Origin: Candidatus Iainarchaeum sp. | GTDB taxonomy: Archaea > Iainarchaeota > Iainarchaeia > Iainarchaeales > JAZDDZ01 | Assembly: GCA_043809245.1 (NCBI GenBank) | Contig: JAZDDZ010000054.1 | Location: forward strand, 32,001 to 96,000 | DNA length: 64,000 nt | Direction: 5' to 3' | Shown: positions 1-64,000 of the stretch, in pieces | How positions within the stretch are numbered: position 1 is the stretch's first letter | How the letters are laid out: each line of letters starts with the position of its first letter | Made by a program: the position numbers and the translations under genes | Notes under the pieces: generated by a model | Database searches by the model: none | Seen by the model: the letters and a program-made list of their open reading frames with translations, nothing else | What the model was told of the DNA's origin: nothing

Positions 1-1211
1 AAGAATATTTCTGGTCAAAGGGGGAAGAGAAACTACTCAAACTTCCACTTGACTTTGAGTTTGATGGAACGCTCACGGGATTTTCGAGGTTCAGCGAATT
101 TGGCCTTCAGATAAACCCGTCACACAATTTTGTATATGTGCCAAAAAAAGAACTGCTATTGGAAGAAATATTATCACATGCAATAAAATTTTCGGCAAAC
201 GCAAACGATTTAGTGTTATGCATATTATTTTACCTGAAAAACAAGCCAAAAATAAATGTGATTGAGATTGAAAAGAACTGCGAAAAACTTGGCGTCCTGC
301 AACTCTGGTTCGACATTGTATCATACTTGGAAGAACAGCCGGTAAGAGAGGAAAAAATGTTCCTCCCGGGGAAAGAATTCCTCGCAAAAGCAGCTGTTTA
401 TGACATCCAAACCAAAAAAAGATACGGCCAACAAACCTTGGACAGCATTTTCCATAAAGCCGAAGAAAAACTCCTGGAAAAAGTGAGAATCTTTCTGATT
501 GGGGGAAACGCACTCATAGAATATAAAGCAAAAAACTCTACAAAAGACATGGACCTTGTGCTGCTAACGCAAAAAGAGGCTGCTTCATTCATTAAGGCAC
601 TGGAAGAAACCGGATACTCGGAAATAAAGGGAAAAGAACTGCAATACGGACAACTCGAAGCCTCGGCAATGCTGGAGAATGCTGATTCGCCGCGCATAGA
701 CTTGTTTGTGAGGGTAGTTTGCAACGCCCTTGAATACAGCGAGCGAATGCAAAAAAGGAGCAAAAAAATCAGTGACGGCAAACTGGAAATATACTTGACA
801 TCACTTGAAGACATTTTCCTTTTAAAAAGCGTTTCTGCAAGAGATTCTGACCTCGTTGACTGTGAAAACATTCTTTCAAAAACAACATTGAACTGGAAAA
901 TAATTTATGACGAAATAATTTTACAGGACAAGAACCTTTCAGGAATGAAAGAAATGATAATACTTGACCACCTTGAGGCGTTAGAAAAAAGGCTCTCAAT
1001 AAAAATCCCGGTTACAAAAAAAGTCCTGAGCCTGTGCCTTGAAAAAAGTATTCTATATCTAGCAAAAAAACCCATAAGCGCGAACGGCATAACCCGGAAA
1101 ATCGGTTTCCCGAAAACAACAATCAGGAACAAAATAGCTGGACTTGTGAAAAAGAAAAAACTCAAAAAAATCAAAGAAAAACCGTTTAAGGTCGTTATAG
1201 TCAATAATTAA
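1..1211 (+). CDS. 5'-truncated nucleotidyltransferase-domain protein (DUF6036-like) with C-terminal HTH-like segment
   Basis: Frame is open from nt 3 (EYFWSKGEEK...). Motifs LIGGNAL...TKDMDLV, RIDLF and LEDIFLLKSVSARDSDLVD are typical of this NTase family. Confidence 0.7.
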   Translation, partial: EYFWSKGEEKLLKLPLDFEFDGTLTGFSRFSEFGLQINPSHNFVYVPKKELLLEEILSHAIKFSANANDLVLCILFYLKNKPKINVIEIEKNCEKLGVLQLWFDIVSYLEEQPVREEKMFLPGKEFLAKAAVYDIQTKKRYGQQTLDSIFHKAEEKLLEKVRIFLIGGNALIEYKAKNSTKDMDLVLLTQKEAASFIKALEETGYSEIKGKELQYGQLEASAMLENADSPRIDLFVRVVCNALEYSERMQKRSKKISDGKLEIYLTSLEDIFLLKSVSARDSDLVDCENILSKTTLNWKIIYDEIILQDKNLSGMKEMIILDHLEALEKRLSIKIPVTKKVLSLCLEKSILYLAKKPISANGITRKIGFPKTTIRNKIAGLVKKKKLKKIKEKPFKVVIVNN

Positions 1212-1223
1212 GAAGGCGGAAAC

Positions 1224-1688
1224 ATGGGCTGGTACGGCGTATTTTTGGTCCCGAAACTGAAGCTGTGCTTCTACTTAAGAAGCGTTGACCAAGGCGTTCT
1301 TGAATCGCATTTCGAATCTCTGGACAGATTTTTTGACAAGCATGACAAGCTAAAAGAAGACAGCCCCCCCACAGATTCAAGTAATGTTTACACTTCAGGC
1401 TACTGCTGCTCAGGAACATGGCAAACAACAAGCTGCACACCCGCTCAGCAATGCACAGTAAATATAGCAACGCCGTGCACGATTTCAATTGCAGGAGGCA
1501 CAATCAATTCCTGCACACAGCAGAATCTCATCTACCAATACAACGCAACGACAACAGTGAACAACACAGTCAACGGATTACAAGCAAGCAAAGCATACAA
1601 CATCAAAATAGAAAACACGACAACAGGGGCAACACAAAACAAAACTGTAAGCACCAACTCTGCGGGAGTGCTGCAGTTCAGCAACTGA
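1224..1688 (+). pseudogene. Chimeric ORF: 46-aa unrelated N-terminus fused to the C-terminal module of a surface-protein family
   Basis: From 1362 the sequence aligns with two segments of the 59788-63291 protein (SPPTDSSNVYTSG ~ PSPTNSSNIYASG; QCTVNIATPCTI...GVLQFSN ~ QCTVNVATPCTI...GVLQFNS). No signal peptide. Confidence 0.55.
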
Positions 1689-1712
1689 AGCGCGTGATGC
1701 CTGAGCCCCTAT

Positions 1713-1756
1713 AATAGTTTCCTTTTTTTAAGGAAACTTTTTTAAATAGTTTCCTT
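1713..1756 (+). promoter_or_regulatory. Operator-like inverted and direct repeat overlapping the TATA box of the ATPase gene
   Basis: AGTTTCCTT(1716-1724)/AAGGAAACT(1730-1738); AATAGTTTCCTT at 1713 and 1745; TTTAAATA at 1741-1748. Confidence 0.5.
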
Positions 1757-1777
1757 CTAAGTTATGGTGTGGTTTTC

Positions 1778-3085
1778 ATGGTTTCCTTTGACAACTGGGT
1801 TTCTGCCATAAAGGATTTTCATTCAAAAGAGCTTCCTTTCATTGTTCCAAGGGATTACTTTTTTGACCTTAACCTGCCCTTAAGGCGGGCCTATTCAGTA
1901 ATAGGGCCAAGGCGCGCAGGGAAAACCTTCGAATTGTTCCAGATAATCAAATCCTTAAAGGACCAAGGCTTAATGAAGCAGTGCATTTATGCAAATTTTG
2001 AAAAACCCGGGTTTGAGTTCCTTTCAGCCAAAGACCTTGAGGAAATGATGAATGCTTTTTATTTCCTTTACCCTGAAAACAAAAACAAGCAGGCATGGCT
2101 TTTTTTGGACGAAATACAGAACGTCAATGGATGGGAACTGTTCGTTAGGGAACAACTGGATGAAGGGCTCAAGGTATTCATTTCCGGTTCATCCTCCAGA
2201 ATGCTCAGCAGCGAGGTAGCCACCAGCATGCGCGGCAGAACCCTGCCAAAAACAATTTTTCCTTTTTCCTTCAAGGAATACCTCAGGGCAAAAGGGATTT
2301 CCCTGCAAAAAGGCCTGTCATCATCGGAAAAAGCATTAGTGCTAAACCATTTTTCCGACTACTTCAATTACGGCGGTTACCCTGAAGCAGTAATTTATCC
2401 CGCCGAAAGGGAAAACATTTTAACGGAAATAGGGAAAACCGTTGTCCTAAGGGATGTGGTGGAGAGAAAAAAAATAAAAAACCCAGAAGCACTTAACAGG
2501 CTGGTTGAAGGGCTTTTTCACTCAAAAGAATTTTCAGTCAATAAGTTTTACAAGCATTTGAAATACCTCGGCGTAAAGACAAGCAAGGATTCCCTTTACG
2601 CATACCTGGGCTATTTAAACGAGGCTTTTTTCGCCTTTACCCTGAAAAAATTTTCCTTTTCCTTAAAGAAATCAGAGCAATCAACGCCCAAAATTTACTT
2701 CATTGACAACGGCCTGCTTAGAATACGCGGAATTCACGACAAGGGAAGGCTTCTGGAAAACGCAGTATTCATTGAACTCCTGCGGCGCGGAAAAGAACTC
2801 GCCTATTACAGGACAGATTCAGGCACCCTTGAAACCGATTTCATTGTAAAAAAAGACAACCATGTAACAGAAATAATCCAGGCATGCTACGATTTAAGCG
2901 AACCAGAAACAAAAAAAAGAGAACTAAAAGCACTGCTCAACGCAGGCAAAGAATTCAACTGCAAAAAACTCTCAATAATCACATTCGACTACACAGCCGA
3001 AGAAACACACAAATTCGAAAAAACCAAATTTAAAATAAAATTCATTCCCCTCTGGAAATGGCTATTGGAAAACAAAAAGGCATAA
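1778..3085 (+). CDS. AAA+ ATPase (AAA_14 + DUF4143, COG1373 type)
   Basis: Walker A GPRRAGKT, Walker B LFLDEIQ, SGSSS, GGYP, KIYFIDNG, LLENAV, ETDF. Confidence 0.9.
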   Translation: MVSFDNWVSAIKDFHSKELPFIVPRDYFFDLNLPLRRAYSVIGPRRAGKTFELFQIIKSLKDQGLMKQCIYANFEKPGFEFLSAKDLEEMMNAFYFLYPENKNKQAWLFLDEIQNVNGWELFVREQLDEGLKVFISGSSSRMLSSEVATSMRGRTLPKTIFPFSFKEYLRAKGISLQKGLSSSEKALVLNHFSDYFNYGGYPEAVIYPAERENILTEIGKTVVLRDVVERKKIKNPEALNRLVEGLFHSKEFSVNKFYKHLKYLGVKTSKDSLYAYLGYLNEAFFAFTLKKFSFSLKKSEQSTPKIYFIDNGLLRIRGIHDKGRLLENAVFIELLRRGKELAYYRTDSGTLETDFIVKKDNHVTEIIQACYDLSEPETKKRELKALLNAGKEFNCKKLSIITFDYTAEETHKFEKTKFKIKFIPLWKWLLENKKA

Positions 3086-3099
3086 ATAGGGGAAAGCAC

Positions 3100-3383
3100 G
3101 TACGTGTTTAGCTCTGTAGGCTCGCGAGCATTTGTTTGTATGGGTTGAGTCCTCTTTGTTCCCATGTCGCTATCAAGCTGCTGAGTATGTCGTGGTTGCG
3201 GGTTCCTTTTACATTTCTCAGGCACCCGTAGATTTTGCGTTGAACCACGGCTTCACGCAACGCCCGTTCCGCGCGGTTGTTTGTGGGTTCGATTTCTGGG
3301 CGTAAAATGAATGTGAACCAGTGGTTGTCGCCATTGCGGATTTTTTCAACGAATTTTTCAAGCGGAGCACTGAAGTTCAGCAC
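3100..3383 (-). mobile_element. IS66-family transposase C-terminal remnant with probable terminal inverted repeat
   Basis: PTNNRAERALREAVVQRKI...SLIATW..RGLNP is the IS66 C-terminal signature. GTACGTGTTTAG at 3100 resembles an IS66 end. The 5' part is missing. Confidence 0.8.
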
Positions 3384-3474
3384 ATAATGCGAAGGGAATA
3401 ACCCGCTTGCTTCCTGAAGCCACTACAAAACGCCAAAAAGCCAAATTATTAACTCTTTCCCGTTAATAGTTAAC

Positions 3475-3482
3475 TTTATATA
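3475..3482 (+). promoter_or_regulatory. TATA box for a probably leaderless transcript
   Basis: TTTATATA about 23 nt before ATG 3505, preceded by inverted repeat TATTAAC/GTTAATA. Confidence 0.4.
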
Positions 3483-3504
3483 TGTGTTAAGCTGCAATTA
3501 GTAT

Positions 3505-3855
3505 ATGGATTCCCGCAAACTAGCTTTAGTTTTAGGCGTGGCGCTTTTGGCTTTTGTTTTTCTGGATTCCAGCGCCTCAGCAACACCATATTATGTTATG
3601 GGCTCCGCGACTTACGTGAGGGGCGCAGCAGACTATTATGCTCCAACTGTAAATGTTTACTCAAGCCCGTATTATTACCCTTCTTACGGCTATGGAATGG
3701 GCTACATCAGCTATCCTTATCGCGGTGACACCTATTGGAAGTTCGACCCATACGCAGGCTTATACCCTATGAGGCCGGCAAACGTGTACATGCCTTATTA
3801 TCCGTCCCCTTCAATGGGCTCAGGCTATGTCATGGCTGCATATTACTACAATTAA
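3505..3855 (+). CDS. Small secreted Tyr/Pro-rich protein
   Basis: N-terminal signal peptide ending ASA; low-complexity Tyr-rich mature part. Confidence 0.7.
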   Translation: MDSRKLALVLGVALLAFVFLDSSASATPYYVMGSATYVRGAADYYAPTVNVYSSPYYYPSYGYGMGYISYPYRGDTYWKFDPYAGLYPMRPANVYMPYYPSPSMGSGYVMAAYYYN

Positions 3856-3903
3856 GGCAGCCTTGGATTAAAGGGATAAAAAAGCAAAAAAAGGTTTTAA
3901 GGA

Positions 3904-6114
3904 ATGAACAAAATAATTTTTGCCCTGGCTTTTTTCTTTGTGATTTTTTTAGCCTCGGCTGTTTGCGCTTCAAGCAACTGGTATTTGGGAATCAGTTCGC
4001 ACGGCGCAACAATAGAGGTATTCAAGGGCAATGCCTGGCTTTCGTTTGGAACGCCTTACGACTATTACTATAACGACTGGTATTTCTTCCAGCAGCCATG
4101 GCGCTATAATTACGCAGGAAACTGGGTGAACTATGATTCGGGGTGGTACAATTTTGGCGCTGACTGGTTTTACAGCCCCTACTCCTACAACTATTATTCG
4201 CCGAGCTATTACTATCATTCAGGGGGCTGGAATTATTCGCCTTACTGGTATTCTGACCCTGGAATAACGCTTTACTACAACAAGTATTACCCTTACTACG
4301 ACCCGGTAATTGTTCCGCAGTCGCCTTACTATTACGGCGGCGGAGTATCATACAACCCTGAAAAGCTTGCAGGCTGCTCGGAGATAAGCCTTTCCGCGGA
4401 AAACGCTTTCATCAATGCGGGAACAACTGAAAACGTTGAGCTGAAAATTCAGAACAATTCAACGCAAGATTTTAAGGTTTCCTCAATTGACGCGTACATC
4501 CCTTCATTTGATGTGGAAAAAAGCGGGCTTGACTACGGCTCAACTGTTAAGGCAAAAACAACCGCAAAAGTTTCACTTGATTTAAGCGCCTCACAGGCAT
4601 CGGAAACCCAGAACTTCAACGCAAAATTCAAGGTTTCAGGAAGCTTTTCCGACGGATTGACTTACTGCAGCTACTCAGATATAGGAGTTAAGGAATTCAA
4701 TGTGCAGGTAAACGAAGCAAGCAAAGCCGCTAAAACGCAAAGTGCGGGGACAACTTTTTCAGCAAGCCAGCCAAGCGCTTACGCAATTGTTTCTCCATCA
4801 ACCGCTTCCACTGCAAGCAACACATGGCAAAGCGTGGAACCGGATGCGCCGAGCAACGGAATACAGCAGGCCGAGCCACAGCAGGAAACCGCTTTCTTCC
4901 AAAGCAACTGCAATGGCCTGGCAATCGCAACAGAAGGAATCTCGGTTGAATCAGGGGGAATTGCCAAAAAGAATTTTTTGCTTAAAAATTTCGGCGCGGA
5001 AAAATTCTACATTGATTCCGTTGAAGTGAATGGCAGTTCCGGCAAATTCGGCGTTGCGCCGTCCTATTCGCCTTCATTTGTTTTCGCGGGCTCGGAATCG
5101 CTGATAGGCGTGGCGGTTTCAGCGGAAAGCGTTGAAAGTGACGCTGTTGGAAGCGCAACAGTAAAGGTCAAAGGGCATTACGCTGGCGGGGTTTACTGCG
5201 AGGCGGGTCCCGAGGAGTTTTATGTTTTTGTTGAGGCTGTAAAAAAGCCGGCTTGCCCTAATGTTTCCATTAAAACACCCGCAACAGTTGAGGCTGTAGG
5301 AACAGCAGCCGCGTTTTCATTCACAGCGGAAAATTCAGCTGACAGGCAGGCAATTGTTTCATTGAGCGGAAAAAATTTGGATGTTGAAAACAATTCATTT
5401 GCAATTGCGCCGAACACGGTTGCCGAAAGGGCTGTGCTTGCGGAAAACCTTTCCGCAGAAGCGGGATGGGTTATCTTCTCAATCTCGGTTCCTGGCAGTG
5501 GATGCGAATATCTCCAAAAAACCACAAAAATACTTGGCGAAAAAAAAGCAGAAGCGCAGGGGGAAGGCCCAGGATTGGTGGAAGGAATTGAGCTTGTAAG
5601 CTTCACTGAAAGAGCGGACATGAATAACTCTGCGCTGATTGAGGTTGTTTTGAAAAACAATTCAGCGGAAAACGCAAATGTTTCGCTTGGCATTAAGGGT
5701 TTGCCTGAAGGGTTTTATGTTAGGGGCATTGAAAGCGTGCTGCCTTCAGGGGCAAGCCGCTCTTTTTTCATTGAAGTGAAAACAAACAATGCGCAGAAAG
5801 GCCTTTCAACAGGAATACTTGAAGTGGTTTCAGGGGAGCGCGTTTTTGAAAGGGGCGTGCAATTCAATGTGCTTGGCGGGATAAGCATTGAAGAGCCGGA
5901 GGAAGGCACAGGGGAAACCGCTGACCAGAACACGATAATCGTTCCACTGCAGAAAATTGCGGCAAGCGCTTTTGCGGTTCTTTCAAATAATTCGCTTGCA
6001 TTAGGAGTTCTTGTCTTGGCTATACTTGTTATTGCACTGCTCTATGTTAACGCAAAAGAAACAGAAAAAGACATGAAGAACGCGGAGAAATGGCGCGGCA
6101 GCAATAAGGAATAA
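3904..6114 (+). CDS. Membrane-anchored surface protein with Tyr/Trp-rich N-terminus and Ig-like repeats
   Basis: Signal peptide, YYY/W-rich region, repeated beta-rich domains (C..ISL...KN...V.G....G..C), C-terminal TM helix and charged tail. Confidence 0.75.
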   Translation: MNKIIFALAFFFVIFLASAVCASSNWYLGISSHGATIEVFKGNAWLSFGTPYDYYYNDWYFFQQPWRYNYAGNWVNYDSGWYNFGADWFYSPYSYNYYSPSYYYHSGGWNYSPYWYSDPGITLYYNKYYPYYDPVIVPQSPYYYGGGVSYNPEKLAGCSEISLSAENAFINAGTTENVELKIQNNSTQDFKVSSIDAYIPSFDVEKSGLDYGSTVKAKTTAKVSLDLSASQASETQNFNAKFKVSGSFSDGLTYCSYSDIGVKEFNVQVNEASKAAKTQSAGTTFSASQPSAYAIVSPSTASTASNTWQSVEPDAPSNGIQQAEPQQETAFFQSNCNGLAIATEGISVESGGIAKKNFLLKNFGAEKFYIDSVEVNGSSGKFGVAPSYSPSFVFAGSESLIGVAVSAESVESDAVGSATVKVKGHYAGGVYCEAGPEEFYVFVEAVKKPACPNVSIKTPATVEAVGTAAAFSFTAENSADRQAIVSLSGKNLDVENNSFAIAPNTVAERAVLAENLSAEAGWVIFSISVPGSGCEYLQKTTKILGEKKAEAQGEGPGLVEGIELVSFTERADMNNSALIEVVLKNNSAENANVSLGIKGLPEGFYVRGIESVLPSGASRSFFIEVKTNNAQKGLSTGILEVVSGERVFERGVQFNVLGGISIEEPEEGTGETADQNTIIVPLQKIAASAFAVLSNNSLALGVLVLAILVIALLYVNAKETEKDMKNAEKWRGSNKE

Positions 6115-6139
6115 ATACTGCTTTAAACTATTTATTGGC

Positions 6140-6319
6140 ATGCGGCCGCCAAGGAAAAAACGCCAACAAACAAAAATTCCCAGAAAGAGGCTGACTGAAG
6201 AGCAACGCACAGTATTACACCGCTCCATTGCAAAAGTGAAAAAGGGAAAGCCACTTACCACTGAAGAAAGGAATATATACAATAGGTTCCGTGCATGGCA
6301 TAATAAGCATACAAAATAA
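6140..6319 (+). CDS. Small basic hypothetical protein (59 aa), not in the ORF track
   Basis: Manual translation MRPPRKKRQQTKIPRKRLTEEQRTVLHRSIAKVKKGKPLTTEERNIYNRFRAWHNKHTK*. Fills the intergenic gap; AT-rich TATA-like upstream. Confidence 0.55.
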   Translation: MRPPRKKRQQTKIPRKRLTEEQRTVLHRSIAKVKKGKPLTTEERNIYNRFRAWHNKHTK

Positions 6320-6405
6320 TGGTAAGCGCAAAGGCCTCTGCTTTTTTTAAAAAAAACCGAATCGTAAAGTATTTAAAGCTGAACTGCGTTATTAGATAAA
6401 TCAAA

Positions 6406-8130
6406 ATGCGCGGAAAAAAGGTTTTTTTGGTTTTATTCTTTACAGCATTGCTTTTGGCAATTGCCTCTGCTGACACTTACCGCATTACAATAACGCCTCA
6501 AGCCGCAGTGCCTGACATAACCCCGCCAGTGATTTCCAGCGTGGCTTCCTCTTCAGTTGACCGCAATTCAGCGGTTATTACCTGGGCCACAAACGAGTCC
6601 TCTGATTCAAACGTGCTTTACGGCAAAACAAGCGCAAACAAGAACCAAAGCAAATACTCTTTAACCATGGTTTTATCGCATTCAGTTTCCCTTACTTTGC
6701 TGGATGCAAACACCACTTATTATTATGCGGTCAAAAGCTGCGATGCAAACCATAACTGTGCCACTTCAAGCGAAAGCACGTTTAAGACAACAAGCTGTTC
6801 AGTCGGGCGCATTCTCTGCGGCAGCACATGCGTATTGCCTGCATGCAATGTGAACAGCGACTGCCCAAGCGACAACAACAGCACGACAACAGAGGTATGC
6901 AACAATCCAGGAACTTGCACAGCGTCCTGCGCGTCAGTGCCGCTACAGGCATGCCCTTCGGGAACAGCAATCAGCGCGCCATGCAGGTGCGGAAGCACAA
7001 TAATAAGCAGCGGATTGTGCTGCAGCGGCACCCCAAAAATTCCCTGCACAAATGCCTCGGAATGCAATGACAATGATGTTTGCACAAACGACTCCTGCCT
7101 TAACCCGGGAACATGCAGTGCGGCTTGCACTAATGCAACGGTTCCAAACTGCGTTCCACCACCAGTGTGCGGGGATGGAACATGCAGTGGAGGCGAAACT
7201 TGCTCTTCCTGTTCCAATGACTGCGGGGGATGCCCTGCAACACAGGTTTGCGGTGACGGAAGCTGCAGCGGAACAGAGGACTGCTCTTCATGCTCTAGCG
7301 ACTGCGGCTCCTGCGGAACAGGGCCTGGCGGTTCGCCCGGTTCAAGCACTGGAACAGTTGCGCGTTGCGGCAACGGCTTGTGTGAAAGGGGCGGAGGAGA
7401 GAACACGCTTAACTGCCTTATTGACTGCGGAAACCAGAATGTTTTGGCGCAAATGGACAGCGACAATGACGGAAGCACTGCTGACAAGGACTGCGATGAC
7501 AAGAATCCCGCTGTAAAGGAATGCACTGGCTGCATGATCTGCAAAAAGAATGCCTGTGTTGAAACCGCTGCATGCGGAAATATTTCTTTGGATGACTCTG
7601 ATGGGGACGGCTTGACCAATGCAAGGGAAGCCGAACTAGGCACAAATCCCAATGAAATTGACTCAGACAAGGACACTGTTAGCGACGGACAGGAAGGCCA
7701 GGACGGAACAGACCCCTTGGATGAAACAAGCAACCTTGTGAGGGTGCATGCTTTTGGAATAATAGATGTTAATGCAGTGCAGCAAATAACTTTGTCACAC
7801 CCGAAAACAGGGAACGTGCGCGGATTTTACGTTGACATAATTTCGCCGAGCGGAAGGATTTTCCATTTGCAGGCGGAGGATGACACTATAAGCTTTACGG
7901 TTAGCGAGCCGGGAAAATACATTGTGAAAGCATACAAGGAAGGGTTAAAGGATGAGACAACTTTCACTGTTAAAAAAGAAGGCGAAGTTGTGTTGCCTGG
8001 TTTGCCAGGGCAGCCGCAGACAATAGCGCCTTGGTGGCTGTTTGTCTTGCCGGTTATTTCAGCGGCGGTAAGCGCAGCGATTCTTTACGGCTATCTGGTC
8101 AGAAGGAAAAGGCTTGCGGGACAGGGATAA
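6406..8130 (+). CDS. Cys-rich membrane-anchored surface protein (FN3-like domain, Cys repeats, TSP3-like Ca-binding motifs)
   Basis: Signal peptide; DITPPVIS...ITWATNE.SDS.V.YG; CGDG.C...E.C..C..DCG repeats; DSDGDGLTN..E..GTNP...DSD; C-terminal TM followed by RRKR. Confidence 0.8.
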   Translation: MRGKKVFLVLFFTALLLAIASADTYRITITPQAAVPDITPPVISSVASSSVDRNSAVITWATNESSDSNVLYGKTSANKNQSKYSLTMVLSHSVSLTLLDANTTYYYAVKSCDANHNCATSSESTFKTTSCSVGRILCGSTCVLPACNVNSDCPSDNNSTTTEVCNNPGTCTASCASVPLQACPSGTAISAPCRCGSTIISSGLCCSGTPKIPCTNASECNDNDVCTNDSCLNPGTCSAACTNATVPNCVPPPVCGDGTCSGGETCSSCSNDCGGCPATQVCGDGSCSGTEDCSSCSSDCGSCGTGPGGSPGSSTGTVARCGNGLCERGGGENTLNCLIDCGNQNVLAQMDSDNDGSTADKDCDDKNPAVKECTGCMICKKNACVETAACGNISLDDSDGDGLTNAREAELGTNPNEIDSDKDTVSDGQEGQDGTDPLDETSNLVRVHAFGIIDVNAVQQITLSHPKTGNVRGFYVDIISPSGRIFHLQAEDDTISFTVSEPGKYIVKAYKEGLKDETTFTVKKEGEVVLPGLPGQPQTIAPWWLFVLPVISAAVSAAILYGYLVRRKRLAGQG

Positions 8131-8388
8131 AAGCGGTTTCGCTTATAACGTTTGGCTTGCGGAAACCATCCGGCACAAGCTTTAAATACCTTTTTGATGC
8201 AAATATCTTAAGTTTAAAGCAAACTGTATCTTTGGAGAGCCTCCAAGGATATAACTGCCGAAAAACAGCGTTTTCAACGAGTTTTTTGGTTTTTTAACCC
8301 CCTATGCAGGGCAGGTATTTGCTTTGATGCATTATACTTGGCTTTGCCTTTTTGCTTTATAACCGCAATGAAAGGATTGGTTTAAGGA

Positions 8389-9558
8389 ATGACGAAGCGT
8401 TCAAGGCCCAGATCCGGCTCAATGGGTGTATACCCTAGAGTCAGGGCCAAGAAAATTGTTGCCACTTTTAGCACTTATCCGGCTGTTGACGGCGAGGTCA
8501 AGCCATTGAATTTTTTCGGCTACAAGGCAGGAATGGTTCACGCAATGGCCTTGGATGATCACCAGAAAGCGGTTTCATTCGGCCAGCAGATTGTGGTGCC
8601 GTGCACTGTGATTGAATGCCCACCATTAAAGGTTTTCGGGGTAAGGGCATACAAGAAAACCCATTATGGCCTGGAGGCCGCGGGAGACGTGCTTGCTGAA
8701 AAGGTTGAAAAGCATTTCAAAAAAAGGGTTAAGAATTTTTTGCAGAAGTCCAAGAAAAACAAGGAAAAGAAAAAAGAGGAAGGAAAAAAATTCGCTGATT
8801 TGGAGAAAGAAAAAGAAGCGATTTCCGAGATAAGATTGCTTGTGCACGCGCAGCCATACCTTACAACGATAGGGAAAAAGTCGCCTGAGGCAATTGAACT
8901 CAAGCTGAACGGCAGCGTTGAGCAGCAGCTTGTGTTTGCAAAGCAGAAGCTTGGGGGAGAAATTTCATTAAAGGATGTTTTCAAGGAAAAGCAGTTTGTG
9001 GACGTGAAAGCCGTAAACAAGGGAAAGGGCTTTCAGGGAGTGATTAAGAGGTTTGGCGTGAAACAGCACAGGCCGAAAGCGAAAAAAAGAAGGATTGTCG
9101 GAAGCATTGGGCCTTGGAACCCGAGCACAGTGATGTACACTGTTGCAAGGGCAGGCCAGATGGGATTCCATTCAAGAACCGAATACAATAAGAGGGTTAT
9201 TGCAATAGGGAATGATGCTGAAGGCATTAATCCCGGAGCGGGTTTCAGGAATTACGGCCTGGTGAAAAACGAGTTCTTGGTTTTGGCTGGCTCGCTTCCA
9301 GGTCCCGCGAAAAGGATTATCGCGTTAAGGGAGCCGATAAGGCCTGTTCCGTTGGAAAGGTTTAACGTGAAGGATATTTCATTCGCAATAGGTGCAAGGA
9401 AAAAAGGCGCGGAAGCAAAACCGGTTGCAGAGGAAGAGGAAAAAATCGCCACAAAAGTTGAAATAAAGAAAGAGGAGAAAAAGGGGCATAAAAGCGTTGA
9501 AGAGGAAATAGCTGCAGCGGCGAAAGGCGCGGAAAAAAAGGAAAAGAAGAAAGAGTGA
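8389..9558 (+). CDS. rpl3: 50S ribosomal protein L3 (uL3)
   Basis: RPRSGS..PRVRA, GYKAGM, KGKGFQGVIKRFG, RAGQMGFH.RTEYNK. Confidence 0.98.
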   Translation: MTKRSRPRSGSMGVYPRVRAKKIVATFSTYPAVDGEVKPLNFFGYKAGMVHAMALDDHQKAVSFGQQIVVPCTVIECPPLKVFGVRAYKKTHYGLEAAGDVLAEKVEKHFKKRVKNFLQKSKKNKEKKKEEGKKFADLEKEKEAISEIRLLVHAQPYLTTIGKKSPEAIELKLNGSVEQQLVFAKQKLGGEISLKDVFKEKQFVDVKAVNKGKGFQGVIKRFGVKQHRPKAKKRRIVGSIGPWNPSTVMYTVARAGQMGFHSRTEYNKRVIAIGNDAEGINPGAGFRNYGLVKNEFLVLAGSLPGPAKRIIALREPIRPVPLERFNVKDISFAIGARKKGAEAKPVAEEEEKIATKVEIKKEEKKGHKSVEEEIAAAAKGAEKKEKKKE

Positions 9559-9577
9559 ATGGGAAAACGTGAAGTTT

Positions 9578-10387
9578 ATGGCATTGAAAGCGGTTGTGCA
9601 TTCCCTGGATGGAAAGGAATTGAAGGAGATAAGCCTGCCGGAGGCATTTGAAGCGGAGATAGATGAAGCGCTCATCAAGAGAGCCGTGCTTTCAATTCAG
9701 AGCGCGAGGGTGCAGAGGAAAGGCGCAAGCCATGCAGCGGGAAGGGATTACGCGATATTCTTCTCTGCGCTGAGGTCAAAGCCAAGCATGTACCGCGTAA
9801 TAAACACCGAGCATGCAAGGCTGCCTAGGCTGAAAAACAGGCGCTATCCCCTGAGCGGAAGGGTTGCCGGGGTTTCGCATGCAGTTAAGGGAACAAGGGC
9901 GCACCCCCTGAAGCCGGAAAAGAATCCAGCGGAAAAAATAAACAAAAAAGAGAAAAAAAAGGCAACTGCTTCAGCGATTGCGGCAACTGCAAAGCCCGAG
10001 CTTGTGAAGAAAAGGGGGCATTTGTTTGCAAAGGACACAAGGCTTCCGTTGGTTGTGGAGGACAAATTCGAGGAATTGAAGAAGACAAGGGAAGTCGTGC
10101 ACGCGCTTGAAAAGCTTAACTTGTTTGAAGACGTGGAGAAAGTGAAAAAGAAGAAGAAAAAGGTGCGCGCGGGAAAGGGAAAAAAGCGCGGAAGAAAATA
10201 CAAGGGCGGCAAAAGTGTTTTGATTGTAACGGGAAAAAACGCCTCTGTTTTCAATGCCGCGAGAAACCTGCCTGGAGTGGAGATAGTCGAGGCAAGGAAT
10301 CTGAACGCGGAACTTTTGGCGCCGGGAGCGGTTCCTGGAAGGCTAACGCTTTGGACAGAGAGCGCATTGAAGTTTTTGGGAAAGTGA
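9578..10387 (+). CDS. rpl4: 50S ribosomal protein L4 (uL4)
   Basis: KVRAGKGKKRGRKY, RNLPGVE, LAPG..PGRLTLWT; operon position. Confidence 0.97.
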   Translation: MALKAVVHSLDGKELKEISLPEAFEAEIDEALIKRAVLSIQSARVQRKGASHAAGRDYAIFFSALRSKPSMYRVINTEHARLPRLKNRRYPLSGRVAGVSHAVKGTRAHPLKPEKNPAEKINKKEKKKATASAIAATAKPELVKKRGHLFAKDTRLPLVVEDKFEELKKTREVVHALEKLNLFEDVEKVKKKKKKVRAGKGKKRGRKYKGGKSVLIVTGKNASVFNAARNLPGVEIVEARNLNAELLAPGAVPGRLTLWTESALKFLGK

Positions 10388-10393
10388 ATGTAA

Positions 10394-10846
10394 ATGGCTG
10401 CGAAAAAAGAAGGGAAAAAGAAGGAACACGAGGGCAAGGGAAAGCCCGCGCAGAAAAAGGAAAAAAAGGCGGAGAAAAAAACAGCCACTGCAAAAAAAGA
10501 GGAAGCGAAAAAGGTTGCGATTGAGAAAAAGGAGATTGTGGAGAAAGTGAAGGAGGAAGCGAAAAAGATTTCCATTGAAGAGCAGCTTAATGCGCTTGAA
10601 ATTTTAAAGTACCCCTTGATTTCGGAGAAAGCGGTTAACATGATTGAATCCGAGAACAAGCTTTGCTTTATAGTTGACCAGCGGGCTTCAAAGGCGGATG
10701 TAAAGAAAGCCGTTGAAGGGCTTTACGCTGTAAAGGTTGACAGGGTTAACATTATTCACGACATGAGGGCGAGAAAAAAGGCCTTGGTGAAAATAAACAA
10801 GGCATTCAAGGCGCAGGATGTTGCTACAAAACTTGGTGTATTGTAA
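10394..10846 (+). CDS. rpl23: 50S ribosomal protein L23 (uL23) with Lys/Glu-rich N-terminal extension
   Basis: ILKYPLISEKA...ENKL.FIVD..A.K..VK.AVE.LY.VKV..VN. Confidence 0.96.
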   Translation: MAAKKEGKKKEHEGKGKPAQKKEKKAEKKTATAKKEEAKKVAIEKKEIVEKVKEEAKKISIEEQLNALEILKYPLISEKAVNMIESENKLCFIVDQRASKADVKKAVEGLYAVKVDRVNIIHDMRARKKALVKINKAFKAQDVATKLGVL

Positions 10847-11572
10847 ATGGCAAAGAGAATAAAGTCCCAGAGGGCTGGAAAGGGAAGCCCGACGTTCATG
10901 GCGACAAAGAACGGAGTAGCGGACATCAAGTACATTACGGTTGGAGAAAAGCAGAGGGACGGAGTGTTAAAGGGAGAGGTAATTGACTTGGTTAACGACC
11001 CCGGAAGGACAAGTGTTCTCGCAAAAATAGTGTTCGAGGACGGAAGAGAGGAGTTTGTGATTGCTGCAGAGGGATTAGGTGTCGGCGACAGGATAGCGTA
11101 CGGCAGGAAAGCAGGCCTTGCCATTGGAAATGTTTTGCCTTTAGGTGAATTGGTTGAAGGAGCACCTGTGTTCAACATAGAGAAAGAAATGGGTGATGGG
11201 GGAAGGATTGCCCGCGCCTCGGGGCTTTATGCTTTGATTATGGCAAAGGACAAGGCAGGGGTAAGCGTTAAATTGCCTTCCGGCAAAATAATTGTTCTGC
11301 CGCACGAGTCCAGGGCGACTGTTGGATGCTGCGCCGCCGGGGGAAGGCCTGAAAAGCCCTTGCTTAAGGCCGGAAGCAACTGGCATAAGTTTCACGCGCG
11401 CGGCCACAAGTATCCGGGAGTACGCGGCGTTGCACAGAACCCATTGTCGCATCCATTTGGCGGTTACCAGCATCATCCTGGAAAGTCAAAGAGCACTTCA
11501 AGGCACGCTCCGCCCGGAAGAAAAGTGGGAGCGATTGCATCAAAGAGGACTGGAAGGAGAAAAAAGAATTAA
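10847..11572 (+). CDS. rpl2: 50S ribosomal protein L2 (uL2)
   Basis: DPGRT, PGVRGVAQNP..HPFGG..HH.GK, APPGRKVG.IA.KRTG. Confidence 0.98.
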   Translation: MAKRIKSQRAGKGSPTFMATKNGVADIKYITVGEKQRDGVLKGEVIDLVNDPGRTSVLAKIVFEDGREEFVIAAEGLGVGDRIAYGRKAGLAIGNVLPLGELVEGAPVFNIEKEMGDGGRIARASGLYALIMAKDKAGVSVKLPSGKIIVLPHESRATVGCCAAGGRPEKPLLKAGSNWHKFHARGHKYPGVRGVAQNPLSHPFGGYQHHPGKSKSTSRHAPPGRKVGAIASKRTGRRKKN

Positions 11573-11582
11573 AGGTGAATGA

Positions 11583-11987
11583 ATGGCAAAACAGTTTACT
11601 TTCCGCGGAAAAACAATCGAGGAACTCAATGCGTTAAGCATAGAGGAGTTCTCAAAGCTCGTCACGTCAAGGGCGAGAAGGACGCTTAAGAGAAAGGACT
11701 TCAAAAAGTTCCTGAAGAAAATCGAGAAGGCAAGGCAGGCAAAGGCAGGCGGAAAGGATGTCAAGCCAGTGAAAACGCACAGGCGCGACACAATTGTTGT
11801 TCCTGCAATGGTGGGATTGAAGGTCGGCATTCACGCCGGAAAGGAATTCCAGACAGTTGAAATCACTGAGAAAATGCTTGGGCATTTTTTGGGGGAATTT
11901 GCGCTTACAAGGAAAAGATTGTTGCACGGAAAAGCCGGAATAGGCGCCACAAGGTCAAGCACTGCGCTTGTGTCGGCAAGAGGATAA
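11583..11987 (+). CDS. rps19: 30S ribosomal protein S19 (uS19)
   Basis: FTFRGK..EEL, KTH.RD, M.GH.LGEFALTRK. Confidence 0.97.
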   Translation: MAKQFTFRGKTIEELNALSIEEFSKLVTSRARRTLKRKDFKKFLKKIEKARQAKAGGKDVKPVKTHRRDTIVVPAMVGLKVGIHAGKEFQTVEITEKMLGHFLGEFALTRKRLLHGKAGIGATRSSTALVSARG

Positions 11988-12007
11988 AGAAAAAAACAGT
12001 GAACAAA

Positions 12008-12478
12008 ATGGTGAAGAAAAATTACCAGATAGAGATTCCGAACGAGAAAAAGATAGCGAAAGCAGTTGCCAAGAATGCGCATGCCTCGCTGAAGTATTCA
12101 ACGGAGCTCGTGAGGGAATTGAAGGGGCAAAGGCTTGACAGGTCCATGGAATTCCTGCAGAGGATAATGGAGAAAAAAGAGCATTTGCCTTTAAGGAGAT
12201 ACAAGAAAAAGGTGCCGCACAGGAAAGGCGAAACAAAAAGCTTCACGAAAACAGGCCGCTATCCGGTCAAGACCGCGGGGATTTTTTCAAGCCTTTTGGA
12301 GTCTGTTAAGTCAAACGCGGATTACAAGGGCCTGGACGCGGAGAATTTGCTGATAACGCACATGTTTGTTTCCCAGGGATTTGGAAGGATTGGATACCAG
12401 CCGCAGGGAAGGATTTCGGGAAAGGCAAGGAGAAAAAAGGCGGTTCACTTGGAAGTTGTTGTGACAGAGGCGAAATAA
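12008..12478 (+). CDS. rpl22: 50S ribosomal protein L22 (uL22)
   Basis: S.KYS.E, HRKG, GRYPVK, NA.YKGLD. Confidence 0.96.
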   Translation: MVKKNYQIEIPNEKKIAKAVAKNAHASLKYSTELVRELKGQRLDRSMEFLQRIMEKKEHLPLRRYKKKVPHRKGETKSFTKTGRYPVKTAGIFSSLLESVKSNADYKGLDAENLLITHMFVSQGFGRIGYQPQGRISGKARRKKAVHLEVVVTEAK

Positions 12479-12499
12479 TTTTGTTTATGGGTGAAAGAA

Positions 12500-13399
12500 A
12501 TGATTGAAAAGATTTTCATTGAGCAGGGAGTTAAAAGAGTGGAATTGGAGGAGTTCTTGAAGAAAGAGCTTGACCGAGCCGGCTTCACAAAGTCGGAGAT
12601 ACAGAAGACTCCGCTTGTAACGCGCATTATAGTCAATGTCACAAGGCCCGGGCTTGCGATTGGGAAAAGCGGCGCAAACATAAGGCAGTTGACTGAGATA
12701 ATCCATTCAAGGTTTGGAATTGAAAACCCGCAGCTTGAAATAAAGGAGATAACAAAGCCGGAGCTTGACGCAGCCGCAATGGTTAACAGGCTCAAGGCGC
12801 TTATTGAGCGAGGGCATTCATGGAGAAGCATTGCATACAGGGTGGTAAATGACATTTCGATGGCTGGAGCGCAGGGCGTTGAATTGGTTGTTTCCGGAAA
12901 GCTCACGGGAAAAGGCGGAAGGAAGAAAAGGGTCAGGATAGCGCAGGGATACATGAAGAAAGTCGGCGACCAGGCTTCGCTTGTTGATTATGCAAAGACA
13001 ACGGCATATCCAAAGCCGGGTGCGATTGGGATAAAGCTAAAGCTTGTCAGGCCGGAAACAATTTTCCCGGACAAGGTTAATATTATTGAAATCATCAGGG
13101 CGAAAAAGGCAGCTGACTTCAAGGCAGCCAAGGCGCAGGAAGATAAAAAAGAGGAAGGCGCGGAGGCGGCCGAAGAAGGGAAAACCGAAGTGAAGGCAGC
13201 GGAAAAAAAAGAAGAGAAAGACGGAAAAAAGGACGCAGAGAAAAAGCACGAGGGAAAAAAAGAAGAAAAGCCCGCGGAAAAAAAACACGTTGAGAAGGCG
13301 GAGCACGAAAAGAAAGCCGAAGACAAAAAGCACGGGAAAAAAGAAGAGAAAGCCGAAAAAAAGAACGGGAAAGAAAAAGGAAAGGGCAAGGAAAAGTAA
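12500..13399 (+). CDS. rps3: 30S ribosomal protein S3 (uS3) with long Lys/Glu tail
   Basis: RAGF, RPGLAIGKSG.NI, GAQGVE.VVSGKL, K.G.IGIK. Confidence 0.97.
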   Translation: MIEKIFIEQGVKRVELEEFLKKELDRAGFTKSEIQKTPLVTRIIVNVTRPGLAIGKSGANIRQLTEIIHSRFGIENPQLEIKEITKPELDAAAMVNRLKALIERGHSWRSIAYRVVNDISMAGAQGVELVVSGKLTGKGGRKKRVRIAQGYMKKVGDQASLVDYAKTTAYPKPGAIGIKLKLVRPETIFPDKVNIIEIIRAKKAADFKAAKAQEDKKEEGAEAAEEGKTEVKAAEKKEEKDGKKDAEKKHEGKKEEKPAEKKHVEKAEHEKKAEDKKHGKKEEKAEKKNGKEKGKGKEK

Positions 13400-13424
13400 T
13401 GCAAAAAAAAGTGAGTGATTGTTT

Positions 13425-13658
13425 ATGGCTGCGGTGAAGAAAAAGGATTTGAGGGAAATGCCGAAAGCGGAACTAGAGGAAAAGCTTGCGGAGATAAGCA
13501 TGGAGCTTGCAAAGGAAAGGGCAATGCTTGCCTCGGGAACAAGGCCTGAAAAGCCCGCGAAAATAAAGCAGTTAAGGAAAGGCATTGCAAGGATTAAGAC
13601 TTTCCTGCACCAGAAAAAAATGGGTGAAGGAAATAAAAAGGATAAAGCAAAGGAGTGA
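13425..13658 (+). CDS. rpl29: 50S ribosomal protein L29 (uL29)
   Basis: LREM...EL...L.E...ELAKER, KIK.LRK.IARIKT. Confidence 0.95.
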   Translation: MAAVKKKDLREMPKAELEEKLAEISMELAKERAMLASGTRPEKPAKIKQLRKGIARIKTFLHQKKMGEGNKKDKAKE

Positions 13659-13969
13659 CCAAGGGAATGAAGGATATCTGTGAGAAATGCGGCCTGCCAA
13701 AAAACATCTGTGTCTGCGAGGAAATCGAAAAGGAAACGCAGAAAATCAGGATTAGGACGCTTTCAAGGAGATTCGGGAAAATCGTCACAATCGTAAGTGG
13801 CCTTACGGACAAGGAGCAGGCAAAAGAGCTCGAGAAGACGCTGAAAAGAAAGCTTGCGTGCGGCGGAACATTAAAGGGAAGCGAAATAGTATTGCAGGGC
13901 GAACACAGGAAAAAAGTCAACGAAATATTGCTAAAGGAAGGGTTCAAACAGGAGTTGATTGAAGCATAA
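13655..13969 (+). CDS. sui1: Translation initiation factor SUI1/aIF1
   Basis: C.KCGLP...CVCE, LKRKLACGGT.K...I.LQGEH. Confidence 0.95.
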   Translation: MTKGMKDICEKCGLPKNICVCEEIEKETQKIRIRTLSRRFGKIVTIVSGLTDKEQAKELEKTLKRKLACGGTLKGSEIVLQGEHRKKVNEILLKEGFKQELIEA

Positions 13970-13999
13970 AAAATTTTGGTAACTTGTGAAGTGGTTTTT

Positions 14000-14311
14000 A
14001 TGGCTGTGAAAGGAAAAGGATATGAAATCAATGCGCGGAATTTGCTTGCGCATGAATTGATTGGCCTGCAGGCAGAGGTAATCGAAAGCACCGACAGGGG
14101 AAGAAAGGGAATCAAAGGCCGGGTTGTTGATGAGACAATGAACGTGCTTGTTGTTGAAACCGTGAAAGGGGAGAAAAAGGTTCCGAAAAAAGAGGCAGGG
14201 TTTGTTTTTGACCTTGAAGGGGAAAAGGCGTTTGTAGAGGGCGCATTGCTTTTGGCAAGGCCGGAGGACAGGGTCAAGGTTTTTGTGAAAAAATTCAAAA
14301 AGGCATTTTGA
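14000..14311 (+). CDS. rnp1: RNase P protein Rpp29/POP4
   Basis: HELIGL, GI.G.VVDET.N, PK...F.F, RPEDR; conserved operon slot. Confidence 0.93.
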   Translation: MAVKGKGYEINARNLLAHELIGLQAEVIESTDRGRKGIKGRVVDETMNVLVVETVKGEKKVPKKEAGFVFDLEGEKAFVEGALLLARPEDRVKVFVKKFKKAF

Positions 14312-14338
14312 GGTCGGAAAAAATTTGAGGTTGTAAAA

Positions 14339-14767
14339 ATGGCGAAAGATGAAAATAAGGGAAACGCGGTAAAATGCAGTGACGTGAAATGCGCGCTGCA
14401 CGGAAGCCTTAAAGTGAGGGGAAACCTTTTCACGGGAAAGGTCGTGAGCGCAAAGGCGGAAAAGACAGTTGTAGTTGAGAGGGAGATAATGCACTTTGTG
14501 CACAAATACGAGAGGTATAAGAAGACGGTTTCAAGGATTGCGGCTTACAACCCAAAATGCATTGATGCAAAGGAAAACGACATAGTTAAAATCGGGGAGA
14601 CAAGAAGGCTAAGCAAGACAAAGAGCTTTGTAGTGCTTGAAAAAATCGGCCACGCAAAGGACATAAGAAGGGAAGAGGCATTCTTTGGCGGAAGCAAAGG
14701 CGAAAAAGAATCAGCAGAAGAGGCCGTGGAAGAAAAGGAAAGCGAAAGGGAAGTTGATGAAAAATGA
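14339..14767 (+). CDS. rps17: 30S ribosomal protein S17 (uS17)
   Basis: C.D.KC..HG.L.VRG, KYERY.K, IGETR.LSKTKSFVV. Confidence 0.97.
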   Translation: MAKDENKGNAVKCSDVKCALHGSLKVRGNLFTGKVVSAKAEKTVVVEREIMHFVHKYERYKKTVSRIAAYNPKCIDAKENDIVKIGETRRLSKTKSFVVLEKIGHAKDIRREEAFFGGSKGEKESAEEAVEEKESEREVDEK

Positions 14768-15162
14768 AGGCGATTAATGCGACTCCAACGCAAGGGTTGA
14801 TGCAGAAAAGCAGGCTTTTGTGCGCTGACAACAGCGGTGCAAAGGAAGTGGAAATAATCAGCGTTATCGGCTATCATGCGAGGAAAAGGCAGAGCCAGAT
14901 GGCGGGCATTGCATCGATGGTTAATGTCGTGGTAAAGAAAGGAAAGCCGGAGATAAGGAAGAAAGTTGAAAGGGCGGTTGTGGTTCGAGTGAGAATGCCT
15001 TACAGGAGAAGTGACGGGACAAGGGTTTGCTTTGAGGATAATGCAGCAGTAATAGTGGATGAGAAAGGCATTCCAAAGGCATCTGAAGTGAAAGGCGTTG
15101 TTGCAAGAGAAGTAGGGGAGAGGTGGCCGAAAGTGGCCGGGCTTGCTTCCGCGGTTGTTTGA
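14764..15162 (+). CDS. rpl14: 50S ribosomal protein L14 (uL14)
   Basis: CADNSGAK, VKKGKPE.RK, FEDNAAVIV. Confidence 0.98.
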   Translation: MKAINATPTQGLMQKSRLLCADNSGAKEVEIISVIGYHARKRQSQMAGIASMVNVVVKKGKPEIRKKVERAVVVRVRMPYRRSDGTRVCFEDNAAVIVDEKGIPKASEVKGVVAREVGERWPKVAGLASAVV

Positions 15163-15174
15163 GGTTGAAGATTT

Positions 15175-15615
15175 ATGAATATTGAAAGCGCTAAACCGAA
15201 AAAGCAGAGGAAATTCAAGGCAATGCTGCCGCTTCACCTTAAAAGAAAGCAGCTCAGCAGCCATTTAAGCAAGGAGTTAAGGAAGGGAATTGGAAGGAGA
15301 GCTGTTGAGGCAAGGAAAGGCGACAAGGCAAAGGTTTTGCGCGGTGACTTCAGGGGAAAAGAGGGAAAAATTGTAAGGGTTGACGTTGCAAGGCAGAAGT
15401 TATTCATTGAAAAGCTTGTGAGGAAAAAGGCTGACGGCACGGAAAAGCTTGTTCCATTTAACGCATCGAATCTTTTGCTTGTTGAACTCGAAAGAAGCGA
15501 TGACAGAAGATTCAGGGAAAGGAAAGGCACGGGCAAAATGAATGGCAAAAAGGAAAAAGAAGCAGGCGAAGTTAAAGCTGGAAAAAAAGAAGAAAAAACT
15601 GAAGGGAAGAAATAG
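15175..15615 (+). CDS. rpl24: 50S ribosomal protein L24 (uL24)
   Basis: KP.KQRK, LSKELR, RKGD..KVLRG.F.G.EGK (KOW). Confidence 0.96.
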   Translation: MNIESAKPKKQRKFKAMLPLHLKRKQLSSHLSKELRKGIGRRAVEARKGDKAKVLRGDFRGKEGKIVRVDVARQKLFIEKLVRKKADGTEKLVPFNASNLLLVELERSDDRRFRERKGTGKMNGKKEKEAGEVKAGKKEEKTEGKK

Positions 15616-15627
15616 GAGTTGTAGGGT

Positions 15628-16374
15628 ATGGCTAAGAAAGGTGAAGGGAAAAGCCAGAAAAGGCTGAGCGCGCAGAAGGCAATGTTTTTGCCTAGAAAAG
15701 GAAAGGTTTGGGCGATAAAGGGAAGGCCGGGGCCGCACAGCAGCCAGGCATCAGTGCCATTGGGTTTTGTTTTAAGGGATTTGCTTGGAATCGCGAAGAC
15801 TTTAAAGGAAGCGAAAAAAATCCTTTTAAGCGGCGCAGTGCATGTAAATGGAGTTGTTAGAACCGAGTACAGGCTTCCAGTGGGAATTTTTGACCTCATT
15901 GAATTGCCTGGGGTGAAAAAAGTTTACAGGGCAGTCATTGACTCAAAGCAAAGGATTGCGGTAAGGGTTTTGGATGCAAAAGCCGAGAAGGCAAGGATCT
16001 GCAAGGTCACGGGAAAAAAGACCGCGAAAAAAGGAATGGTGCAATTGACCTTCAATGATGGCACGGTTTTGCTTGAAAAGAAAACAAAGCTGAAATGCAT
16101 GGATTCCGCGAAATTAAGCGTGCCTGAAAAAAAGATTTTGGCAGAACTTGCGTTAAGCGAGGGAAGCCTTGCCTATCTTTTGACTGGAAAATCCGCGGGA
16201 GCTGTCGCAAGAATCAAAAAGATTTTCGAGGCCACGATGAGAAAGCCGAGAGTAGTCGAGCTTGAGCAGGGAAAAAATGTTTTCCAGACAAACGCGGAAA
16301 ACGTGCTTGTGGTCGGAGAAAAAAAATTGGAGATTGACTTGGGAATAGAGGAAGAAAAAAATAAAAGGGAATGA
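15628..16374 (+). CDS. rps4e: 30S ribosomal protein S4e (eS4)
   Basis: PGPH....PL..VLRD.L, V.VNG.VR...R.PVG.FD. Confidence 0.95.
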   Translation: MAKKGEGKSQKRLSAQKAMFLPRKGKVWAIKGRPGPHSSQASVPLGFVLRDLLGIAKTLKEAKKILLSGAVHVNGVVRTEYRLPVGIFDLIELPGVKKVYRAVIDSKQRIAVRVLDAKAEKARICKVTGKKTAKKGMVQLTFNDGTVLLEKKTKLKCMDSAKLSVPEKKILAELALSEGSLAYLLTGKSAGAVARIKKIFEATMRKPRVVELEQGKNVFQTNAENVLVVGEKKLEIDLGIEEEKNKRE

Positions 16375-16380
16375 AAGAAC

Positions 16381-16902
16381 ATGGGCGAAAGCAACAACCA
16401 CATGAGGGAAATAGAGATTGAAAAGGTCACGGTAAACATGGGTGTTGGCCAGACAGGGCAGGAACTCGACAAGGCATGCACTATCCTTGAGAACATCACG
16501 GGAATGAAGCCATTGAGGACTTCATGCAAGGTCAGGATTCCGACCTGGGGTATAAGGGAAGGCCTGCTTATCGGCGCGAAGGTTACCTTGCGCGGAAAAA
16601 AAGCCGAGGAATTCCTTAAAAAGGCATTGAATGCAAAGGACAATTCGGTTAAGGGGAAAAGCTTTGACCAGAAAGGAAACTTTGGCTTTGGGGTAAAGGA
16701 GCATATTGACATGCCGGGAGTAAAATACGACCCAAAGTTAGGCATAAGGGGCTTGGATGTGCTTGTTACGCTTAAAAGGCACGGGGGATACAGGCTTAGA
16801 AGGAGAAAAATCGGCAAGAAAAGCATTGGTTCAAGGCACTCATTGAAAAAAGCCGAGGCAATGGAGTTTGTGAAAAAAAAATTTGGGGTTGAAGTGAAAT
16901 GA
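16381..16902 (+). CDS. rpl5: 50S ribosomal protein L5 (uL5)
   Basis: IEKVTVNMGVG, IG.KVTLRG, FD..GNF.FG..EHID.PG.KYDP. Confidence 0.98.
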   Translation: MGESNNHMREIEIEKVTVNMGVGQTGQELDKACTILENITGMKPLRTSCKVRIPTWGIREGLLIGAKVTLRGKKAEEFLKKALNAKDNSVKGKSFDQKGNFGFGVKEHIDMPGVKYDPKLGIRGLDVLVTLKRHGGYRLRRRKIGKKSIGSRHSLKKAEAMEFVKKKFGVEVK

Positions 16903-17063
16903 GCGAAAAAGGAAAACTTGGCTTTGGAAAAACGCAGTCCGCGGGAAAAAAGTGCAGGAGATGCAAGAACAGGCGCGGGCTTATCTCAAAGTATGGAATG
17001 AAGCTTTGCAGGCGCTGCTTCAAGGACGTTGCCTTGCAGATGGGTTTCAAGAAATTCGATTAG
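16899..17063 (+). CDS. rps14: 30S ribosomal protein S14 (uS14, zinc finger), 54 aa, not in the ORF track
   Basis: Manual translation MSEKGKLGFGKTQSAGKKCRRCKNRRGLISKYGMKLCRRCFKDVALQMGFKKFD*. Confidence 0.95.
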   Translation: MSEKGKLGFGKTQSAGKKCRRCKNRRGLISKYGMKLCRRCFKDVALQMGFKKFD

Positions 17064-17075
17064 TGAGATTAATGA

Positions 17076-17154
17076 AAGATTTAGGAAAAATATATAGAGG
17101 AAGGGAATCGGGAGGAACCTGGAACTGAAGGGAAACCTAGGTTTCCCTGCGGTT
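17076..17154 (+). repeat. Dispersed 79-bp hairpin element, copy A (rps14-rps8)
   Basis: AAGATTTAGGAAAAATATATAGAGGAAGGGAATCGGGAGGAACCTGGAACTGAAGGGAAACCTAGGTTTCCCTGCGGTT; perfect 20-bp palindrome at 17129-17148. Confidence 0.85.
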
Positions 17155-17157
17155 CGG

Positions 17158-17181
17158 ATGGGGTTCAAAAAATTTGACTGA
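17158..17181 (+). repeat. Recoded duplicate of the rps14 3' end (MGFKKFD*)
   Basis: ATG GGG TTC AAA AAA TTT GAC TGA versus ATG GGT TTC AAG AAA TTC GAT TAG at 17040-17063. Confidence 0.8.
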
Positions 17182-17203
17182 ATTTGGAGTTTGTGGAGAG
17201 TGA

Positions 17204-17602
17204 ATGAGAATGACATTGGTTGACCCGATTGCTGACGCGCTAGTCAACATAAAGAACCACGAGAATGCCTCGAAAAAACTATGCATTGTCAGGCCTGCGG
17301 CAAAGCTTTTGGGCGAAATACTGCGCGTCATGCAGGAGCAGGGCTACATCAGCACCTACGAGTTCGTTGATGATGGAAGGGAGGGCCTTTACAAGATAAA
17401 CCTTATGGGAAAAATAAACGAGTGCAAGGCAATCAAGCCCCGGTACGCAGTCAGGAAAAACGAGTTTGAAAGATACGAGAAAAGGTATCTTCCCGCAAAA
17501 GACGTGGGCTCGTTGATTGTGAGCACCCCCCGCGGGGTTATGACGCACAATGGCGCAAAGGAAAAGGAAATCGGCGGAAGGCTGATAGCTTACATTTACT
17601 GA
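17204..17602 (+). CDS. rps8: 30S ribosomal protein S8 (uS8)
   Basis: DPIADAL..IKN.E, G.IN.C.AIKPR, IVST..GVMTH, GG.LIAY.Y. Confidence 0.98.
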   Translation: MRMTLVDPIADALVNIKNHENASKKLCIVRPAAKLLGEILRVMQEQGYISTYEFVDDGREGLYKINLMGKINECKAIKPRYAVRKNEFERYEKRYLPAKDVGSLIVSTPRGVMTHNGAKEKEIGGRLIAYIY

Positions 17603-17631
17603 ATGAAAAAAATTGATGGAAAAGTGGGATT

Positions 17632-18195
17632 ATGGAAGACTTTGAAAGGAAAATCAGCTTGCCGGAAGGATTTGAGGCTTCGGCTGAGGGAAGCAAGATG
17701 ACTGTCGGCTTCAAGGGAAAACAACTGGTTAAGGACTTCCACGCGCAATCGCTTTCATTCGATGTAAAGGGAAAAGAAATAGTGGTTTCAATCGCGAACG
17801 GAAAGGCAAAGAAAAGGGATTTGGCTGTGTTGAACGCAGTAAATTCCGAGATAAACAACATGCTTGCAGGGTTGTCAAAGGGATTCGAGTACAAGTTAGA
17901 GGTCGTGTACGCGCACTTCCCGATGAACATCAGTGTCAAGGAAAAAGTTGTGGAAATAAGCAATCTCTGCGGAAGCAAGATGGTCAGAAGGGCGGCAATT
18001 GTCGGTGAAACAAAGGTAGAGATAAAGGGAAAAGAGATATTTGTCAGGGGCGCGGACAAGGAAGCCGCAGGGCAGACAGCGGCAAACATAGAGCAGGCAA
18101 CAAGGCTGTCGGGAAAAGACGTAAGGGTATTCAACGACGGCATTTACATTGTTTCAAAGCCGCATGTTTCAATTGAAGAGCGTGAAAAGAAATGA
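17632..18195 (+). CDS. rpl6: 50S ribosomal protein L6 (uL6)
   Basis: GF.YKL.VVYAHFP, AGQTAANIEQAT, D.RVF.DGIYI. Confidence 0.97.
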   Translation: MEDFERKISLPEGFEASAEGSKMTVGFKGKQLVKDFHAQSLSFDVKGKEIVVSIANGKAKKRDLAVLNAVNSEINNMLAGLSKGFEYKLEVVYAHFPMNISVKEKVVEISNLCGSKMVRRAAIVGETKVEIKGKEIFVRGADKEAAGQTAANIEQATRLSGKDVRVFNDGIYIVSKPHVSIEEREKK

Positions 18196-18821
18196 CTGAA
18201 AAAAAATCTGTGAAGAAAGCGGAAAAGCCGAAGGCAAAGAATGCCGTGAAAAAAGAAGAGAAAAAGGCGGCTGTGGAAAAAGTGCACGAAAAAAAAGAGC
18301 ACAATGAAGCCGCAAAGCAAGTTGAGGAAAAAAAAGAGGCTGCAAAAGAGTCTTTGGGAAAAGGAAAAGATGCAAAGGAAGCAAAGGGAAAAAAGGCGAA
18401 GAAAGAAAAGCCGTCAAAGCCCAAGGCAAAAGGCAGGGGCAAAGGGCTTTCGGAAGAGGTTAAAAAGCTGAGGAAACAAATCGCCAGAAAAAAACTGCCT
18501 TCATTCAGGGGCAGGTTCGGCGAAAGGGGAAGGACAAGGAAGATAAGCAGGGAGAAATTCATGAAGTGGAGGAAGCCGCGCGGCATTGACATTAAGTTCA
18601 AGCAAGAGGACGGCGCGCTTCCAAGGACTGGTTACAAGGCCCCGAGAGAGATAAGGTTTTTGCATCCCTCGGGTTTCAGGGAAGCCCTTGTTTCAAATGC
18701 AATGCAGCTTGAAATGTTTGAAAAGAATGTGGTTGCAAGGATTGCGGGAACAGTTGGAGAAAAGAAGAGAAGGGAAATTGTGAAGAAAGCCAAGGAATTG
18801 GGTGTGAGGCTGCTTAATTGA
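18192..18821 (+). CDS. rpl32e: 50S ribosomal protein L32e with Lys/Glu N-terminal extension
   Basis: KWRKPRGID, GY..P..IR.LHPSG.RE.LV.N, VG.KKR..I. Confidence 0.95.
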   Translation: MTEKKSVKKAEKPKAKNAVKKEEKKAAVEKVHEKKEHNEAAKQVEEKKEAAKESLGKGKDAKEAKGKKAKKEKPSKPKAKGRGKGLSEEVKKLRKQIARKKLPSFRGRFGERGRTRKISREKFMKWRKPRGIDIKFKQEDGALPRTGYKAPREIRFLHPSGFREALVSNAMQLEMFEKNVVARIAGTVGEKKRREIVKKAKELGVRLLN

Positions 18822-18846
18822 TTTGCGCTTTGAAAAGGTGTGAAAG

Positions 18847-19299
18847 ATGATATTGGATAAAATCAGGGAAATTTCCGCAGGGCTGCTGAAAATAGGCAAA
18901 AGCAAGGTCTGGTTTGACTCAGAAAAGCTTGACCAGATAAAGGAAGCCATGACTAAAGAGGATGTCAGGGGCCTTATAGCGGAAAAAGCGATAGGGAAGA
19001 AAAAGCCCTCACAGCACAGCAGGGGAAGGGCAAGGGTCCTGCACCAGAAAAAGAAAAAGGGAAGAAAAAGGGGCTACGGCAAAAGAAAAGGCCTTCAAAG
19101 CGCGAGGGAGAAAACAAAGGAGAAATGGATGCTGCTCTCAAGGGCTTTGAGGAAAAAGCTCAAGGAAATGAAGGGCAAAAAGGAAAAATTGAAGGTGGAT
19201 TACAGGAAGCTTTATAATTTAAGCAAGGGCGGCTACTTTAAGGGAAAAAAATACCTTGAGGCTTACGCGCTTGGAAAAGAAACCAAGGAGAAAAAATAG
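18847..19299 (+). CDS. rpl19e: 50S ribosomal protein L19e
   Basis: G..KVW.D, SRGRAR, GRKRG.G.RKG, YR.LY...KGG.F. Confidence 0.96.
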   Translation: MILDKIREISAGLLKIGKSKVWFDSEKLDQIKEAMTKEDVRGLIAEKAIGKKKPSQHSRGRARVLHQKKKKGRKRGYGKRKGLQSAREKTKEKWMLLSRALRKKLKEMKGKKEKLKVDYRKLYNLSKGGYFKGKKYLEAYALGKETKEKK

Positions 19300-19321
19300 C
19301 AAAGGAAAGGAATGAATTGTT

Positions 19322-19837
19322 ATGACACATAAAACAACCTACACTATGCCCTTCAGAAGGAGAAGAGGGGAGAAAACAAATTACAAGAAAAGGCTTGCAT
19401 TGCTCAAGTCAGGCAAGCCAAGGCTTGTTGTCAGGAAAACTAACGCGAATTTTCTCGCGCAGATAGTGAAGTTCATGCCAAAGGGAGATGAAACAGTCGC
19501 ATCAGCGAATTCAAGCGAACTGAAAAAATTCGGCTGGAACAGCCATAAGGGAAATTTGCCCACCGCATACCTCGTTGGGTTTGCATGCGCACTCAAGGCA
19601 AAGAAAAAGGAAGTGAAAGAAGCAGTGCTTGACATAGGGCTTTATACGCCGGTGCACGGCTCAAGGGTTTTCGCGGCGCTCAAGGGCGCGGTTGACGCGG
19701 GCATGCAAATAGCGCTTGACGAAAAGGTTTTCCCGAAAGAGGAAAGGCTCAAAGGAAAGCACATAAGCGAAAAAATCGCGCAGGAATTCGAAAAGGCAAA
19801 AAAAGAGATTGAGTTAAAGATAGGTGAAGCGAAATGA
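19322..19837 (+). CDS. rpl18: 50S ribosomal protein L18 (uL18)
   Basis: FRRRR..KTNY.KRL.LLKS, N.P.AYL.G, LDIGL, FAALKGAVDAG. Confidence 0.97.
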   Translation: MTHKTTYTMPFRRRRGEKTNYKKRLALLKSGKPRLVVRKTNANFLAQIVKFMPKGDETVASANSSELKKFGWNSHKGNLPTAYLVGFACALKAKKKEVKEAVLDIGLYTPVHGSRVFAALKGAVDAGMQIALDEKVFPKEERLKGKHISEKIAQEFEKAKKEIELKIGEAK

Positions 19838-20649
19838 GTGAAAAAGAAAGCGCAAAAAAGAAGGAAGAAAAAGTGAAGACTGTGGAAGAAGAGGAAGCCG
19901 TTGAGGCGGTAGTGGAAGCCGTGGAACTGCCTGAAGCAGTTGCGGACGATGAAGAAATCGGAGAAAGGTTTGAGAGCCTTGACAAAAGAGACGAAAGGAT
20001 GAGGGCACTCGATAAATGGGTTCCGCGGACAGAGTTGGGGAGAAAAGTCAAGGACAAGGAGATAAGCTCCCTTGAAGAGGTGTTCCAGAAAAATTACAAG
20101 ATAATGGAGCCGCAGATAGTCGACTCTCTTTTGGGCGATGTACATGAAAAAATGATTGGCTTTACCAAGACCACAAGGGTTATTGCAGCTGGAAGGCAGT
20201 TTTCGTTCCGGGCAGCGGTTATTGTAGGGGATGGAAAGAGCTATGTCGGCGTTGGAACAGGAAAGGACCGCGAGAGATGGCCTGCAATAAGGAAAGCGGG
20301 AAAAAACGCAAAACTGCACTTGATTAAGGTAAGGAAAGGCTGCGGAAGCTGGGAGTGCACGTGCGGAACCTCGCATTCAGTGCCGTTCAAAGTTGAGGGA
20401 AGTTCCAGTTCAGTCAGGGTAATACTTTACCCTGCGCCAAAGGGAACAGGCCTTGTGATAGGCGACAAGGTAAAGGATGTTTTAAGGTTTGTCGGAATAC
20501 GGGATGTCTGGAGCGACACAAGGGGCAGCACGGATACAACACTTGACTTTGTGCAGGCGACAATCAATGCTTTAAGCAAGACAACCTCGATGAAGGTTTC
20601 AAATGACATCGAGGCAAAAACAAAGGGAAATGAAAGGGGAGAATACTAA
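19834..20649 (+). CDS. rps5: 30S ribosomal protein S5 (uS5) with acidic N-terminal extension
   Basis: WVPRT.LGR.VK, GCGSWEC.CG..HS.PF.V.G, PAPKG.GLV. Confidence 0.97.
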   Translation: MSEKESAKKKEEKVKTVEEEEAVEAVVEAVELPEAVADDEEIGERFESLDKRDERMRALDKWVPRTELGRKVKDKEISSLEEVFQKNYKIMEPQIVDSLLGDVHEKMIGFTKTTRVIAAGRQFSFRAAVIVGDGKSYVGVGTGKDRERWPAIRKAGKNAKLHLIKVRKGCGSWECTCGTSHSVPFKVEGSSSSVRVILYPAPKGTGLVIGDKVKDVLRFVGIRDVWSDTRGSTDTTLDFVQATINALSKTTSMKVSNDIEAKTKGNERGEY

Positions 20650-21116
20650 TGTTTGCAGTGATTAGAATCAGGGGCAGCGTTGACTTGAATTCCGAGAAAA
20701 AGAAAACCCTCGAATTTCTCAGGCTTGACAGGGTAAACCATTTGGTGCTTGTGCCGCAGACAGCGAGCATAAAGGGAATGGTGAAAAAAGTCGAGGACAC
20801 AGTAACCTTTGGGGAAATAAACGATGAAACCATTGGAAAGCTGATTGAGAAAAGGGGAAGAATGCAGGGAGACAAGATTTTCGGGACAGCGGGCTTGAAG
20901 AAGGCAGCTGGCAAGGCAAAGGACTTCAAGGAATTGGGCCTGGCATTGCTGCAGGGAAGGGTTTCACTTAAAGAACTGGGTTTGAAGCCAGTGTTCAGGC
21001 TCAGGCCGCCGAGAAAAGGCTTTGAAAGAAAGGGAATAAAGAGAAACTTTTCAATCGGGGGCGCAGCAGGTTACAGGGGAACGGAAATAAACAAATTAAT
21101 CGAGAAAATGATTTAA
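20649..21116 (+). CDS. rpl30: 50S ribosomal protein L30 (uL30)
   Basis: AVIRIRG, TL..LRL..VNH, PVFRL.PPRKG, G..GYRG..IN.L..M. Confidence 0.96.
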   Translation: MFAVIRIRGSVDLNSEKKKTLEFLRLDRVNHLVLVPQTASIKGMVKKVEDTVTFGEINDETIGKLIEKRGRMQGDKIFGTAGLKKAAGKAKDFKELGLALLQGRVSLKELGLKPVFRLRPPRKGFERKGIKRNFSIGGAAGYRGTEINKLIEKMI

Positions 21117-21141
21117 TGGAAAAATGCGTTTGGTGAAAAAA

Positions 21142-21639
21142 ATGACTGTAAGGAAGAGAAGAAAAGTAAACAAGATGCGCGGAAAAAGGCTGCATGGCGC
21201 CGGGGACACCAAGAACAGGCGCGGCTCTGGCTGCAGGGGCGGGGTAGGACGCGCGGGCAACCACAAGCACAAATTCACCAAATACTACATGGAATTCGGG
21301 ACAAAAATAACTCTGAAGGCAAAGCAAAAAGGCAAGGCAATCAACCTCGATGATTTGCAGAAAAACCTCGCGAAATGGATTGGCGAAAAAAAGGTTGAAA
21401 AGGCCTCGGGAACAATTGAGTTCGACGGAAAGAAAGTTGGCATTGCAAAAATCCTTTCAAGGGGAAGCATCAGCGAAAAAATTTCATTCAAAAACGTTTC
21501 ATTCAGCGAAAATGCAAGGCAAAAAGTGCTCGCTGCGGGCGGAAAAATCGAGGGCACGGCAAAAGAAGAAGGATTTGGCGAGGAAGACGATGACTTTGAG
21601 GCAGCCGGGGAAAACGAAGAGGGAAAAGCGGAGAAGTGA
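21142..21639 (+). CDS. rpl15: 50S ribosomal protein L15 (uL15)
   Basis: RG.R.HG.G..K.RRG.G.RGG.G.AG..KHK, KIL..G, A..K...AGG. Confidence 0.96.
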   Translation: MTVRKRRKVNKMRGKRLHGAGDTKNRRGSGCRGGVGRAGNHKHKFTKYYMEFGTKITLKAKQKGKAINLDDLQKNLAKWIGEKKVEKASGTIEFDGKKVGIAKILSRGSISEKISFKNVSFSENARQKVLAAGGKIEGTAKEEGFGEEDDDFEAAGENEEGKAEK

Positions 21640-21646
21640 AAATTGA

Positions 21647-23041
21647 ATGGGTTTCCTTGAATGGTTTGAACCGATTTACAGGCTTTTGCCCGAAGTAAAA
21701 AGCCCTGAAGTAAAGCCGACCCTGAAAAAAAGGCTGATGTGGACAGCACTTGCGCTTGTAATTTTTTACATAATGGGAAACATCCAGGTTATTGGGATAA
21801 CCGCTTCATCTGCAGGGCAGCTTGAGCAACTGCAGGTAATACTTGCATCCGAAATAGGAACACTGATTACGGTTGGAATTGGCCCAATTGTTTTGGCTTC
21901 AATTATTCTGCAGCTTTTGATTGGAGGCGGCCTGATTGACGCGGACTTGACTGACCCGAAAACAAAGGCAAGGTTCACTTCAATGCAGAAACTCATGGCC
22001 ATAGTGCTCTGCTTTTTTGAGTCAGCAATTTACGTCTTAAGCGGATTCATTGCCCCTGACCCGGGAATGCTTCTGTTTGTCGTATTACAGATTTCCTTGG
22101 GCGCAATATTATTGATTTACCTTGATGAAGTTGTTTCAAAGTACGGCATTGGTTCAGGCATTGGATTGTTCATTGCGGCAAACGTCGCGGGAAGCGTGTT
22201 CTGGAGGGTTTTCGCTCCGCCAATCGCTTTACAGGGCCAGCTCGCGGGCGGAATTTTAAGCCAGTTCATTGACTCTGTCGCAAGCGGAAGCATTAACCTG
22301 ATAATATTGCTGCCGTTGCTTTTCACGTTAATTGTTTTTGTCGTGGTAACATTCGCGGAAGGAATGCATGTGAACATTCCGCTCACGATGGGCCCTCGCG
22401 GAGTGGGCGGAAGGTTTCCCGTCAAATTCCTTTACGTTTCAAACATTCCAGTCATACTTGCAGCAGCGCTATTCGCTAATTTGCGGCTGTGGGCAGAGTT
22501 CACTAAAACCGTGCCAGTATTGGGGTATGTGTTAAATGGAGTTGCTACAATTGTTGTCGCGCCTTACGGCCTGATTGAAAAAATGCTTTTACAGGGAGTT
22601 TCATTTGACGTTTTCGGGCAAATGCTTGACAGCATATTGAAATTACAGATAATAGGGCTTGGAGGCGAAATAATACACGCGATCCTCTACATAATTATTT
22701 TGACTGTGCTTTGTGTTGTTTTCGGAAAATTCTGGGTTGACATGGGCGGACAGGGCACTGAAGCCGTGAGCAACCAATTGCAGAAAGCGGGAATGAGCAT
22801 CCCAGGTTTCAGGAAGGACCCGCGCATTATAAGGAAAGTGCTTGAAAGGTACATTCCCCCTGTAACTGTTTTGGGCTCGATTTTCGTGGGGTTGCTTGCT
22901 GGCTTTGCGGACTTGACAGGCGCGCTTGGCTCAGGCACAGGCATACTGCTAACGGTTGGAATTGTTTACAGGCTTTACGAGGACCTTGCAAAAGAGCAGG
23001 TTGCGGAAATGTACCCAATGCTTGGAAGGTTTTTCACTTGA
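21647..23041 (+). CDS. secY: Preprotein translocase subunit SecY/Sec61-alpha
   Basis: GI.PIV.ASII.QLL, SKYG.GSGI.LFIA, YVSNIPVIL, IPGFR.D.R, GTGILLTV.I. Confidence 0.98.
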   Translation: MGFLEWFEPIYRLLPEVKSPEVKPTLKKRLMWTALALVIFYIMGNIQVIGITASSAGQLEQLQVILASEIGTLITVGIGPIVLASIILQLLIGGGLIDADLTDPKTKARFTSMQKLMAIVLCFFESAIYVLSGFIAPDPGMLLFVVLQISLGAILLIYLDEVVSKYGIGSGIGLFIAANVAGSVFWRVFAPPIALQGQLAGGILSQFIDSVASGSINLIILLPLLFTLIVFVVVTFAEGMHVNIPLTMGPRGVGGRFPVKFLYVSNIPVILAAALFANLRLWAEFTKTVPVLGYVLNGVATIVVAPYGLIEKMLLQGVSFDVFGQMLDSILKLQIIGLGGEIIHAILYIIILTVLCVVFGKFWVDMGGQGTEAVSNQLQKAGMSIPGFRKDPRIIRKVLERYIPPVTVLGSIFVGLLAGFADLTGALGSGTGILLTVGIVYRLYEDLAKEQVAEMYPMLGRFFT

Positions 23042-23183
23042 ACGAGGAAGGGGAATTGATTGGAATAAGGGAAATTTTTAATGAAAGGGGCATGGGTTTA
23101 ATAATGAATGGCAGCAAAAATAATTATACGCAAATAACGCCATTTTGCTTCAAATCCCCCGTTAAATGGCTTAAAAAGGTGGT

Positions 23184-23678
23184 TTGCTGATGGTTATTTT
23201 CTCCCCAATCATAGACATTGCATTGGTTGCCTTTGGCTTGGCATTGGTTTCAATGGTCCTGCAGGTGAAGCTTTTCAAGAAAAGGGAGAAGGCATTAATT
23301 CAGAAAAAAATCAAGGAAATACAGAAAAAAATAAGCGAGCTCACAAAAAAAGGCGGGGACAAAAAGGAAATTGACAGGCTGCAGGAGGAAATGTTAAAGC
23401 TGTTGAACGAGCAGATGAAGGACATGCCAAAGCAGATGATTGTCTCAATGATAATCTTCCTTCCCCCATTTTACTTCATCCGCGAAATTTACGGAAACAG
23501 CATTCACATGCTGCATCCTTTCGGCCTTGACATACCCCTTTTTGGAACAACAATGGGCTGGTTTGAGGTGTACATAATTTGCTCGCTTATCTCGAGCCTT
23601 GTGCTGAATGCAATTGTTGACGCTTACGAGAAAAATAAAGTAAAAAATGAAAACGGAAACAAAATTGTTAAGGGATAA
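23184..23678 (+). CDS. DUF106 / EMC3-TMCO1 (Oxa1-superfamily) membrane protein
   Basis: TM, coiled coil, two TMs with GW..Y.I.S; conserved slot between secY and rpl34e. Confidence 0.85.
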   Translation: MLMVIFSPIIDIALVAFGLALVSMVLQVKLFKKREKALIQKKIKEIQKKISELTKKGGDKKEIDRLQEEMLKLLNEQMKDMPKQMIVSMIIFLPPFYFIREIYGNSIHMLHPFGLDIPLFGTTMGWFEVYIICSLISSLVLNAIVDAYEKNKVKNENGNKIVKG

Positions 23679-23681
23679 TTG

Positions 23682-24023
23682 ATGCCGAGAAGAAGCCAAA
23701 GGTCAAAGAGCAAAAAGTTCAGGAAGACTCCTGGGGGAAAAACAAAGACGCATTACTTTAAGGGCAAGGGAAGCAAGCACGAGTGCGCTTCATGCGGAAA
23801 GCAATTGCACGGAGTGCCGCATTCAAGGAAAAACTTTGAGGTAAGGAACCTTTCGAAAAGCCAGAGAAGGCCAAGCGCATTGTTCGGCGGCGTGCTCTGC
23901 GGAAAATGCAGGCGCATTGTTGTAGAGGAAACCGCAAAAGTAAAGCACGGATTGAAGGAAGCGGGGGATGTTTCGCTTTCGTTGAAAAAATTCGTGGAAC
24001 AGGCAATGAAAAAAGTTGATTAA
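23682..24023 (+). CDS. rpl34e: 50S ribosomal protein L34e
   Basis: KTPGG, C..CG..L.GV, KSQRRP...GG.LC..C. Confidence 0.93.
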   Translation: MPRRSQRSKSKKFRKTPGGKTKTHYFKGKGSKHECASCGKQLHGVPHSRKNFEVRNLSKSQRRPSALFGGVLCGKCRRIVVEETAKVKHGLKEAGDVSLSLKKFVEQAMKKVD

Positions 24024-24027
24024 GGGA

Positions 24028-24261
24028 ATGTTTATGGCTGGAGCAATAGAGATTGGAAGCATTTGCGTTAAGACCACTGGCAGAAGCGCGGGAAAAACCG
24101 CTGTAGTGGTTGACTTTGACAAGGAAGGCTTTGCGGTTATTGACGGCACTGCGCTGAAAAGAAAAAAATGCAATATAAGGCATTTATTGCCCACTGGAAA
24201 AAAAGTTGAGATAAAAAAAGGCGCCTCGCACGAAGAAGTGGTTAAAAAATTAAAGGGGTAA
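24028..24261 (+). CDS. rpl14e: 50S ribosomal protein L14e
   Basis: IG.ICVKT.GR.AG...VVVD, KRKKCNI.HL.PT. Confidence 0.93.
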   Translation: MFMAGAIEIGSICVKTTGRSAGKTAVVVDFDKEGFAVIDGTALKRKKCNIRHLLPTGKKVEIKKGASHEEVVKKLKG

Positions 24262-24270
24262 TTGGTTTTT

Positions 24271-24900
24271 ATGGCTGAAGAAAAACAGGAAAAGAAAGGC
24301 GCACAGCAGAAAGACGGGGGCCAGCGCCAGCACAAGCAGCCTTACTCAAAAGACCTGAGGCTCAGGGCAAGGGACACAGAAGACAAGGATGTTAGGTACA
24401 TTGTCAGAATTGCGGGAAAGGACCTTGACGGAAGCCTTCCGGTTTACCATGCGGTTCAGTCAATTAAGGGAATAGGCCAGAGAATGGGAAAAATAATCGC
24501 ATTTGCGTTTGAAAAGGAATCAGGCATTGGCTCTGAAACTCCTTTGGGAAAAATTCCCGAAGACAAGGACAAGGCATTGGAGGAAATAGTTCTGCATCCC
24601 GAGAAATTCGGGGCGCCTTCATGGACACTTAACAAGCGCAGGGACTTTGAAACAGGCTTGGACTGGCACCCTGTAATGAACGACTGGGATTTTGGAATAA
24701 GAAAAGACGTGCAGAGAATGGCGGAGACAAAATCTTACAAGGGATTAAGGCACATGTGGGGCCAGCCAGTGAGAGGGCAAAGGACAAAGAGCACGCACAG
24801 GGGCAAAGGCCCTGTTGTAGGGGTAATGAAGAAAGACGCAGGCAAGCCAGGCGCCGCGGCAGCACCCGGGGCAAAAGGCGAAAAGGAAAAAAAGAAATAA
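24271..24900 (+). CDS. rps13: 30S ribosomal protein S13 (uS13)
   Basis: RYIVRIAG.DLDG, IKGIG, SYKG.RH..G.PVRGQRTKS. Confidence 0.97.
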   Translation: MAEEKQEKKGAQQKDGGQRQHKQPYSKDLRLRARDTEDKDVRYIVRIAGKDLDGSLPVYHAVQSIKGIGQRMGKIIAFAFEKESGIGSETPLGKIPEDKDKALEEIVLHPEKFGAPSWTLNKRRDFETGLDWHPVMNDWDFGIRKDVQRMAETKSYKGLRHMWGQPVRGQRTKSTHRGKGPVVGVMKKDAGKPGAAAAPGAKGEKEKKK

Positions 24901-24911
24901 AAAAAGGAGCT

Positions 24912-24990
24912 AAGATGAAATAAAAATCTGCGGAGGAAGGGGGTCAGGAAGACCCTGAAACTGGGGGGAAACCCTAGGTTTCCCGCGGTT
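24912..24990 (+). repeat. Dispersed 79-bp hairpin element, copy B (rps13-rps4)
   Basis: AAGATGAAATAAAAATCTGCGGAGGAAGGGGGTCAGGAAGACCCTGAAACTGGGGGGAAACCCTAGGTTTCCCGCGGTT. Confidence 0.8.
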
Positions 24991-25017
24991 TGGAAGGAAA
25001 AGAAAAAGTGATGATTT

Positions 25018-25650
25018 ATGGGCGACCCGAAAAAAACCTCAAGGCAGTATGAAAGGCCGAAAAAAAGATGGCAGAAGCAGAGGATAGAGAGCGAGAAGAA
25101 GATACTTGAAATCTACGGCCTGAAAAACAAAAGGGAATTAAGGAGAGCCGAGACAATTTTAAGGAAGAAAAGGCAGAGCGCAAGAAAGCTCCTTGCATTG
25201 CCTTTGGAGAAAAGGGAGAAAAAGGAACGCGAACTCGTTGAAAGCCTGATTAGAATGGGGCTGTTCAAGGCAAAGGCAACAGCCGACGACATCTTAAGCC
25301 TTTCAATTGAGGAACTTCTTGAGAGAAGGCTGCAGACAATCATCTGGAGAAAAAACCTGGCAAAGACAGTCAAGCAGGCAAGGCAGTTCATCGCCCATGG
25401 GCACATTGCGGTTAACGGAGTAAAGACAACAAGCCCGAGCTACATTGTAAGGCACGGCGAAGAGGCAAAAATAGCCTATTACAAGAGGCCGATAATGCTT
25501 GAACCCCCAAAAAAAGACTCAAAGGAAAAAATGAAGAAAGCATTCGAGGAAGCAGCGCCCGCAGCAATTGAAGCCGCAGAGGAAGCAAAGGCAGGGGCAG
25601 TTGAAGCCGCGGCTGAAAAGAAAGAAACTCCTGTGGAGGCAAAGCAATGA
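25018..25650 (+). CDS. rps4: 30S ribosomal protein S4 (uS4)
   Basis: [30 protein letters not shown]. Confidence 0.98.
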
Positions 25651-26039
25651 GCGACAAAATAAAGCGCGGAATAATCCACATTTACGCATCGCACAACAAC
25701 ACAATTATTTTGCTTACAGACCCCACTGGAGCGGAAACGATTGCAAAGTGCTCCGGGGGCATGGTTGTAAAGGCACAGCACAAAGAGGGCTCCCCTTATG
25801 CTGCAATGAAGGTAGCGGAAATCGTGGCGGAAAAGGCAAGGGAAAAAGGGATAACTAATGTCAAGATAAGGGTCAGGGCACAGGGAGGCATCAAGCCCCG
25901 TTCACCAGGCCAGGGCGCCGAGGCCGCAATTGTTTCGCTTACAAGGCACGGAATGATGATAGAGGACATTGAAAATGTCACGCCTTTGCCTCACGACGGC
26001 TGCAGGAGAAAAAAAAGGAACAGGAGCAAAAAAACTTAA
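25647..26039 (+). CDS. rps11: 30S ribosomal protein S11 (uS11)
   Basis: HIYAS.NNTI...TD.TGAET, SPYAAM, PG.GA..AI, I..VTP.PHDG.R. Confidence 0.98.
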
Positions 26040-26077
26040 TTGCAAATAAAAATGCATGAAAATTATTTGAAGGTGAA

Positions 26078-26659
26078 ATGAAAATGGAAGTAAAAGTTGT
26101 TTCGGATAAGGGCGCAATGCTGAAGTTCTCGGTTAAGGGAACTGATTCCGCGTTCGCGAACGCGTTGAGGAGAACTGTAATGAACAACGTGCCGGTTTTC
26201 GCGATAGAGGATGTCTCGTTTTACGAGAACAGCGGCGTGGTATTCGATGAAATGCTTGCGCACAGGCTTGCACTGCTGCCAATCAAAATGGATTTAAAGC
26301 ACTACAAGGAAGGCGAAAGCGTCACAATGATGCTTGAAAAGGAAGGCCCTGGAATGGTGTACAGCAAGGACGTGAAAAGCACTGACCCCAAAATAGAGGT
26401 CATAGACAAAAGGATTCCCCTCACAAAGCTCAAAAAAGGGCAGAAGCTAAAGATTGAAATGAAGGCAGTGGCTGGAGTGGGAAAAGAGCACGCCAAATGG
26501 CAGCCCGCAATAATCGCTTACGAACAGCACGGCGAGGACGCATTCACTTTCATGATGGAAAGCCACGGCAACCTCGACAACGGGGAAACAGTGAAGGCGG
26601 CAGTTGAAAGGTTAAGGGAGAAAACCGCGGAATTCAAGAAAGCATTAAAAGACATCTGA
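26078..26659 (+). CDS. rpoD: RNA polymerase subunit D (Rpo3), short form without the Cys-rich Fe-S insert
   Basis: ANALRR...VP..AI.DV...EN....DE.LAHRL.L.P, G.G..HAKWQP. Confidence 0.95.
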   Translation: MKMEVKVVSDKGAMLKFSVKGTDSAFANALRRTVMNNVPVFAIEDVSFYENSGVVFDEMLAHRLALLPIKMDLKHYKEGESVTMMLEKEGPGMVYSKDVKSTDPKIEVIDKRIPLTKLKKGQKLKIEMKAVAGVGKEHAKWQPAIIAYEQHGEDAFTFMMESHGNLDNGETVKAAVERLREKTAEFKKALKDI

Positions 26660-26680
26660 GGTGGAAGATAGTTAGGCAAT

Positions 26681-26816
26681 GCAGGGGTACCGAAGCGGCT
26701 AAACGGGCGGGACTTAAGATGCTTGCAGGAAAAATTGCAATTGTTTTTTTTAAGCAGAAAAGCGGAGGAAATCCCGTGGCTTAGTGCCTTCAGCGGTTCG
26801 AATCCGCTCCCCTGCA
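26681..26816 (+). tRNA. tRNA-Leu(TAA) with 52-nt intron at canonical 37/38 position (26719-26770); CCA not encoded
   Basis: Acceptor GCAGGGG/CCCCTGC, anticodon stem CGGGA/TCCCG around CT-TAA-G, long variable arm, T-arm AGCGG-TTCGAAT-CCGCT, discriminator A. Confidence 0.9.
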
Positions 26817-26859
26817 AAAAAAAACCATTAAAAGGAAAAATGAAAAAAAGTGAAATGAA

Positions 26860-27228
26860 ATGAAGAGAACAGGCCCCACCAAGAAAAGCATGAGAGAGCT
26901 TGTCGTTGCCTTTGAAAAAAAAGGCAAAAAGGAAAAGCAGGCAATCTGGCTAAGGGTATCGAAAATGGTTAACGCGCCCAGAAGGAAAAGGGCAGAGGTA
27001 AGCCTCTGGCGCATTGAAGGCCTGGCGAAAAAAGCAAAGGGAAAAACGCTTGTGGTTGCGGGAAAGGTAATAGGCTCGGGCGCGCTCGGCGAAAAAATGA
27101 GCATCGCGGCGCTTGAATTCAGTTCCGGGGCAAAAAAAGCAATTGAAGATGCAAAGGGAAAGACCATTGACTTGGCGCAGTATGTCACTGAAAAAGTGAA
27201 TGCCGCGGAATTAAAGTTAGTGAAATGA
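26860..27228 (+). CDS. rpl18e: 50S ribosomal protein L18e
   Basis: TGPT, IW..V......RR.R.EV, VV.GKV.G.G, AA..FS..A. Confidence 0.95.
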   Translation: MKRTGPTKKSMRELVVAFEKKGKKEKQAIWLRVSKMVNAPRRKRAEVSLWRIEGLAKKAKGKTLVVAGKVIGSGALGEKMSIAALEFSSGAKKAIEDAKGKTIDLAQYVTEKVNAAELKLVK

Positions 27229-27247
27229 GAAAAAGGTTTTGATGCTT

Positions 27248-27679
27248 ATGGACGGAGAAGTAATTGATGGCACGAATGCCGTGCTTGGAAGGCTTTCATC
27301 GATTGTGGCATCAAAGGCGCTTAAGGGAGAAAAGGTCCTGATAGTGAATGCGGAAAAAATAGTGGTTAGCGGGAAAAAGGAGATTCACTTTGCGGATTTC
27401 CAGCACAAGATTGACCTGAAGTCAAAGGGAAACCCGAGGAAAGGCCCGAAGTATTCGAGGACTCCGCATAAAATGGTTAAGAAAACAATTGAGGGAATGA
27501 TGCCCAACAGCAGGAGAGGCGAAAAAGCGATAAAAAACGTAAGGGTATTCATCGGCGTGCCGGAAGAGCTCAAGGGAAAGGAAAACGAAATAAAAAAGCT
27601 GCCGGGAACGGAAAGGAAGTTCAAGGCAAAATACATTACGATTGGCGAGTTAAGCGAACACTTTGGAATGAAATGGTGA
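27248..27679 (+). CDS. rpl13: 50S ribosomal protein L13 (uL13)
   Basis: IDG...VLGRL.S.VA, VNAEK.V.SG, GP...R.P, V..GVP. Confidence 0.95.
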   Translation: MDGEVIDGTNAVLGRLSSIVASKALKGEKVLIVNAEKIVVSGKKEIHFADFQHKIDLKSKGNPRKGPKYSRTPHKMVKKTIEGMMPNSRRGEKAIKNVRVFIGVPEELKGKENEIKKLPGTERKFKAKYITIGELSEHFGMKW

Positions 27680-27683
27680 AAAT

Positions 27684-28109
27684 ATGCCGAAAAAGAAAAG
27701 AAAATCAAAGGCAAAGGGAATCCATGTAAAGGCAAAGAAAAAGGAGGCCGTTGCAAGGGCGACAATAAAGGCCGGAAAAGGCATCGTGAAAGTAAACCAC
27801 CTGGCAATTGACGCGATTACCCCGCACTACGTGCATGAACTTATTAAGGAACCAATTTACATTGCAGGGGACTTGTGCAACGGAGTTGACATAATTGTTG
27901 AGGTAAGGGGCGGGGGATTCATGGGCCAGGCGATTGCAGCAAGGGGCGCAATTGCAAAGGCACTGGTTGAATTCACGGGTGACGAAAAACTCCGCAAAAC
28001 TTTTATGAATTATGACAGGCTATTGCTTGTGGATGACGCGAGAAGAGTGGAATCCAAGAAGCCGCTTGGTCCAAAGGCAAGGGCAAAGAAGCAGAAAAGC
28101 AAAAGATGA
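27684..28109 (+). CDS. rps9: 30S ribosomal protein S9 (uS9)
   Basis: K.A.ARA....G.G, V.GGG..GQA.A, YDR.LLV.D.R..E.KK..G..AR...QKS.R. Confidence 0.97.
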   Translation: MPKKKRKSKAKGIHVKAKKKEAVARATIKAGKGIVKVNHLAIDAITPHYVHELIKEPIYIAGDLCNGVDIIVEVRGGGFMGQAIAARGAIAKALVEFTGDEKLRKTFMNYDRLLLVDDARRVESKKPLGPKARAKKQKSKR

Positions 28110-28139
28110 CGAAAGGGTTTTTTTAGGGGTGAAAGGAAA

Positions 28140-28337
28140 ATGATTGTTCCAATAAGGTGTTTTTCATGTGGAAAAGTCCTGGCACAGGACTACGAGGAAT
28201 ACGTGAAAAGGACCTCTGAAAAAAAGGAGACACCGGAAAAAGTGCTCGACGAACTGGGCATTAAAAGGTATTGCTGCAGGCGCACGATTTTCTCGCACGT
28301 CGACTTAATCGACGAGATAATGAAGTACAACGTTTAA
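28140..28337 (+). CDS. rpoN: RNA polymerase subunit N (Rpo10)
   Basis: [12 protein letters not shown]...LD.LG..RYCCRR. Confidence 0.97.
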
Positions 28338-28361
28338 CGGTTTAACAGACGGTGAAAAAAA

Positions 28362-29120
28362 ATGGCTGAAAAATCCAAGGCATTAATTGAAGGGGACAGG
28401 TATCTGCAGAGCGGAATACACATCGGCACAAGGTTCAAGAGCGGGGAAATGCGAAGATTCATTTACCGCGTAAGAAAGGACGGATTGAATGTATTCGACA
28501 TCTCAACCGTTGATGAAAAAATAGCTGTTGCGGCAAAATTCATTGCACAGTTCCCAAATGAAAGGATTGCGGTTGTGGCTAGAAAGCTTTACGCTTCAAC
28601 CCCTGTGAAATCATTCGCTGACGCCATCGGCGCAAAGGCATTCACTGCAAGGTTTGTGCCCGGCACTTTCACCAACCCCACTTCAAAAATATTCTTCGAG
28701 CCAAGGGTTGTAATTGTAACCGAATCAGAGCCGGATTCACAGGCAATAGAGGAGGCAACACGCATTAAGGTGCCGGTTGTCGCGCTATGCAGCACAAACA
28801 ACTCAACAAAAAACGTGGACATAGTTGTCCCGATGAACAACAAGGGAAGGAAAAGCCTTGCACTGGCCTACTGGCTGCTTGCAACGGAAATACTCAAGGC
28901 AAAAGGCGAAATCAAGGCGGATACTGATTTTCCAAAAACTCCGGAAGACTTTGAATACAAGCTGAAAGAAGGCGACATACAGGAAGGCGAGGACTCAGGC
29001 TATGATGAAAGAGGCCGCGGAAGAAGAAGCGGATTCAAAGGCAAAATGACCGGAAGGCCAGGCCTAAAGAGGGGCAAGCCTGAAAGCGGAAGAACTAACA
29101 CCAGAAGAAAGAGAGACTAA
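28362..29120 (+). CDS. rps2: 30S ribosomal protein S2 (uS2)
   Basis: YL..G.HIGT, RF.PGTFTNP, D.QAI.EA, P.NNKGRKSL. Confidence 0.97.
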   Translation: MAEKSKALIEGDRYLQSGIHIGTRFKSGEMRRFIYRVRKDGLNVFDISTVDEKIAVAAKFIAQFPNERIAVVARKLYASTPVKSFADAIGAKAFTARFVPGTFTNPTSKIFFEPRVVIVTESEPDSQAIEEATRIKVPVVALCSTNNSTKNVDIVVPMNNKGRKSLALAYWLLATEILKAKGEIKADTDFPKTPEDFEYKLKEGDIQEGEDSGYDERGRGRRSGFKGKMTGRPGLKRGKPESGRTNTRRKRD

Positions 29121-29938
29121 TGGCTCAAGCAACCCGTGAAGCTGCTGTCGCAGGGCAGTTTTATCCCCGCGACAGGGAATTACTAAAAAAGCAGATTTCT
29201 GATTTTATTTCAAAAGCAAAAAAGTCCGGGCAAAAAGAAAAAAGCAGCGCAGTTATAGCGCCGCATGCAGGGCTTATTTATTCGGGGCAGACAGCGGCTT
29301 ATTCATTCAATGCCCTACAAGCTGCGGAAACATTTCTCATTGTTTCGCCGAACCACACAGGCGTGGGGGAAAGAATAAGCGTTTTTCCCGCGGGAAAATG
29401 GGAAATGCCCTTGGGCGAAATTGAAATTGATTGGAAGCTAAGCGAAAAAATCTGCTTGGAATTGGGAATTGAACCTGATGAAAGCGCGCACATAGGCGAG
29501 CACTCGATTGAAGTGCAGCTTCCGTTTCTCCAATTCGTTTACGGAAACAAATTTAGGCTCGTTGCAATAACCATCGCGGAGAACAGGCTGCGGGAACTGA
29601 AAAAACTCGGGGAGGCGATTGCCAATGCATGCAAGGGCGAAAGCGTTTCCCTAATTGCCTCAAGCGATTTCAGCCACTTCATTCCGCTTAAAGCCGCAAA
29701 AAAAAGGGATTCGGAGGCAATTGGCTTCATTGAAAGGATTGACTTGGACGGATTCCACAAAACGGTTTTGGAAAAGTATTACAGCATCTGCGGCTTTGCC
29801 CCGATAACCGCGCTGATGCATTGCTGCAAAATAAACGGGTTCAAGGGCGCTGAACTTTTGCGCTATGACTCCAGCGCAACTGAGAGCGGCGATGAGGGAA
29901 GCGTTGTCGGTTACGCGGCAATCAAATTTTTAAAGTAA
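29120..29938 (+). CDS. amrB: MEMO1/AmmeMemoRadiSam protein B
   Basis: AVAGQFYP, PHAG..YSG, PNHTG, EHSIEVQLPFLQ, ASSDFSH, SICG, VVGYAA. Confidence 0.93.
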   Translation: MAQATREAAVAGQFYPRDRELLKKQISDFISKAKKSGQKEKSSAVIAPHAGLIYSGQTAAYSFNALQAAETFLIVSPNHTGVGERISVFPAGKWEMPLGEIEIDWKLSEKICLELGIEPDESAHIGEHSIEVQLPFLQFVYGNKFRLVAITIAENRLRELKKLGEAIANACKGESVSLIASSDFSHFIPLKAAKKRDSEAIGFIERIDLDGFHKTVLEKYYSICGFAPITALMHCCKINGFKGAELLRYDSSATESGDEGSVVGYAAIKFLK

Positions 29939-29966
29939 AAGCCGCTTATTTATTCGGCGGATACGA

Positions 29967-30755
29967 TTGAATGCAACCGAACTCCTGTGGAAATTCAAGG
30001 CATCACTGCTGCTTTTATTTCTCATTCTCTTAAGCTATGTTTTGCTTTCAAAGGGCGCTTTCTTCATTCCACTTGAATCGCTTTTGGCGGTTTCATTCAA
30101 CGCGCAGATGCCCCTGAATATTTTTTTCTACGAATTCATTCACACAGGCGTTTTCCACCTATCCGCAAACCTATTGTCGCTTCTCTTTTTCGCGCTTATT
30201 TTGGAGGCAGCGCTTTCCTCGCTTGATGTGGTGCTCGTGTTTCTTTTCTCCGGAACGCTTGCGGCAATTGTTTTTTCCTCGCTTAACCCTGCAACTGCAA
30301 TGATTGGCGCGAGCGCGGGAATAAGCGGATTGTTTGGCGCTGCGTTTTCATTGAAGCCCTTGAAAACGCTTATTGCGACGGCTGCGGCTTTGGCTCTTCT
30401 TTACTTTGCGGTTGCGCCCGCGCTTTCATTTGCAATCGGGGAATTTGAAGCAAACTCAACGCAAAAGATTTCAGCGCTTGAACTGGATTTGAACAGGGCA
30501 CGGGAACAGGGTGACCTGAACAAGGCTGCAGTGATTTCCAAAAAGCTAACTGAATCAAAAAAAGAGATTGAAAAATTCGGCGAGGGAAAAGAATTCGAAA
30601 TCAAGACAAGCACTGATTTCTTTGTGCACGGCTATGCCGCCGCGTTCGGCTTCCTTTACGTTTTCTTATTCAGGAGAAAAAAGTTCTCGGAAGCAATGAA
30701 GGGGATAAGAGAGAAAAGAATTGCAGTTCAGGGAAAGATTTTTGGAAAAAAATAA
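29967..30755 (+). CDS. Rhomboid-family intramembrane serine protease
   Basis: FIH....HL..N, GASAG.SG catalytic Ser, C-terminal His in TM (HGYAAAFG); multiple TMs. Confidence 0.8.
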   Translation: MNATELLWKFKASLLLLFLILLSYVLLSKGAFFIPLESLLAVSFNAQMPLNIFFYEFIHTGVFHLSANLLSLLFFALILEAALSSLDVVLVFLFSGTLAAIVFSSLNPATAMIGASAGISGLFGAAFSLKPLKTLIATAAALALLYFAVAPALSFAIGEFEANSTQKISALELDLNRAREQGDLNKAAVISKKLTESKKEIEKFGEGKEFEIKTSTDFFVHGYAAAFGFLYVFLFRRKKFSEAMKGIREKRIAVQGKIFGKK

Positions 30756-30912
30756 GATTGGCTTAAAACAGCAGCCTGCTAAGTATTTATTTTTTAATGT
30801 CTGCCTCTCCTTATCCATTTTTCAGCGGAAGTTGTAATGTCCATGATTCACTTTCTTTGGTTCCTAGGTGATTCGCTTATTTTTTAGTTAATCATCTGTT
30901 TTTAGGGCGTCT

Positions 30913-31281
30913 TTAGTCAGCTATCCTCCTACGCGGTTTGTCTTTTAATTTGCGGCCTTTTCGGACAACTCCTCTTCTAGTTGCAGTCACGCGGTCGCCA
31001 GGATTTAACCCATACCTAATTCCAAGGTCATCAGCCTTTGCATCTATGCCCCCCATTAAATTTGCAGCCCCTACTTCGCGGCCAGCTATCAGTGTTTGGG
31101 CTTTTGAGTATTTCCTTCTTTCTTTTCCTTCAGACAATACCTGCTGCCTTGAGAGATCTCTTCTCCCGAGATCTATGCCTGAAAGTCTTAAAACTTGGGC
31201 CGGGTATTCCCCGCCGCTACGTATAAGCCTACCTCTAAACGTGCTGACCCTATTACGTTTACGTTTTATTCTTTGCCTCAT
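30913..31281 (-). CDS. Arg-rich hypothetical protein (122 aa)
   Basis: ORF MRQRIKRKRNR...PRRRIAD downstream of trmB on the same strand; no recognised motif. Confidence 0.5.
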   Translation of the reverse strand: MRQRIKRKRNRVSTFRGRLIRSGGEYPAQVLRLSGIDLGRRDLSRQQVLSEGKERRKYSKAQTLIAGREVGAANLMGGIDAKADDLGIRYGLNPGDRVTATRRGVVRKGRKLKDKPRRRIAD

Positions 31282-31343
31282 TTTTGGTATTATTGCTCCA
31301 ACCAATATAATCCATCCCCTTTTTTTGTTCAAACCACATTCAA

Positions 31344-32105
31344 TCACAATTTTTTTCCCTGTTTCCAGGAGTCGTCAAAGTGCTTTTGCAAGGCGTTAGC
31401 CATTGCCTTGTTGTCAGGCCAGATTGTGAAATGGTATTCCGGCTGGTCTTTTGAGAAATCGCTTAACGCCATTACAACTTTTTTTCCGTCAATTATGTAA
31501 GCGTGCATTCCATGGTCAAAGTCCTTTACTGTTGCGCCGTGCTCTGAGAAATCCTTTGCGAGCCTGGCGCTTTCACCCGCGATTTTTCCAATGAGCTTTA
31601 TTTCGATTTTTTTTGCCTTGGCATTCTTAATGTGGTCCTTGAGTAAGTGCTGTTCTTTGGAGAAATGCGTGAAGCCGGAAACAGATTCCTTTGCGGAATC
31701 AATTTCCTGGCCTAAAATGCGGGTGAAATCACTTTTGTCCTTTACCTTCATTACCTTTTCAATTGCTTCCTTTTGGCCTTCGCCGCTGAAGCTTCCCCTC
31801 AAATCCTTGGCTTTTTCCTCCAATTCCTTTAAACTGGCTTTTTTTTCGGATATAAGTGAATCAAAAACCCTTCCAACTTCAACAGAGCGGTATTTCTTTG
31901 GCCTGCCGTAAATTTCAATGATCAGGCCTTTCTTTGTAAGGCGCTCCAATACATCGTAAACCCTTGTCTTTGGAACCTGTGCAATGCGGCTGATTTCAGG
32001 GGCCTCGGCTTCCCTTAACTTGAACAAAGCGTTAAGGCTCTTTGCCTCGTATTCAGTCAAGCCAAGGTTTTCAAGAAAACCGTGAACCTCTGCTTCCGCC
32101 ATCAA
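31344..32105 (-). CDS. TrmB-family transcriptional regulator
   Basis: LGLTEYEAK...EIS..AQVP.TRVYDVL..L..KG......GRPKKY; PLD-like C-domain (IIDGK). Confidence 0.93.
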   Translation of the reverse strand: MMAEAEVHGFLENLGLTEYEAKSLNALFKLREAEAPEISRIAQVPKTRVYDVLERLTKKGLIIEIYGRPKKYRSVEVGRVFDSLISEKKASLKELEEKAKDLRGSFSGEGQKEAIEKVMKVKDKSDFTRILGQEIDSAKESVSGFTHFSKEQHLLKDHIKNAKAKKIEIKLIGKIAGESARLAKDFSEHGATVKDFDHGMHAYIIDGKKVVMALSDFSKDQPEYHFTIWPDNKAMANALQKHFDDSWKQGKKL

Positions 32106-32200
32106 AACCGCCTCAACACATAAATATGGTAAAAAACATCAAATTATACTAAAGATAATGTCATAATTACTATATATAGTTTACTGCTTTCAGTTAAAAG

Positions 32201-32230
32201 GTGTCAGATGGATATTTCTGCATTTGACAC
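32201..32230. promoter_or_regulatory. Inverted repeat between divergent trmB and the TA pair
   Basis: GTGTCAGATG-N10-CATTTGACAC. Confidence 0.35.
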
Positions 32231-32312
32231 ACACCCTTCACACAACATTTTAATGAAAAGGTAGTGCAAAGGTAATGAAATATTTAAATACTGTTTGTTG
32301 CAGTTTATTCTT

Positions 32313-32573
32313 ATGATTGTGGTCTGGACAAGGCATTCAAGGGAACGGTTCTTTGAGCGCCTGCTGATTTACGGTATAAACCTTGGAGAGGTTGAACAAA
32401 ACATAATCGCGCAAAAAGTAAGGGAAAAGCAGGACGATAGAACTGTTAAAACAGTCTTCAAGGTTCTTGATTATTATTTTACTGTGATAAAAGAGGAAAC
32501 AAAAAAATATGCAAACGTTGTAAGCATCTGGGAGGCAAACGAAAAGGAGGTTGATTTATGGAGAAAAAAGTAG
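32313..32573 (+). CDS. Putative toxin (DUF4258/BrnT-like RNase fold)
   Basis: Small; WTRHSRER, C-terminal VVSIW; overlaps downstream Zn-finger antitoxin. Confidence 0.55.
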   Translation: MIVVWTRHSRERFFERLLIYGINLGEVEQNIIAQKVREKQDDRTVKTVFKVLDYYFTVIKEETKKYANVVSIWEANEKEVDLWRKK

Positions 32574-32887
32574 ATTGTGTCTTTTGCGGCGGCGAAACAG
32601 AGGTTAAATGCGAAACCATTGAATTGCTTGGCGGGAAGGTAACCCTGAAAGAACAGCCGTATTATTCTTGCAGGAAGTGTAAAAAGGAGTTTGTTTCAAG
32701 CGAACAAATGAGGGAAACGGAGAAACAGTTAAACTCTTTTTCAATAACACGGCAAATTGTTTCAACTGGAAGGAGCCTTGCGGTAACGATTCCCGCTGAC
32801 CTCGCGGAATTCTATAACCTGAAAAAAGGCGAAAAAGTGCAGCTCATCCCTGAAAGCAGGCATTTGCTAAAATTAAAAATGCATTAA
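32558..32887 (+). CDS. YgiT/MqsA-type zinc finger + AbrB/MazE DNA-binding antitoxin
   Basis: CVFCGG...CRKC..EF, then STGRSLAVTIP......L.KG. Confidence 0.75.
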   Translation: MEKKVDCVFCGGETEVKCETIELLGGKVTLKEQPYYSCRKCKKEFVSSEQMRETEKQLNSFSITRQIVSTGRSLAVTIPADLAEFYNLKKGEKVQLIPESRHLLKLKMH

Positions 32888-32953
32888 TTGCCTGCCCGGC
32901 AATACCGTATTATTCCTTTCGCAGCCCTAACTTTAAGGAAAAAGGTGTTATTC

Positions 32954-34618
32954 TTGGAGGAAAAGGTAAGGCAGCACGCACACCGTTACGCGGTAAAAAA
33001 TGCGTTCCTGCACTCTGGAAAAGCCGATTTGGGCGCGGTAGTGGGAAAAGTAATCGCATTAGAGAAAGGATTGGACTTCAAAAAGGCAATGCCAATCATA
33101 AAAGAAGAGGTAGACAAAGTAAACGCAATGGGCCTTGAAGAAATAAAGGCAGCATACGAAAAATTTGAAGGCTCCTATGAATTAAAGCCCAAAGAAAAAG
33201 TGCCCGGCCTAGAGCCACTTGAATGGGCTGAAAAAGGGGAAAAAGCCATTACGCGTTTTGCGCCAAACCCAAACGGCCCCTTTCATTTGGGCAATGCGCG
33301 TGCGGCAATCCTTTCACACGAATACGCACGCAAATATAATGGGCGCTTTTATCTTCGATTTGATGACACTGACCCCAAAGTGAAAAAGCCGATTGCAAAC
33401 GCAAAAGAAGTGTTTTTGCATGACTTGCAGTGGCTTGGATGCAAAGTGGACGAGGTTTTCTTTGCCTCAGACAGGCTTGAAATTTACTACGAGCACATGA
33501 AAAAACTAATTGAATTGGGCGGCGCATATGTATGCAGCTGTGAATCGCAAAAATGGCGTGAAATGACCAAGGAAAAAAAAGCCTGCCCGCACCGGGAAGT
33601 GGAGCCGAAAGAGCAGAAAAAACTGTTTGAGCAAATGCTTTCACATCAGCTAAAAGAAGGGCAGGCGGTTTTAAGGGTGAAAACTGAGTTGGACCACGCA
33701 GACCCAAGCATTCGCGACTGGTGGGCAGCAAAAATTGTTGATGAAGTCAATCATCCAAACAAAAACGCGCAGGGAAAACACGTTTGGCCCAGCTATAATT
33801 TCGCTTCCGCTGTTGACGACCACTTGCTTGGCACAACGCTTATTCTCCGCGGGCAAGAGCACGCGCAAAACCAGACAAAACAGGAGTTTTTGTACACCTA
33901 CTTTGGATGGGTTTACCCCCATGCAATGCATTTCGGAAGAGTCAAATTAGAGGGAATGGTTTTAAGCACTTCAAAAATAGCGAAAGGAATAGAGGAAGGC
34001 CTTTACACTGGCTGGGATGACCCAAGGCTTGGCACGATAAAGGCTTTGAGGCGAAGGGGCTTTGACCCCCGCGCACTGAAAGAGGCAATCATTGAAATCG
34101 GCGCAAAGCCAAATGATGCGACAATTGAAATGTCCAAGCTAAGCGACCTGGACAAAAAGTTCATTGAAAGCGAAAGCAGGCGCGCTGCATTCTTTGAAGA
34201 GCCGGTTAAACTTGACGTGATTTACGCACAGGAATCGGAAGTGGAAAAAGACGGAGTGCAGTTCTCCCTTGCCCCAGGCACACAAACATTCCTTGTGCCA
34301 AAAAAAGAACTGGAGCCATTAAAGGAGGGAAGCGTTATCCGCTTAAGGCAGGCTTACAACGTGCTTTTAAGGAAAAAAGACGAGTTCACTGCAATCGGGG
34401 AATGGGCCGGTGCTGCAAAAAAAGACAAAAACATAATCAACTGGGTACTTAATCCAATGGACGTGGAAGTGCTTGACGCGAAAAACCAGAAGGTTTTAGG
34501 CGTGACAGAGGAATTCAATGCAAAAAAAGGCGACAGGCTTTGCTTTGACAAATTCGGCTATGTTATAGTTGAAGAGGCAAAAAACGGGAAAATTAACTGC
34601 ATTTTCACGCACAAATAA
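32954..34618 (+). CDS. gltX: Glutamyl-tRNA synthetase (archaeal type)
   Basis: RFAPNPNGPFHLGNAR (HIGH), RFDDTDP, LSTSK, GWDDPRL.T..A.RRRG. TTG start chosen after AAGGTG. Confidence 0.97.
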   Translation: MEEKVRQHAHRYAVKNAFLHSGKADLGAVVGKVIALEKGLDFKKAMPIIKEEVDKVNAMGLEEIKAAYEKFEGSYELKPKEKVPGLEPLEWAEKGEKAITRFAPNPNGPFHLGNARAAILSHEYARKYNGRFYLRFDDTDPKVKKPIANAKEVFLHDLQWLGCKVDEVFFASDRLEIYYEHMKKLIELGGAYVCSCESQKWREMTKEKKACPHREVEPKEQKKLFEQMLSHQLKEGQAVLRVKTELDHADPSIRDWWAAKIVDEVNHPNKNAQGKHVWPSYNFASAVDDHLLGTTLILRGQEHAQNQTKQEFLYTYFGWVYPHAMHFGRVKLEGMVLSTSKIAKGIEEGLYTGWDDPRLGTIKALRRRGFDPRALKEAIIEIGAKPNDATIEMSKLSDLDKKFIESESRRAAFFEEPVKLDVIYAQESEVEKDGVQFSLAPGTQTFLVPKKELEPLKEGSVIRLRQAYNVLLRKKDEFTAIGEWAGAAKKDKNIINWVLNPMDVEVLDAKNQKVLGVTEEFNAKKGDRLCFDKFGYVIVEEAKNGKINCIFTHK

Positions 34619-34719
34619 AATGCCTCGCCAAAAAAGCGCTTCTTTAATGCATAAATAGGCCTTTGAACATTTTTCAGGCACATAAAAAGCCAATCGCCTT
34701 TTAAACTGTTTATTGCCAA

Positions 34720-34733
34720 TGAACATATGTTCA
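34720..34733. promoter_or_regulatory. Palindromic operator upstream of the HTH-MNT gene
   Basis: Perfect palindrome TGAACATATGTTCA; extra TGAACA half-sites at 34664 and 34741; TTTAAA TATA-like just upstream. Confidence 0.5.
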
Positions 34734-34755
34734 GTCTTAATGAACAGTGAGTTTT

Positions 34756-35373
34756 ATGCGAATGCTGCAAACCTTAATTGATTCGGATGCGAAGACAAGG
34801 CTTTTGGAAAAGCTTTTTGAGAGGCCGGGCGTATCTTTATCCGTGTCAGAACTTGGAAGGATTGCTGGCTTGTCTAAGGCATCTGTCTCAAATATAGTTT
34901 CTGAATGGGAAAAATCCGGATTGGCGCTCTCGGCACACGAGGGCAGGAACAAGATGGTTTGCATTAACTGCAAGTTTTACCTGCTCCCTGAACTGAAAAG
35001 GATTTTCGAGAAAACTAAGGATTTTCAAAAGCCGTTAGTGGAGGAGCTAAGGAAAATGCCGAGCCTAAAAAACAAGGAAGTGAAAGCGGTAATAATGTTT
35101 GGCTCTAGGGCAGGAAAAGACTTCACACATTACTCGGATTTTGATGTGCTTGTCGTGGTGGAAAACAGCAACAGCAATTTGTCTGAAAGAATCATGGAAG
35201 AATCAGTAAAAGTGTCTGAAATAACAGGCATTCGTTTTTCACCAGTGATAATGGGCACAAAGGACTTCAATGACAGATGGAAAGAAAAAGACAAGTTCAT
35301 ACAAAACATACTTAAGGAAGGCAGGGCACTCAAAGGAGGGAAATGGATTGGGAACATTCAAGCATCACGCTGA
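34756..35373 (+). CDS. wHTH + minimal nucleotidyltransferase (MNT) antitoxin
   Basis: SVSELGRIAGLSKASVS HTH; MFGSRA......SDFDVLVV. Confidence 0.88.
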   Translation: MRMLQTLIDSDAKTRLLEKLFERPGVSLSVSELGRIAGLSKASVSNIVSEWEKSGLALSAHEGRNKMVCINCKFYLLPELKRIFEKTKDFQKPLVEELRKMPSLKNKEVKAVIMFGSRAGKDFTHYSDFDVLVVVENSNSNLSERIMEESVKVSEITGIRFSPVIMGTKDFNDRWKEKDKFIQNILKEGRALKGGKWIGNIQASR

Positions 35374-35716
35374 CCTTGCAAGCGAACGCTTCCAAGTGGC
35401 GGAAGAACAATTTGATGAAGAAAATTACCACACAGCAGCGCACCTTTACATTAACTCTGCAATAAATTACCATAACGCATTATGCCAGAAATTCCTAAAA
35501 CAAATACCCTCACACAAACCGCATTCTGACACGAGTTACTTTAATGAACTCAGAAAGCCATTGGGCCCAGAATTCCAAAAATACACAGCCGCCTATCAAT
35601 TCCTCATAGGATACAAGAGCCAGGCAGACTATGGAACAGAGCTCTCATTTGAAATTGCAAAGCAAATAAAGAGGAGGGCAAGGACAATTAAAGAAATAGC
35701 AGAAGCCCTGCTGTAA
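35348..35716 (+). CDS. HEPN-domain protein
   Basis: Helical, follows MNT; A.E.F....Y..A, H.D, KSQADYG (R/K...DY motif). TTG start after GGAGGG. Confidence 0.7.
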   Translation: MGTFKHHADLASERFQVAEEQFDEENYHTAAHLYINSAINYHNALCQKFLKQIPSHKPHSDTSYFNELRKPLGPEFQKYTAAYQFLIGYKSQADYGTELSFEIAKQIKRRARTIKEIAEALL

Positions 35717-35824
35717 AACAATTATTTTTTAGGGCAAACAACCATGAGTATAGGGGAAAATACAGTTAAAAGACCTGCCGCAAATGTTTATAATTTATTG
35801 GCTGCACAAAATTGTTGTGATTAT

Positions 35825-36031
35825 ATGCAGGTCCAAATTTCAAAAAAACTCGACAAAAAAATAAGGCAGGCATCAAAAACATTGGGCTTTGAAGAAAAAA
35901 AAATAGTTGAACGGGCAATTTTGTTTTATCTTTCGGCAGTGAAAAGCCAGCTTGAACTGAAAAGAGAATTCATTGAATGGGATTTGTTAAGTGACGAGGC
36001 ACTCGGGTTATTTGAAAAGGGCTTGAAATGA
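35825..36031 (+). CDS. Putative antitoxin (ribbon-helix-helix-like)
   Basis: Small; IVERAI..YL, E...WD.LSDEAL..FE; overlaps MazF start. Confidence 0.65.
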   Translation: MQVQISKKLDKKIRQASKTLGFEEKKIVERAILFYLSAVKSQLELKREFIEWDLLSDEALGLFEKGLK

Positions 36032-36354
36032 ATAAAGGCGAAATCTGGAATGTTGAAATTCCAGCCTCAAATGGCCACGAGCAAAGCGGTTTAAGGCCTG
36101 CTTTGGTTTTATCCGAAGGGGAAGCGGGAATAGCAATTATCGCACCTTTTACAGCCAATCTCCAAGCCATGAGATACAATTATACAGTAAGCGTAGGCCC
36201 TTCAAAATCAAACGGCTTAACCATTGATTCAGTTGCACTCGTATTTCAGTTGCGCGCAATTGACTCTAAAAGGCTGAAAAACAGGATAGGCAAACTTGAA
36301 GAAAAACCATTAAGGGAAATTGAAGCACTGATTAAACGGCTGCTGAAAATTTAG
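36028..36354 (+). CDS. mazF: PemK/MazF-family toxin
   Basis: KGEIW.V......GHEQ.G.RPALVLS, NGL..DS.AL.FQ.RAID..RL...IG. Confidence 0.93.
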   Translation: MNKGEIWNVEIPASNGHEQSGLRPALVLSEGEAGIAIIAPFTANLQAMRYNYTVSVGPSKSNGLTIDSVALVFQLRAIDSKRLKNRIGKLEEKPLREIEALIKRLLKI

Positions 36355-36405
36355 CGGCAAAAAGTGCAGTGCATTTTCACGCACAAGTAAGGGTTCCTGA
36401 TCAGG

Positions 36406-37827
36406 ATGAGCACTGCAGCAAGAATCGCAAAAAACACTTTTTTCCTTGCATCAGGGCAGATTGCCTGGCTGTTTCTCTCCCTGCTCCTTTTAGCGGTTGC
36501 AGGCAGGCAGCTGGGTGTTGATGATTTCGGAAAATACGCCTTTGCATTCTCCTTTGCCGCAATATTCCTTGCATTCACTGAAATGGGCTTCGGGCAATTG
36601 ATTGTGAGGGATGTCGCAAGGGAAAAAAGCCTAACGGAAAAATACCTTGGAAACATTTTTTCAGCAAAGCTATTGCTTGGCTTAGCGGCTTTCGCGCTTG
36701 CCGCATTGCTCGTGAATCTTTTGGGTTACCCTGCTGACACGAAAACCGCGGTCTACCTCTTAAGCGCCTACACCGTGCTTTCCTCTCTCGCGGGGCTTGC
36801 GAAAAACGTTTTCCGCGCACACGAAAAAATGAAATACGAAAGCGCGATAACTGTTTCAGCCAAAACCCTCAATGTTGCGCTGGGTGTTGCAGCGCTTTTT
36901 TTGGGCTATGGGCTCATAGGGCTTTGCCTTGCATTCCTTTTATCAGGGGCATTTGAATTCATTGCCTCATTTTTTTTGCTGTCATGGAAAATCTCGCGCT
37001 TCAGGCCTGAAATTGATTTCGTTTTCTGGCGCAGGATTTTTTCAGATGCCGCTGCATTCGTTGCAATCGCGTTCATTGCCTCGCTTTACGGAAGCGCAAA
37101 CCAGTTGCTCCTGTCATTCTTTAACGGCGACACCGCAACAGGAATATTCGGCGCAGCATTCAAGCTCATTGAAGGATTTGAAATGCTGCCCTGGCTTTTC
37201 ATTGCAGCAGTGTTTCCCGCGCTTTCGCTTTTCTTTTCCTCTTCCAGGGAACTGCTGCAGAAAACCTATTCAAAGGCATTCAAGCTGCTGTTCATGATAG
37301 GGCTTCCCTTTGCGGTAGGGGTTACTTTAACCTCTGATAAAATAATCTCCCTTGTATTCGGAACAGAATTCATTGGCGCAGCCACAGTTCTCACTATTCT
37401 TGCATGGGCTTCGCTTTTGAAAACCCTTAACTCGCTTGACGTATCCCTGCTTTTTGCTGCAAACCAGCAGAAAAAAGTGCTTGGTTTTGCAGCTGCAAGC
37501 GCATTAATTGCATTGGCAGTGCAGCTTGCATTCATCAAGGAAAGCTTTTTCGGCGCTGCAGGGGCGCTTATTGCCGCAGTGTTTTTCGGCTTCACTGCAA
37601 ACCACTTAAATGCGCGAAAAATCTGCCGCACCGGGGAAAATGCTTTCATCCTAAAATCATGCATTGCCGCAATTGCAATGGCCTTGTTTCTCCTCTTTTT
37701 TGCATGGATTGAAGTGATTGCATTGATTGTTTTTGCGGCAGCGATTTACTTTGCGGCATTGCTTTTGCTGAAGGGAATTTCAACGGAAGAAATTGGGATG
37801 GCAAGGAAAGCAATTGGCTTGAACTAA
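36406..37827 (+). CDS. Polysaccharide flippase (Wzx/RfbX family)
   Basis: IAKN, R.LG...FG.Y.FA, G....I.R..A, G...AA, FP.LS; many TMs. Confidence 0.92.
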   Translation: MSTAARIAKNTFFLASGQIAWLFLSLLLLAVAGRQLGVDDFGKYAFAFSFAAIFLAFTEMGFGQLIVRDVAREKSLTEKYLGNIFSAKLLLGLAAFALAALLVNLLGYPADTKTAVYLLSAYTVLSSLAGLAKNVFRAHEKMKYESAITVSAKTLNVALGVAALFLGYGLIGLCLAFLLSGAFEFIASFFLLSWKISRFRPEIDFVFWRRIFSDAAAFVAIAFIASLYGSANQLLLSFFNGDTATGIFGAAFKLIEGFEMLPWLFIAAVFPALSLFFSSSRELLQKTYSKAFKLLFMIGLPFAVGVTLTSDKIISLVFGTEFIGAATVLTILAWASLLKTLNSLDVSLLFAANQQKKVLGFAAASALIALAVQLAFIKESFFGAAGALIAAVFFGFTANHLNARKICRTGENAFILKSCIAAIAMALFLLFFAWIEVIALIVFAAAIYFAALLLLKGISTEEIGMARKAIGLN

Positions 37828-38903
37828 TCAGTGCCTGAATCGCCAGTTGAATAATTCCCGCCGACTATCCTTACAGCGAACTCGCTTAACGAATAAATAG
37901 TGTAACCATTGTCTTTTTCCTTGCAAATCAAGGGCTTTGTAACGCCTTTTCTCTCCATGTACTCTTTTTTTGCGTTAAGGCATAAAAGCGACAATTGTTT
38001 TCCCACTGTTCCAATTGAACTGCCTGTCCTGACCGATATTTCGGTTAAACTCATTGGGCTTTCGCTTAAAAGTGAAACAATGGAGCGCTGCAATGGGGTA
38101 AGGCGCTCCATTACATTGGTTTCATCCTGTGGCGCGGTTTCCTCTGCTGTTGTTGTGGCCTGTGGTGCCTCAATAACCGCTTTTTCGCCTAAATCCTTTT
38201 TCACTTCATCCAGCATTATTTCTTCATCCGCTGAATGGAATTCATGCAGTTTTATTATGGTTTTCTTGCAGTTCAATAAAAAATTCCTTGGATTGCCCTT
38301 TGAGTTTTCCGCAAAATAGTCAACCGTCTGTTCATGCAGGGGATTTGTGCCGTTAAGCCTTTTGCCTAAAATTTCCTTTAATTCCTCTTTTGTAAGGCGC
38401 CTTAGCATTAGGTCTTCGGCTAACCTGTTTCCAAAACAGCTTGAAACCGCTGCATTGTTTTTTTCAGTCAAGGAAATGATAATTGAATGGACTTCATCAG
38501 CGTCATACAAGCCCTTTAAGTAATTGCATTGGCTTGCCAAAAGCAAATGCGCTTCGTCTACAAGCAAAACCTTTTTGTTTTTGCCTAAAACACGGATTCT
38601 CTGCAAAAACCTGACTAAAGCGTTTTTTTTGGAGAAAATCTTCGGCACCTTGTTGAAACCGTCAAAAGCGGAAAAATAATGCGCGTCAAAGCCCTTTAAT
38701 CCGTTTATTTTTTTATCCATTAACTTTAGCAAAGAAGTCTTGCCTAAACCCTGCTCGCCTTTTAACTGTATTACGTTGCCTGAAAGCAAATGATTTGAAA
38801 TAGTTTTCTCTTCGCTTTCCCTTCCAATCAAATCAATTGAAGGCTTTACAGATAAAGGGTCTGCGTTATAGCCGTATCGTTCAAACCATGTTTCAAATCC
38901 TAT
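37824..38903 (-). CDS. AAA+ ATPase with C-terminal winged helix; true start probably upstream of the called TTG
   Basis: Walker A GEQGLGKT, Walker B LLVDEAH, S.GNPR, C-terminal LTPLQ..I..LL...S..EI...GTV.KQL. Frame open to 38924 with WFERYGYNADP. Confidence 0.8.
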   Translation of the reverse strand: MGFETWFERYGYNADPLSVKPSIDLIGRESEEKTISNHLLSGNVIQLKGEQGLGKTSLLKLMDKKINGLKGFDAHYFSAFDGFNKVPKIFSKKNALVRFLQRIRVLGKNKKVLLVDEAHLLLASQCNYLKGLYDADEVHSIIISLTEKNNAAVSSCFGNRLAEDLMLRRLTKEELKEILGKRLNGTNPLHEQTVDYFAENSKGNPRNFLLNCKKTIIKLHEFHSADEEIMLDEVKKDLGEKAVIEAPQATTTAEETAPQDETNVMERLTPLQRSIVSLLSESPMSLTEISVRTGSSIGTVGKQLSLLCLNAKKEYMERKGVTKPLICKEKDNGYTIYSLSEFAVRIVGGNYSTGDSGTD

Positions 38904-39216
38904 AAAACCACCCTGTGAAAAAATTTATTTCCTGACTAAAACCATTAACTGATTAACTAAACACCAGACTTATTTTTAAACCAAACAATTTTTAAGCAAA
39001 TAACTGCAGCCAGATGCAAAAAAGTTCCCGTGAAAGTGTAAGATTTTTTGAAAAACACGCTAAAAGAGCAGTTTTAACCTGACTACTCTGCCTAAACCTT
39101 GACTAACCTTTAACGTTTATAAAACCGAACAGCGCTTATTGGTTAAGAGATAAAAAAATTTCAATTAAACATAGTTACCGTGGTCTTCGACCACAAAAAG
39201 ACGAGGTGGGAAAAAA

Positions 39217-42200
39217 ATGAGCAAAACAACAACTAAACCAATTAACTCAACTTCAACAAGGCGATTAATCCCACTCACAATACTCATTTTCTGCCTAGCC
39301 ATCGGAATATTCGCTGGAACGGCGAGCGCTGCGCACAATAATAGTGCAACTATTTCCCCAGTATGGTCCACGCCAGGGGAAATTGAAGATTACACAGTAA
39401 CCATTTGTAATGTGATAGGCGGTAATGATTCGATTGATGAAGTAAGACTTTACCAGGCAACAGGGTATACAATACAAGATCCCCCAAATCAAAAAGATGG
39501 GTGGTATCTGTCACCATACCAGCCGACCAAGCATTATTATCTATATACTGCAGAGAGTGCCGATAATTATATTGCTGCAGGAGAATGTACTGATTTTACA
39601 TTTTCAGCAAAAACTCCAGAAAACGAAGCTGCCTGCAATTTGGCATGGAAATTTGAAACAAGAGATATAACCAATGTGTGGAAAGAGGTAAATGCTTTTA
39701 CAAGCGTTGATGGGCGAGCTCCAACCATAACAAAAAATGTAATAGGACCACAACTAATGAACGGAGAAGGATGCCCTAATGGGCCAGGTGATGGAGAGGA
39801 ATGCTGGGTACAGGATCACGAGACAACTATAACTGTTTCAGTTGAAGATACCCTCATTGAAGGCGGTTGTAACCCTCCAAGTGGAGTGGACTACTGCGAT
39901 TTTACAATCACACTTGACGGTGTGCCAAATGACAGTTGGCGCATTGATGCAGAACAGGGAGCTGTTTATGACGAAATCGTATTCGAAGAAGATTCAGTTC
40001 ATGTTCTAGGCATAACTTGCTATGATGTTGCGGGAAATGATGTTACAGATACAGAAACATTCAGAGTAGACTCAACGCCGCCTGAAACCGATAAGACATT
40101 CAACGGCCCGCAGAAAATTGACGAGAAAGGCGTTGAATGGATTGACGGCGTAACAACGGTTACATTAACTTCAGATGACCCCGAAGCGGAAACGACTCCT
40201 GAAGGCGTTGACTGCAGCATTGGTGTTGACAAGACATGGTATGCAAATGAGCTTGCGGATGGCGAGAGCGCTTGCTTTAACCCAAACAATGCCGAGTATT
40301 GCCACGCAGTATTAAGAAATCCTTACGATGCGGAAGGGGCAAAGGAATGCATTGATGATGCACAAGTTTATTGTGAAGAAAACTGGGATGAAGACTGGGA
40401 CAGCTGGGCAGCCTGCGTTGAGGACCTCGCACACAATAACTGTGACGTTGATTCAAGATGGCATCTCTACGACGGAAACCCAATTCCAAAAGACGAGGAA
40501 TCCTGCCATATACTCCAGTACTTCAGTATAGATGAATTAGGCAACACAGAAGACATGCAGACAAACTGCTTCTTCGTTGACAAGACGCCGCCTGCAATTA
40601 GCAAGGATGTTGGCGATAACAAGGTTCCTCTTTGCAGTTTAGATGACGAGGGAACAGTAATAGTTGATGAATCAGAGATGAATAAAATCAAAGGAGAATT
40701 TGGACTAACAGTGACTAAAGAAGACATAGGGGACAGCATCAAATGGACTTTCGACTTTGATGAAGAAGATATTTCAGGGCATACTTCAACTGGTGCGCAA
40801 GTAATTATTGCCAACGACTCAGTGCCTTTGTTCACTTTGGGCTGGAGTCCGGGTGAAAGCACAAGCGCGCCTGTTTACAAGCCTTACAGCGGAGGCTGGG
40901 GTGCAGCAACAACTGTTTTGCCTGCTGGAATGAGTGTTTCAGGAAACTATAATGAAACCTATTACGAAATAGTCATTCCAAAAGACGCTTTAGGCGGATG
41001 CCCGTATTATTGGGCAATAAATGGCGAAGCAACCGCGCCTCAGGCTTTGGGAACATCTAGTTCAGTCCAAGAAAACTACCCTGCAAACTGGGGAAGATGG
41101 ACTGCAACAAATGCAGCTCAAGGCGGAAACGCGGACAATTGGTGGGTTACAACTAAAACACCAATTACATTGAATTGTGAAGACGTTGGACCTCATCCAA
41201 GCGGCGACGTAACAATTTACTGGAAGTGGAGGTTTGACGGCGGCGCATGGAATGAAGGAAGCTACCAAGGCGAAAGCTATGACCTATACTTTAACGAAGA
41301 ATCAGTTCACGACTTGGAGTTCTGGTGCCAGGATGCAGTGCAGAAAGAATCAGAGCACGACACAGAGACATTCAGGGTTGACGACACACCGCCAGAAATT
41401 GACAAATCAATGCTCGGAGAAGAAGAGGTTGATTACCTCGGCGACTGCCCACCGCAAGACGAAGAAGACATATGCTTTGTCGCGGATAACGGCAGGGGCG
41501 GAGTGCACATTGATGTTTCAGACCCAGACCCAACTACAATGGGCTGCAATGTTGACAACAGCACCTGTAACTACGAGCTGTGGTGGCAGACAACCCTGGC
41601 TAACTGCCAGGAATATGTTGGCCCAGACCACTTATACAATGATGGAACAGGCGAATGCTTTGTGGAAGGAGGCCAATTCGGAGAGGACGGAACAGACATT
41701 CTCTTCACACAGGACTCAACCCACAGGCTTGTAGTCAACTGTGAGGACGCATTGGGCAATGAAATGAACACAGACACAGAGTACTTTAAAGTTGACTCAA
41801 CGCCTCCGGTTACAACAAAGACTTACGGTGAACCAGCATACCCAGAGAACATCAATGAACCGGGACCATACCCGCACTGGATCACAAGCGATACACCGAT
41901 AACGCTGGAAGCGACAGACAACAAGGTTGGAGTTGACAAGACATTCTGGAGATACGCAGTTGTTGACAACCAATGGTGTGAGACAGAGGCAAGCGGTTGC
42001 TCAACTTATGACGGAGAGCTTCCTGACTTTACAGAATATACTGGAACCGTCACACTTCCGGAAGAGTCATGCCACTTGATTGAATTCTACAGCAAAGACT
42101 TGCTCGGAAACACAGAGAAAGCAAACAGGCAGTGCGTGTTCGTGGATAACAGCGCACCGGAAGTAGATAAGAACGTCGGTGAAAACAAGGTTGCCTGCGA

Positions 42201-44271
42201 GGAAGGCGAGGTATGCGATTACTACATCAACCAGAACACGCCGATAAGCTTGTCCTGCGAGGATGTGCTCCCACACCCGGTTGGAAATGTTTCACTGTGG
42301 TACCATTACAGGTATGCAAAGACCTGCGATGACCTTGGAACTGCAACTTGGTCTGAATTGGTTGACACTGAGGGAGAACCCATTTACTTCACAGAGGACT
42401 CATGCCACGAGTTAGAGTACTACTGCGAGGACGCATTGGGCAACACATCAGACACTTTCAGCGAAATAGACATTGTTGACACACAGCCACCTGAAATCAC
42501 AAGTTCAATTGACGGCCCAAGCATTGTAATCGGTGAAAAGACATACATTGACACGGTTACAAAGATTCACATTGAAGCAACAGATCCAGATCCGCACCCA
42601 GTTGACAATGTGAAGTGCGAATGGTCTTACATCTTGGATGACGGCCAGAGTATCTTCGGGGGAGACGATCAGGCACCTCCTTTGGATATAACTTTCCCTG
42701 AGGAATCAAAGCACAAACTGCACGTCAAGTGCTGGGATGCATTGAAGAACAAAAGCGAACTGGTTGAAACATACTACGCTGACCACACGCCTCCGACAAC
42801 TACAAAGACTTACGGAGACCCATTCTTCCAAGGCGAAGGAAGCGAGTGGATTAACAGCACTACACCCATAACTTTAACAGTTGACGATACAGGCATACAC
42901 AAAACAGGAATTAAGGAAACAGATTACAGGGTAACGCTCGTTGACGACAGCTACTGCAGGCCGCCGGTGCAATGCATTGGTGACTGCATTGAAAGCGTCG
43001 TTTTGCCAAGCTGCGAGAATGCAGAAGGCTCATACGCCTGGCAAACCTATGAAGGGGAGCCATTCACAATAGGTGAGGAGTCATGCCACCTAATAGAGTA
43101 CTACTCTGTGGATAACGTTGACAAGACAGAGAAAACAAAGAAACAGTGTGTCTTTGTTGACAACCAGCCACCCACTCCAGTAAAAACAGTCGGTGACCCC
43201 AACAGCGTGTGGACTCCTGGAAAGAATGGGGATGTTGAATCCTATTTCTACCCAGAGGAGACGGCTCACTGTTGGGATGGAACAGATCAAAACATTGACT
43301 GCTGGAAAGTCACATTGATGACTCCAATTAAATTGGAATGCAATGACCCACAGCCACACCCAGTTGATAATGCAAAAGTTTGCTTCCAACTTGGTTTGGA
43401 CGGGCAGGATGCAACGGAAAAATACTGCTCGCCGCGTAAATACAATGGGGAGATGGAAGACGGCTACTGCTGTGTTGGAAGTGAAATAGATCCATTCTAT
43501 TTCAAAGAGGAGTCAGAGCACAACCTGAAGTACTACTGCGAGGATGCATTAGGCAACAGCAATAAGTTGGATGTGGATGAGGAGAAATTCAAGGTAGAAG
43601 GACAGCCATTCGAGATAAAGCTCTACAAGAAATGGAATCTCATCTCAGTGCCATTCGTATTGCTGGACAGCAATGTTCAGGAAGTATTCAAAGGGCTTGA
43701 CAAAAACATAGAATCCGTCTGGTCATATGATGGAACAACAGGCGAATGGTCTGTCTACAGACCAGGAGTGCCAAGCAACTTGACAGAGATAAAACCAGGC
43801 TGGGGCTACTGGGTGAACGCATATAACAAGGTAAAGGTGCTCATTGGAGGAGCACTATTCTCGCCTGCTACAGTGCCACCGAGCAAGCCACTAGCGCAGG
43901 GCTGGAACCTCATTGGAACCTACGGTCTTAACTGGCAGGAATACCCAGACATGGATGACACAAAGTTGATTTGCGGTGTTCCATTCGGAAAAGTCTTCGG
44001 AACCAATGTCTACTGCGGTCTGAACTCACTTGTTGGATCCATACAGGAAGGGCCAAGGTGGGCTTCCCTTGTAGGCTATGTTAGATGCAGCGACTACGAT
44101 ACGCAAGGCCAGTGGACTACAATGAATGCCTGCATTAACAACTTCAACAAGTTGTATGCGGGAAGGGGTTACTGGATATACATGCGCATGAGTGACATCT
44201 ACGCTCCGGCCACAACCTGCATCTGGAACGAAGACAATATCTGCATTGACAACAATCCAAAATGGTTTTAA
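39217..44271 (+). CDS. 1684-aa secreted acidic Cys-rich surface protein with tandem Ig-like repeats
   Basis: Signal peptide; about 9 repeats of H.L.(Y/F)...D..GN...(V)D.TPP...K; C-terminal (K/G)WNLI(S/G) domain; no TM anchor. Confidence 0.85.
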   Translation: MSKTTTKPINSTSTRRLIPLTILIFCLAIGIFAGTASAAHNNSATISPVWSTPGEIEDYTVTICNVIGGNDSIDEVRLYQATGYTIQDPPNQKDGWYLSPYQPTKHYYLYTAESADNYIAAGECTDFTFSAKTPENEAACNLAWKFETRDITNVWKEVNAFTSVDGRAPTITKNVIGPQLMNGEGCPNGPGDGEECWVQDHETTITVSVEDTLIEGGCNPPSGVDYCDFTITLDGVPNDSWRIDAEQGAVYDEIVFEEDSVHVLGITCYDVAGNDVTDTETFRVDSTPPETDKTFNGPQKIDEKGVEWIDGVTTVTLTSDDPEAETTPEGVDCSIGVDKTWYANELADGESACFNPNNAEYCHAVLRNPYDAEGAKECIDDAQVYCEENWDEDWDSWAACVEDLAHNNCDVDSRWHLYDGNPIPKDEESCHILQYFSIDELGNTEDMQTNCFFVDKTPPAISKDVGDNKVPLCSLDDEGTVIVDESEMNKIKGEFGLTVTKEDIGDSIKWTFDFDEEDISGHTSTGAQVIIANDSVPLFTLGWSPGESTSAPVYKPYSGGWGAATTVLPAGMSVSGNYNETYYEIVIPKDALGGCPYYWAINGEATAPQALGTSSSVQENYPANWGRWTATNAAQGGNADNWWVTTKTPITLNCEDVGPHPSGDVTIYWKWRFDGGAWNEGSYQGESYDLYFNEESVHDLEFWCQDAVQKESEHDTETFRVDDTPPEIDKSMLGEEEVDYLGDCPPQDEEDICFVADNGRGGVHIDVSDPDPTTMGCNVDNSTCNYELWWQTTLANCQEYVGPDHLYNDGTGECFVEGGQFGEDGTDILFTQDSTHRLVVNCEDALGNEMNTDTEYFKVDSTPPVTTKTYGEPAYPENINEPGPYPHWITSDTPITLEATDNKVGVDKTFWRYAVVDNQWCETEASGCSTYDGELPDFTEYTGTVTLPEESCHLIEFYSKDLLGNTEKANRQCVFVDNSAPEVDKNVGENKVACEEGEVCDYYINQNTPISLSCEDVLPHPVGNVSLWYHYRYAKTCDDLGTATWSELVDTEGEPIYFTEDSCHELEYYCEDALGNTSDTFSEIDIVDTQPPEITSSIDGPSIVIGEKTYIDTVTKIHIEATDPDPHPVDNVKCEWSYILDDGQSIFGGDDQAPPLDITFPEESKHKLHVKCWDALKNKSELVETYYADHTPPTTTKTYGDPFFQGEGSEWINSTTPITLTVDDTGIHKTGIKETDYRVTLVDDSYCRPPVQCIGDCIESVVLPSCENAEGSYAWQTYEGEPFTIGEESCHLIEYYSVDNVDKTEKTKKQCVFVDNQPPTPVKTVGDPNSVWTPGKNGDVESYFYPEETAHCWDGTDQNIDCWKVTLMTPIKLECNDPQPHPVDNAKVCFQLGLDGQDATEKYCSPRKYNGEMEDGYCCVGSEIDPFYFKEESEHNLKYYCEDALGNSNKLDVDEEKFKVEGQPFEIKLYKKWNLISVPFVLLDSNVQEVFKGLDKNIESVWSYDGTTGEWSVYRPGVPSNLTEIKPGWGYWVNAYNKVKVLIGGALFSPATVPPSKPLAQGWNLIGTYGLNWQEYPDMDDTKLICGVPFGKVFGTNVYCGLNSLVGSIQEGPRWASLVGYVRCSDYDTQGQWTTMNACINNFNKLYAGRGYWIYMRMSDIYAPATTCIWNEDNICIDNNPKWF

Positions 44272-44278
44272 ATGAAAA

Positions 44279-44322
44279 AACGGGATAATGCATTTATCCC
44301 GTTCCTCCTTTCTTTTTTCTTT
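44279..44322 (+). terminator. Hairpin plus T-rich tract after the giant surface gene
   Basis: AACGGGATAA/TTATCCCGTT 10-bp stem followed by CCTCCTTTCTTTTTTCTTTT. Confidence 0.55.
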
Positions 44323-44407
44323 TCCTGAAGAAAAGGATATATTTAAATAAATTGGCTAGGGAGAATATTTAGGTCAAATTAACCTTTTAACTGAATTAGG
44401 GGATTAA

Positions 44408-45580
44408 ATGAAGGTTGGGCAAATTTTTGGATTAATTGTTTCAATCCTATTTGTTTTTGCAATATCCAATTCAGTTTTAGCAGCGCCAGGGATCCCACAC
44501 CAGTTTTTCGGCAATGTTACGATTAGTGGGCAGCCCGCGCCTAATGGAACAGTTATTGTTGCAAAGGGCGCCGGATACGAAAATGACACCACAACCACTT
44601 TGAATGGAACGTATGGTTATTCCCCTGTTTTTTTTGTGCATAACCCGAATGACAATAGGTCAGGAAAATTAATTGAGTTCTATATTGGCGACACTAAGGT
44701 TGGCGAGGCAACATTCGTAAAGGGGGGCTGCAACCTTTGTGGAGAAAATTGCGCCCTAGAAGCCTGTGTACCTTTAAATTTTGACGCTCCTTCAAGCGGC
44801 CCGATTTGCGGTGACACAAGCTGTAATGGAGCAGAGAACTGTTCCACTTGCCCGCAGGACTGCGGAACATGCCCTCCTGCAGAGCCACCTCCAGTGATTA
44901 GCGGAGGCGGTGGCGGAGGGGGCGGCGGTGGAGGCGGAGGCGGAACAGCCACGCCGATTTTCGCGGTTGACAAGAACACTGCAATCATTGGCGAGACAGT
45001 CACTGTTACGGTTAAGTGCCTTTGGACTTACGGCTGCGTTTTAAACATTGACGGAAACCAGGTTCAGCAGTTCATTAACAGCATTGGATTGAAAAAATAC
45101 GAGGCAAAATTTGATTCACCCGGAACAAAAGTCATTGAATTCCACAGGAAGGGAATGGGTGACACGCTTTTGGGAAATAAAAGCATTGTGATTTTGTCAG
45201 CGGAACAGGCACAGGCAATAGAGGATGGAAATGCAGTTGAAGAAGTTGTAAACATTCCAATAGACGACTGCGAGGGCGTTGTATGCCAGGACGATAATCC
45301 TTGCACTGCGGATTTTTGCGCGAACGCTGACTGCAAGTACGTTGCATTGGATGATGGAGTAGGATGCCAGTTAAACGGAGCGCAGGGAACATGCACTGCA
45401 GGGGAATGCGTTGTAGAGGAAGCGCCTGAAGGAAACTTGCCTTCAGCCACGGGTTTGTTCGGTTTGCCGGGAATGAGCGGTGGAATCATTTTGGGGTTAA
45501 TTGTTTTGCTTGCAATTGATTTAATCGCTTTTTTTGTTGTCAGAAAAAACAGGTTAAACGCGGGAAAAGGCGCAAAATAA
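44408..45580 (+). CDS. Membrane-anchored surface protein with Cys-rich motifs and poly-Gly linker
   Basis: Signal peptide; PHQF.G.VTI.G.PAP.GT; CGD..C...E.C.TCPQDCG; G13 run; DDNPCT.D.C; ATG..-TM-basic tail. Confidence 0.8.
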   Translation: MKVGQIFGLIVSILFVFAISNSVLAAPGIPHQFFGNVTISGQPAPNGTVIVAKGAGYENDTTTTLNGTYGYSPVFFVHNPNDNRSGKLIEFYIGDTKVGEATFVKGGCNLCGENCALEACVPLNFDAPSSGPICGDTSCNGAENCSTCPQDCGTCPPAEPPPVISGGGGGGGGGGGGGGTATPIFAVDKNTAIIGETVTVTVKCLWTYGCVLNIDGNQVQQFINSIGLKKYEAKFDSPGTKVIEFHRKGMGDTLLGNKSIVILSAEQAQAIEDGNAVEEVVNIPIDDCEGVVCQDDNPCTADFCANADCKYVALDDGVGCQLNGAQGTCTAGECVVEEAPEGNLPSATGLFGLPGMSGGIILGLIVLLAIDLIAFFVVRKNRLNAGKGAK

Positions 45581-45749
45581 AGTGCCACGATTGCACCCTA
45601 TTTTTTGCTTTAAAAATTGGCTAATTATTAGTGCGCGACAAAAGCACATAAGATAACGCTGAATAAGCCTAAATATAATGCATATTGGATATGGCATTTA
45701 ATGCGCATTATTTATATGCTTTATTGTGCATCAATTTTATGGTGGTTTT

Positions 45750-45986
45750 ATGAATGTTGACCTTGGAGTGCCGTACGAGGCAATAATGAAAAAGGCAATT
45801 GAAAAAGGATATGCGGGAAACCAGACGGAAGTGGTCAGGCAGGCTTTGCTCAATTATGAGAGGGTGCTTGAGGAAGAAGAAAAAGAACTTGTTGCCAAGG
45901 CGGTTAAAATAGAAATGGGCGAGGTAAAAGCAGGCAACATTAAAACCAAGCCCTTTGGCGAAATCAAGAAAAAGTTCAAGTGGTAA
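45750..45986 (+). CDS. Ribbon-helix-helix antitoxin
   Basis: I.KGYA.N.TEV.RQAL motif; directly upstream of the RelE-like gene. Confidence 0.7.
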   Translation: MNVDLGVPYEAIMKKAIEKGYAGNQTEVVRQALLNYERVLEEEEKELVAKAVKIEMGEVKAGNIKTKPFGEIKKKFKW

Positions 45987-45987
45987 A

Positions 45988-46248
45988 ATGGAAATACGGA
46001 TTCTTGAAACCGCCGAAAAAGAACTTGAAAAAATATCCAACCCGTTAAACAAACAATTCGGAAAACACATTGAAAAAATTGCCTCAAAAGAAACCAACAA
46101 ACACCTGAAACTAGGTTTGCCTTACTTTACCGAAAACGTCACAAAACAAGCGAGAATTATCTATTACATTGAAGAAGAAACCATTTACATTCTGCATTGC
46201 TTTGCAACCCACAAAGAATATGAGAGATGGTACAAATCATTCAAGTAA
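45988..46248 (+). CDS. RelE/ParE-family toxin
   Basis: A.KEL.K, RIIY.I....I.IL....HKEYE.WY. Confidence 0.75.
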   Translation: MEIRILETAEKELEKISNPLNKQFGKHIEKIASKETNKHLKLGLPYFTENVTKQARIIYYIEEETIYILHCFATHKEYERWYKSFK

Positions 46249-46256
46249 CAGCCACA

Positions 46257-46397
46257 AAAGACAAGCTTGTGTTTAAAAAAAACTTTTTGGAAGATAGGAT
46301 AGGGATTCGTTTGGCTAAAAGGAAAAGCTTTTTTGGCGCAATTAAAGGCATTGGGGCCTTCAAAGAAAAAGACAGATTGGATTGCAGAAGCGGTTAA
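46257..46397 (+). pseudogene. Start-less remnant resembling an antitoxin C-terminus
   Basis: Manual translation KDKLVFKKNFLEDRIGIRLAKRKSFFGAIKGIGAFKEKDRLDCRSG*; the S.FG..KG...F...DR pattern recalls archaeal VapB/AbrB antitoxins. Confidence 0.4.
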
Positions 46398-46412
46398 AGT
46401 TGTGTGATTTTT

Positions 46413-46757
46413 ATGGAGAAAATTTTGCCTTATAATTGCAGGTGCGGCGGAAAACTGAAGAAAAGCACCTGCAACGTGGAGTTTTTTGGAATAGATTTTG
46501 GCGCAAGGGAATGCGAGGTCTGCACTAAATGCAATTCCGAATACCTTGACGACAAGGTAATGGAAGAAATAGAAAACGAAGTCAAGGAAAAAAAGCTTTT
46601 TGCATTGGAGAGAAAAATTACTGTTACAAAGTCAGGGAATTCACTGGTTGTAAGGATTCCGCCGGAAATAGCCAAATTCAGCAAGCTTCATTATCAAAGC
46701 ATTTTAAGGCTTGTTCCATTGACTGATAAAAGAATTGAGCTTGAAGTAATAGGCTGA
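46413..46757 (+). CDS. Zinc finger + AbrB/MazE-domain protein (same architecture as 32558-32887)
   Basis: CRCGG...CTKC.SEY, then KSGNSLVVRIP.EI. Confidence 0.75.
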   Translation: MEKILPYNCRCGGKLKKSTCNVEFFGIDFGARECEVCTKCNSEYLDDKVMEEIENEVKEKKLFALERKITVTKSGNSLVVRIPPEIAKFSKLHYQSILRLVPLTDKRIELEVIG

Positions 46758-46849
46758 AATTACCGGGAAAAACAAGCCTTTTTAAACTATTTCCTAGGGA
46801 ATTCCTTAGTAAGCCAAAAACAGCTATTTTAGCGCATTTTGGTTTTTTT

Positions 46850-46894
46850 ACCGATGACATACCCGGCCGTTTTGGCCGAGTTCGGGTTGGAGGT
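46850..46894 (+). promoter_or_regulatory. Kink-turn in the rpl7ae 5' UTR overlapping the Shine-Dalgarno
   Basis: C-stem ACC/GGT, bulge GAT, tandem G.A/A.G (46856-57 with 46890-91), C-G, A-U, then ACCCG/CGGGT stem; SD GGAGGTGA at 46889-46896. Confidence 0.75.
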
Positions 46895-46904
46895 GAAAAA
46901 AAGT

Positions 46905-47270
46905 ATGGCATCGTACATAAAGTTCAGCATAACTGACGAGTTAAAGGAAAAGCAAACGCATTTGCTTGACAAAATCAAAAAGCAGGGAAAAATTAAGGTC
47001 GGAAGCAACGAGGTTACAAAGGCAATTGAGCGCGGAAACGCAAAGCTGGTTGTCATTGCGGAAGATGTTTCCCCGCCTGAAATAGTAATGCATTTGCCCT
47101 TGATTTGCGAGGAGAAAAACGTTCCCTATTCTTTCGGCTACTCAAAAAAGGAGTTAGGGGAAAAGGCAGGAATCAACACTGGCACTTCAGCGATTGTTGT
47201 AATCAATGAAGGCGAATCCAAAAAGGAGCTTGAGGACCTGGCAAAAAAAATCCAGAGCCTTAAAAAGTGA
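46905..47270 (+). CDS. rpl7ae: 50S ribosomal protein L7Ae (eL8)
   Basis: GKIK.G.NEVTKAIERG.AKLVVIAEDV.PPEIV.HLP. Confidence 0.97.
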   Translation: MASYIKFSITDELKEKQTHLLDKIKKQGKIKVGSNEVTKAIERGNAKLVVIAEDVSPPEIVMHLPLICEEKNVPYSFGYSKKELGEKAGINTGTSAIVVINEGESKKELEDLAKKIQSLKK

Positions 47271-47284
47271 GAGCGTGATGTGGA

Positions 47285-47491
47285 ATGGATAGGGCAACGC
47301 CAGCGGAAATAGTGGAAATAGTCCAGCGGACAGGGGTTTACGGGGAAATAACCCAGGTGCTTTGCAGGATACTTGACGGCCCGGAGAAAGGAAGGGTGAA
47401 AAGGAGAAACGTTAAGGGAAACGTAAAGAAAGGCGACTTAATAATGCTGTTAAGCACTGAAAGGGAAGCAAAAGAAATAAAGGCAAGGTGA
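47285..47491 (+). CDS. rps28e: 30S ribosomal protein S28e
   Basis: PAE..EI..RTG..GE.TQV..RIL.G...RNVKG...GD...L..TEREA. Confidence 0.96.
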
Positions 47492-47495
47492 ATTT

Positions 47496-47741
47496 ATGGC
47501 TAGGTGTTCTTTCTGCGGAAACGAAATGGTCAAGGGCACGGGCCTATTGTACGTGCTTAAAGAGGGAAACTTTTACTGGTTTTGCTCAACAAAGTGCAGG
47601 AAAAACCAGTTGAAGTTAAGGAGAAACCCGCGCAAGGTTAAGTGGACTTCAATGCATTTGCAGCAGAAAAACGCGTTGAAGGGCTCAAAGGAAAAGGAAG
47701 GCAAAAAAGAGAAAAGAAAAAAGAAAAAGAAGAGGAGGTAA
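47496..47741 (+). CDS. rpl24e: 50S ribosomal protein L24e
   Basis: CSFCG....GTG..YV...G....FCS.KC.KN....R.PRK.KWT. Confidence 0.96.
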   Translation: MARCSFCGNEMVKGTGLLYVLKEGNFYWFCSTKCRKNQLKLRRNPRKVKWTSMHLQQKNALKGSKEKEGKKEKRKKKKKRR

Positions 47742-47746
47742 GCTGA

Positions 47747-48220
47747 ATGCAGCGCACTCTTGTAATAGTCAAGCCAGACGGAGTCAACCGTGGCCTGATA
47801 GGCGACATAACAGGCATTTTTGAAAGAAAGGGCCTCAAAATAGTCGCAATGAAAATGGAGAAACTGAAACAGTCACAGCTTGAAAAGCATTACTCGCAGC
47901 ATTCAAGCAAGCCGTTCTTCAAGCAGTTGGTCGGATTCATGTCCTCGATTCCCTCAGTGTTATTGGTGCTGGAGGGAAAGGAAGCGGTAAAGGTTGTGAG
48001 GAAAATGGTCGGCGCAACAAACGGAAGGGAAGCAGAGCCGAACACAATCAGGGGGCTTTACTCCATGAGCACGCAGTCAAACCTGATTCACGCATCCGAA
48101 TCAAAGGAAATGGCTGACAAGGAAATCACGTTATTCTTTTCGGACAAAGAGCTGCACGAATACCAGAAAATGGATTGCTTCTGGATTTACTCTCCGGAAG
48201 AGCTCAACGAAAAAAAATGA
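47747..48220 (+). CDS. ndk: Nucleoside diphosphate kinase
   Basis: RTLVIVKPDGV.R.LIG, HY..H..KPFF, G.T....A...TIRG, N.IHAS.S. Confidence 0.96.
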   Translation: MQRTLVIVKPDGVNRGLIGDITGIFERKGLKIVAMKMEKLKQSQLEKHYSQHSSKPFFKQLVGFMSSIPSVLLVLEGKEAVKVVRKMVGATNGREAEPNTIRGLYSMSTQSNLIHASESKEMADKEITLFFSDKELHEYQKMDCFWIYSPEELNEKK

Positions 48221-48224
48221 GGTA

Positions 48225-48304
48225 AAGATTTAGGAAAAATGCATAGAGGAGAGGGGTCAGGATTAACATAAAACTGGGGGAGAACATTAGGTTCTCCCGC
48301 GGTT
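48225..48304 (+). repeat. Dispersed 80-bp hairpin element, copy C (ndk-dut)
   Basis: AAGATTTAGGAAAAATGCATAGAGGAGAGGGGTCAGGATTAACATAAAACTGGGGGAGAACATTAGGTTCTCCCGCGGTT. Confidence 0.85.
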
Positions 48305-48331
48305 TTGAAAAAGTGAAAGGTGAAAAAAGTA

Positions 48332-48763
48332 ATGAAGGTTTTGGTGAAAAAACTCGGCGCGGAAGTCAAAGACCTGAAATTTGCGCATGAGGGAGACGCG
48401 GGCGTTGACCTTTACGCAAACGAAACCGTGGAATTGAAGCCAATGGAGAAAATGCTTGTTTGCACGGGAATAAAAATCGCTTTGCCAAAGGGATTTGAGG
48501 CGCAGGTACGGCCGAAAAGCGGCCTGGCAGCGGAACACGGAATAACTGTTCTCAATACTCCCGGAACAATTGATGCTGGTTACAGGGGGGAAGTGAAAGT
48601 GATTCTCATAAACCTCGGGGGCAAGGCATACACTGTTGAGAAAGGGAAGAAAATCGCTCAAATGGTTTTCAACAAAATCGAGGAACCGGAAATAGTTGAA
48701 GTGGAAGAGCTTGATGAAACCAGCAGGGGAGAAGGCGGTTTTGGGTCCACGGGACTGCATTAG
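48332..48763 (+). CDS. dut: Trimeric dUTPase
   Basis: [35 protein letters not shown]. Confidence 0.97.
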
Positions 48764-48779
48764 GCAAGAGATGGTTTTT

Positions 48780-50534
48780 ATGACTCTGAGAACTCCGATA
48801 ATTACCGTGATGGGGCATGTGGATAGCGGAAAAACGAAATTTTTGGACAGTATACGCGGCACAAGCATTGCGGAAAAAGAGGCAGGGGGAATAACGCAGC
48901 ACATTGGCGCGACAGAGGTGCCGTTGCATGTGATAACCAAAAGCGCGGGAACGCTGATGGAAAAATACAAGTTCAATGTTTCGCTTCCAGGGCTTTTGTT
49001 CATTGATACGCCGGGGCATGCGGCTTTCACGAATTTGAGAAAGCGCGGCGGAAGCATTGCGGATTTGGCGGTTGTTGTTATTGACATTAACAAGGGGTTT
49101 GAAGAGCAAACCATTGAAGCGCTTGAGATTCTGAAAAGCTATAAGACGCCGTTCATTGTCGCTGCAAACAAGGTTGACATGATTCACGGATGGCACGTGA
49201 CAAAGGGAAGCATTACCGAGGGCCTTGCGGTTCAGGCTGAAAAAATATTGCAGGAGCTTGACGAAAAAATTTACGTGCTTGTCGGAAAACTGCACGAAAA
49301 AGGGTTTCAAAGCGAAAGGTTTGACCGAGTAAAGGATTTCACAAAGGAAATTCCGATTGTGCCGATAAGCGCAAAGCAGGTTGAGGGAATTCCTGAAATC
49401 TTAATGTTTTTGGCTGGCTTAAGCCAGAGGTTCATGGAGAAAAAGCTGGCTGTGCACGTGAAGGGCCCTGGAAAGGGAAGCATTCTAGAGGTAAAGGAAG
49501 AAAAAGGTTTGGGAAAAACGATTGACGTTATTTTGTATGATGGAACTATTCGCGTGGGCGATGAAATTGTTTTGGCGGGAATGAATGGTGTGATTAAGAC
49601 AAAGATCCGCGCATTGCTTGAGCCAAAGCCATTGACTGAGACAACTGCTTCTGGGGAAAAATTCAAGCCTGTTCAGGAAGTTCATGCGGCGGCTGGATTA
49701 AAGATTGCCGCGCCAGGGCTTGACGAGGCCTTGCCCGGCTCTCCGTTAAGGGTTGTTGTTTCAGGGGAAGAGGAAAAAGAGGTAATTGACGAAGTCCAGA
49801 GGATAAAAATTCATTCCGATGCAGTCGGGGTTCTGGTGAAAACAGATGCCTTGGGTTCACTGGAGGCAATTGAAAAGCTGTTGACGGGAAAAGGCATCAA
49901 GCTAAGGAAAGCCGACATTGGCGAGGTTTCAAGGAGAGACGTGATGGAGGCTGAAACCGTAAAGGAAAAAGATCCCTTGAATGGAGTGATTTTTGCATTC
50001 AATGCAAAGGTGAACGAGGCCGCAAAAAGCGAGGCTGAAAAAAGGGGGGTAAAAATTTTTGAGGAAAGGGTCATTTACAGGCTTATAGAAAATTACGAGG
50101 AATGGTGCGGAAAGGAAAAAGAGGAAATCAAGAGAAAGGCATTCGAGCACTTGACCACGCCGAGCAAAATTCTTTTAATGACAGGGCATGTTTTCCGCAA
50201 CAGCAAGCCCGCAATATCAGGGGTCAAGGTCCAGCTTGGAAGGATTAGGAAGGGAATGGATTTGATGAGGGAAGGTGAAGTTGTCGGAAGCATTGAATCA
50301 ATCCAGTCAGAGAACAAGTCACTGGATGAGGCAAAACAGGGGGAAGAGGTCGCGGTCTCCATCAGCGGCGCGGTTTTCGGCAGGAACATATTTGAAGGGG
50401 AAGAGCTTTACTCGTTCATTACGCCAAACCAATTGAAGGAACTGGAAAGGCTCAGGGATTCTTTGAGCCCGGGGGAACAGAAATTGCTTGAGGAAATAAA
50501 GGAAATGGAGCTCAATGCAAAGGCAAGGGCGTGA
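48780..50534 (+). CDS. infB: Translation initiation factor aIF5B (IF-2)
   Basis: GHVDSGKT, EAGGITQHIGA, DTPGH..F..LR.RGG, NKVD, D.LGSLEA. Confidence 0.97.
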   Translation: MTLRTPIITVMGHVDSGKTKFLDSIRGTSIAEKEAGGITQHIGATEVPLHVITKSAGTLMEKYKFNVSLPGLLFIDTPGHAAFTNLRKRGGSIADLAVVVIDINKGFEEQTIEALEILKSYKTPFIVAANKVDMIHGWHVTKGSITEGLAVQAEKILQELDEKIYVLVGKLHEKGFQSERFDRVKDFTKEIPIVPISAKQVEGIPEILMFLAGLSQRFMEKKLAVHVKGPGKGSILEVKEEKGLGKTIDVILYDGTIRVGDEIVLAGMNGVIKTKIRALLEPKPLTETTASGEKFKPVQEVHAAAGLKIAAPGLDEALPGSPLRVVVSGEEEKEVIDEVQRIKIHSDAVGVLVKTDALGSLEAIEKLLTGKGIKLRKADIGEVSRRDVMEAETVKEKDPLNGVIFAFNAKVNEAAKSEAEKRGVKIFEERVIYRLIENYEEWCGKEKEEIKRKAFEHLTTPSKILLMTGHVFRNSKPAISGVKVQLGRIRKGMDLMREGEVVGSIESIQSENKSLDEAKQGEEVAVSISGAVFGRNIFEGEELYSFITPNQLKELERLRDSLSPGEQKLLEEIKEMELNAKARA

Positions 50535-50589
50535 GTGTTATGGTAAAAAATTTCATTGAAAAAAAATGTTTTTGTTGGAGGGATTGAAA

Positions 50590-51060
50590 GTGAAACTGGT
50601 TATTTCTGACCCGAAAAGCGGGAAGGCTTTCTCGAAAAACGTGGAGGACTCAGCGATTTTCATCGGGAAAAAAATAGGCGAAGAGATTTCATTGGACAGC
50701 ATTGGCCTGGGAGGATACACCGCCAAAATATCGGGTGGTTCGGACAAGGATGGCTTTCCGATGAGAATGGATTTAAGCGGCGCCGCAAGGAGGAAGATTT
50801 TCATTGTGTCAGACAAAAGAAGCGGCACAAAAATCAGGATTTCAAAAAGAGGAAACACGGCGGGAAAGGAAACAAGCCAGCTGAACCTTGTGGTATCAAA
50901 GCACGGCTCAACGCCTTTCCAGGAATTAATGCCGAAAGAAAAAGTTGAGGTTAAACAGGAATCAGTCAAGGAACAGATGATAAAGGAAAGCCACGAGGCG
51001 GCTGCGAAAATGAGCGCTGAAGAGGCAAGAAAATTCATAAAGGGAAAGGCAAAGGCGTAA
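50590..51060 (+). CDS. rps6e: 30S ribosomal protein S6e
   Basis: VISDPK.G, IG.KIG, I.GGSD.DGFPM, RGN......QLN. Confidence 0.93.
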   Translation: MKLVISDPKSGKAFSKNVEDSAIFIGKKIGEEISLDSIGLGGYTAKISGGSDKDGFPMRMDLSGAARRKIFIVSDKRSGTKIRISKRGNTAGKETSQLNLVVSKHGSTPFQELMPKEKVEVKQESVKEQMIKESHEAAAKMSAEEARKFIKGKAKA

Positions 51061-51085
51061 AAAAATGAGAAAGAGGAATTGATGC

Positions 51086-52294
51086 ATGGCTGGAAAAAGT
51101 GAAGCTACTCAGTCTGAGATAAACATTGGCCTCACAGGGCATGTTGACCACGGCAAAACCTCAATTGCTCAAACCCTTACAGGCAAATGGACTGACACGC
51201 ACTCTGAGGAAATAAAGAAAGGCATTTCAATAAGGCTTGGGTATGCGGATGCGTCGTTCTACAAGTGCGATGAATGCAAGGGAGCGGAGGCTTACACGAA
51301 TTCAGAGAAATGCCCTTCCTGTGGAAAAAAGGCAAAGCTCTTGAGAAAAGTCAGCTTTGTTGATGCACCAGGGCATGAAACGCTTATGGCGACAATGCTG
51401 AGCGGAGCCGCGCTTATGAACGGAGCAATTCTTGTCATTGCCGCAAACGAGCCCTGCCCGCAGCCGAGGACAGCGGAGCATTTGATGGCATTGAATATCG
51501 TTGGAGTGAAAAACATTGTTGTCGTGCAGAACAAAATAGACTTGGTTGACAAGGCGCAGGCATTGAAGAACCACGCGGAAATAAAGGGCTTCCTCAAGGA
51601 ATACGGCTTTGAGAACGCCGTGATAATTCCTGTTGCAGCGAACTTCGGCGTGAACAGGGATTTGTTGATTGCTGCGATTGAGAAAAGCATTCCCTCGCCA
51701 AAGCACTCTGTTGAAAAGGGCCTGAAAATGTACATTGTCAGGAGCTTTGACGTCAACAAGCCGGGAATAAAGCCCGAGGAACTGAAAGGCGGGGTTGTTG
51801 GCGGAAGCATTGTGCACGGAGAGATAAAAAAAGGGCAGGAAATAGAGCTTTCCCCCGGCATTGATGGAAAAAAAATAGGCACAACCATTACCGAGATAAG
51901 CGTCTCTGCTGGAAAGCTGGAGAACGCGCATCAAGGCGGCCTGATTGGCGTGCAGACAAAGCTCGACCCCTTTCTGACGAAAAGCGACCAGATGAGGGGG
52001 CAGATAGTCGGAGAGCCGGGAAAATTGCCTGAGCCGACGAAAAGCCTGAAAATGGAGATATCGCCGCTGAAAAGGCTTATCGGCGTGACACCATCCGAAA
52101 TAAAGGTTAATGACGTGGTTGTCCTTGCATTGGGCACAATGACCGCGGTTGGAACTATTGTGAGGAAGCTTGCGGGAAAAGAATTCGAGGTATTGCTGAA
52201 AAATTTTGTTGTTGCGGAAAAAGGGCAGAATGTCGCGTTAAGCATTCGCGACGGCTCGCGCTGGAGGCTGGCGGCTTATGGAGTCGTCAGGTGA
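51086..52294 (+). CDS. eif2g: Translation initiation factor aIF2 gamma subunit
   Basis: NIG..GHVDHGKT, TD.HSEE.K.GISIRLGYAD, DAPGHE.LMATMLSG, QNKID. Confidence 0.97.
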   Translation: MAGKSEATQSEINIGLTGHVDHGKTSIAQTLTGKWTDTHSEEIKKGISIRLGYADASFYKCDECKGAEAYTNSEKCPSCGKKAKLLRKVSFVDAPGHETLMATMLSGAALMNGAILVIAANEPCPQPRTAEHLMALNIVGVKNIVVVQNKIDLVDKAQALKNHAEIKGFLKEYGFENAVIIPVAANFGVNRDLLIAAIEKSIPSPKHSVEKGLKMYIVRSFDVNKPGIKPEELKGGVVGGSIVHGEIKKGQEIELSPGIDGKKIGTTITEISVSAGKLENAHQGGLIGVQTKLDPFLTKSDQMRGQIVGEPGKLPEPTKSLKMEISPLKRLIGVTPSEIKVNDVVVLALGTMTAVGTIVRKLAGKEFEVLLKNFVVAEKGQNVALSIRDGSRWRLAAYGVVR

Positions 52295-52679
52295 AAAAAA
52301 GGCCAGGGGCGTGGCGCTTGACGCGAACATGCTTTTGGCGGTAGAGCAGTTCAGGGTTGATTTGAAAGAGGGGTTGAAGAATATTTTCGGCGGAAAAATA
52401 GAGGTTGTTGTTCCAACGCAAGTCATGGAAGAACTTGAAAGGCTGGGTGGAAAGGAAAAAAAGCTGCAGAGGGCTGCAAGTGTTGCGGAAAAGGTTTTGA
52501 AGCAATTGAATGCAGTGGAAAAAAAAGTGGATGCGCGGAATGCGGATGAAGCGCTTCTTTTGCTTTCGGAAAAAGGTTACATTGTTGCGACAAATGACTG
52601 GGAATTGAAGAAAAAAATCATGAAGAAAGGCGGCAAAGTGCTGCATTTGAGGCAGAAAAAGCGCTTGGAGTTCGCGTAA
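52278..52679 (+). CDS. PIN-domain nuclease (Fcf1/Utp24-like)
   Basis: LDAN.L, VP..V.EEL, AD..L, VATND..L; conserved slot after aIF2g. Confidence 0.88.
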   Translation: MESSGEKKARGVALDANMLLAVEQFRVDLKEGLKNIFGGKIEVVVPTQVMEELERLGGKEKKLQRAASVAEKVLKQLNAVEKKVDARNADEALLLLSEKGYIVATNDWELKKKIMKKGGKVLHLRQKKRLEFA

Positions 52680-52761
52680 CGAAATGCTGTTAAATTGATG
52701 CGGAATGTTGCGTTTTTTAAGTTATTGGTGAAAAAAATCTGAAAAGGAGTTGAAATAAAAC

Positions 52762-53379
52762 ATGTACGCGGTTTGCAGTGTAAGGGACACGGTAAGGGTT
52801 CCGCCAAGCGATTTGGGCGGAAGCCTCAGGAAAGCCATGCTTAAGCTGACGAGGCAGACTTACGAGGGATTAATGGATGAGGACATAGGGGTTGTTGTAA
52901 CGGTTTTAGAGGTTGAAAACATCGGCGAGGGAAGGGTTATTCCCGGAGACGGCGCGGTTTATGTTCCCGCTGACATAAAAATGCTTGTATACAAGCCGGA
53001 AATGCATGAAGTCGTTGAAGGGTTTGTGACCGAGATAACGGAGTTTGGCGCTTTCCTGAGGACAGGGCCTGTTGAAGGCTTGATTCACGTGAGCCAGGTC
53101 ATGGATGACTACATCAATTACGATGCGAAAAACAAGGTTCTCACGGGAAAACAGCACAAGAAAAAGCTTGGGGTTGGAGACGACGTGTTTGCAAAGGTTG
53201 TGAGCATTTCATTTAAGGGAAACATTTCGAATTCAAAAATAGGCTTGACCATGAGGCAGGAAGGATTGGGAAAAGCGGATTGGAAAAAAATTGACGACAA
53301 GGCGGTAAAAATAAAGGAACGTGAAATAAAAAGCGAAAAAAAGCCGGAAAAAAAAGATAAAAGCGAGGGAAAGAAATGA
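52762..53379 (+). CDS. rpoE1: RNA polymerase subunit E' (Rpo7)
   Basis: D.VRVPP, G.G...PGDG, FGAF...GP..GL.H.SQ..D, IGLTMRQ.GLGK. Confidence 0.96.
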   Translation: MYAVCSVRDTVRVPPSDLGGSLRKAMLKLTRQTYEGLMDEDIGVVVTVLEVENIGEGRVIPGDGAVYVPADIKMLVYKPEMHEVVEGFVTEITEFGAFLRTGPVEGLIHVSQVMDDYINYDAKNKVLTGKQHKKKLGVGDDVFAKVVSISFKGNISNSKIGLTMRQEGLGKADWKKIDDKAVKIKEREIKSEKKPEKKDKSEGKK

Positions 53380-53570
53380 ATAAGGGAAAGGCTTGCAGGC
53401 AATGCAGGCGTGTAATAGAGGAAGGCGACAAGTGCCCGGTATGCGGGGGAAGCGCTTTCACAACCTTCTGGAGGGGCTATGTTGTAATCATTGACTCGGA
53501 AAAGTCCGAGATAGCGCAGAAAATGGGTATAACCACGCAGGGAAGGTTTGCGTTAAGGCTTAGCAGGTAA
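53376..53570 (+). CDS. spt4: Spt4 / RpoE'' elongation factor
   Basis: ACR.C......CP.CG......W.G...I.D...SEIA.K.GI...G..AL. Confidence 0.95.
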   Translation: MNKGKACRQCRRVIEEGDKCPVCGGSAFTTFWRGYVVIIDSEKSEIAQKMGITTQGRFALRLSR

Positions 53571-53591
53571 AAAGGAAAAGGAGAGGAGAGA

Positions 53592-53936
53592 TTGAAGCTG
53601 AACATATATTCAAGGGAAAAGAACCCTTTGCTTGAAAGGGAGGAAATAAGCTTTGGCGTTGAAAGCGCAAGCGTAACCCCTTCAAGGAAAGATGTCAGGG
53701 CGAAAATCGCGGCGCTTGTGAACGCGAAAGAGGAAACCGTTGTCATTGAACAGTTAAGGCAGCGCTTTGGCGAAAAAAAAACCGAGGGAACCGCAAGGGT
53801 TTACGCGTCTGTTGAAAAAATGAACAAAATAGAGCCCAAGCACCTTGTTGAAAGGAATTTCGGCGGCGGAAAAAAAGGGAAAAAGGAAGGCGAAGCAGAA
53901 GAAGCGCCAAAGGAAGATAAAAAAGCCGAAAAATGA
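53592..53936 (+). CDS. rps24e: 30S ribosomal protein S24e
   Basis: NPLL.R.E, TPSR..V...IAA, FG.....G.A.VY, EP.HL..RN. Confidence 0.94.
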   Translation: MKLNIYSREKNPLLEREEISFGVESASVTPSRKDVRAKIAALVNAKEETVVIEQLRQRFGEKKTEGTARVYASVEKMNKIEPKHLVERNFGGGKKGKKEGEAEEAPKEDKKAEK

Positions 53937-53946
53937 AAAACAGTTT

Positions 53947-54025
53947 AAGATGAAGGAAAAATATATGCAGGAGGGGAATCAGGAAATACCTAAAACTGAA
54001 GGGGAACCTGGGTTCCCCTGCGGTT
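53947..54025 (+). repeat. Dispersed 79-bp hairpin element, copy D (rps24e-rps27ae)
   Basis: AAGATGAAGGAAAAATATATGCAGGAGGGGAATCAGGAAATACCTAAAACTGAAGGGGAACCTGGGTTCCCCTGCGGTT. Confidence 0.85.
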
Positions 54026-54042
54026 TGGAAGGAGTGATTTGA

Positions 54043-54234
54043 ATGGCTGACAAGGGCGGAAAGGCAAAGGGAAAGAAAAAAAAATCAGATTACTACAAAA
54101 TCAGCGGGGAAAAAGCCGAGAGAAAAAACAAGGCCTGCCCTAAGTGCGGCGCAGGGGTTTTTCTCGCAGCGCACAAGGACAGGGTTGCATGCGGCAAATG
54201 CGGTTACACTGAATGGCATCAGGGCGCAAAATAA
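54043..54234 (+). CDS. rps27ae: 30S ribosomal protein S27ae (eS31)
   Basis: YY.......R....CPKCG.GVFLA.H.DR..CGKCGYT. Confidence 0.96.
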
Positions 54235-54777
54235 ATGTCCTTGGAATTTTTTCTCCAGAACATAATTTTTGACGCCTCATTGGCTGCGGCGGCTGTCTTA
54301 TTCTACCTGTTCAACAAAAAAAAGCCAGTGAAAGAGCTTTTTCTTGAAAAGCCGAAAAGCATGAGGCGCGAGCTGAAGAACACGCTTGTGCTTACCGGCG
54401 CGCTCGTGCTGGCTTCAATTGCAATAGGGCTGCTTCTATACCCCTTTGGGCTGAATGATTCGGCTAAGGCAATTGAAAAAATAGCAGAGGTAAAGGAAAT
54501 GGGTTTGTTTTTCCTAATCTACCTGTTCACTGTAAGGGTTGCGGTGGAAGAGGTTTTTTTCCGCGGCCTGCTCACGAGAAAAACAGGCGTAATAATCTCC
54601 TCTATTATTTTTGGCTTGAGCCATTTCGCTTACGGCTCGGCAATTGAATTGATTGGGGCAACTGCTTTGGGAGCGATTCTGGCAATTGCATTCAATAAAA
54701 ACAGGTCAATTTATTCAAACATCCTTGCGCACTCGGCATATAATTTTATTACTCTGGCAATGGCTGGATTGATATGA
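54235..54777 (+). CDS. CPBP/Abi (CAAX protease-like) membrane protein
   Basis: EEVFFRG, FGLSH, H..YN motifs. Confidence 0.9.
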   Translation: MSLEFFLQNIIFDASLAAAAVLFYLFNKKKPVKELFLEKPKSMRRELKNTLVLTGALVLASIAIGLLLYPFGLNDSAKAIEKIAEVKEMGLFFLIYLFTVRVAVEEVFFRGLLTRKTGVIISSIIFGLSHFAYGSAIELIGATALGAILAIAFNKNRSIYSNILAHSAYNFITLAMAGLI

Positions 54778-55358
54778 ATGGAAAAATAAGCAAAGCCGTT
54801 GAATCGCTGCGGAAAGGCGGGGTAATAGTTTACCCCACTGAAACAAGCTATGGGCTTGGGGCAAGCATTGAATGCATTGGAGCAATAAGGCGCATTAAAA
54901 AAATCAAGGGAAGGGATGGAAGGAAGCCTATTTCAATAATTGTTTCCAGCGCAAAAATGGCGGAAAAATACTGTGTACTGGGAAATGATGCAAAAAAATT
55001 AATGCGTGAATTCATGCCAGGGCCTTTAACGCTTGTTGTGGATAAAAAGAAAACCGTGACAAAGGAATTAACGCGGGAAAAAACGATTGCATTCAGGGTT
55101 TCCTCAAACAGGACAGCGAATGCGATTGTGAAAGCGCTTGGAGTTCCGATAACTGCGACGAGCGCAAACAAAAGCGGGGACAAGCCGATTTATTTGGGAA
55201 AAAAAGCTGAAAAGGAATTTGCGGGAAAAGTTGATTTTGTGCTTAATGCGGGAAACCTGCGGAGACGAAAAGTTTCAACGGTTTTTTCAGTAATGGAAAA
55301 AAAAATTCTTAGAAAGGGAAAAATTAGCGAGAAGGAAATTCTGAGGGTGCTTAAGTAA
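54774..55358 (+). CDS. sua5: Threonylcarbamoyl-AMP synthase (Sua5/YrdC, short form)
   Basis: YPTET.YGLG, K.R...KP, PGPLT, P.TATSAN.SG, STV. Confidence 0.95.
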   Translation: MNGKISKAVESLRKGGVIVYPTETSYGLGASIECIGAIRRIKKIKGRDGRKPISIIVSSAKMAEKYCVLGNDAKKLMREFMPGPLTLVVDKKKTVTKELTREKTIAFRVSSNRTANAIVKALGVPITATSANKSGDKPIYLGKKAEKEFAGKVDFVLNAGNLRRRKVSTVFSVMEKKILRKGKISEKEILRVLK

Positions 55359-55538
55359 TTGTTTAGGATTTGAATCAGAAATTATAACCACTCCCAATAG
55401 AGAATTTTTTCTTAGGACTCTGATTTTTCGGCTTAAACCTTTGCACGCCTGATTTCTACTTTTAGTGCAAAGGATTTAATGCCTCCAAAATCAGCAGAGA
55501 CGTCCACGAAAAAATTCATTCTTTATGGAGGTGGTTCA

Positions 55539-55724
55539 ATGGTTAAAATTCAACTCCCATCAAGGGGGAAAAGAAGGTTGGCTGAACAACTGGTTAGAAT
55601 AGATCCAGAGAATTTAACCGATAAGGAACGTTGGATTCTGCAAGGGGCGATTTCTGATGCATTCCCGCATCGGAAACGCACTCCCGAAAGAGCTATAAAG
55701 AGAAAAAAGAGGAATTTATTATGA
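55539..55724 (+). CDS. Small basic hypothetical protein (61 aa)
   Basis: ATG after GGAGGTGG; stop overlaps the next ATG (ATGA). Confidence 0.55.
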   Translation: MVKIQLPSRGKRRLAEQLVRIDPENLTDKERWILQGAISDAFPHRKRTPERAIKRKKRNLL

Positions 55725-56545
55725 ACCCGATTATAACACTAAACGGACTGCTTAGAGCTTATTTGTACAACAAATGGAAAAGTCCAAAAATCGAATTGAT
55801 TATTTATAATGCAAAATTTGCTCAAGTGACTGAAAAATTAAATGAAACTTTTTGTGCTATAATTGAATTTGGGAATGACCCCATATTGATAAAAAAAGCT
55901 CCATTTGGAAATAGGTTTTATTCACAAGTAAAAAATCAAACTTCCGTTCTTTCTATTGCAAAGTTAATCAGTTTAGAAGAAAAAAATATAATAAGAGAAT
56001 TGGTAAAAGAAAATGGAGGCTATTACACAAAGAATGTAGAAGTGCAAATAAATCCTAGCGAATGGAACATGCAATTTCATGACTTTTTTACTGAAAGTCC
56101 TGAAGAACAACAATTGGTAAAAGAATTAGCGGAAAACTTCAAAATGCAGAATATTACTGCAAATTCAAAAAAAGCCAAAAAATATGGCAACGGGGACATT
56201 CTTTTAACCTATCAGCAAAAGGAAGTTCCCATTGAGATTACAATACACCCTCCAAGTTATAGACAAAAAGAAATCAAAAAAGGGATTAATGCTCCACACG
56301 GCCAAAAATGGGGAAAAGTGACCTCCAGAATTCTTCCAATGTTTATTTTTTCTGTAAACAATAAAAGCCCTTCCTTCATAATAATACATAACGATTGGAA
56401 AAAATATTCTCACACACAAAAACTTAAAGAACAGATTAAAAAATCAAAATGTTTTTTAATTTATACAAATTTCCAAAAAGATTGGGAAAAATGTGTAAGA
56501 GCAGAAATTGAAAGATTCTTAGGTGATGAACTTTGTTATGTCTAG
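55721..56545 (+). CDS. AT-rich hypothetical protein, possible PD-(D/E)xK nuclease fold
   Basis: Visibly much more AT-rich than flanks; GNGDILL....EVPIEIT resembles D-x(n)-E-x-K with K replaced by T. Confidence 0.5.
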   Translation: MNPIITLNGLLRAYLYNKWKSPKIELIIYNAKFAQVTEKLNETFCAIIEFGNDPILIKKAPFGNRFYSQVKNQTSVLSIAKLISLEEKNIIRELVKENGGYYTKNVEVQINPSEWNMQFHDFFTESPEEQQLVKELAENFKMQNITANSKKAKKYGNGDILLTYQQKEVPIEITIHPPSYRQKEIKKGINAPHGQKWGKVTSRILPMFIFSVNNKSPSFIIIHNDWKKYSHTQKLKEQIKKSKCFLIYTNFQKDWEKCVRAEIERFLGDELCYV

Positions 56546-57513
56546 GAATTGAAAGCACCGCACACAGCTATGCCGTTGGAATAGTTGATGAAAAATGTAG
56601 CATATTAGCTAACGAAAAACATGCTGTTATAACTGAAGAAGGGGGATTGATTCCAAGGGAGCTTGCAGAACACCACTTAAAATATGCAAAACCAGTGATT
56701 GAAAATGCCCTCAAAAAAGCAAGGGTGCAGCTAAAAGATATTGATTTGATCGCCTTCTCTCAGGGACCAGGAATCGGCAGCGCACTGACGGTTGGAGCGG
56801 TTGCAGCCAGAGCATTGTCTTTGGCGCACGGCATTCCATTGATTGGGGTAAACCACTGCGTGGCACACATTGAAATCGGGAGAAAGCTCACAGGGGCAAA
56901 AAACCCTTTGGTTGTTTATGTCAGCGGCGCCAACTCGCAAATCATTGGATTTGAAAGCGGAAAGTACCGCGTGTATGGTGAAACGCTTGACATTGGCCTG
57001 GGAAACCTGCTGGACAATTTTGGAAGGGCAATGGGCTTGGGTTTTCCCGCGGGGCCAAAGCTTGATGAAATGTATTTCAATGCAAAAAAACTTGTTGAAT
57101 TGCCTTACAGTGTCAAGGGAATGGACTTGGTTTTCAGCGGGCTCTTGACCGCGGCAGAGCAGAAAATCGGCAAAGCGAATGAAACGGATTTGGCTTACTC
57201 GTTAATGCATACAGCGCTTGCAATGGTTTCAGAGGTCAGTGAAAGGGCTCTGGCGCACACTGAAAAAAAAGAACTTCTATTGGTTGGCGGGGTTGCTGCT
57301 TCTAGGGCTTTAAGGGAAATGCTGCAGGAAATGTGCAAAGGCCAAAAGGCAAAGTTTTTTGTTCCGCCATTCGGCGTGTGTATCGATAATGGTTTGATGA
57401 TTGCATGGCAGGGGCTGCTGGAGCACGTGCACGGGAAAAGAATGGCGCTGGAGGAAACTGAAATCAACCAGCGTTTCCGCACAGACCAAGTTCAAGTGAA
57501 CTGGATGAAATGA
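56533..57513 (+). CDS. kae1: tRNA t6A threonylcarbamoyltransferase Kae1/TsaD
   Basis: LGIESTAH, GG..PRE.A.HH, S.GPG, VNHC.AHIE, YVSG.N.Q, GETLD, DNG.MIA, R.D.V.V.W. Confidence 0.97.
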   Translation: MLCLGIESTAHSYAVGIVDEKCSILANEKHAVITEEGGLIPRELAEHHLKYAKPVIENALKKARVQLKDIDLIAFSQGPGIGSALTVGAVAARALSLAHGIPLIGVNHCVAHIEIGRKLTGAKNPLVVYVSGANSQIIGFESGKYRVYGETLDIGLGNLLDNFGRAMGLGFPAGPKLDEMYFNAKKLVELPYSVKGMDLVFSGLLTAAEQKIGKANETDLAYSLMHTALAMVSEVSERALAHTEKKELLLVGGVAASRALREMLQEMCKGQKAKFFVPPFGVCIDNGLMIAWQGLLEHVHGKRMALEETEINQRFRTDQVQVNWMK

Positions 57514-57520
57514 TTTTTTT

Positions 57521-58642
57521 TCAGAAGTTCTGGCTGATTATTTTTTCCGCTTCAGTGAATGGAATGTTGAATGCATCTGAAACTCCTTTATAGGTCACTT
57601 TTCCGCGGAACATGTTCAGGCCTTTCATTAGCGCGGGGTTTTCCTTTAAAGCGTTTTTTATTCCCTTGTTTGCGAGTTCCAGGACATAGGGAAGCGTTGC
57701 GTTCGTGATTGCGATTGTTGAGGTACGCGGGTATGCGCCGGGCATGTTTGCAACGCAGTAATGCACTACTCCGTCAACCTCGTAGACTGGCTTTGAATGC
57801 GAAGTGGCTTTGGATGTTTCAATGCATCCCCCCTGGTCTATGGCAACGTCAACAATCACAGAGCCTTTTTTCATCTGAGAGACAAGCTCCTTGGAGACAA
57901 GCTTTGGCGCTTTTGCCCCGGTTACAAGCACCCCTCCAATCAAGGCATCGCATTCCTTTGCGAGCTTTTCAACTGATTCCTTTGAGGATTTTTCAATTGA
58001 AACATTAGGCAGTTCCTGTTTGAGCTGCTGTATTTTTTCGTCGTTTATTTCAAGCAGGGAAACATTTGCACCCATTGCAGCCGCTATTTTTGCAGCGTTC
58101 TGGCCGACAATTCCGCCGCCTAAAACCAAAAATTTTGCAGGGTCAACGCCTTTCACGCCAGTTGCAAGGATGCCCCTTCCCCCCAAAGGCTTTGCAAGAT
58201 AGTTTGCCGCAACGATTGCGCTCATTTTTCCCGCGACCTCACTCATTGGAGCAAGAAGAGGCAAGGAGCGGTCAGGCAGTTCAACGGTTTCATAGGCAAT
58301 GCATGTTGCGTTTGATTCAATCATTGCGTTTGTCAGTTGCTCTCCTGAAGCGAAGTGAAAGTAAGTGAAAATAGTGCTTTTCTCGTTGAAGAAATTGTAT
58401 TCCTGGTGCAATGGCTCCTTTATTTTCAAAACCAGTTCAGCTGTTTTCGCGATTTCGTGCGGCGAGGAAATTATTTCCGCGCCTGAGTTCTTGTATTCCT
58501 CGTCGGAAAACCCAGAGCCCAAGCCAGCGTTTTTTTCCACCAAAACCTTGTGCCCTGCCGCAACGAGTTTCCCGGTGCCGTTCGGCGTCAACGCAACCCT
58601 GTTTTCATTCTCCTTTATTTCCTTCAAGCAACCAACAATCAT
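57521..58642 (-). CDS. ald: Alanine dehydrogenase (bacterial Ald type)
   Basis: KEIK..E.RVALTP, K.KEP, IAYETV, LPLL.PMSEVAG, DVAIDQGGC.ET, HYCVANMPG..PRTST. Confidence 0.96.
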   Translation of the reverse strand: MIVGCLKEIKENENRVALTPNGTGKLVAAGHKVLVEKNAGLGSGFSDEEYKNSGAEIISSPHEIAKTAELVLKIKEPLHQEYNFFNEKSTIFTYFHFASGEQLTNAMIESNATCIAYETVELPDRSLPLLAPMSEVAGKMSAIVAANYLAKPLGGRGILATGVKGVDPAKFLVLGGGIVGQNAAKIAAAMGANVSLLEINDEKIQQLKQELPNVSIEKSSKESVEKLAKECDALIGGVLVTGAKAPKLVSKELVSQMKKGSVIVDVAIDQGGCIETSKATSHSKPVYEVDGVVHYCVANMPGAYPRTSTIAITNATLPYVLELANKGIKNALKENPALMKGLNMFRGKVTYKGVSDAFNIPFTEAEKIISQNF

Positions 58643-58643
58643 T

Positions 58644-58988
58644 TTATCCCTCCATTTCAATGCTTTTCTTTTTTTTAACCTCATTTAAAAGAACCTTCAT
58701 TGCCGCGGCTCCCGCGGCAACCGCGCTCCAGTCGTTTTTCGCGGCATCAAAGAATTCGCCTGCAGCTGAAAGGCGCGCGTGAACAGAAAAATTCTGCCTT
58801 TTTCCTTCCTTGCCTTTCTCGTGCTCTTTAATGTGCACGTGAAGGCGCAGTTCGTTGGGAAAAATTTTCTTAAGCTTTTCAAATGCAACAGTGCATTCGT
58901 TCATTAACTGCTCTTTTTCAAAGCCGTCATTCACCTTGCTAATGCCGTCAAATTCCAGAAGCTGCTTTTCTTCAAAAGATTTCGCCAG
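58644..58988 (-). CDS. Small protein resembling an HPF/RaiA-like ribosome-binding fold; probable CTG start
   Basis: Pattern L.VHIK......G.R..FSVHARL...G..F.A...DW....A......L..EV. SD AGGTGG lies 6 nt before an in-frame CTG. Confidence 0.5.
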   Translation of the reverse strand: MAKSFEEKQLLEFDGISKVNDGFEKEQLMNECTVAFEKLKKIFPNELRLHVHIKEHEKGKEGKRQNFSVHARLSAAGEFFDAAKNDWSAVAAGAAAMKVLLNEVKKKKSIEMEG

Positions 58989-59030
58989 AAAAAACCACCT
59001 TAAAAGATTAGGTGAGTTTTGGTTAAAAAG

Positions 59031-59678
59031 TTAATGGATTGGGGTATACAATGAATGGCTGCAAATGAAGTTAAACCTGCAGCGGGCGCACTTATTGGCG
59101 TGCGGCGAGGGATTGAATTCCGTTTCACCCCTGAACAACGAGTGAAAGCGGTTGACTGCTGAAAGGGTTTGCTCCCTTAATTCCTCGGAGAATTCCGTGA
59201 AAAGAATGGTTTCAAGTGAGCGGGAATCCCTTACACTCAGGAATACATTGGAGGGTTTGGGGAATATTTCCTGAAAGCACAGGGCATAGGCACCCAATTG
59301 CATTAGGTCTGCATTGGAGGCAGTGCTTTTTGTCTTGTCGTCAATGATTATTGCGCGGTCCTGGAAAATTTTGAGCTCGTCAATGCGGCCGTTTAAAAAA
59401 AACCTGAAGGATTTCACGCTTAACTCCCTAACAGAAATCGGTTCAGCGGAACCCAAAACTATTTTTTCTACATAACTGTGCAGCGGCTCGCGCAGTTCTT
59501 CCGCTCCGCTTTTGAACTCCTGGAACAATTTCGCATGCTGCCTTGCGCCCGCAACCAACGCCAAGGAGAAAGGCGCCTTTATTTTTTTCACCTGCGCCAA
59601 AAAAAGCGAGTGCTCGCAGTAAAGCATCTGCTGCAGCCAGCTTACCGGTAAAAATTCCCTTTCAACCAATCCGAACAT
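59031..59678 (-). CDS. Solo Cas4-like PD-(D/E)xK nuclease with 4-Cys Fe-S motif
   Basis: YCE, G...H, G.ID.......IIDDK, QL.AYA, C..C.....C. Confidence 0.8.
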   Translation of the reverse strand: MFGLVEREFLPVSWLQQMLYCEHSLFLAQVKKIKAPFSLALVAGARQHAKLFQEFKSGAEELREPLHSYVEKIVLGSAEPISVRELSVKSFRFFLNGRIDELKIFQDRAIIIDDKTKSTASNADLMQLGAYALCFQEIFPKPSNVFLSVRDSRSLETILFTEFSEELREQTLSAVNRFHSLFRGETEFNPSPHANKCARCRFNFICSHSLYTPIH

Positions 59679-59787
59679 CAAAGAGATTTACGCGAGCAGG
59701 GTTAAAAAAGAAAAGGGATAGTGGGTTTCCGGTGCGGAAAACAAAAAAGAACACACATATATACAAGAAAGCACTAAATTATTGGCA

Positions 59788-62700
59788 ATGAAAAAAGCAA
59801 TTTTGCTCGGGGTTCTGCTGTTATCGCTGTTTTCCCTTAGCGTTCATGCAAGCGAATGCGATAGCCCTAAACCAAACTGGTTTTTCTGCCACGATTTTGA
59901 AGCTTCTGATTCAGGGAATTTCGCAAAGTACTGGGATGATTTCGGGGACTTGGTTACAGCAAACAGGGAGATAGCCCTTAGAAACGAGAACGTACCCAGC
60001 CTTGAAGGCACAAAGAGCGTAAGGTTTCTGATAAAGAACGAAACAGGAAGCGCAATTTCCGCTGTCGGAGCAGGGTTCAAAAAATTCTTTGGCACGGCAT
60101 ACAGCCAAGTGGGCTATGACACTGTTTACTACCGCTTCTACTTCCGCCTCAACGAGCAATGGAGCCATGGCTGGGGCATGCACTGGCTGAGCTTAAGCGG
60201 CTGCAACGTAAACAGCAATGTATGGGGCTGCATGGGAACAGCAGGCCTTAAGCCTGATGGAACCAACTGGTTTTCAGTTGGCACAGACCTTTGGACAAAC
60301 TGGGAAAGCATTCCCGCACCAGGCGAAATTGTTACATATTCTTATCACATGGACCTAACCCCTGATGGCCATGGCGATTACTTTGGGGAGAACATGACCC
60401 CGCACCCGGGAATTTCACCTGAAAGGGGAAAATGGCATGTCATCGAGATGATGGGAAAATCAAACACCCCGGGATTGTATGATGGCGAACAAAAAATCTG
60501 GTTTGACGGCAAGCTAGTCGGAAATTATTCAGGCATTAGATGGCGCTCAACAAACGACGTTAAAATTACATACGCGGGCTTCTACATCTACATCCACAAC
60601 CCCCCCGCAAATTCACTGAACTACATTGACAACGACAACGTGGTTTTCAGCACCTCCTATATAGGCCCCGCAAAATGCGTTGACAGTGTTTCAATTGAAG
60701 CCCCGTGCTATTGTGGTGGAACGCCTTCTCCAACCAATTCATCCAATATTTATGCAAGCGGAGTCTGCCTTGGCAATGTTTGGTATGAATCCAATGCACA
60801 ATGCACTGTAAACGGCCAGACAAGAAGCTGCTCAACAGGGAAGAACGGAATCTGTGCAACAGGAACACAAACATGCTCAGGGGGAAACTGGGGCACGTGC
60901 ATTCAAAACCTGCAGGCAGGAAACGAAGTGTGCGATGATGCAGGCAATTTGGACGAGGACTGCGATGGCCTGAGTAACTGTGATGACACAGGCTGTTCCA
61001 CTAATCCAGCCTGCCAGTCTGCGGAGGAGACTTATTACATTTTCGGTGGCGCAACCGATAATTACTGGCCTGGCGCCTATCCTGATTCAAGCGACAGCAT
61101 CACAAGAACCACTAACAACCCTGCCGCTGGAACCCATAACCTGCAGTTCCCTTCAACTGGCGCGTGGATGAATGTAAATATTTATGGAGTTTCAATTCCG
61201 ACAGCTGACTTGGACTGGGCAAATTCTTATCTGGAATTCAAAATTTCCACCTCCGCGCCTGTTGGCTATATGGAAGCGCATTTGGGTTCCAGCAGCGGCG
61301 CCTATCCCTACAAAACTTTCACAACAACAGGAACTGGTTATGACACAATACGGATTAACCTAACTGATTTTGCCGCGACAAAAGCCGCATTTGGCAGTTC
61401 AATCGCGGGCTTCTTCATCGGCGGAGGCTGGCCAGCTTCAACTGTTTACATTGACGAAATCAAAATCGTTTCACCCGGAACAAGCCCACAGCCGTGCACG
61501 GAAAACTGGAGCTGCACTACATGGAGCAGCTGTGTGAACAACCAACAGACACGCACCTGCACGGATTTGGCCGGATGCGGCACCACGGCAAACAAGCCGA
61601 TTGAAACGCAAACATGCACAACCTGCACGGAGCAATGGAGCTGCACGCAATGGAGCGCATGCAGCAACGGTTCACAATCACGCACTTGCTCTGATCCAAA
61701 CCCTTCAACAACAAATTGCCCCGCGCTTCCAAAACCAATGGAAACTCAGAGTTGCACTGTCGGGCAGGTTTGTGAAACAACGGCCGAACACTGCAAATAC
61801 GCGAGCAACCGCACGGATTCAGGAACCGGCAGCTTCAGCGACCCCTGGAACATTTCCCAGGCGTTCACAAATGCTTCTGCGGGAGACCTTGTTTATTTCA
61901 GGGGCGGGGAATATGATGTAAGCGCCGGCACACCACAGATAACCACCTCCGGTACTTCGGATGCCTGGATAACCTTCAAGGCATATCCTGAGGAAAATCC
62001 ACACCTCGACGCAAAATATATGGGGAAATGCCCGATTGAATTATATCAGGTCAGAAATATCATTATTGATGGCTTCGAGATTTCAGGGATAGGTGAAGGT
62101 CCCTCAGGCGAAACCTGTGGCGGAGGCATCTATCTAAAAGGTTCTGCAGATTTGAAGGGGGAAAATATTACTATAAGGAACAACGATTTGCACGGGCTGG
62201 AACTATGCACCATAGGGACAATATGCACCAACAGGGGGCTGATAAAAACCTATGAATACAATAACGTGATTATTGAGAACAACACCATTCATGACATAAC
62301 TTCCGGAACTTATGGCGGGAACAATACTGCAGGAATTTACATCATGTCAGGGGGATTATTTGGCCGGCCATATGACGGGATAAATATGATAATCAGGAAT
62401 AACCACATATACAACATGTTCGGCCAGGTGCTTTGCATAAAGCACAAGTACCCAAACCACGGCCCCTACTTAATTGAAGGCAATACACTTCATGACTGTG
62501 CCACAGCTTTTTATACAAGCGGTCTGGATGAGGCGATATTCCGGAATAATTTGATTTATAATGTTACTCTTGGAATAGATGACGCTGGTTACCAAGTCGG
62601 TTCCTGGAACTACACTGCTGAGCCTTTTGAAATTACAAATAATACTTTCTACAGCATATATGTTGCGGCATTGATATTCAGGGACAACGATATCACTCCG

Positions 62701-63291
62701 AGAATAATTGAAAAAAATATTTTTGTTGACTCAAGCGGCAGCGGTGGAGCAGACAATTCGGCGGATATTTCCATAAGGGAGCCAGTATCCTATGTTGGAA
62801 TTGAAAGTAATGCCAATTGTGTCTGGTATCCTGGCTCGCAATATCATGTGAGATACCATAACCCCTATAGCTGTTCAGGAGGATGCCTTAGTTTTGAAGG
62901 GGCGCAACTGAGCCCTTATTTTTATGATTTGGATTCAGTCAAGCTCAGTGATTCCCAGGCCGCGGGCCTTTTCGTGAACCCCCCCGCAGGCGATTTCCAT
63001 CTCAACAACCCTTCGCTGTGCCCTGGAATAGGCGCATATGCAAATGCACTGCAGTGCACGGTAAATGTTGCGACGCCCTGCACGATTTTCCTCGCTGGCG
63101 GGACAATAAGCGCCTGCTCACAGCAGAGCCTGATTTACCAGTATGATGCAACAGCAACAGTAAACAACACTGTAAACGGCCTGCAGGCGAATAAATCGCA
63201 TGACATAAAAATTGAGAACATCACGCAGGGAACGGAGCAGAACATTTCAGCAACCACCAACTCAAACGGAGTGCTGCAATTCAATTCATGA
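59788..63291 (+). CDS. Large secreted modular protein (lyase/ConA-like domain, Cys-rich repeats, right-handed beta-helix, conserved C-terminal module)
   Basis: Signal peptide; FC.DFE, GKWH.IE...K.NT....DG...W.DG; EVCD...DEDCDG; CTE.WSCT.WS.C repeats; GSFSDPW, GD.V..RGG.Y, I.I.NN repeats. Confidence 0.85.
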   Translation: MKKAILLGVLLLSLFSLSVHASECDSPKPNWFFCHDFEASDSGNFAKYWDDFGDLVTANREIALRNENVPSLEGTKSVRFLIKNETGSAISAVGAGFKKFFGTAYSQVGYDTVYYRFYFRLNEQWSHGWGMHWLSLSGCNVNSNVWGCMGTAGLKPDGTNWFSVGTDLWTNWESIPAPGEIVTYSYHMDLTPDGHGDYFGENMTPHPGISPERGKWHVIEMMGKSNTPGLYDGEQKIWFDGKLVGNYSGIRWRSTNDVKITYAGFYIYIHNPPANSLNYIDNDNVVFSTSYIGPAKCVDSVSIEAPCYCGGTPSPTNSSNIYASGVCLGNVWYESNAQCTVNGQTRSCSTGKNGICATGTQTCSGGNWGTCIQNLQAGNEVCDDAGNLDEDCDGLSNCDDTGCSTNPACQSAEETYYIFGGATDNYWPGAYPDSSDSITRTTNNPAAGTHNLQFPSTGAWMNVNIYGVSIPTADLDWANSYLEFKISTSAPVGYMEAHLGSSSGAYPYKTFTTTGTGYDTIRINLTDFAATKAAFGSSIAGFFIGGGWPASTVYIDEIKIVSPGTSPQPCTENWSCTTWSSCVNNQQTRTCTDLAGCGTTANKPIETQTCTTCTEQWSCTQWSACSNGSQSRTCSDPNPSTTNCPALPKPMETQSCTVGQVCETTAEHCKYASNRTDSGTGSFSDPWNISQAFTNASAGDLVYFRGGEYDVSAGTPQITTSGTSDAWITFKAYPEENPHLDAKYMGKCPIELYQVRNIIIDGFEISGIGEGPSGETCGGGIYLKGSADLKGENITIRNNDLHGLELCTIGTICTNRGLIKTYEYNNVIIENNTIHDITSGTYGGNNTAGIYIMSGGLFGRPYDGINMIIRNNHIYNMFGQVLCIKHKYPNHGPYLIEGNTLHDCATAFYTSGLDEAIFRNNLIYNVTLGIDDAGYQVGSWNYTAEPFEITNNTFYSIYVAALIFRDNDITPRIIEKNIFVDSSGSGGADNSADISIREPVSYVGIESNANCVWYPGSQYHVRYHNPYSCSGGCLSFEGAQLSPYFYDLDSVKLSDSQAAGLFVNPPAGDFHLNNPSLCPGIGAYANALQCTVNVATPCTIFLAGGTISACSQQSLIYQYDATATVNNTVNGLQANKSHDIKIENITQGTEQNISATTNSNGVLQFNS

Positions 63292-63298
63292 AGAAAGG

Positions 63299-63727
63299 CT
63301 ATTTTTTCTTCCTGATTCTTTTCTCCAGTTTTTTTATGACTGGCTCTGACTGTATTTTTGAGCGGAATTCCTGCGTGAAGCGCATCACGTAAAAAATCGC
63401 GGCAACCCATACAGCGAAAATAATGTAGCTCCATGGCGCTTCGGGAATGCTCTGGAGGAATGCCTGCGGCGCAATTGAAGGGTCAACAAGGCCGTGCTGC
63501 TGTAAAGCCACAACTATTTTGATTAAAGTGTCTGTGTCGCGAAGTAGATACACAGCGAAAGCGAACATGAATGTGAGAATCAAAAGCAGCTGTATCACTT
63601 CAATGGCAATGAAACGCGGGTCGCTTTTTGCCTTAAGCCATTTCTCGCGCGCCTTGTCCTCTATTGCTTTGCCCGCAAGCTTGCCTACTTCCTTTGCGCG
63701 GCGAAGCCTTTCCCTAACCTTTGGCAT
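63299..63727 (-). CDS. Hypothetical membrane protein (2 TM)
   Basis: Two hydrophobic helices. Start moved to MPKVRE to avoid overlap with the alkD-like gene. Confidence 0.65.
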   Translation of the reverse strand: MPKVRERLRRAKEVGKLAGKAIEDKAREKWLKAKSDPRFIAIEVIQLLLILTFMFAFAVYLLRDTDTLIKIVVALQQHGLVDPSIAPQAFLQSIPEAPWSYIIFAVWVAAIFYVMRFTQEFRSKIQSEPVIKKLEKRIRKKK

Positions 63728-63767
63728 AACAGTAAAAGAAGAGACAAAGTGGTATAAAAAGCTTCTT

Positions 63768-64000
63768 TCAGCGCCCCGTGGTTTTGCCCAGATATGCTTT
63801 CCTTTTCTTTTCAGGAAACTTTTCAATCGCATAACGGAGCATTGTTCGCGGCATTTTCACAGCGTGCTTTTTCAGGAATCGTTCTTCCGCAGCCAAAGCC
63901 CTTTTGCCTATTTCGCGAAGCATCCAGCCAACTGCCTTGTGGATTAAGTCATGCTTGTCTTCAAGCAGCAGCTCTGCGATTGAAAGCGATTCATCAAAGC
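63768..64000 (-). CDS. DNA alkylation repair enzyme AlkD family, C-terminal part (runs off the window), not in the ORF track
   Basis: Manual translation ...[23 protein letters not shown]...[19 protein letters not shown]...YL. Confidence 0.9.

Follow-up and report, generated by a model that had tools for sequence, protein, structure and literature searches.

The window (the whole 64,000-nt stretch of DNA analysed) lies on contig C54 of the genome under study, G000. The first-pass annotation had proposed four sites here at which cargo is flanked by recoded copies of the end of an essential gene, and all eight peptide strings that it claimed were found at their coordinates. The relevant features are as follows.

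16899..17063, + strand, rps14 (PF00253); its last 8 codons, MGFKKFD* (17040-17063), form the functional repeat copy
17064..17158, + strand, hairpin element copy 1; a ~33-nt A/T-rich 5′ extension and a 62-nt core at 17097-17158 (86.2 bits with model R1)
17158..17181, + strand, relic rps14 tail MGFKKFD*, beginning where the hairpin element has its 3′ end; 5 synonymous and 0 nonsynonymous differences
17204..17602, + strand, rps8 (PF00410), the gene downstream of the rps14 relic
24933..24994, + strand, core of hairpin copy 2, between rps13 (24262-24900) and rps4 (25018-25650), both from Pfam (R1 74.5 bits)
24994..25011, + strand, proposed rps13 tail copy KEKKK*, unsupported; of low complexity and in part made up by the 3′ end of the element
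32888..34618, + strand, gltX (PF00749); functional tail KINCIFTHK* at 34589-34618
34619..36360, + strand, gltX cargo of toxin-antitoxin (TA) type, GC 0.40 (Pfam, PADLOC, GC)
34747-35373, gltX cargo ORF, HTH plus nucleotidyltransferase (Pfam; PADLOC PDC-M05A)
35270-35716, gltX cargo ORF without a family
35744-36031, gltX cargo ORF, weak DUF5854 match below the cut-off
36028-36354, gltX cargo ORF, PemK/MazF toxin (Pfam)
36361..36390, + strand, relic gltX tail KVQCIFTHK*, 15 nt ahead of where the following gene starts
36406-37827, polysaccharide biosynthesis protein gene, next after the gltX relic
48246..48308, + strand, core of hairpin copy 3, between ndk (47747-48220) and a dUTPase gene (48320-48763), both from Pfam (R1 72.5 bits)
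53968..54029, + strand, core of hairpin copy 4, between rps24e (53592-53936) and rps27ae (54043-54234), both from Pfam (R1 85.5 bits)
54774..55358, + strand, sua5/tsaC-type gene (PF01300); in some relatives its stop and the start of kae1 overlap
55360..55377, + strand, putative relic of the kae1 head (CLGFES) at +5 nt past the sua5 stop, which is the ancestral register
55378..56532, + strand, AT-rich kae1 cargo, GC 0.33
55479-55724, kae1 cargo ORF of 81 aa
55721-56545, kae1 cargo ORF of 274 aa, with just weak structural leads to restriction-endonuclease-like folds
56533..57513, + strand, kae1/tsaD-type gene (PF00814) starting with TTG; the functional head, CLGIES, occupies 56539-56556

The duplicated rps14 tail is real. 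The two copies agree in 8/8 codons, including the stop, and all 5 nucleotide differences between them are silent. In 10 of the 10 relatives read, the S14 stop lies 10–40 nt ahead of the S8 start, and the downstream copy therefore occupies the position expected of the ancestral junction. The gltX duplicate is equally solid: its copies share a 20/21-nt repeat within the 30 nt that encode the two tails, and the site is among the eight matches of the genome-wide scan described below. The rps13 string is present, but it does not qualify as a copied terminus. With a score of 10, its best flank repeat falls short of the control 99th percentile (12), the stretch is a low-complexity one rich in purines, and its first codons are the conserved 3′ end of the hairpin element, since the same GGAAGGA also follows the copy at 53968-54029. 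At kae1 the position of the claimed head copy stands and its sequence match does not. The putative relic differs from the functional head by Leu TTA/CTA, Ser TCA/AGC and Phe/Ile, and its match score was reached by 106/300 shuffles. In 5 of 18 relatives with overlapping sua5 and kae1, the Kae1 N-terminal motif begins exactly 5 nt after the sua5 stop, as the relic does here, which makes the relic plausible on position alone.

The gltX cargo contains a type II toxin-antitoxin feature, the PemK/MazF toxin (5.3e-22), whereas the kae1 cargo has no Pfam or PADLOC match. The two hairpin sites carry one element family. The four window sites are not four kinds of event: at two of them the cargo is a single multicopy element, and DPANN MAGs contain it widely.

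The covariance model of this hairpin element, R1, comprises 18 pairs, and compensatory changes are seen in 4 of these. The consensus, built from 9 copies, runs from AGGAAGGG at its start to GCGGTTCGGA at its end, with the palindrome in its interior and not at its termini. The 5′ extension of copy 1 is common to the G000 copies, bringing the element to ~95 nt. By R1 there are 11 copies in G000 and the element is present in 8/151 genomes of the order; at least 104 hairpin stretches were found in MAGs titled Micrarchaeota, Aenigmatarchaeota, Iainarchaeum, Woesearchaeota, Nanoarchaeota and Altiarchaeales. At the gathering score Rfam gave 0 matches in the window and none for the 11 copies (two matches around the element, at E>4, are chance), and no description of the repeat was found in the literature searched. 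The hairpin is a structured repeat that had not been catalogued, and its conservation extends over MAGs titled as several DPANN phyla.

Its flanks consist of direct repeats of the target, variable in length (12–59 nt), that exceed the 99th percentile of mismatched-flank controls at 15/45 and 33/78 copies in two sets; most copies (30/45 and 45/78) have no repeat above controls. The downstream repeat begins nearly always where the element has its 3′ end. Many of the repeats correspond to stop/start junctions or to the 3′ ends of tRNAs; among the targets are S5–L30, L30–L15, tRNA 3′ ends and, in a second phylum, S14–S8. Of the 11 copies in G000, two fall in frame within predicted ORFs, stop-free for 4254 and 1479 nt, and one copy in genome G004 is placed after codon 6 of a predicted ORF. 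Rickettsia palindromic elements are likewise short hairpin-forming repeats tolerated in frame within protein-coding genes and between genes, and the present element resembles them in keeping the reading frame open where it lies in ORFs and in being found intergenically as well. The likeness is one of form and concerns a different lineage; long variable flank repeats and tRNA-end targets are not known as features of the Rickettsia elements.

The recurrence of duplicated gene ends was borne out genome-wide. A scan of G000 found a copy of the tail within 6 kb downstream for 8 of 1386 tails; reversed and shuffled peptides gave 0 each, and an upstream search with the same peptide gave 2. Two of the eight matches are tandem paralogs and six show the claimed architecture: after coaBC on C7, on C47, C49, C53 and C18, and at gltX. 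Five of these six carry TA cassettes, with cargo that includes PIN_2 (3.4e-23), ParE (2.5e-11) and MazF genes; the PIN_2 gene on C7 is split across two ORFs, and the toxin partner ORFs have no family match. The corresponding scan of gene heads (8 aa, at most 1 mismatch) gave 0 matches. In the related genome G016, used as a control genome, 4 of 1048 tails matched, against 0/0/0 in the controls, and TA-like cargo was found again after coaBC. What the cargo consists of is selfish DNA, in the form of TA cassettes and a repeat element, and the general gene-uptake mechanism that had been suggested for this archaeon is not supported.

The differences between repeat copies are mostly silent. Among 13 diverged pairs, drawn from 20 repeat pairs found by nucleotide similarity, 24 codon differences are synonymous and 7 nonsynonymous, a synonymous share of 0.77 against 0.21 under random placement, and 0 of 5000 simulations reached the observed value. 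At individual G000 sites the synonymous/nonsynonymous counts are 5/0 (S14), 6/0 (C53), 3/0 (C49) and 2/0 (C18). The TA sites come from a scan at the protein level, a method that by itself favours silent differences. The silent changes include serine TCN/AGY switches, and such differences point to homeologous versions of a gene end that diverged while both were coding. This pattern agrees with two homeologous ends rather than with a duplicate in decay, and suggests an origin of one copy in another lineage. No direction emerges from codon preference, the commoner codon being in the functional copy 12 times and in the relic 14 times. A search for a donor and an empty site found none, the closest relative having 56–59% identity in GltX, so that the direction of the events and the foreign origin of one copy are inferences.

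We propose, with about even confidence, that the duplicated ends are junction scars left by small selfish DNA at gene boundaries, most likely through displacement of the resident terminus. Two kinds of cargo would be involved: the hairpin element, with its 62-nt core (~95 nt with the extension in G000) and a target repeat on either side, and type II toxin-antitoxin cassettes of 0.5–1.8 kb, to which one AT-rich islet may be added. DNA from another lineage, in the form of a gene end followed by cargo, would recombine using the conserved gene end as homology, either in a one-sided event (homology-facilitated illegitimate recombination) or by a single crossover of a small circle, and the resident gene end would be pushed downstream. 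Because genes abut or overlap in this very compact genome, only insertions that leave the upstream stop codon and the downstream start region intact would survive, with the result that one junction copy would stay in use and the other become a relic. The mostly silent differences between copies fit such recombination anchored in a conserved gene.

A precedent for such displacement exists in the Rhs/T6SS effector-immunity loci, in which C-terminal displacement leaves the resident 3′ end orphaned downstream (Kirchberger et al. 2017, PMC5361080). As those loci are described there, the arriving module brings its own version of the 3′ part and finds its anchor in a conserved upstream part, homology-facilitated illegitimate recombination is proposed, and the module has no dedicated recombinase. 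In that bacterial account, however, a variable toxin domain and immunity gene are displaced, whereas here the displaced part is 8–28 conserved housekeeping codons (rps14, gltX, coaBC), new and old ends encode the same peptide, the cargo is a TA cassette or hairpin repeat, and the host is a DPANN archaeon. The architecture itself also has a counterpart in fungal mitochondrial genes. In Allomyces atp6, a mobile endonuclease ORF brings a duplicate C-terminus of the host gene, and a homing endonuclease drives the event. The resemblance lies in the foreign last codons and cargo fused to a resident gene, with the old terminus an untranslated relic; in the present case only the 274-aa ORF at kae1 is faintly nuclease-like, and the other cargo encodes RNase-type toxins or nothing.

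An alternative is ordinary site-specific integration, in which the islets and the hairpin would be integrase-less satellites or decayed remnants, each carrying its own version of a gene end, with attachment sites overlapping gene ends and mobilisation in trans by the tyrosine recombinases of the genome. The first-pass annotation had described the architecture as lacking an integrase. This is correct for contig C54 and for the cargo ORFs, in which no tyrosine recombinase (PF00589) was found, but not for the genome: six PF00589 genes lie elsewhere in G000, one of them presumably the universal Xer-type enzyme, and at least one is present in each of the 5 element-bearing genomes searched. On C27, a 6.1-kb element with the same architecture is bounded by a DUF2703/thioredoxin-like gene in two recoded, full-length versions, which have 76 codons in common and differ synonymously at 35 and nonsynonymously at 16, and a 430-aa integrase gene directly adjoins one of the two. 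This element fits the classical integrative type, so that ordinary site-specific integration could yield the same picture, and with the six recombinases it makes action in trans, or decay from ordinary integrative elements, possible. At C47, a 63-nt exact block (55 nt of it non-coding) beside a coding stretch of 12 codons, with 5 synonymous differences and one Val/Ala, resembles a core plus arms. The frequent tRNA 3′ ends around the hairpin recall integrating elements (PMC9897764), and the likeness extends to direct repeats derived from the end of the target gene and to mainly silent differences between element-borne and resident copies. Such elements span kilobases and encode their own integrase; the window cargo measures 95 nt–1.8 kb and encodes none, a recombinase gene being found only within the separate C27 element. 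Moreover, the sequence and length (12–59 nt) of the repeat differ at every site, so that a site-specific enzyme would need many specificities. Nor did the short stretch of 1.5 kb downstream of gltX show an integrase-bearing element in any of 29 relatives, all distant; such elements at the same sites in relatives would have marked these as ordinary degraded islands. We consider this alternative unlikely, if still worth weighing. The integrase-independent anchor route originally proposed gains from the recurrence above controls in G000 and G016, the recombinase-free window cargo and the silent differences, and is weakened by the six tyrosine-recombinase genes of G000.

A second alternative, which we regard as rather unlikely, is a transposition-like insertion that makes long, variable target duplications in place; homologous recombination with diverged alleles would later replace the functional gene and part of its repeat copy, recoding only the copy in use. 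At unrelated sites, element copies are surrounded by exact repeats of 20, 27, 30, 33 and 34 nt, the element has a precise 3′ end but repeats of variable length, and tandem repeat-element-repeat-element arrays are found in L078, L108 and L122. Seven element repeats are exact, the longest (34 nt) inside a non-conserved gene; they look like fresh target duplications made in place and are left unexplained by terminus import. The C47 differences, limited to the gene-proximal part of the upstream copy, could mark a recombination tract ending inside the repeat. At C7, L037 and C53, by contrast, the differences are not confined to the gene-proximal side, and the 20–25% divergence inside the repeat at S14 and C53 exceeds what homologous recombination normally tolerates. 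No transposase among the Y1_Tnp and TnpB families tracks the hairpin element: of the 5 element-bearing genomes, Y1_Tnp (PF01797) was found only in G000 and G034, and TnpB (PF07282) only in G000 and G022. Reverse transcriptase (RVT_1, PF00078) was found in 0/5 and in 3 control genomes, which lends no support to a retroposon-like origin by target-primed reverse transcription. Classical prokaryotic MITEs have terminal inverted repeats of at least 10–15 bp and target duplications of 2–10 bp (PMC11602168). Like MITEs, the hairpin is small, non-autonomous, multicopy, patchy and mostly intergenic; unlike MITEs as characterised in that source, its consensus ends are not inverted repeats and its flank repeats are 12–59 nt instead of a fixed 2–10 bp, and no partner transposase for it was found among the PF01797 and PF07282 families.

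Chance or low-complexity matches, or MAG assembly artefacts, are very improbable as a general explanation: the rps13 pair is lysine/purine-rich and not above controls, the kae1 match is equalled in shuffles and the genome consists of 55 contigs, but controls gave 0 against 8 (G000) and 0 against 4 (G016), the element and its flanking repeats are found in dozens of independent assemblies, including single-contig genomes, and the explanation, rejected for rps14, gltX and the genome-wide set, holds only for rps13.

The sites provide a simple, countable signature, a gene end duplicated around small cargo with silent differences, which can be scanned in any genome for the entry points of foreign DNA and the genes that serve as anchors. 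If one copy is truly foreign, the scars would directly record recombination between diverged lineages and would show TA cassettes settling again and again at the ends of essential genes, coaBC among them; if the sites are satellites of integrases, they would amount to conventional attachment sites whose passengers happen to be very small. The genomes of DPANN archaea are tiny, no route of gene exchange is established for these organisms, and the hairpin repeat occurs in their ribosomal-protein operons, at tRNA ends and even within ORFs. It is a speculative and rather unlikely idea that DPANN archaea share a route free of transposase and integrase, by which the hairpin core, or TA cassettes, would move between lineages with a gene or tRNA end as the sole homology, displacing the resident end, with the hairpin acting as a recombinogenic signal. 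If this were true, the recoded scars would be a record of cross-lineage DNA exchange in organisms without a known mechanism of gene transfer.

The archaeal genome under study (G000) comprises 1.48 Mb in 55 contigs, and the window corresponds to G000:C54:32001-96000. A sequence check recovered all of the peptides that the first-pass annotation had quoted as recoded copies of gene termini flanking cargo, at their coordinates, and two of the proposed tail duplications, those of rps14 and gltX, stand. The features concerned are as follows.

16899-17063: rps14 (PF00253)
17040-17063: end of rps14, MGFKKFD*
17158-17181: the same eight codons again
34589-34618 and 36361-36390: the two copies of the gltX tail

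The two rps14 tails differ at five nucleotides, each difference being synonymous, and are separated by a hairpin-forming stretch. All 10 relatives read at this junction have 10-40 nt between the S14 stop and the S8 start, and the downstream copy therefore lies where the ancestral S14 end would have been. The gltX copies read KINCIFTHK* and KVQCIFTHK* over 30 nt and have a 20/21-nt repeat in common. The cargo at gltX, 1.74 kb in length, contains two gene pairs: an HTH-nucleotidyltransferase and a PemK/MazF toxin, each accompanied by a small partner ORF. A search between these two pairs for a third, intermediate copy of the gltX end revealed none, and no relic (a leftover second copy of the gene end) occurs within 1.5 kb downstream of gltX in 29 relatives. 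The window contains no tRNA genes. A 1684-aa ORF lies at 39217-44271 (+), inside the span of the finding.

The remaining two sites fared differently. The KEKKK* repeat, read as a second rps13 terminus, was not accepted; it is rich in purines and is not above the controls of the flank-repeat test. The rps13 site carries the same hairpin element as the rps14 site, and the supposed copy begins within the conserved 3′ end of the element itself, because GGAAGGA also follows another element copy. The kae1 head copy fails as a sequence match, since its 15 nt with two mismatches are equalled by 106 of 300 shuffles, and is plausible on position. In the five of 18 relatives in which sua5 and kae1 overlap, the Kae1 N-terminal motif starts +5 nt after the sua5 stop, and CLGFES in the window sits in exactly that register; CLGFES is thus plausibly a relic kae1 head. 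A serine TCA/AGC switch is among the differences between this putative relic and the functional head. In six other relatives of the 18, 87-1095 nt are inserted at the sua5|kae1 junction (loci L193, L197-L200 and L208), and no clear relic kae1 head was found in those insertions. The 274-aa ORF at the kae1 site has no Pfam or PADLOC family. A single-sequence AlphaFold model of it was set aside (mean pLDDT 35), and a structural search of the Atlas returned weak matches to restriction-endonuclease-like folds (TM 0.34-0.42). The description of this ORF as nuclease-like is therefore a lead.

Gene-end duplication extends beyond the window. From 1425 crude gene calls, 1386 non-repetitive tails (last 7 residues plus stop) were searched over 6 kb downstream with one mismatch allowed. 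The scan bore out the proposed genome-wide pattern for gene ends, with 8 tail copies found versus 0 for reversed and 0 for shuffled peptides; the same tails searched upstream gave 2 matches. Two of the 8 are tandem paralogs and six are gene-end relics. No gene-head duplications were found among 1358 heads.

Gene-end relics in G000, with distance to the relic and cargo (Pfam assignments, C18 apart)
coaBC, C7: 817 nt; partner ORF and split PIN_2 gene
gene on C47: 845 nt; PIN_2 and partner ORF
C49: 708 nt; two small ORFs, one with a zinc ribbon
C53: 566 nt; ParE and partner ORF
C18: 67 nt; terminator-like hairpin only
gltX: 1772 nt; HTH-nucleotidyltransferase and PemK/MazF, with partner ORFs

At five of these sites the cargo has a GC content of 0.40-0.42 and the host genes 0.46-0.48; at C18 the values are 0.37 and 0.44. 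Between the PIN_2 cassettes of C7 and C47 the only DNA similarity is a weak local alignment, and the idea that they are one cassette at two sites was rejected. The PIN_2 toxin gene at coaBC (C7:1748-2167, L217) is split into two ORFs, so the toxin is probably inactivated.

A single-contig relative that lacks the hairpin element (G016; 1.141 of 1.241 Mb scanned) served as a control genome. It yielded copies for 4 of 1048 tails versus 0/0/0 in the controls, and the phenomenon is thus not confined to G000. One G016 site, after a surface-protein gene, holds a PIN-like gene and small-ORF pair. Another follows coaBC, the host gene also on C7, and holds a small gene pair that reads by eye as a RelE-like toxin and partner. 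At stitched coordinates 304634 and +20 nt, the last codons of a G016 gene, LSSWKEGT*, are duplicated in tandem over ~44 nt with almost no cargo between the copies.

The hairpin element found at rps14 forms a family of its own. A DNA search found further copies in G000 and two relatives, and the conserved stem-loop shared by nine copies aligned over 62 positions has 18 pairs, with compensatory changes at four. A covariance model places 11 copies in G000, four of them in the window (S14|S8, S13|S4, ndk|dUTPase and S24e|S27ae, neighbours by Pfam), and detects the element in 8 of 151 genomes of the order, the others being G004 (15 matches), G022 (8), G015 (5), G034 (4) and three genomes with one each. 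A wider scan with a degenerate pattern, taking one genome per species, returned at least 104 stretches; all of the matches listed are in archaeal MAGs titled Micrarchaeota, Aenigmatarchaeota, Iainarchaeum, Woesearchaeota, Nanoarchaeota, Altiarchaeales and similar. Rfam gave no match in the window at the gathering score and chance-level matches only around the element. Stop-free frames of 4254 and 1479 nt each contain, in frame, one of the 11 G000 copies.

The G000 subfamily of the element has a conserved A/T-rich 5′ extension, AAAGATT.A.GAAAAAT.TATAG, at 17064-17096 in the window and at the other G000 copies. Since this extension is similar to the TATA/BRE region of archaea, the element may serve as a mobile promoter. 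Copies in G004 (L051, L054 and L056) and G022 (L047 and L057) carry an extra 35-55 nt in the loop of the main hairpin, an insert that itself forms further hairpins, and several of these copies adjoin tRNA genes on either strand.

The element also lies between direct repeats. When the 150-nt upstream and downstream flanks of each copy were compared, with 400 mismatched-flank pairs as control, a direct repeat above the control 99th percentile was present at 15 of 45 copies and 33 of 78 independent copies. These repeats span 12-59 nt and cover stop codons, stop/start overlaps, the first codons of opposite-strand genes or the 3′ ends of tRNA genes; the downstream repeat begins nearly always at the 3′ end of the element. 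In a Woesearchaeota-titled MAG (L122, ~3402-3601), too, the element is found at S14|S8, here as a tandem of two different variants. Each variant follows a copy of the S14 tail, and their 5′ extension includes a second small hairpin that was not observed in G000.

To ask how the copies diverged, we analysed 20 element repeats, identified from nucleotide similarity, that overlap coding regions. The two window cases were not among them, and reading frames were assigned case by case with a scripted count, automated frame choice being too noisy. Seven repeats are identical, and the other 13 contain 24 synonymous and 7 nonsynonymous codon differences. Random placement of equal numbers of changes gives a synonymous share of 0.21, compared with 0.77 observed, which 0 of 5000 simulations reach. 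If the functional copy drifted silently while the relic decayed freely, the estimated share would be 0.4-0.5 (binomial P 2.5e-5 to 0.0017). For example, MALGKRSMENYIFEELI* is encoded in both copies with five silent codon changes, including Ser TCC/AGC, and MKVCFYFQVHQPM with four. Synonymous/nonsynonymous counts at the scan sites are 6/0 (C53), 3/0 (C49) and 2/0 (C18), in a set that was ascertained at the protein level and is biased toward silent differences. At C47, 63 nt are exact, 55 of them non-coding, and the adjoining coding stretch has five synonymous differences and a Val/Ala change over 12 codons. An untranslated relic is expected to lose protein sense, yet this sense is kept; on the simplest reading, both copies diverged while they were working gene ends, that is, in different lineages. 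Codon preference gave no signal distinguishing native from foreign copies (12 versus 14).

Small cargo at gene boundaries between two junction copies, excess over controls, silent divergence and the absence of a recombinase gene from the cargo together make up the observed set. One terminus copy would have arrived from another lineage along with the cargo, entering by recombination with the conserved gene end as homology, an import route that matches the recombination idea of the first-pass annotation. The coding share of G000 is ~89%, and in such a genome only insertions sparing both neighbours would persist, which would favour junction-duplicating events. The same logic underlies the mechanism suggested for C-terminal displacement at T6SS and Rhs loci (PMC5361080). 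No empty site or close relative was found; identity in the C-terminal half of GltX reaches at most 56% among 150 genomes of the order and 59% in metagenome contigs, and no donor of the terminus copies was found among those searched.

The insertions could instead reflect an integrase acting in trans. The earlier statement of "no integrase" holds for C54 and fails for G000 as a whole, which has six tyrosine recombinases. One of them (C27:7223-8515, PF00589, 430 aa) adjoins one of two full-length DUF2703/thioredoxin-like gene copies that bound 6.1 kb (C27:6724-13232, L221) and have 76 identical, 35 synonymous and 16 nonsynonymous codons; G000 therefore also has a classical integrase-bearing element of the same look. 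This element also carries two ~420-aa ORFs. Besides import, a long-staggered insertion step may exist too, because seven of the element repeats are exact and resemble duplications generated in situ; one of these, 34 nt long, lies within a gene that is not conserved. As mobilisers, reverse transcriptase (no RVT_1 match in five element-bearing genomes), IS200/IS605 TnpA (Y1_Tnp, of these five only in G000 and G034) and TnpB (only in G000 and G022) were rejected, as was a virus as carrier, the strict exact element pattern giving 0 stretches in viral_contigs.

G000 has other candidates for mobile DNA. A 27-nt tRNA 3′ end at C10:44680-44706 recurs without change 3450 nt downstream, and the 3.45 kb so bounded probably represents a further integrated element. 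On C16 and C31, shorter repeats of tRNA ends are separated by 171-180 nt, and a 58-nt direct repeat (C8:84317-84374; 87 nt apart) adjoins an IS200/IS605-type Y1 transposase gene (C8:84815-85177).

Att duplications at tRNA and gene ends are already known, and displaced toxin C-termini share the architecture. In the literature outside supplements, searches found no account of TA cassettes bounded by housekeeping-gene termini. The hairpin element does not fit the MITE definition given in PMC11602168; no description of it was found, and the MITE catalogue of that paper, which sits in its supplements, could contain it. New here are very small integrase-less cargo at housekeeping-gene ends in a DPANN archaeon, the silent-site signature put into numbers, and a hairpin element common in DPANN MAGs that falls outside every Rfam family and the MITE definition. 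Also new is that certain gene ends (coaBC, S14|S8 and sua5|kae1) are used more than once. In two families of the order, represented by G000 (C7:291-1463) and G016 (L295:8914-10074), the coaBC 3′ end carries a relic terminus and a small TA-like cassette, a different one in each; insertion there looks recurrent.

Follow-up and report, generated by a model that had tools for sequence, protein, structure and literature searches.

Small Repeats and Duplicated Gene Ends in Prokaryotes

Mobile repeats of the miniature inverted-repeat (MITE) type produce a target duplication of fixed length (2–10 nt), end in terminal inverted repeats, and depend on a cognate transposase. The archaeal repeat described here, element A, resembles MITEs, REP/BIME, Correia, and ERIC sequences in being short, multicopy, hairpin-forming, non-coding, and mostly intergenic. 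Like MITE-type repeats (a class of small repeats reviewed in PMC10969869), it is also patchily distributed among related genomes and flanked by a target duplication. It departs from them in that terminal inverted repeats are absent, the 5′ end being variable and the 3′ end fixed; its flank duplications vary in length from 13 to 53 nt; and no cognate transposase was found to recur within 400–1500 nt of its cores. Since it has neither terminal inverted repeats nor a short duplication of fixed length, element A is not a MITE by the characters that define the class.

Palindromic repeats that lie in frame within the protein genes of a reduced genome are reportedly known as Rickettsia palindromic elements (Ogata et al. 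2000), and we know of no long flanking direct repeats described for them. Two of the 11 copies of element A in the source genome are likewise in frame inside ORFs; in contrast to the Rickettsia repeats, element A is archaeal, unrelated in sequence, and located mostly at gene ends. Bacterial insertion sequences of the IS1634/IS1549 type make long, variable target duplications, as does element A (tens of bases), but the bacterial elements are complete, with inverted ends and a transposase. The mobile GC-rich hairpins of organelles and the mycobacterial MIRU are small hairpin repeats that occur at gene borders or in frame; like element A, they enter a compact genome without destroying genes, in other hosts and with other sequences. 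The box consensus of integron attC sites, as we take it to be, does not seem to fit element A. CIMEs are decayed remnants of integrative elements.

Duplicated gene ends are also left by archaeal integration. According to PMC3293823, SSV1 rebuilds tRNA-Arg with a 44-bp direct repeat and the mismatches between attP and attB are inherited. Element A resembles the att duplications of SSV1 and pNOB8, as given in the same source, in that a gene or tRNA end is present twice, one copy rebuilt and used and the other displaced, and in that the copies can differ by mismatches from two sources. Such att-like repeats of a gene's end are found beside the element at tRNA 3′ ends and at the tails of rps14, rpoB″, and other genes. 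Unlike SSV1 and pNOB8, however, the insert is 60–150 nt long, with no integrase and no shared att site, and further copies lie within ORFs, within tRNA introns, and at the starts of genes. The term Rickettsia palindromic elements appears in PMC1779305.

Two kinds of retroelement can be compared as well. A SINE-like retroposon shares the variable flank duplication, the fixed 3′ end, and the variable 5′ end, but no reverse transcriptase domain (RVT_1) was found in six element-bearing genomes that are 75–97% complete (G000, G004, G015, G022, G034, and G047). The same absence sets element A apart from diversity-generating retroelements, as do differences between its flank copies that are not confined to template adenines.

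The rps14 Gene and Its Two Tails

The window, that is, the whole 64-kb stretch of DNA analyzed, holds an archaeal ribosomal-protein operon, with L5, S14, S8, S13, S4, S27a, and dUTPase recognized by Pfam. The working rps14 gene (S14; 54 codons; 16899..17063, plus strand) is present in the ORF list and matches Pfam Ribosomal_S14 at 27.3 bits, against a cut-off of 27. It lies between L5 (16381–16902) and rps8 (S8; 17210..17602, plus strand; Pfam Ribosomal_S8, 94.2 bits), the start of which was placed by alignment with relatives. The last seven codons and the stop codon of rps14 (tail 1; 17040..17063, plus strand) form the upstream member of a direct repeat. The downstream member (tail 2; 17158..17181, plus strand) consists of the same seven codons and a stop, is joined to no gene, and is followed by the old rps14–rps8 spacer of 28 nt, which contains the ribosome-binding site of rps8 (17182..17209, plus strand).

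An earlier note on this DNA had claimed that the two tails encode the same seven residues plus stop with 18 of 24 bases identical and six silent differences, and a coordinate script confirmed this. The differences fall at positions 6, 12, 18, 21, 23, and 24 (T/G, G/A, C/T, T/C, A/G, and G/A, respectively, tail 1 before tail 2); all six are silent, with one kind of stop codon exchanged for another. A repeat search independently returned the two tails as a direct repeat, with a spacing of 118 nt that places tail 2 one frame off tail 1. Tail 1 closes with two stop codons in succession, and the first base of tail 2 comes directly after the last base of the element A core.

Chance is an improbable cause of the match, a possibility for which the earlier note had proposed a shuffle check: after 20,000 shuffles of the downstream 200 nt, not one had given as many as six of eight matching codons. 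The tail peptide with its stop occurs exactly twice in the six frames of the 64-kb window. The same note had argued that a decaying, non-coding copy should have gathered changes at all codon positions. Decay was simulated with a working copy that takes silent changes only and a dead copy that takes all changes; at six differences, the dead copy still encoded the peptide in 2 of 20,000 runs with tail 1 as the ancestor and in 0 of 20,000 with tail 2 as the ancestor. Between the tails, all 16 replacement positions are intact, while 5 of 8 third positions differ and the longest identical run is 6 nt. Non-coding decay is therefore a poor fit to this pair, and the argument of the earlier note holds beyond it, as the family-wide counts given below indicate.

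Anatomy and Distribution of Element A

The tails are separated by 94 nt of a repeat that is present four times in the window and 11 times in the 1.48-Mb genome. At rps14, it begins with a 5′ extension of 33 nt (17064..17096, plus strand), delimited by alignments, in which an A/T-rich, TATA-like box lies at about 17086–17096. The extension is followed by a conserved core (17097..17157, plus strand), identified with nhmmer and a covariance model, in which a small hairpin region on the 5′ side precedes a long imperfect hairpin and the 3′ end is invariant. The long hairpin, with arms of 17 nt (17122..17155, plus strand), corresponds to inverted repeat I1, is 88% complementary, and is present in the consensus fold. 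It is the sole inverted repeat in 17030–17200, a region that contains no terminal inverted repeats. Among copies, the core is about 60 nt long and fixed on its 3′ side, with a 5′ side that varies in length and sequence; the 33-nt extension is common only to copies of this genome and of a metagenome contig (L068), and is different or missing elsewhere.

The second copy in the window lies between rps13 and rps4 (24908..24998, plus strand; 92.4 bits with the covariance model; Pfam S13 and S4), the third upstream of the dUTPase gene (48221..48312, plus strand; 99.3 bits; Pfam dUTPase), and the fourth upstream of rps27ae (53943..54033, plus strand; 95.6 bits; Pfam Ribosomal_S27). Two copies of the source genome (copies 6 and 10) lie inside ORFs and share the same reading frame, which is kept open. 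Copy 10 occupies the linker between PGM_PMM_I, whose last residue is 135, and PGM_PMM_II, whose first is 186, and the other lies inside an intein-bearing protein.

The covariance model, made from the genome's 11 copies, finds matches in 10 of 151 genomes of the order (source genome included), patchily distributed over families. A degenerate core pattern occurs at no fewer than 113 places, at least, in one-genome-per-species collections, mostly in metagenome-assembled genomes labeled Micrarchaeota; among the matches listed, other labels are Iainarchaeum, Altiarchaeales, Aenigmatarchaeota, Woesearchaeota, and Nanobdellati. In the pattern scan, 27 matches in which a script could not locate the 3′ end were dropped before the count of 88 copies used below, several of them being chance matches in bacterial contigs. 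Over 95 matches, 94.7% of cells in the core structure are paired and 10 of 15 pairs show compensatory change, values reached by 0 of 500 shuffles, although the alignment was fitted to the model and so favors structure.

The core subtype at the rps14 site has 88–92% identity with copies from other families (genomes G022 and G004), in which the flanking genes are just 63–70% identical. This contrast suggests that element A crosses between lineages.

At gathering scores, Rfam gave zero matches in the window, and at E ≤ 1, tRNA was the one family found in four loci. No protein family recurs within 400–1500 nt of the cores, recombinases and transposases included; no transposase or integrase in these neighborhoods, and no reverse transcriptase in the six genomes searched for RVT_1, could be linked to the element. 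Apparent neighboring protein families proved to be translations of other non-coding repeats. Viral contigs gave 0 matches to the core pattern, and full-text literature searches returned no description of an element of this type. The best reading of element A is that of a small, non-autonomous, hairpin-forming mobile repeat of DPANN archaea.

Direct Repeats Flanking the Element

The direct repeats beside element A are 13–53 nt long, vary in length, and differ at each locus. What is repeated may be the tail of a gene up to its stop, the 3′ end of a tRNA, or the first codons of a gene together with their ribosome-binding site. Adjacent direct repeats are present at 4 of 11 copies in the source genome and 7 of 20 copies in relatives. 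Among the matches listed, repeats scoring at least 11 flank 21 of the 88 pattern-scan copies, and the downstream repeat starts no more than 3 nt from the core 3′ end in 16 of these 21 pairs. Perfect flank repeats of 20, 25, 26, 34, 35, 36, and 50 nt are known. For instance, copy 7, located in the 3′ part of an FKBP gene on contig C44 and displacing the last 19 codons of that gene, has perfect 35-nt repeats on both sides, while copies 8 and 9 are flanked by repeats of a ribosome-binding site and start codon.

A candidate second tail duplication was counted beside rps13 (24883..25011, plus strand). Here, the last five codons and stop of the gene (24883–24900) recur at 24994–25011 with four differences, all of them silent; the sequence is of low complexity and A/G-rich, which makes this case weak when taken alone.

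The earlier note had set target-site duplication aside. That position could not be kept, as the family comes with flanking target duplications, several of them perfect, of 20–50 nt; the point that calls for explanation is the divergence between such flanks. Because the flank rule extends across the family, the duplication is part of the insertion event, and the tail duplication at rps14 is one instance of a family-wide and seemingly undescribed trait. The doubling process may not be specific to the element A core, since at the tRNA-His end of two genomes of one genus (G047 and G090), two different hairpin inserts each lie between copies of their own duplicated tRNA end. No empty tRNA-His site was obtained from this pair.

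Few known genomes are as compact as those of DPANN archaea, where neighboring genes abut or overlap, and yet a small repeat spreads in them, the stretch needed by both neighbors being present twice. Copies of the element are seen at the borders of genes, tRNAs, and introns. Long and variable flank duplications, a fixed 3′ end, and the lack of a linked enzyme point to a mode of movement unlike that of any described prokaryotic element; host repair or template switching at the hairpin may be responsible.

Silent Differences between Flank Copies

Every repeat pair with at least one difference was passed to a script, which gave a reading frame only to those with an ORF of at least 50 codons entering the upstream copy or leaving the downstream copy. 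The rps14 and rps13 pairs and L135, where the gene is on the opposite strand, were added to these, giving nine coding pairs. Silent differences alone separate the copies at rps14 (six), rps13 (four, in low-complexity sequence), the rpoB″ tail of L064 (three), L135 (three), L060 and L049 (one each), and copy 9 (one, plus two changes after the stop). The L126 pair has one silent and one replacement change (I/V), and the L055 pair has one replacement and no silent change. The total over the nine pairs, several of which give a single difference each, is 20 silent to 2 replacement changes. A dead copy is expected to show 29–44% silent changes, and even at 50%, the probability of at least 20 in 22 is no greater than 6e-5. 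Decay of a dead copy is rejected for the coding pairs taken together. To our knowledge, gene-tail flank copies that differ only at silent sites have not been reported.

Young pairs carry one to three differences in 21–36 nt, all silent. At L135, the unused copy of the gene's first 11 codons retains its own start codon, and the next two codons differ as K/R and V/I through five base changes; this copy looks like an ortholog rather than a decaying scar. The pattern is different at tRNAs. Unused copies of tRNA 3′ ends have changes at stem positions, both in G047 (2 of 23) and at L190, and the working tRNA-His ends are identical in G047 and G090. As the working alleles are identical, tRNA flanks can show only slow decay.

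Several loci were kept out of these counts. L155, L190, L192, L043, L128, and L161 were not counted as coding, being pairs of the tRNA type or otherwise non-coding, and L090, L125, L161, and L177 were left out as other non-coding repeats. L090 had been considered as a gene split by the element, but its apparent protein is a translated non-coding repeat. L149 was excluded as ambiguous, its repeats marking the two ends of a single small ORF that continues through the element; read by hand, this pair has five silent and two replacement changes.

Silent-only differences in several genes and genomes would mean either that allele exchange is frequent and stops at the element, or that both copies are in use. 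Either reading would be new for recombination or RNA processing in uncultured archaea.

The rps14–rps8 Site in Relatives

The spacer between rps14 and rps8 is 5–53 nt long in 42 element-free relatives, comprising 28 genomes of the order and 14 metagenome contigs. The stop codon of tail 2 lies 28 nt before rps8, within this range, and by this comparison, tail 2 and the spacer stand where the end of rps14 lies in relatives that lack the element. Similar gene ends and spacers occur in some element-free relatives (L072 type). All 42 are too distant to serve as close element-free relatives (S8 at most 75% identical, silent sites saturated), and among them no source allele could be matched to either tail. 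Relatives of G004 are likewise too distant for the ancestry of the rpoB″ tail to be read.

The closest relative found is L068, the S8 of which is 89% identical. A member of the element family occupies the same site there, together with a 33-nt extension of comparable composition, and tail 2 is lacking; relative to L068, the source genome has 37 extra bases at the tail 2 position. The rps14 tail of L068 is like tail 1 at silent sites, with 2 differences in 24.

Third-position divergence between the source genome and L068 is uneven around the element. It amounts to 25 of 115 positions near the element (the last 25 codons of rps14 and first 90 codons of rps8) and 85 of 187 further out (part of L5, the start of rps14, and the end of rps8), with a Fisher p of 2.8e-5 for segments that were picked after the profile was seen. 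This unevenness is a hint that fits allele exchange.

A trough of divergence of this kind could also reflect local constraint on silent sites.

Origin of the Tail Differences

The mechanism behind the tail duplication is partly resolved. We favor, in broadened form, the earlier note's idea of a donor allele and a displaced resident allele. The explanation we prefer, plausible though tentatively held, is that a diverged working allele overwrote one copy, by recombination that ended at the element. The element lies immediately behind the rps14 stop codon, the duplication having arisen with the insertion. Tail 2 and the 28-nt spacer would then be the end of rps14 in its original place, cut from the gene and no longer translated; tail 1 is the gene end now in use. 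In compact genomes, the surviving insertions would mostly be those whose doubled stretch leaves both neighbors whole. Later, homologous exchange with a diverged working allele would overwrite one flank. The exchange tract, running along rps14 or in from rps8, would stop at the element because homology ends there, and the tails would consequently differ as two working alleles do: the replaced flank would bring coding selection from elsewhere, and the other would stay unchanged. Against this reading stands L068, which has the element without tail 2 and would call for a loss there or a later gain here.

Tails that are 25% diverged share runs of at most 6 nt, and the exchange reading accordingly assumes a tract that starts in the adjoining gene.

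A second account, a close variant that these data do not separate from the first and that we hold to be unlikely but deserving of weight, is that tail 1 came with the element from another lineage, on a fragment or small circle, and displaced the resident tail. Silent-only and conservative differences are explained equally well in this way, and cores that are 88–92% identical across families with flanking genes at 63–70% are in keeping with it. The unused tRNA 3′ end copies beside the element mirror attL/attR pairs, and SSV1, as described in PMC3293823, offers a model in its rebuilt tRNA-Arg with inherited attP/attB mismatches. Import is harder to reconcile with a repeat that differs at every locus, leaving no common attachment site, or with the lack of any recombinase gene recurring beside the core. 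Perfect repeats in both coding and non-coding DNA look instead like target duplication made on the spot, and an exchange confined to 24 nt at 25% divergence is hard to picture.

Selection acting in place is a third possibility, and a rather improbable one. Slippage would occasionally delete the element and leave a hybrid tail, and a damaged tail 2 would be lethal in such descendants; this would operate in very large populations, for as long as the repeats remain similar enough to recombine. Direct repeats around a strong hairpin are classic substrates for deletion, which is the architecture seen here, and a run of five 5-nt units at the core 3′ end of L084 shows slippage at that point. No second lineage is required, and the young pairs, with their few and silent differences, fit. 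At rps14, however, deletion should by now be very rare, given identical runs of no more than 6 nt, but not one of the 16 replacement positions has changed, and the multi-base conservative codon changes of L135 are left unexplained.

tRNA Introns and Possible Use of the Second Tail in RNA

A fourth reading supposes that tail 2 is used in RNA, the element being spliced from some transcripts by the broad-specificity endonuclease and the ligase of these archaea or skipped by ribosomes, so that both tails would be translated and under selection. We regard it as very unlikely. In its favor is the association of the element with tRNA. ARAGORN places the core inside the predicted intron of eight tRNA genes (Thr three times, Arg twice, and Leu, Phe, and Glu) among 129 loci with a core, and the Rfam tRNA model spans four of the eight (L093, L160, L099, and L124). 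In the three tRNA-Thr genes, the core 3′ end lies 0–3 nt before the second exon, that is, at the intron–exon border. At four further loci, it lies within 3 nt of a tRNA end, and a tRNA is found within 160 nt of the core at 26 of the 129 loci. In addition, broad substrate specificity has been reported for the Micrarchaeum splicing endonuclease (PMC3239211 and PMC3488258).

Archaeal tRNA introns and their spread are treated in PMC4090602 and PMC3239211. Element A is like them in occupying introns of several tRNA genes, with an end at the border in tRNA-Thr. It is unlike them in its use of both orientations, in the location of most copies outside tRNA genes, and in that no bulge-helix-bulge built by the core was seen by eye.

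Other observations speak against an RNA-level role. The bulge-helix-bulge of archaeal introns has two 3-nt bulges set 4 bp apart at the two borders; when the rps14 region and two pre-tRNAs with introns were folded and inspected, no such motif could be drawn at the rps14 borders or in either pre-tRNA, and the two members of a direct repeat are unable to pair with one another. At L135 and in two of the eight tRNA introns, the core is antisense to the flanking gene or tRNA. Where a copy lies inside an ORF, one frame remains open through it, as if the copy were translated rather than removed. Tail 1 has a stop codon of its own, which makes removal needless, and L068 manages without tail 2. The ribosomal bypassing of T4 gene 60 and of mitochondrial byp elements is a poor parallel, since tail 1 ends in two stops and the protein is complete without tail 2. 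Splicing or bypass at rps14, which the earlier note had entertained for the downstream tail, is not supported, the two stops at tail 1, the frame offset of tail 2, and L068 all speaking against it; what survives of that interpretation is the argument from decay, which extends to the family.

Introns and gene borders may simply be sites where inserts do no harm. A more far-reaching idea, which we think improbable, is that the core is a mobile, intron-like RNA element that enters tRNA genes, forming or occupying their introns, and the ends of mRNAs, with the broad-specificity splicing endonuclease of the cells cutting at the fixed 3′ end. The doubled gene ends would yield one product from cut and uncut transcripts alike, and both copies would thereby stay under coding selection. 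If true, this would provide a concrete route for the arrival of archaeal tRNA introns, and element A would be the first case of an intron-like element spreading widely among an archaeon's protein-coding operons. How such introns arrive is called open in a 2026 preprint (10.64898/2026.10.13.758758), and the presence of the element in several tRNA introns bears on that question.

Less Likely Readings: Drift in the Upstream Tail and Assembly Error

The preferred explanation, allele exchange ending at the element, can also be set against an ordinary duplication in which all changes occurred in tail 1, tail 2 having remained unchanged by chance or as part of the rps8 leader, while tail 1, relieved of that second role, would have drifted at its silent sites. 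There is little probability in this, to our minds. In compact operons, the end of one gene can serve as the upstream region of the next, and the likeness of tail 2 and its spacer to element-free relatives of the L072 type would be expected. Tail 2 lies 29–52 nt upstream of the rps8 start, however, which is beyond the usual ribosome-binding region, and L068 does without it. The tails are 5/8 apart at third positions, against 25/115 between the source genome and L068 near the element, a depth at which a neutral tail 2 should itself have changed. Moreover, the pattern repeats at loci with different neighbors.

The public sequencing runs found comprise three DNA runs of one study and no RNA run. 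Of the six fragments (128–221 letters) that these gave, five are identical to the window, and the interval 16527–17195 is covered by none. The genome is a metagenome bin in 55 contigs, but a chimeric assembly, mixing a strain that has the element with one that lacks it, is scarcely credible, given that the join between core and tail 2 has no long word in common with plausible partner sequences, that contamination is estimated at 0.89%, and that the same architecture appears in assemblies from other projects, with L068 independently carrying the element at this site.

Element Copies Within and Between Genes

Two copies of element A in the genome that holds the window are read in frame within open reading frames, and both insertions use one and the same of the element's possible frames. 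Copy 10 (L036:1501-1588, contig C9 of G000) lies in frame inside a phosphoglucomutase/phosphomannomutase gene, where it adds ~30 residues to the protein between Pfam domains I, which ends at residue 135, and II, which starts at residue 186. Copy 6 (L032:1498-1588, contig C49 of G000) is positioned towards the N-terminus of a >600-codon ORF, in which an intein containing a LAGLIDADG domain is present as well.

The element is likewise found where genes end or are divided. Copy 7 (L033:1499-1590, contig C44 of G000), flanked by perfect 35-nt repeats, is located in the 3′ part of a FKBP26-type prolyl isomerase gene. The present end of this ORF falls within the hairpin loop of the element, and the original last 19 codons of the gene now lie unused downstream of the copy. 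In G004, a genome of the same order, the element is situated between the two halves of a split RNA polymerase B gene (L064:1497-1690). Among ten compared relatives, the two halves overlap by 3–14 nt in nine and are separated by a gap of 12 nt in the tenth.

A different arrangement is observed at loci L055 and L135, where the upstream copy of the start codon is the unused one. At both, a small ORF begins at this copy, runs through the element and stops 1–3 nt before the real start, a layout that would allow translational coupling.

At the rps14–rps8 site of the window, silent-site divergence was compared across positions 16555-17602 with L068, a metagenome contig that is the closest relative found. 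Near the element, from about 75 nt on its 5′ side to about 270 nt on its 3′ side, divergence is about half of that further out.

Association with tRNA Genes

In Micrarchaeota-type MAGs, the core of the element also occurs within long introns of several tRNA genes, tRNA-Thr and tRNA-Arg among them. These loci are L093, L099, L160 and L124, together with L097, L182, L183 and L195, which were identified by ARAGORN only; in two of the eight the core is on the opposite strand. At L098, L174, L133 and L123, the 3′ end of the core lies ≤3 nt from one terminus (5′ or 3′) of a tRNA gene, and both relative orientations occur. In two congeneric species, the hairpin insert found downstream of a shared tRNA-His gene is not the same (L043:1-330 and L211:1440-1800). 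After each insert the tRNA 3′ end is present again, as a perfect copy in one species and with two stem changes in the other.

Repeats Around the Core

At L084, a tandem run of ~5 repeats of the core's 3′-terminal five bases stands immediately 3′ of the core, which points to slippage there. L131 is a small tandem array, probably formed by unequal exchange between flanks: it has two cores at a distance of 118 nt, and a 71-nt repeat unit both separates and surrounds them. At four loci from one MAG and a relative (L090, L125, L161 and L177), at least two other non-coding repeat families adjoin the core.

What the first reader, a model, noticed from the sequence alone, without database searches (positions are those of the whole stretch)
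17076..54025. Four copies of a 79-80 bp structured non-coding element inside translation operons
Seen: copies at 17076-17154 (rps14/rps8), 24912-24990 (rps13/rps4), 48225-48304 (ndk/dut) and 53947-54025 (rps24e/rps27ae). All are on the sense strand, start 4-12 nt after a stop codon, begin AAGAT and end GCGGTT. The 5' half is purine-rich (AAAAAT...AGGA.RGG..TCRGGA). The 3' half is a hairpin whose differences are compensatory: inner stems AGGGAAAC/GTTTCCCT, AGGGGAAC/GTTCCCCT, GGGAGAAC/GTTCTCCC and GGGAAAC/GTTTCCC; outer stem GAACTG/CGGTTC in copy A versus AAACTG/CGGTTT in B-D. Neighbouring r-protein genes are otherwise abutting or overlapping. Inference: either a non-autonomous hairpin-ended mobile element (REP/PATE-like, moved by an IS200/IS605-type HUH transposase in trans) or a cis-acting mRNA processing, stability or regulatory RNA. 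No mobilising enzyme is in the window and I do not recognise it as a named family.
Basis: partly seen in the sequence, partly recalled or inferred. Interest (0 to 1): 0.85.

Follow-up and report, generated by a model that had tools for sequence, protein, structure and literature searches.

The report
Small folded insertion repeat in archaea
A roughly 65-85-base folded DNA repeat has copied itself into gene junctions, and in frame into protein-coding genes, of a few small-genome archaea; it duplicates a piece of each target as it lands and seems to fold into a rare three-stranded structure.

Summary
The four copies are real (78% column identity, compensatory hairpin). They belong to a family with 11 copies in this 1.48-Mb genome and 1-15 copies in ten other genomes, but only 8 of 151 genomes sampled from the order carry it. 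It is an insertion, not a conserved operon signal. The S14-S8 spacer is 140 nt here and -4 to 41 nt in 25 of 26 relatives. One copy lies in frame inside a phosphomannomutase gene whose orthologues (8 of 8 aligned) lack it; another lies inside a D-aminoacyl-tRNA deacylase. 15 of 41 copies are flanked by direct repeats of host sequence (13-54 nt), and the downstream repeat always starts at the element's fixed 3' end. At gene junctions the repeat re-creates the stop codon and start signals, which explains why operons tolerate it. A purine tract 5' of the hairpin is the mirror image of the hairpin's purine strand in copy after copy. That is the signature of a class I intrastrand purine-motif triplex, the kind known from bacterial BoxC/TMECO repeats. 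There is no Rfam match, no reverse transcriptase or Cas1, and no consistent IS200/IS605, DDE or TnpB partner. How it spreads is unresolved; I favour polymerase template switching. The REP/PATE reading is not supported and the regulatory reading is unlikely.

The parts
17076..17157 (+). Element copy A, between S14 and S8
   Evidence: E 4e-25
17097..17107 (+). Copy A purine tract S1 (proposed third strand); read backwards it equals the first 7 nt of the hairpin's 5' strand at 17128-17134
17123..17154 (+). Copy A hairpin: outer stem AACTG/CGGTT with an invariant T.G pair, a 1x1 mismatch, and an inner purine/pyrimidine stem
17040..17063 (+). Upstream flank repeat X1 of copy A: the last 7 codons and stop codon of S14 (MGFKKFD*)
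17158..17181 (+). Downstream flank repeat X2 of copy A: the same 7 codons and a stop, differing from X1 only at synonymous positions and in the stop codon (TAG vs TGA); followed by a 22-nt spacer and the S8 start
24912..24993 (+). Element copy B, between S13 and S4 (S1 at 24933-24943; hairpin at 24959-24990)
24883..24900 (+). Upstream flank repeat X1 of copy B: the last 5 codons and stop of S13 (KEKKK*); low-complexity, so weaker evidence
24994..25011 (+). Downstream flank repeat X2 of copy B: the same 5 codons and a stop (synonymous differences), 6 nt before the S4 start
48225..48307 (+). Element copy C, between NDK and dUTPase (S1 at 48246-48256; hairpin at 48272-48304); 95% identical in the core to a copy on another contig (G000 C4:25564)
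53947..54028 (+). Element copy D, between S24e and S27ae (S1 at 53968-53978; hairpin at 53994-54025). A 30-codon ORF (53950-54042) spans it and stops directly before the S27ae ATG
16899..17063 (+). Ribosomal protein S14 gene
   Evidence: PF00253
17204..17602 (+). Ribosomal protein S8 gene
   Evidence: PF00410
24262..24900 (+). Ribosomal protein S13 gene
   Evidence: PF00416
25018..25650 (+). Ribosomal protein S4 gene
   Evidence: PF01479, PF00163
47747..48220 (+). Nucleoside diphosphate kinase gene
   Evidence: PF00334
48320..48763 (+). dUTPase gene
   Evidence: PF00692
53592..53936 (+). Ribosomal protein S24e gene
   Evidence: PF01282
54043..54234 (+). Ribosomal protein S27ae gene
   Evidence: PF01599

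Best explanation
The four copies belong to a family of short non-coding insertion repeats. The conserved core is about 65 nt; in this genome the propagating unit is about 82 nt. The family is scattered through a few small-genome archaea. Shown: each copy is an insertion into a site that is empty in relatives. Insertion often leaves a direct duplication of 13-54 nt of the target, and the downstream duplicate starts exactly at the element's fixed 3' end (...GGTTYGG). At gene junctions the duplicate restores the upstream gene's last codons and stop, and the downstream gene's start signals, so both genes survive. Inside genes the element is read through in one particular frame. Inferred from covariation: one strand, the gene-sense purine-rich strand, folds into a long hairpin. 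A purine tract 20 nt upstream of the hairpin, which is its mirror image, lies back along the hairpin's purine strand as a third strand (G.G-C, A.A-T and T.A-T triples). This is a class I intrastrand purine-motif triplex, a structure reported for DNA and not for RNA. Inferred, about 0.3 on its own: the element spreads without a transposase of its own, by polymerase template switching. A growing DNA strand leaves its template, copies an element elsewhere, and is released when the new strand snaps into the hairpin/triplex at the fixed 3' end. It then re-anneals through 1-3 nt of microhomology a little upstream of where it left, so that stretch is copied twice. Any effect on the neighbouring translation genes is a by-product.
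For: Family and spread:
- 11 copies in this genome.
- 15, 7, 5 and 5 copies in four genomes of other families of the order.
- 8 of 151 genomes of the order carry it; so do 3 genomes of another order.

Empty sites:
- The S14-S8 spacer is 140 nt here, -4 to 41 nt in 25 of 26 relatives, and 88 nt in one.
- The 33-residue element-encoded segment between phosphomannomutase domains I and II is absent from 8 of 8 aligned orthologues.

In-frame insertions:
- Found in a HerA-like ATPase, a D-aminoacyl-tRNA deacylase and an unnamed ORF, all in the same frame.

Flank repeats:
- 15 of 41 copies exceed the 99th percentile of 205 control pseudo-sites (control maximum 14, observed up to 38).
- In all 15 the downstream repeat starts -4 to +2 nt from the element's 3' end.

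Structure:
- Hairpin: 96.1% of cells paired, 10 of 16 pairs compensatory, and an invariant T.G pair in 34 of 34 copies, which is strand-specific. The sense strand is about 7 kcal/mol more stable than the antisense.
- Mirror covariation: mean mirrored prefix 5.4 nt within copies against 1.8 between copies, reached by 0 of 10,000 permutations, with at least 15 different matched tract types. The non-mirrored comparison is at background.
- Two of the mismatches are T opposite A, which the purine motif allows (motif rules from passages of PMC4666352).

Mobilising enzymes:
- RVT_1 in 0 of 5 multi-copy genomes and Cas1 in 0 of 5.
- Y1_Tnp in 2 of 5, DDE_Tnp_1 in 3 of 5, TnpB in 2 of 5.
- The 15-copy genome (94% complete) has none of the five.

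Movement between genomes:
- Element subfamilies are shared across genomes. 10 of 33 copies with an own-genome comparator are closest to a copy in another family's genome, at up to 90% identity, while S8 proteins of those genomes are 60-63% identical.
Against: - No intermediate, polymorphic site or enzyme was observed. The only sequencing runs found gave sparse contigs.
- 26 of 41 copies show no significant flank repeat.
- The 15-nt linker (TCAGGA..ACCYT) is conserved in sequence across families. That suggests a protein partner I did not identify, which would argue against a purely passive mechanism.
- Differences between the two flank repeats are mostly synonymous in the upstream gene's frame: 18 synonymous to 6 non-synonymous, against 1 to 6 in chance matches. 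Simple in-place decay of a duplicate does not predict this (I expect roughly 40-50% synonymous). It fits better if one repeat came from a diverged allele by recombination or import.
- Copies are biased to the gene-sense strand. By a crude ORF call, 38 of 41 have a same-strand neighbour, and 4 of 4 intragenic copies are sense. An RNA-level role or selection would also explain this.
- The triplex rests on covariation only. Its 20-nt connecting loop is longer than in characterised intrastrand triplexes. Four copies of one G000 subfamily (H-K) keep only a 4-nt mirror match or none.
Confidence: 0.6

Rival explanations
1. It is a cis-acting RNA in the 5' UTR or between cistrons. It would set processing, stability or translation of the downstream gene, for example by keeping termination-reinitiation coupling or by supplying a protective 5' or 3' structure. 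Its spread would be secondary.
For: - All 11 copies in this genome lie on the sense strand, 0-165 nt upstream of a same-strand start or inside an ORF.
- There is a strong sense bias overall.
- The hairpin has an invariant G.U-type pair and is more stable on the sense strand.
- Ribosomal-protein clusters host copies in three genomes, at different junctions.
- In copy D a 30-codon ORF spans the element and stops directly before the S27ae ATG.
- The core is conserved across families.
Against: - The operon sites are empty in 26 of 26 relatives.
- It was found in only 8 of 151 genomes of the order.
- Many copies elsewhere sit at convergent 3' ends, inside enzymes or against tRNA genes, with no downstream gene to regulate.
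- Downstream genes are unrelated in function.
- The spanning ORF is closed by stop codons in copies A, B and C.
- A purine-motif triplex is reported not to form in RNA (passage of PMC4666352).
Confidence: 0.12
2. It marks one end of imported or recombined DNA. A fragment ending at the element's 3' end (upstream gene end plus element) from a diverged relative is anchored by homology in the gene. It is then joined illegitimately at its free end, a little upstream in the recipient. This is homology-facilitated illegitimate recombination, or copy-choice between diverged chromosomes. The two flank repeats would then be two alleles of the same gene end.
For: - Differences between the flank repeats are mostly synonymous and both keep an in-frame stop. 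Examples: S14 end with 7 codons, and a 17-codon gene end in G004 including a TCC/AGC serine switch.
- The junction sits precisely at the element's 3' end with 1-3 nt of overlap.
- Element subfamilies are shared between genomes of different families.
- The distribution is patchy.
Against: - It does not explain first arrival at a new locus.
- It does not explain insertions inside genes with short or no repeats (copies F, J), or identical repeats of 29-35 nt.
- Under a generous neutral model (about half of differences synonymous) the synonymous excess is only modestly significant. That is my estimate, not a formal test.
- No donor allele was found.
Confidence: 0.15
3. It is a REP/PATE-like non-autonomous element, cut and pasted as single-stranded DNA by an IS200/IS605-type Y1 HUH transposase (TnpA or RAYT) supplied in trans.
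For: - It is hairpin-ended, strand-specific and has no terminal inverted repeats.
- This genome has four Y1_Tnp matches.
- A strand bias is what single-strand transposition would give (recalled).
Against: - Y1_Tnp was not found in G004 (15 copies, 94% complete), G015 (5 copies, 97%, 2 contigs) or G022 (7 copies). It is present in 10 of 36 element-free relatives.
- There are long flank duplications, which this family does not produce (recalled).
- There is only one hairpin and no conserved short target word 5' of the insertions.
- The covariance model finds no related ends elsewhere in the genome, so the resident IS200/IS605 copies do not share it.
Confidence: 0.05
4. It is a SINE-like retroelement. 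A small RNA with a 3' hairpin would be copied by target-primed reverse transcription, giving a fixed 3' end, a ragged 5' junction and target duplications of variable length.
For: - A fixed 3' junction with microhomology, 0-45 nt of unrelated filler at the 5' junction, and duplications of 13-54 nt.
- A sense-strand, G.U-containing fold.
Against: - RVT_1 was not found in any of the five multi-copy genomes, while the control genomes gave matches.
- There is no A-rich or other simple tail.
- I tested tRNA CCA-end priming by eye on three tRNA-adjacent copies and it did not fit.
Confidence: 0.06

Closest known systems
BoxC / PIT / TMECO intrastrand-triplex repeats of bacteria (Holder et al. 2015, PMC4666352: abstract and passages read; Hoyne et al. 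2000 only as cited there)
   Same: An interspersed, multi-copy, non-coding repeat. One strand carries a pyrimidine tract, its purine complement, and a second purine tract that mirrors the first, so a purine-motif (G.G-C, A.A-T) intrastrand triplex can form. The bacterial repeats are linked in that paper to local rearrangement and polymerase arrest.
   Different: This element has class I order (third strand 5', then purine, then pyrimidine); TMECO is class II. Its connecting loop is 20 nt and conserved in sequence, against 1-6 nt in that paper's search, which would therefore not have found it. It has an extra outer stem. It is archaeal. It shows clear insertion footprints and in-frame insertions. 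There is no sequence similarity. Triplex formation here is untested.
Rickettsia palindromic elements (RPE) (recalled; Ogata et al. 2000 not read; listed as a term in papers)
   Same: A short structured repeat in a reduced genome. It inserts between genes and in frame inside protein-coding genes, where it is translated as an extra peptide segment. No mobilising enzyme is known.
   Different: A different domain of life and an unrelated sequence. This element has a single hairpin plus a mirror tract, long variable target duplications and a strong sense-strand bias. I did not compare sequences with RPE families.
REP/BIME and PATE elements mobilised by RAYT/TnpA (IS200/IS605 type) (recalled)
   Same: Small hairpin repeats without terminal inverted repeats, strand-specific, mostly between genes.
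   Different: No co-occurring Y1 enzyme, target duplications present, and insertions inside genes.
MITEs (review PMC10969869 seen in listing only)
   Same: Short, non-autonomous, multi-copy, flanked by target duplications, sometimes carrying promoter-like sequence.
   Different: No terminal inverted repeats. Duplication length is not fixed (13-54 nt). No shared DDE transposase.

Membership tests
Any Rfam 15 RNA family | Match to a curated covariance model | tested here: not met
   No match at gathering score on the whole window. No match on the element at E <= 10 in nine loci that carry it.
REP/PATE (IS200/IS605-dependent) | A Y1 HUH transposase or RAYT present in genomes that carry the repeat | tested here: not met
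   PF01797 was found in 2 of 5 multi-copy genomes and in 10 of 36 element-free relatives.
REP/PATE (IS200/IS605-dependent) | Insertion without target duplication, 3' of a short specific word | tested here: not met
   15 of 41 copies have flank repeats above the 99th percentile of controls. No shared word lies 5' of the copies. The defining feature itself is recalled.
MITE | Terminal inverted repeats | tested here: not met
   The ends read are not complementary. The only inverted repeat is the internal hairpin.
MITE | Target duplication of fixed length set by a cognate DDE transposase | tested here: not met
   Duplications range from 13 to 54 nt. DDE_Tnp_1 is in 3 of 5 multi-copy genomes and not in the 15-copy genome.
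Intrastrand purine-motif triplex repeats (class I) | Order 5' reverse-Hoogsteen purine tract, then purine strand, then pyrimidine strand, with the first tract mirroring the second | tested here: met
   Mirror match within copies 5.4 nt against 1.8 between copies, 0 of 10,000 permutations. Watson-Crick stem confirmed. Class definition taken from passages of PMC4666352.
Intrastrand purine-motif triplex repeats (class I) | Short connecting loops (1-6 nt in the ITxF search) | tested here: not met
   The tract and the hairpin strand are 20 nt apart in 38 of 41 copies as anchored.
Intrastrand purine-motif triplex repeats (class I) | Triplex formation shown physically (CD, NMR, melting, footprint) | not testable with these tools
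   No tool here models triple helices. ViennaRNA gives only the hairpin.
RPE-like 'selfish DNA in genes' | In-frame insertion in conserved protein genes that is absent from orthologues | tested here: met
   Phosphomannomutase: 8 of 8 orthologues lack it. D-aminoacyl-tRNA deacylase: the insert lies inside the PF04414 match.
RPE-like 'selfish DNA in genes' | Sequence relationship to Rickettsia RPE families | not tested
   No RPE sequence was available from a tool. blastn against plasmids and phages found nothing.
SINE-like retroelement | A reverse transcriptase available in the genome | tested here: not met
   PF00078 was found in 0 of 5 genomes, while control genomes gave matches.
Integron attC site | Conserved RYYYAAC and GTTRRRY boxes at the hairpin base; arrays of cassettes next to an integrase | tested here: not met
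   Read by eye, the base is RAACTG / CGGTTYGG, which does not fit GTTRRRY. Copies are solitary and lie in housekeeping operons. The box consensus is recalled.

The most novel reading that the evidence does not exclude
This is a new kind of prokaryotic mobile DNA that needs no transposase. A single strand folds into a hairpin clasped by a third purine strand. That fold releases a nascent strand at a fixed point and drives copy-choice insertion with long target duplications, both within a genome and between diverged genomes. This would make it the first case where an intrastrand triplex is the working part of a mobile element. A bolder variant: the long flank repeats act as pointers for frequent precise excision, which would explain why both repeats stay coding.
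Probability: 0.22. Interest if true: 0.9.

Novelty: new variant of a known kind. Interest (0 to 1): 0.72.

Why it matters
Small repeats that lodge inside genes (RPE) and triplex-forming repeats (BoxC/TMECO) have been known for over twenty years, but nobody knows how they move.

- This family leaves unusually readable footprints: a fixed 3' end, a ragged 5' junction, 13-54-nt duplications, empty sites and in-frame insertions. It also has a covariation pattern that points to a DNA triplex. That makes the mechanism testable with oligonucleotides and a polymerase.
- It shows that streamlined archaeal genomes, even their ribosomal-protein operons, DNA polymerase D operon and core enzymes, tolerate selfish insertions, because the duplication rebuilds stop and start signals.
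- For annotation, it explains odd long spacers in otherwise abutting operons, and extra peptide segments in conserved proteins.
- If the flank repeats really are diverged alleles, the element also marks recombination between distant relatives.

Tried and rejected
Searches that found nothing useful:
- Rfam at gathering score and at E <= 10: nothing on the element.
- ARAGORN on the window: no tRNA.
- The search for related loci with S4 in genome contigs returned only distant organisms and did not name the taxon. I therefore call the host a small-genome archaeon from its genes (PolD, S24e, S27ae, L21e, DUF2226) and from the 0.5-1.5-Mb relatives.
- Two degenerate core patterns in viral contigs: 0 hits.
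- One pattern in metagenome contigs: 25 loci, of which only 1 (L102) matched the model.
- blastn against plasmids and phages: none.

Sequencing runs:
- No RNA holder was listed. Three DNA runs of one study were held as contigs.
- Laid on window 15000-26500 they covered only scattered 150-230-nt pieces and no element, with no joints. This gives no evidence either way on expression or on empty alleles.

Ideas dropped:
- A short 5' hairpin (AGG..CCT) in the linker: only 2-3 pairs and broken in copies C and E.
- C/D-box, H/ACA, K-turn, hammerhead, HDV-like, group II domain 5 and BHB-intron likenesses: considered by eye from recalled consensus sequences; none fitted and none appears in Rfam output.
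- Priming by tRNA CCA ends: the three tRNA-adjacent copies have no CCA at the junction.
- A diversity-generating retroelement: the repeats are too short, the differences are synonymous rather than at adenines, and there is no reverse transcriptase.
- An ORF spanning the element that keeps translational coupling: present in copy D, closed by stops in A, B and C, and out of frame with the downstream repeat in several G004 copies (read).
- Promoter module: the G000-specific 5' extension has a TATA-like run, but this part is not conserved in other genomes and was not tested further.

Literature searches found no description of this element or of triplex repeats in archaea. Supplementary tables of PMC4666352, which list motifs per genome and include archaeal genomes, were not available and could bear on that.

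Rows dropped or mis-handled:
- One search aligned 8 of the 11 fetched orthologue loci; G005, G028 and G026 gave no ORF passing my filter.
- One search used 27 of the 30 loci; L107, L120 and L132 were left out.
- In one search, three of 41 rows (G000_K, G004_f, G022_f) were mis-anchored by my pattern and count as misses.
- The ORF calls are crude: S14 was missed and some antisense ORFs were called.

Full report
OBSERVATION. Aligned with flanks they share 78% mean column identity. Their neighbours are S14/S8, S13/S4, NDK/dUTPase and S24e/S27ae by Pfam. They start 12, 11, 4 and 10 nt after the upstream stop codon. RNAalifold on the four predicts the 3' hairpin with 5 of 16 pairs showing double changes. 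Other gaps between genes of the ribosomal cluster are mostly 25 nt or less, or are overlaps, against 140 and 117 nt at the two occupied junctions (ORF list). Rfam has no match at its gathering scores or at E <= 10 on nine loci carrying the element.

FAMILY. An nhmmer profile of the four finds 11 copies in the 1.48-Mb, 55-contig genome. A covariance model (R1) confirms 11 full-length matches at E <= 3e-19 and nothing else convincing. The other seven lie as follows:
- between the two DNA polymerase D subunit genes;
- upstream of L21e;
- upstream of a proteasome subunit gene;
- upstream of a DUF2226 gene;
- upstream of a GIDE-like membrane protein gene;
- inside the reading frame of a phosphomannomutase gene;
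- inside the reading frame of an intein-bearing HerA-like ATPase gene.

Among 40 relatives, each from a different family or genus of the same order, strong multi-copy matches occur in only four: G004 with 15, G022 with 7, G015 with 5 and G034 with 5. With a core model built from 34 copies of five genomes (A5, R2), 8 of 151 genomes sampled from the order have it. So do three genomes of one genus in another order of the class. The first 20-25 nt of the copies in this genome (AAGAT...) are not conserved in other genomes. The shared core runs from a purine tract to ...CCGCGGTTYGG.

IT IS AN INSERTION.
- The S14-S8 spacer is 140 nt here. It is -4 to 41 nt in 25 of 26 relatives and 88 nt, with an unrelated hairpin, in one (27 of 30 fetched loci were analysed).
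- The phosphomannomutase copy encodes 33 residues between Pfam domains I and II. In 30 of 40 relatives the orthologue matches in two pieces that skip this segment. The segment is absent in 8 of 8 aligned orthologues (3 of 11 loci were dropped).
- In G015 one copy lies inside the D-aminoacyl-tRNA deacylase domain and another inside an unnamed ORF. All four intragenic copies are read in the same frame, giving G-x-G-Q-E-x-P-x-T-G.

FOOTPRINTS.
- Flank repeats: comparing 128 nt upstream with 98 nt downstream of each of 41 copies, 15 have a direct repeat scoring above the 99th percentile of 205 pseudo-sites in the same loci (control maximum 14; observed up to 38). In all 15 the downstream repeat begins -4 to +2 nt from the end of the conserved ...GGTTYGGA.
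- Lengths run from 13 to 54 nt.
- The upstream repeat is separated from the core by 0-45 nt of unrelated sequence. In this genome that is 5-14 nt plus the genome-specific 5' extension.
- There are no terminal inverted repeats.
- At gene junctions the repeated stretch contains the last codons and stop of the upstream gene, and/or the ribosome-binding site and start of the downstream gene. Copy I repeats the DP1 stop and the DP2 start. Copy A repeats the last 7 codons and stop of S14 (17040-17063 and 17158-17181). Copy B repeats the last 5 codons and stop of S13.

AN UNEXPLAINED FEATURE. Where the two flank repeats differ, they differ mostly at synonymous positions of the upstream gene, and both keep an in-frame stop.
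- S14 end: 4 synonymous codon differences among the 7 repeated codons, plus the stop TAG vs TGA. Three of the four fall in the segment scored; the fourth and the stop are read.
- A 17-codon gene end in G004: 4 codons, including TCC/AGC serine, and TAG vs TAA.
- A 12-codon end in G004: 3 codons.
- Over repeats defined by nucleotides alone and anchored at the element's 3' end, 18 differing codons are synonymous and 6 are not. In four unanchored chance matches the count is 1 to 6.
- If the downstream repeat were junk decaying in place, I would expect roughly 40-50% synonymous. That is my estimate. The excess is therefore suggestive, not conclusive.
- It fits better if the two repeats are diverged alleles brought together by recombination with, or import from, relatives. 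In line with this, 10 of 33 copies are most similar to a copy in a genome of another family, at up to 90% identity. The S8 proteins of those genomes are 60-63% identical.

STRUCTURE.
- Hairpin: on 34 copies the hairpin has 96.1% of 536 cells paired and 10 of 16 pairs with changes on both sides. No shuffle of 500 and no slid register comes close. One pair is T.G in 34 of 34 copies, so the fold belongs to the purine-rich, gene-sense strand. That strand folds about 7 kcal/mol better than its complement.
- Mirror tract: the purine tract just 5' of the conserved TCAGGA, read backwards, equals the 5' strand of the hairpin just after AACTG. The match changes from copy to copy; at least 15 different matched tracts occur.
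- Mirror statistics: over 41 copies the mean mirrored prefix is 5.4 nt within copies and 1.8 between copies. Identity over 8 nt is 6.0 against 4.0. No permutation of 10,000 reaches this, and the same tracts compared without reversal are at background, 4.0. Copies are related, so the permutation count overstates independence. The number of distinct co-varying types is the stronger argument.
- Why a triplex: a mirror repeat of a purine strand cannot arise from copying and cannot form Watson-Crick pairs. It is what a purine-motif triple helix requires, with the third strand antiparallel to the duplex purine strand (G.G-C and A.A-T). Two exceptions are T opposite A, which that motif also allows.
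- The order here is third strand, purine strand, pyrimidine strand. That is 'class I' in the scheme of Holder et al. 2015 (PMC4666352; abstract and passages read). That paper describes the bacterial BoxC/TMECO repeats (class II), shows they form triplexes as DNA, links them to local genome instability, and states that purine-motif triplexes do not form in RNA and can arrest polymerases.
- If the triplex is real it is most likely a property of single-stranded DNA. This rests on covariation only. The 20-nt conserved linker is much longer than the loops studied there.

NO KNOWN ENGINE.
- In the five multi-copy genomes, RVT_1 is in 0 of 5, Cas1 in 0 of 5, Y1_Tnp in 2 of 5, DDE_Tnp_1 in 3 of 5 and the TnpB zinc-ribbon domain in 2 of 5.
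- G004, with 15 copies and 94% completeness, has none of these.
- Y1_Tnp occurs in 10 of 36 element-free relatives.
- These are incomplete assemblies, so absence is not proven. But there is no association, and the REP/PATE model has no support.

ORIENTATION AND TARGETS.
- By a crude longest-ORF call, 38 of 41 copies have a neighbouring or enclosing ORF on their own strand, and 3 have only opposite-strand neighbours.
- Several copies touch tRNA genes. In three genomes of one genus, the element's 3' end lies 1-4 nt from the 3' end of a convergent tRNA: Cys, Arg and Pro, which are three different loci. In G004 one copy lies directly 5' of tRNA-Ala.
- Ribosomal-protein clusters carry copies in G000, G004 and G022, at different junctions.
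- Gene ends therefore look like preferred or best-tolerated targets.

MECHANISM. Shown: insertion, the fixed 3' junction with 1-3 nt of overlap, the ragged 5' junction, variable duplications, the strand-specific hairpin and the mirror covariation. Inferred: the triplex. Further inferred, and my preferred model at about 0.3: a growing DNA strand switches from its template into an element elsewhere. It is released when the newly made strand folds at ...GGTTYGG. It then re-anneals by microhomology slightly upstream of its point of departure, duplicating that stretch. If the strand returns to a diverged homologous chromosome or to imported DNA, the two flank repeats would be different alleles. Rivals are a recombination/import junction (0.15), a cis-acting RNA (0.12), a SINE-like retroelement (0.06) and a Y1-mobilised REP/PATE (0.05).

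COMPARISON AND NOVELTY. The element works like two known oddities at once. It resembles Rickettsia palindromic elements (in-frame insertion into genes; recalled) and the BoxC/TMECO intrastrand-triplex repeats (read). It is a member of neither by sequence. It differs from both in having a single hairpin with a distant mirror tract, long variable duplications, a sense-strand bias and an archaeal host. Four literature searches found no report of it. I rate it a new variant of a known kind, with a real chance that the mechanism is new.

LIMITS. There are no expression or population data: searches were uninformative. The taxon was not named by any tool. Gene calls around copies in other genomes are crude.

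Noticed in passing
L005:1222-4104 (G000 C44) and L002:3600-7841 (G000 C49): The DNA polymerase D small-subunit gene and a HerA-like ATPase gene each carry an intein with a LAGLIDADG domain. Both genes also host or adjoin a copy of the element.
   Followed up: partly
L133 (G004 C35, S14-S8 junction): G004 has an 88-nt S14-S8 spacer holding a different, perfect GC-rich hairpin that is not related to this element. A second kind of insertion may use the same junction.
   Followed up: no
L056:1501-1631, L058:1501-1642, L059:1501-1630 (G004): Three long variants carry about 55 extra nt in the hairpin's apical loop, forming two further small hairpins. Their flanks contain tRNA-like T-arm sequences that ARAGORN did not call; these may be intron-bearing or split tRNA genes.
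   Followed up: partly
window 17084-17097 and the same part of copies D and E: The genome-specific 5' extension contains an A-rich run followed by TATATA, which looks like an archaeal BRE/TATA box (consensus recalled). It could give downstream genes an internal promoter. It is not conserved in other genomes.
   Followed up: no
window 53950-54042: A 30-codon ORF spans the whole of copy D and ends at a TGA directly followed by the S27ae ATG. This arrangement could preserve termination-reinitiation coupling.
   Followed up: partly
L007:1188-1430 (G000 C53): A DDE_Tnp_1 transposase C-terminal fragment lies 6 nt from copy K, on the opposite strand. The genome also has four Y1_Tnp matches and a TnpB gene on other contigs.
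   Followed up: partly
L013-L019, L025 (G007, G009, G013, G016, G027, G030, G039): Weak matches (E 0.001-0.01) resemble only the 5' purine tract and the TCAGGA linker, without the hairpin. They may be a diverged or degraded relative of the family, or chance.
   Followed up: no
L072:40-215 (G047): The single copy in G047, together with about 100 nt upstream of it, is flanked by a 13-14-nt direct repeat. This would be a much longer inserted unit than elsewhere.
   Followed up: no
L003:3550-3780 (G000 C44:22550-22780): Copy G, with an identical 35-nt flank repeat, replaces the lysine/glutamate-rich C-terminal tail of the upstream ORF with a tail encoded by filler plus element. It looks like the most recent insertion in this genome.
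   Followed up: partly
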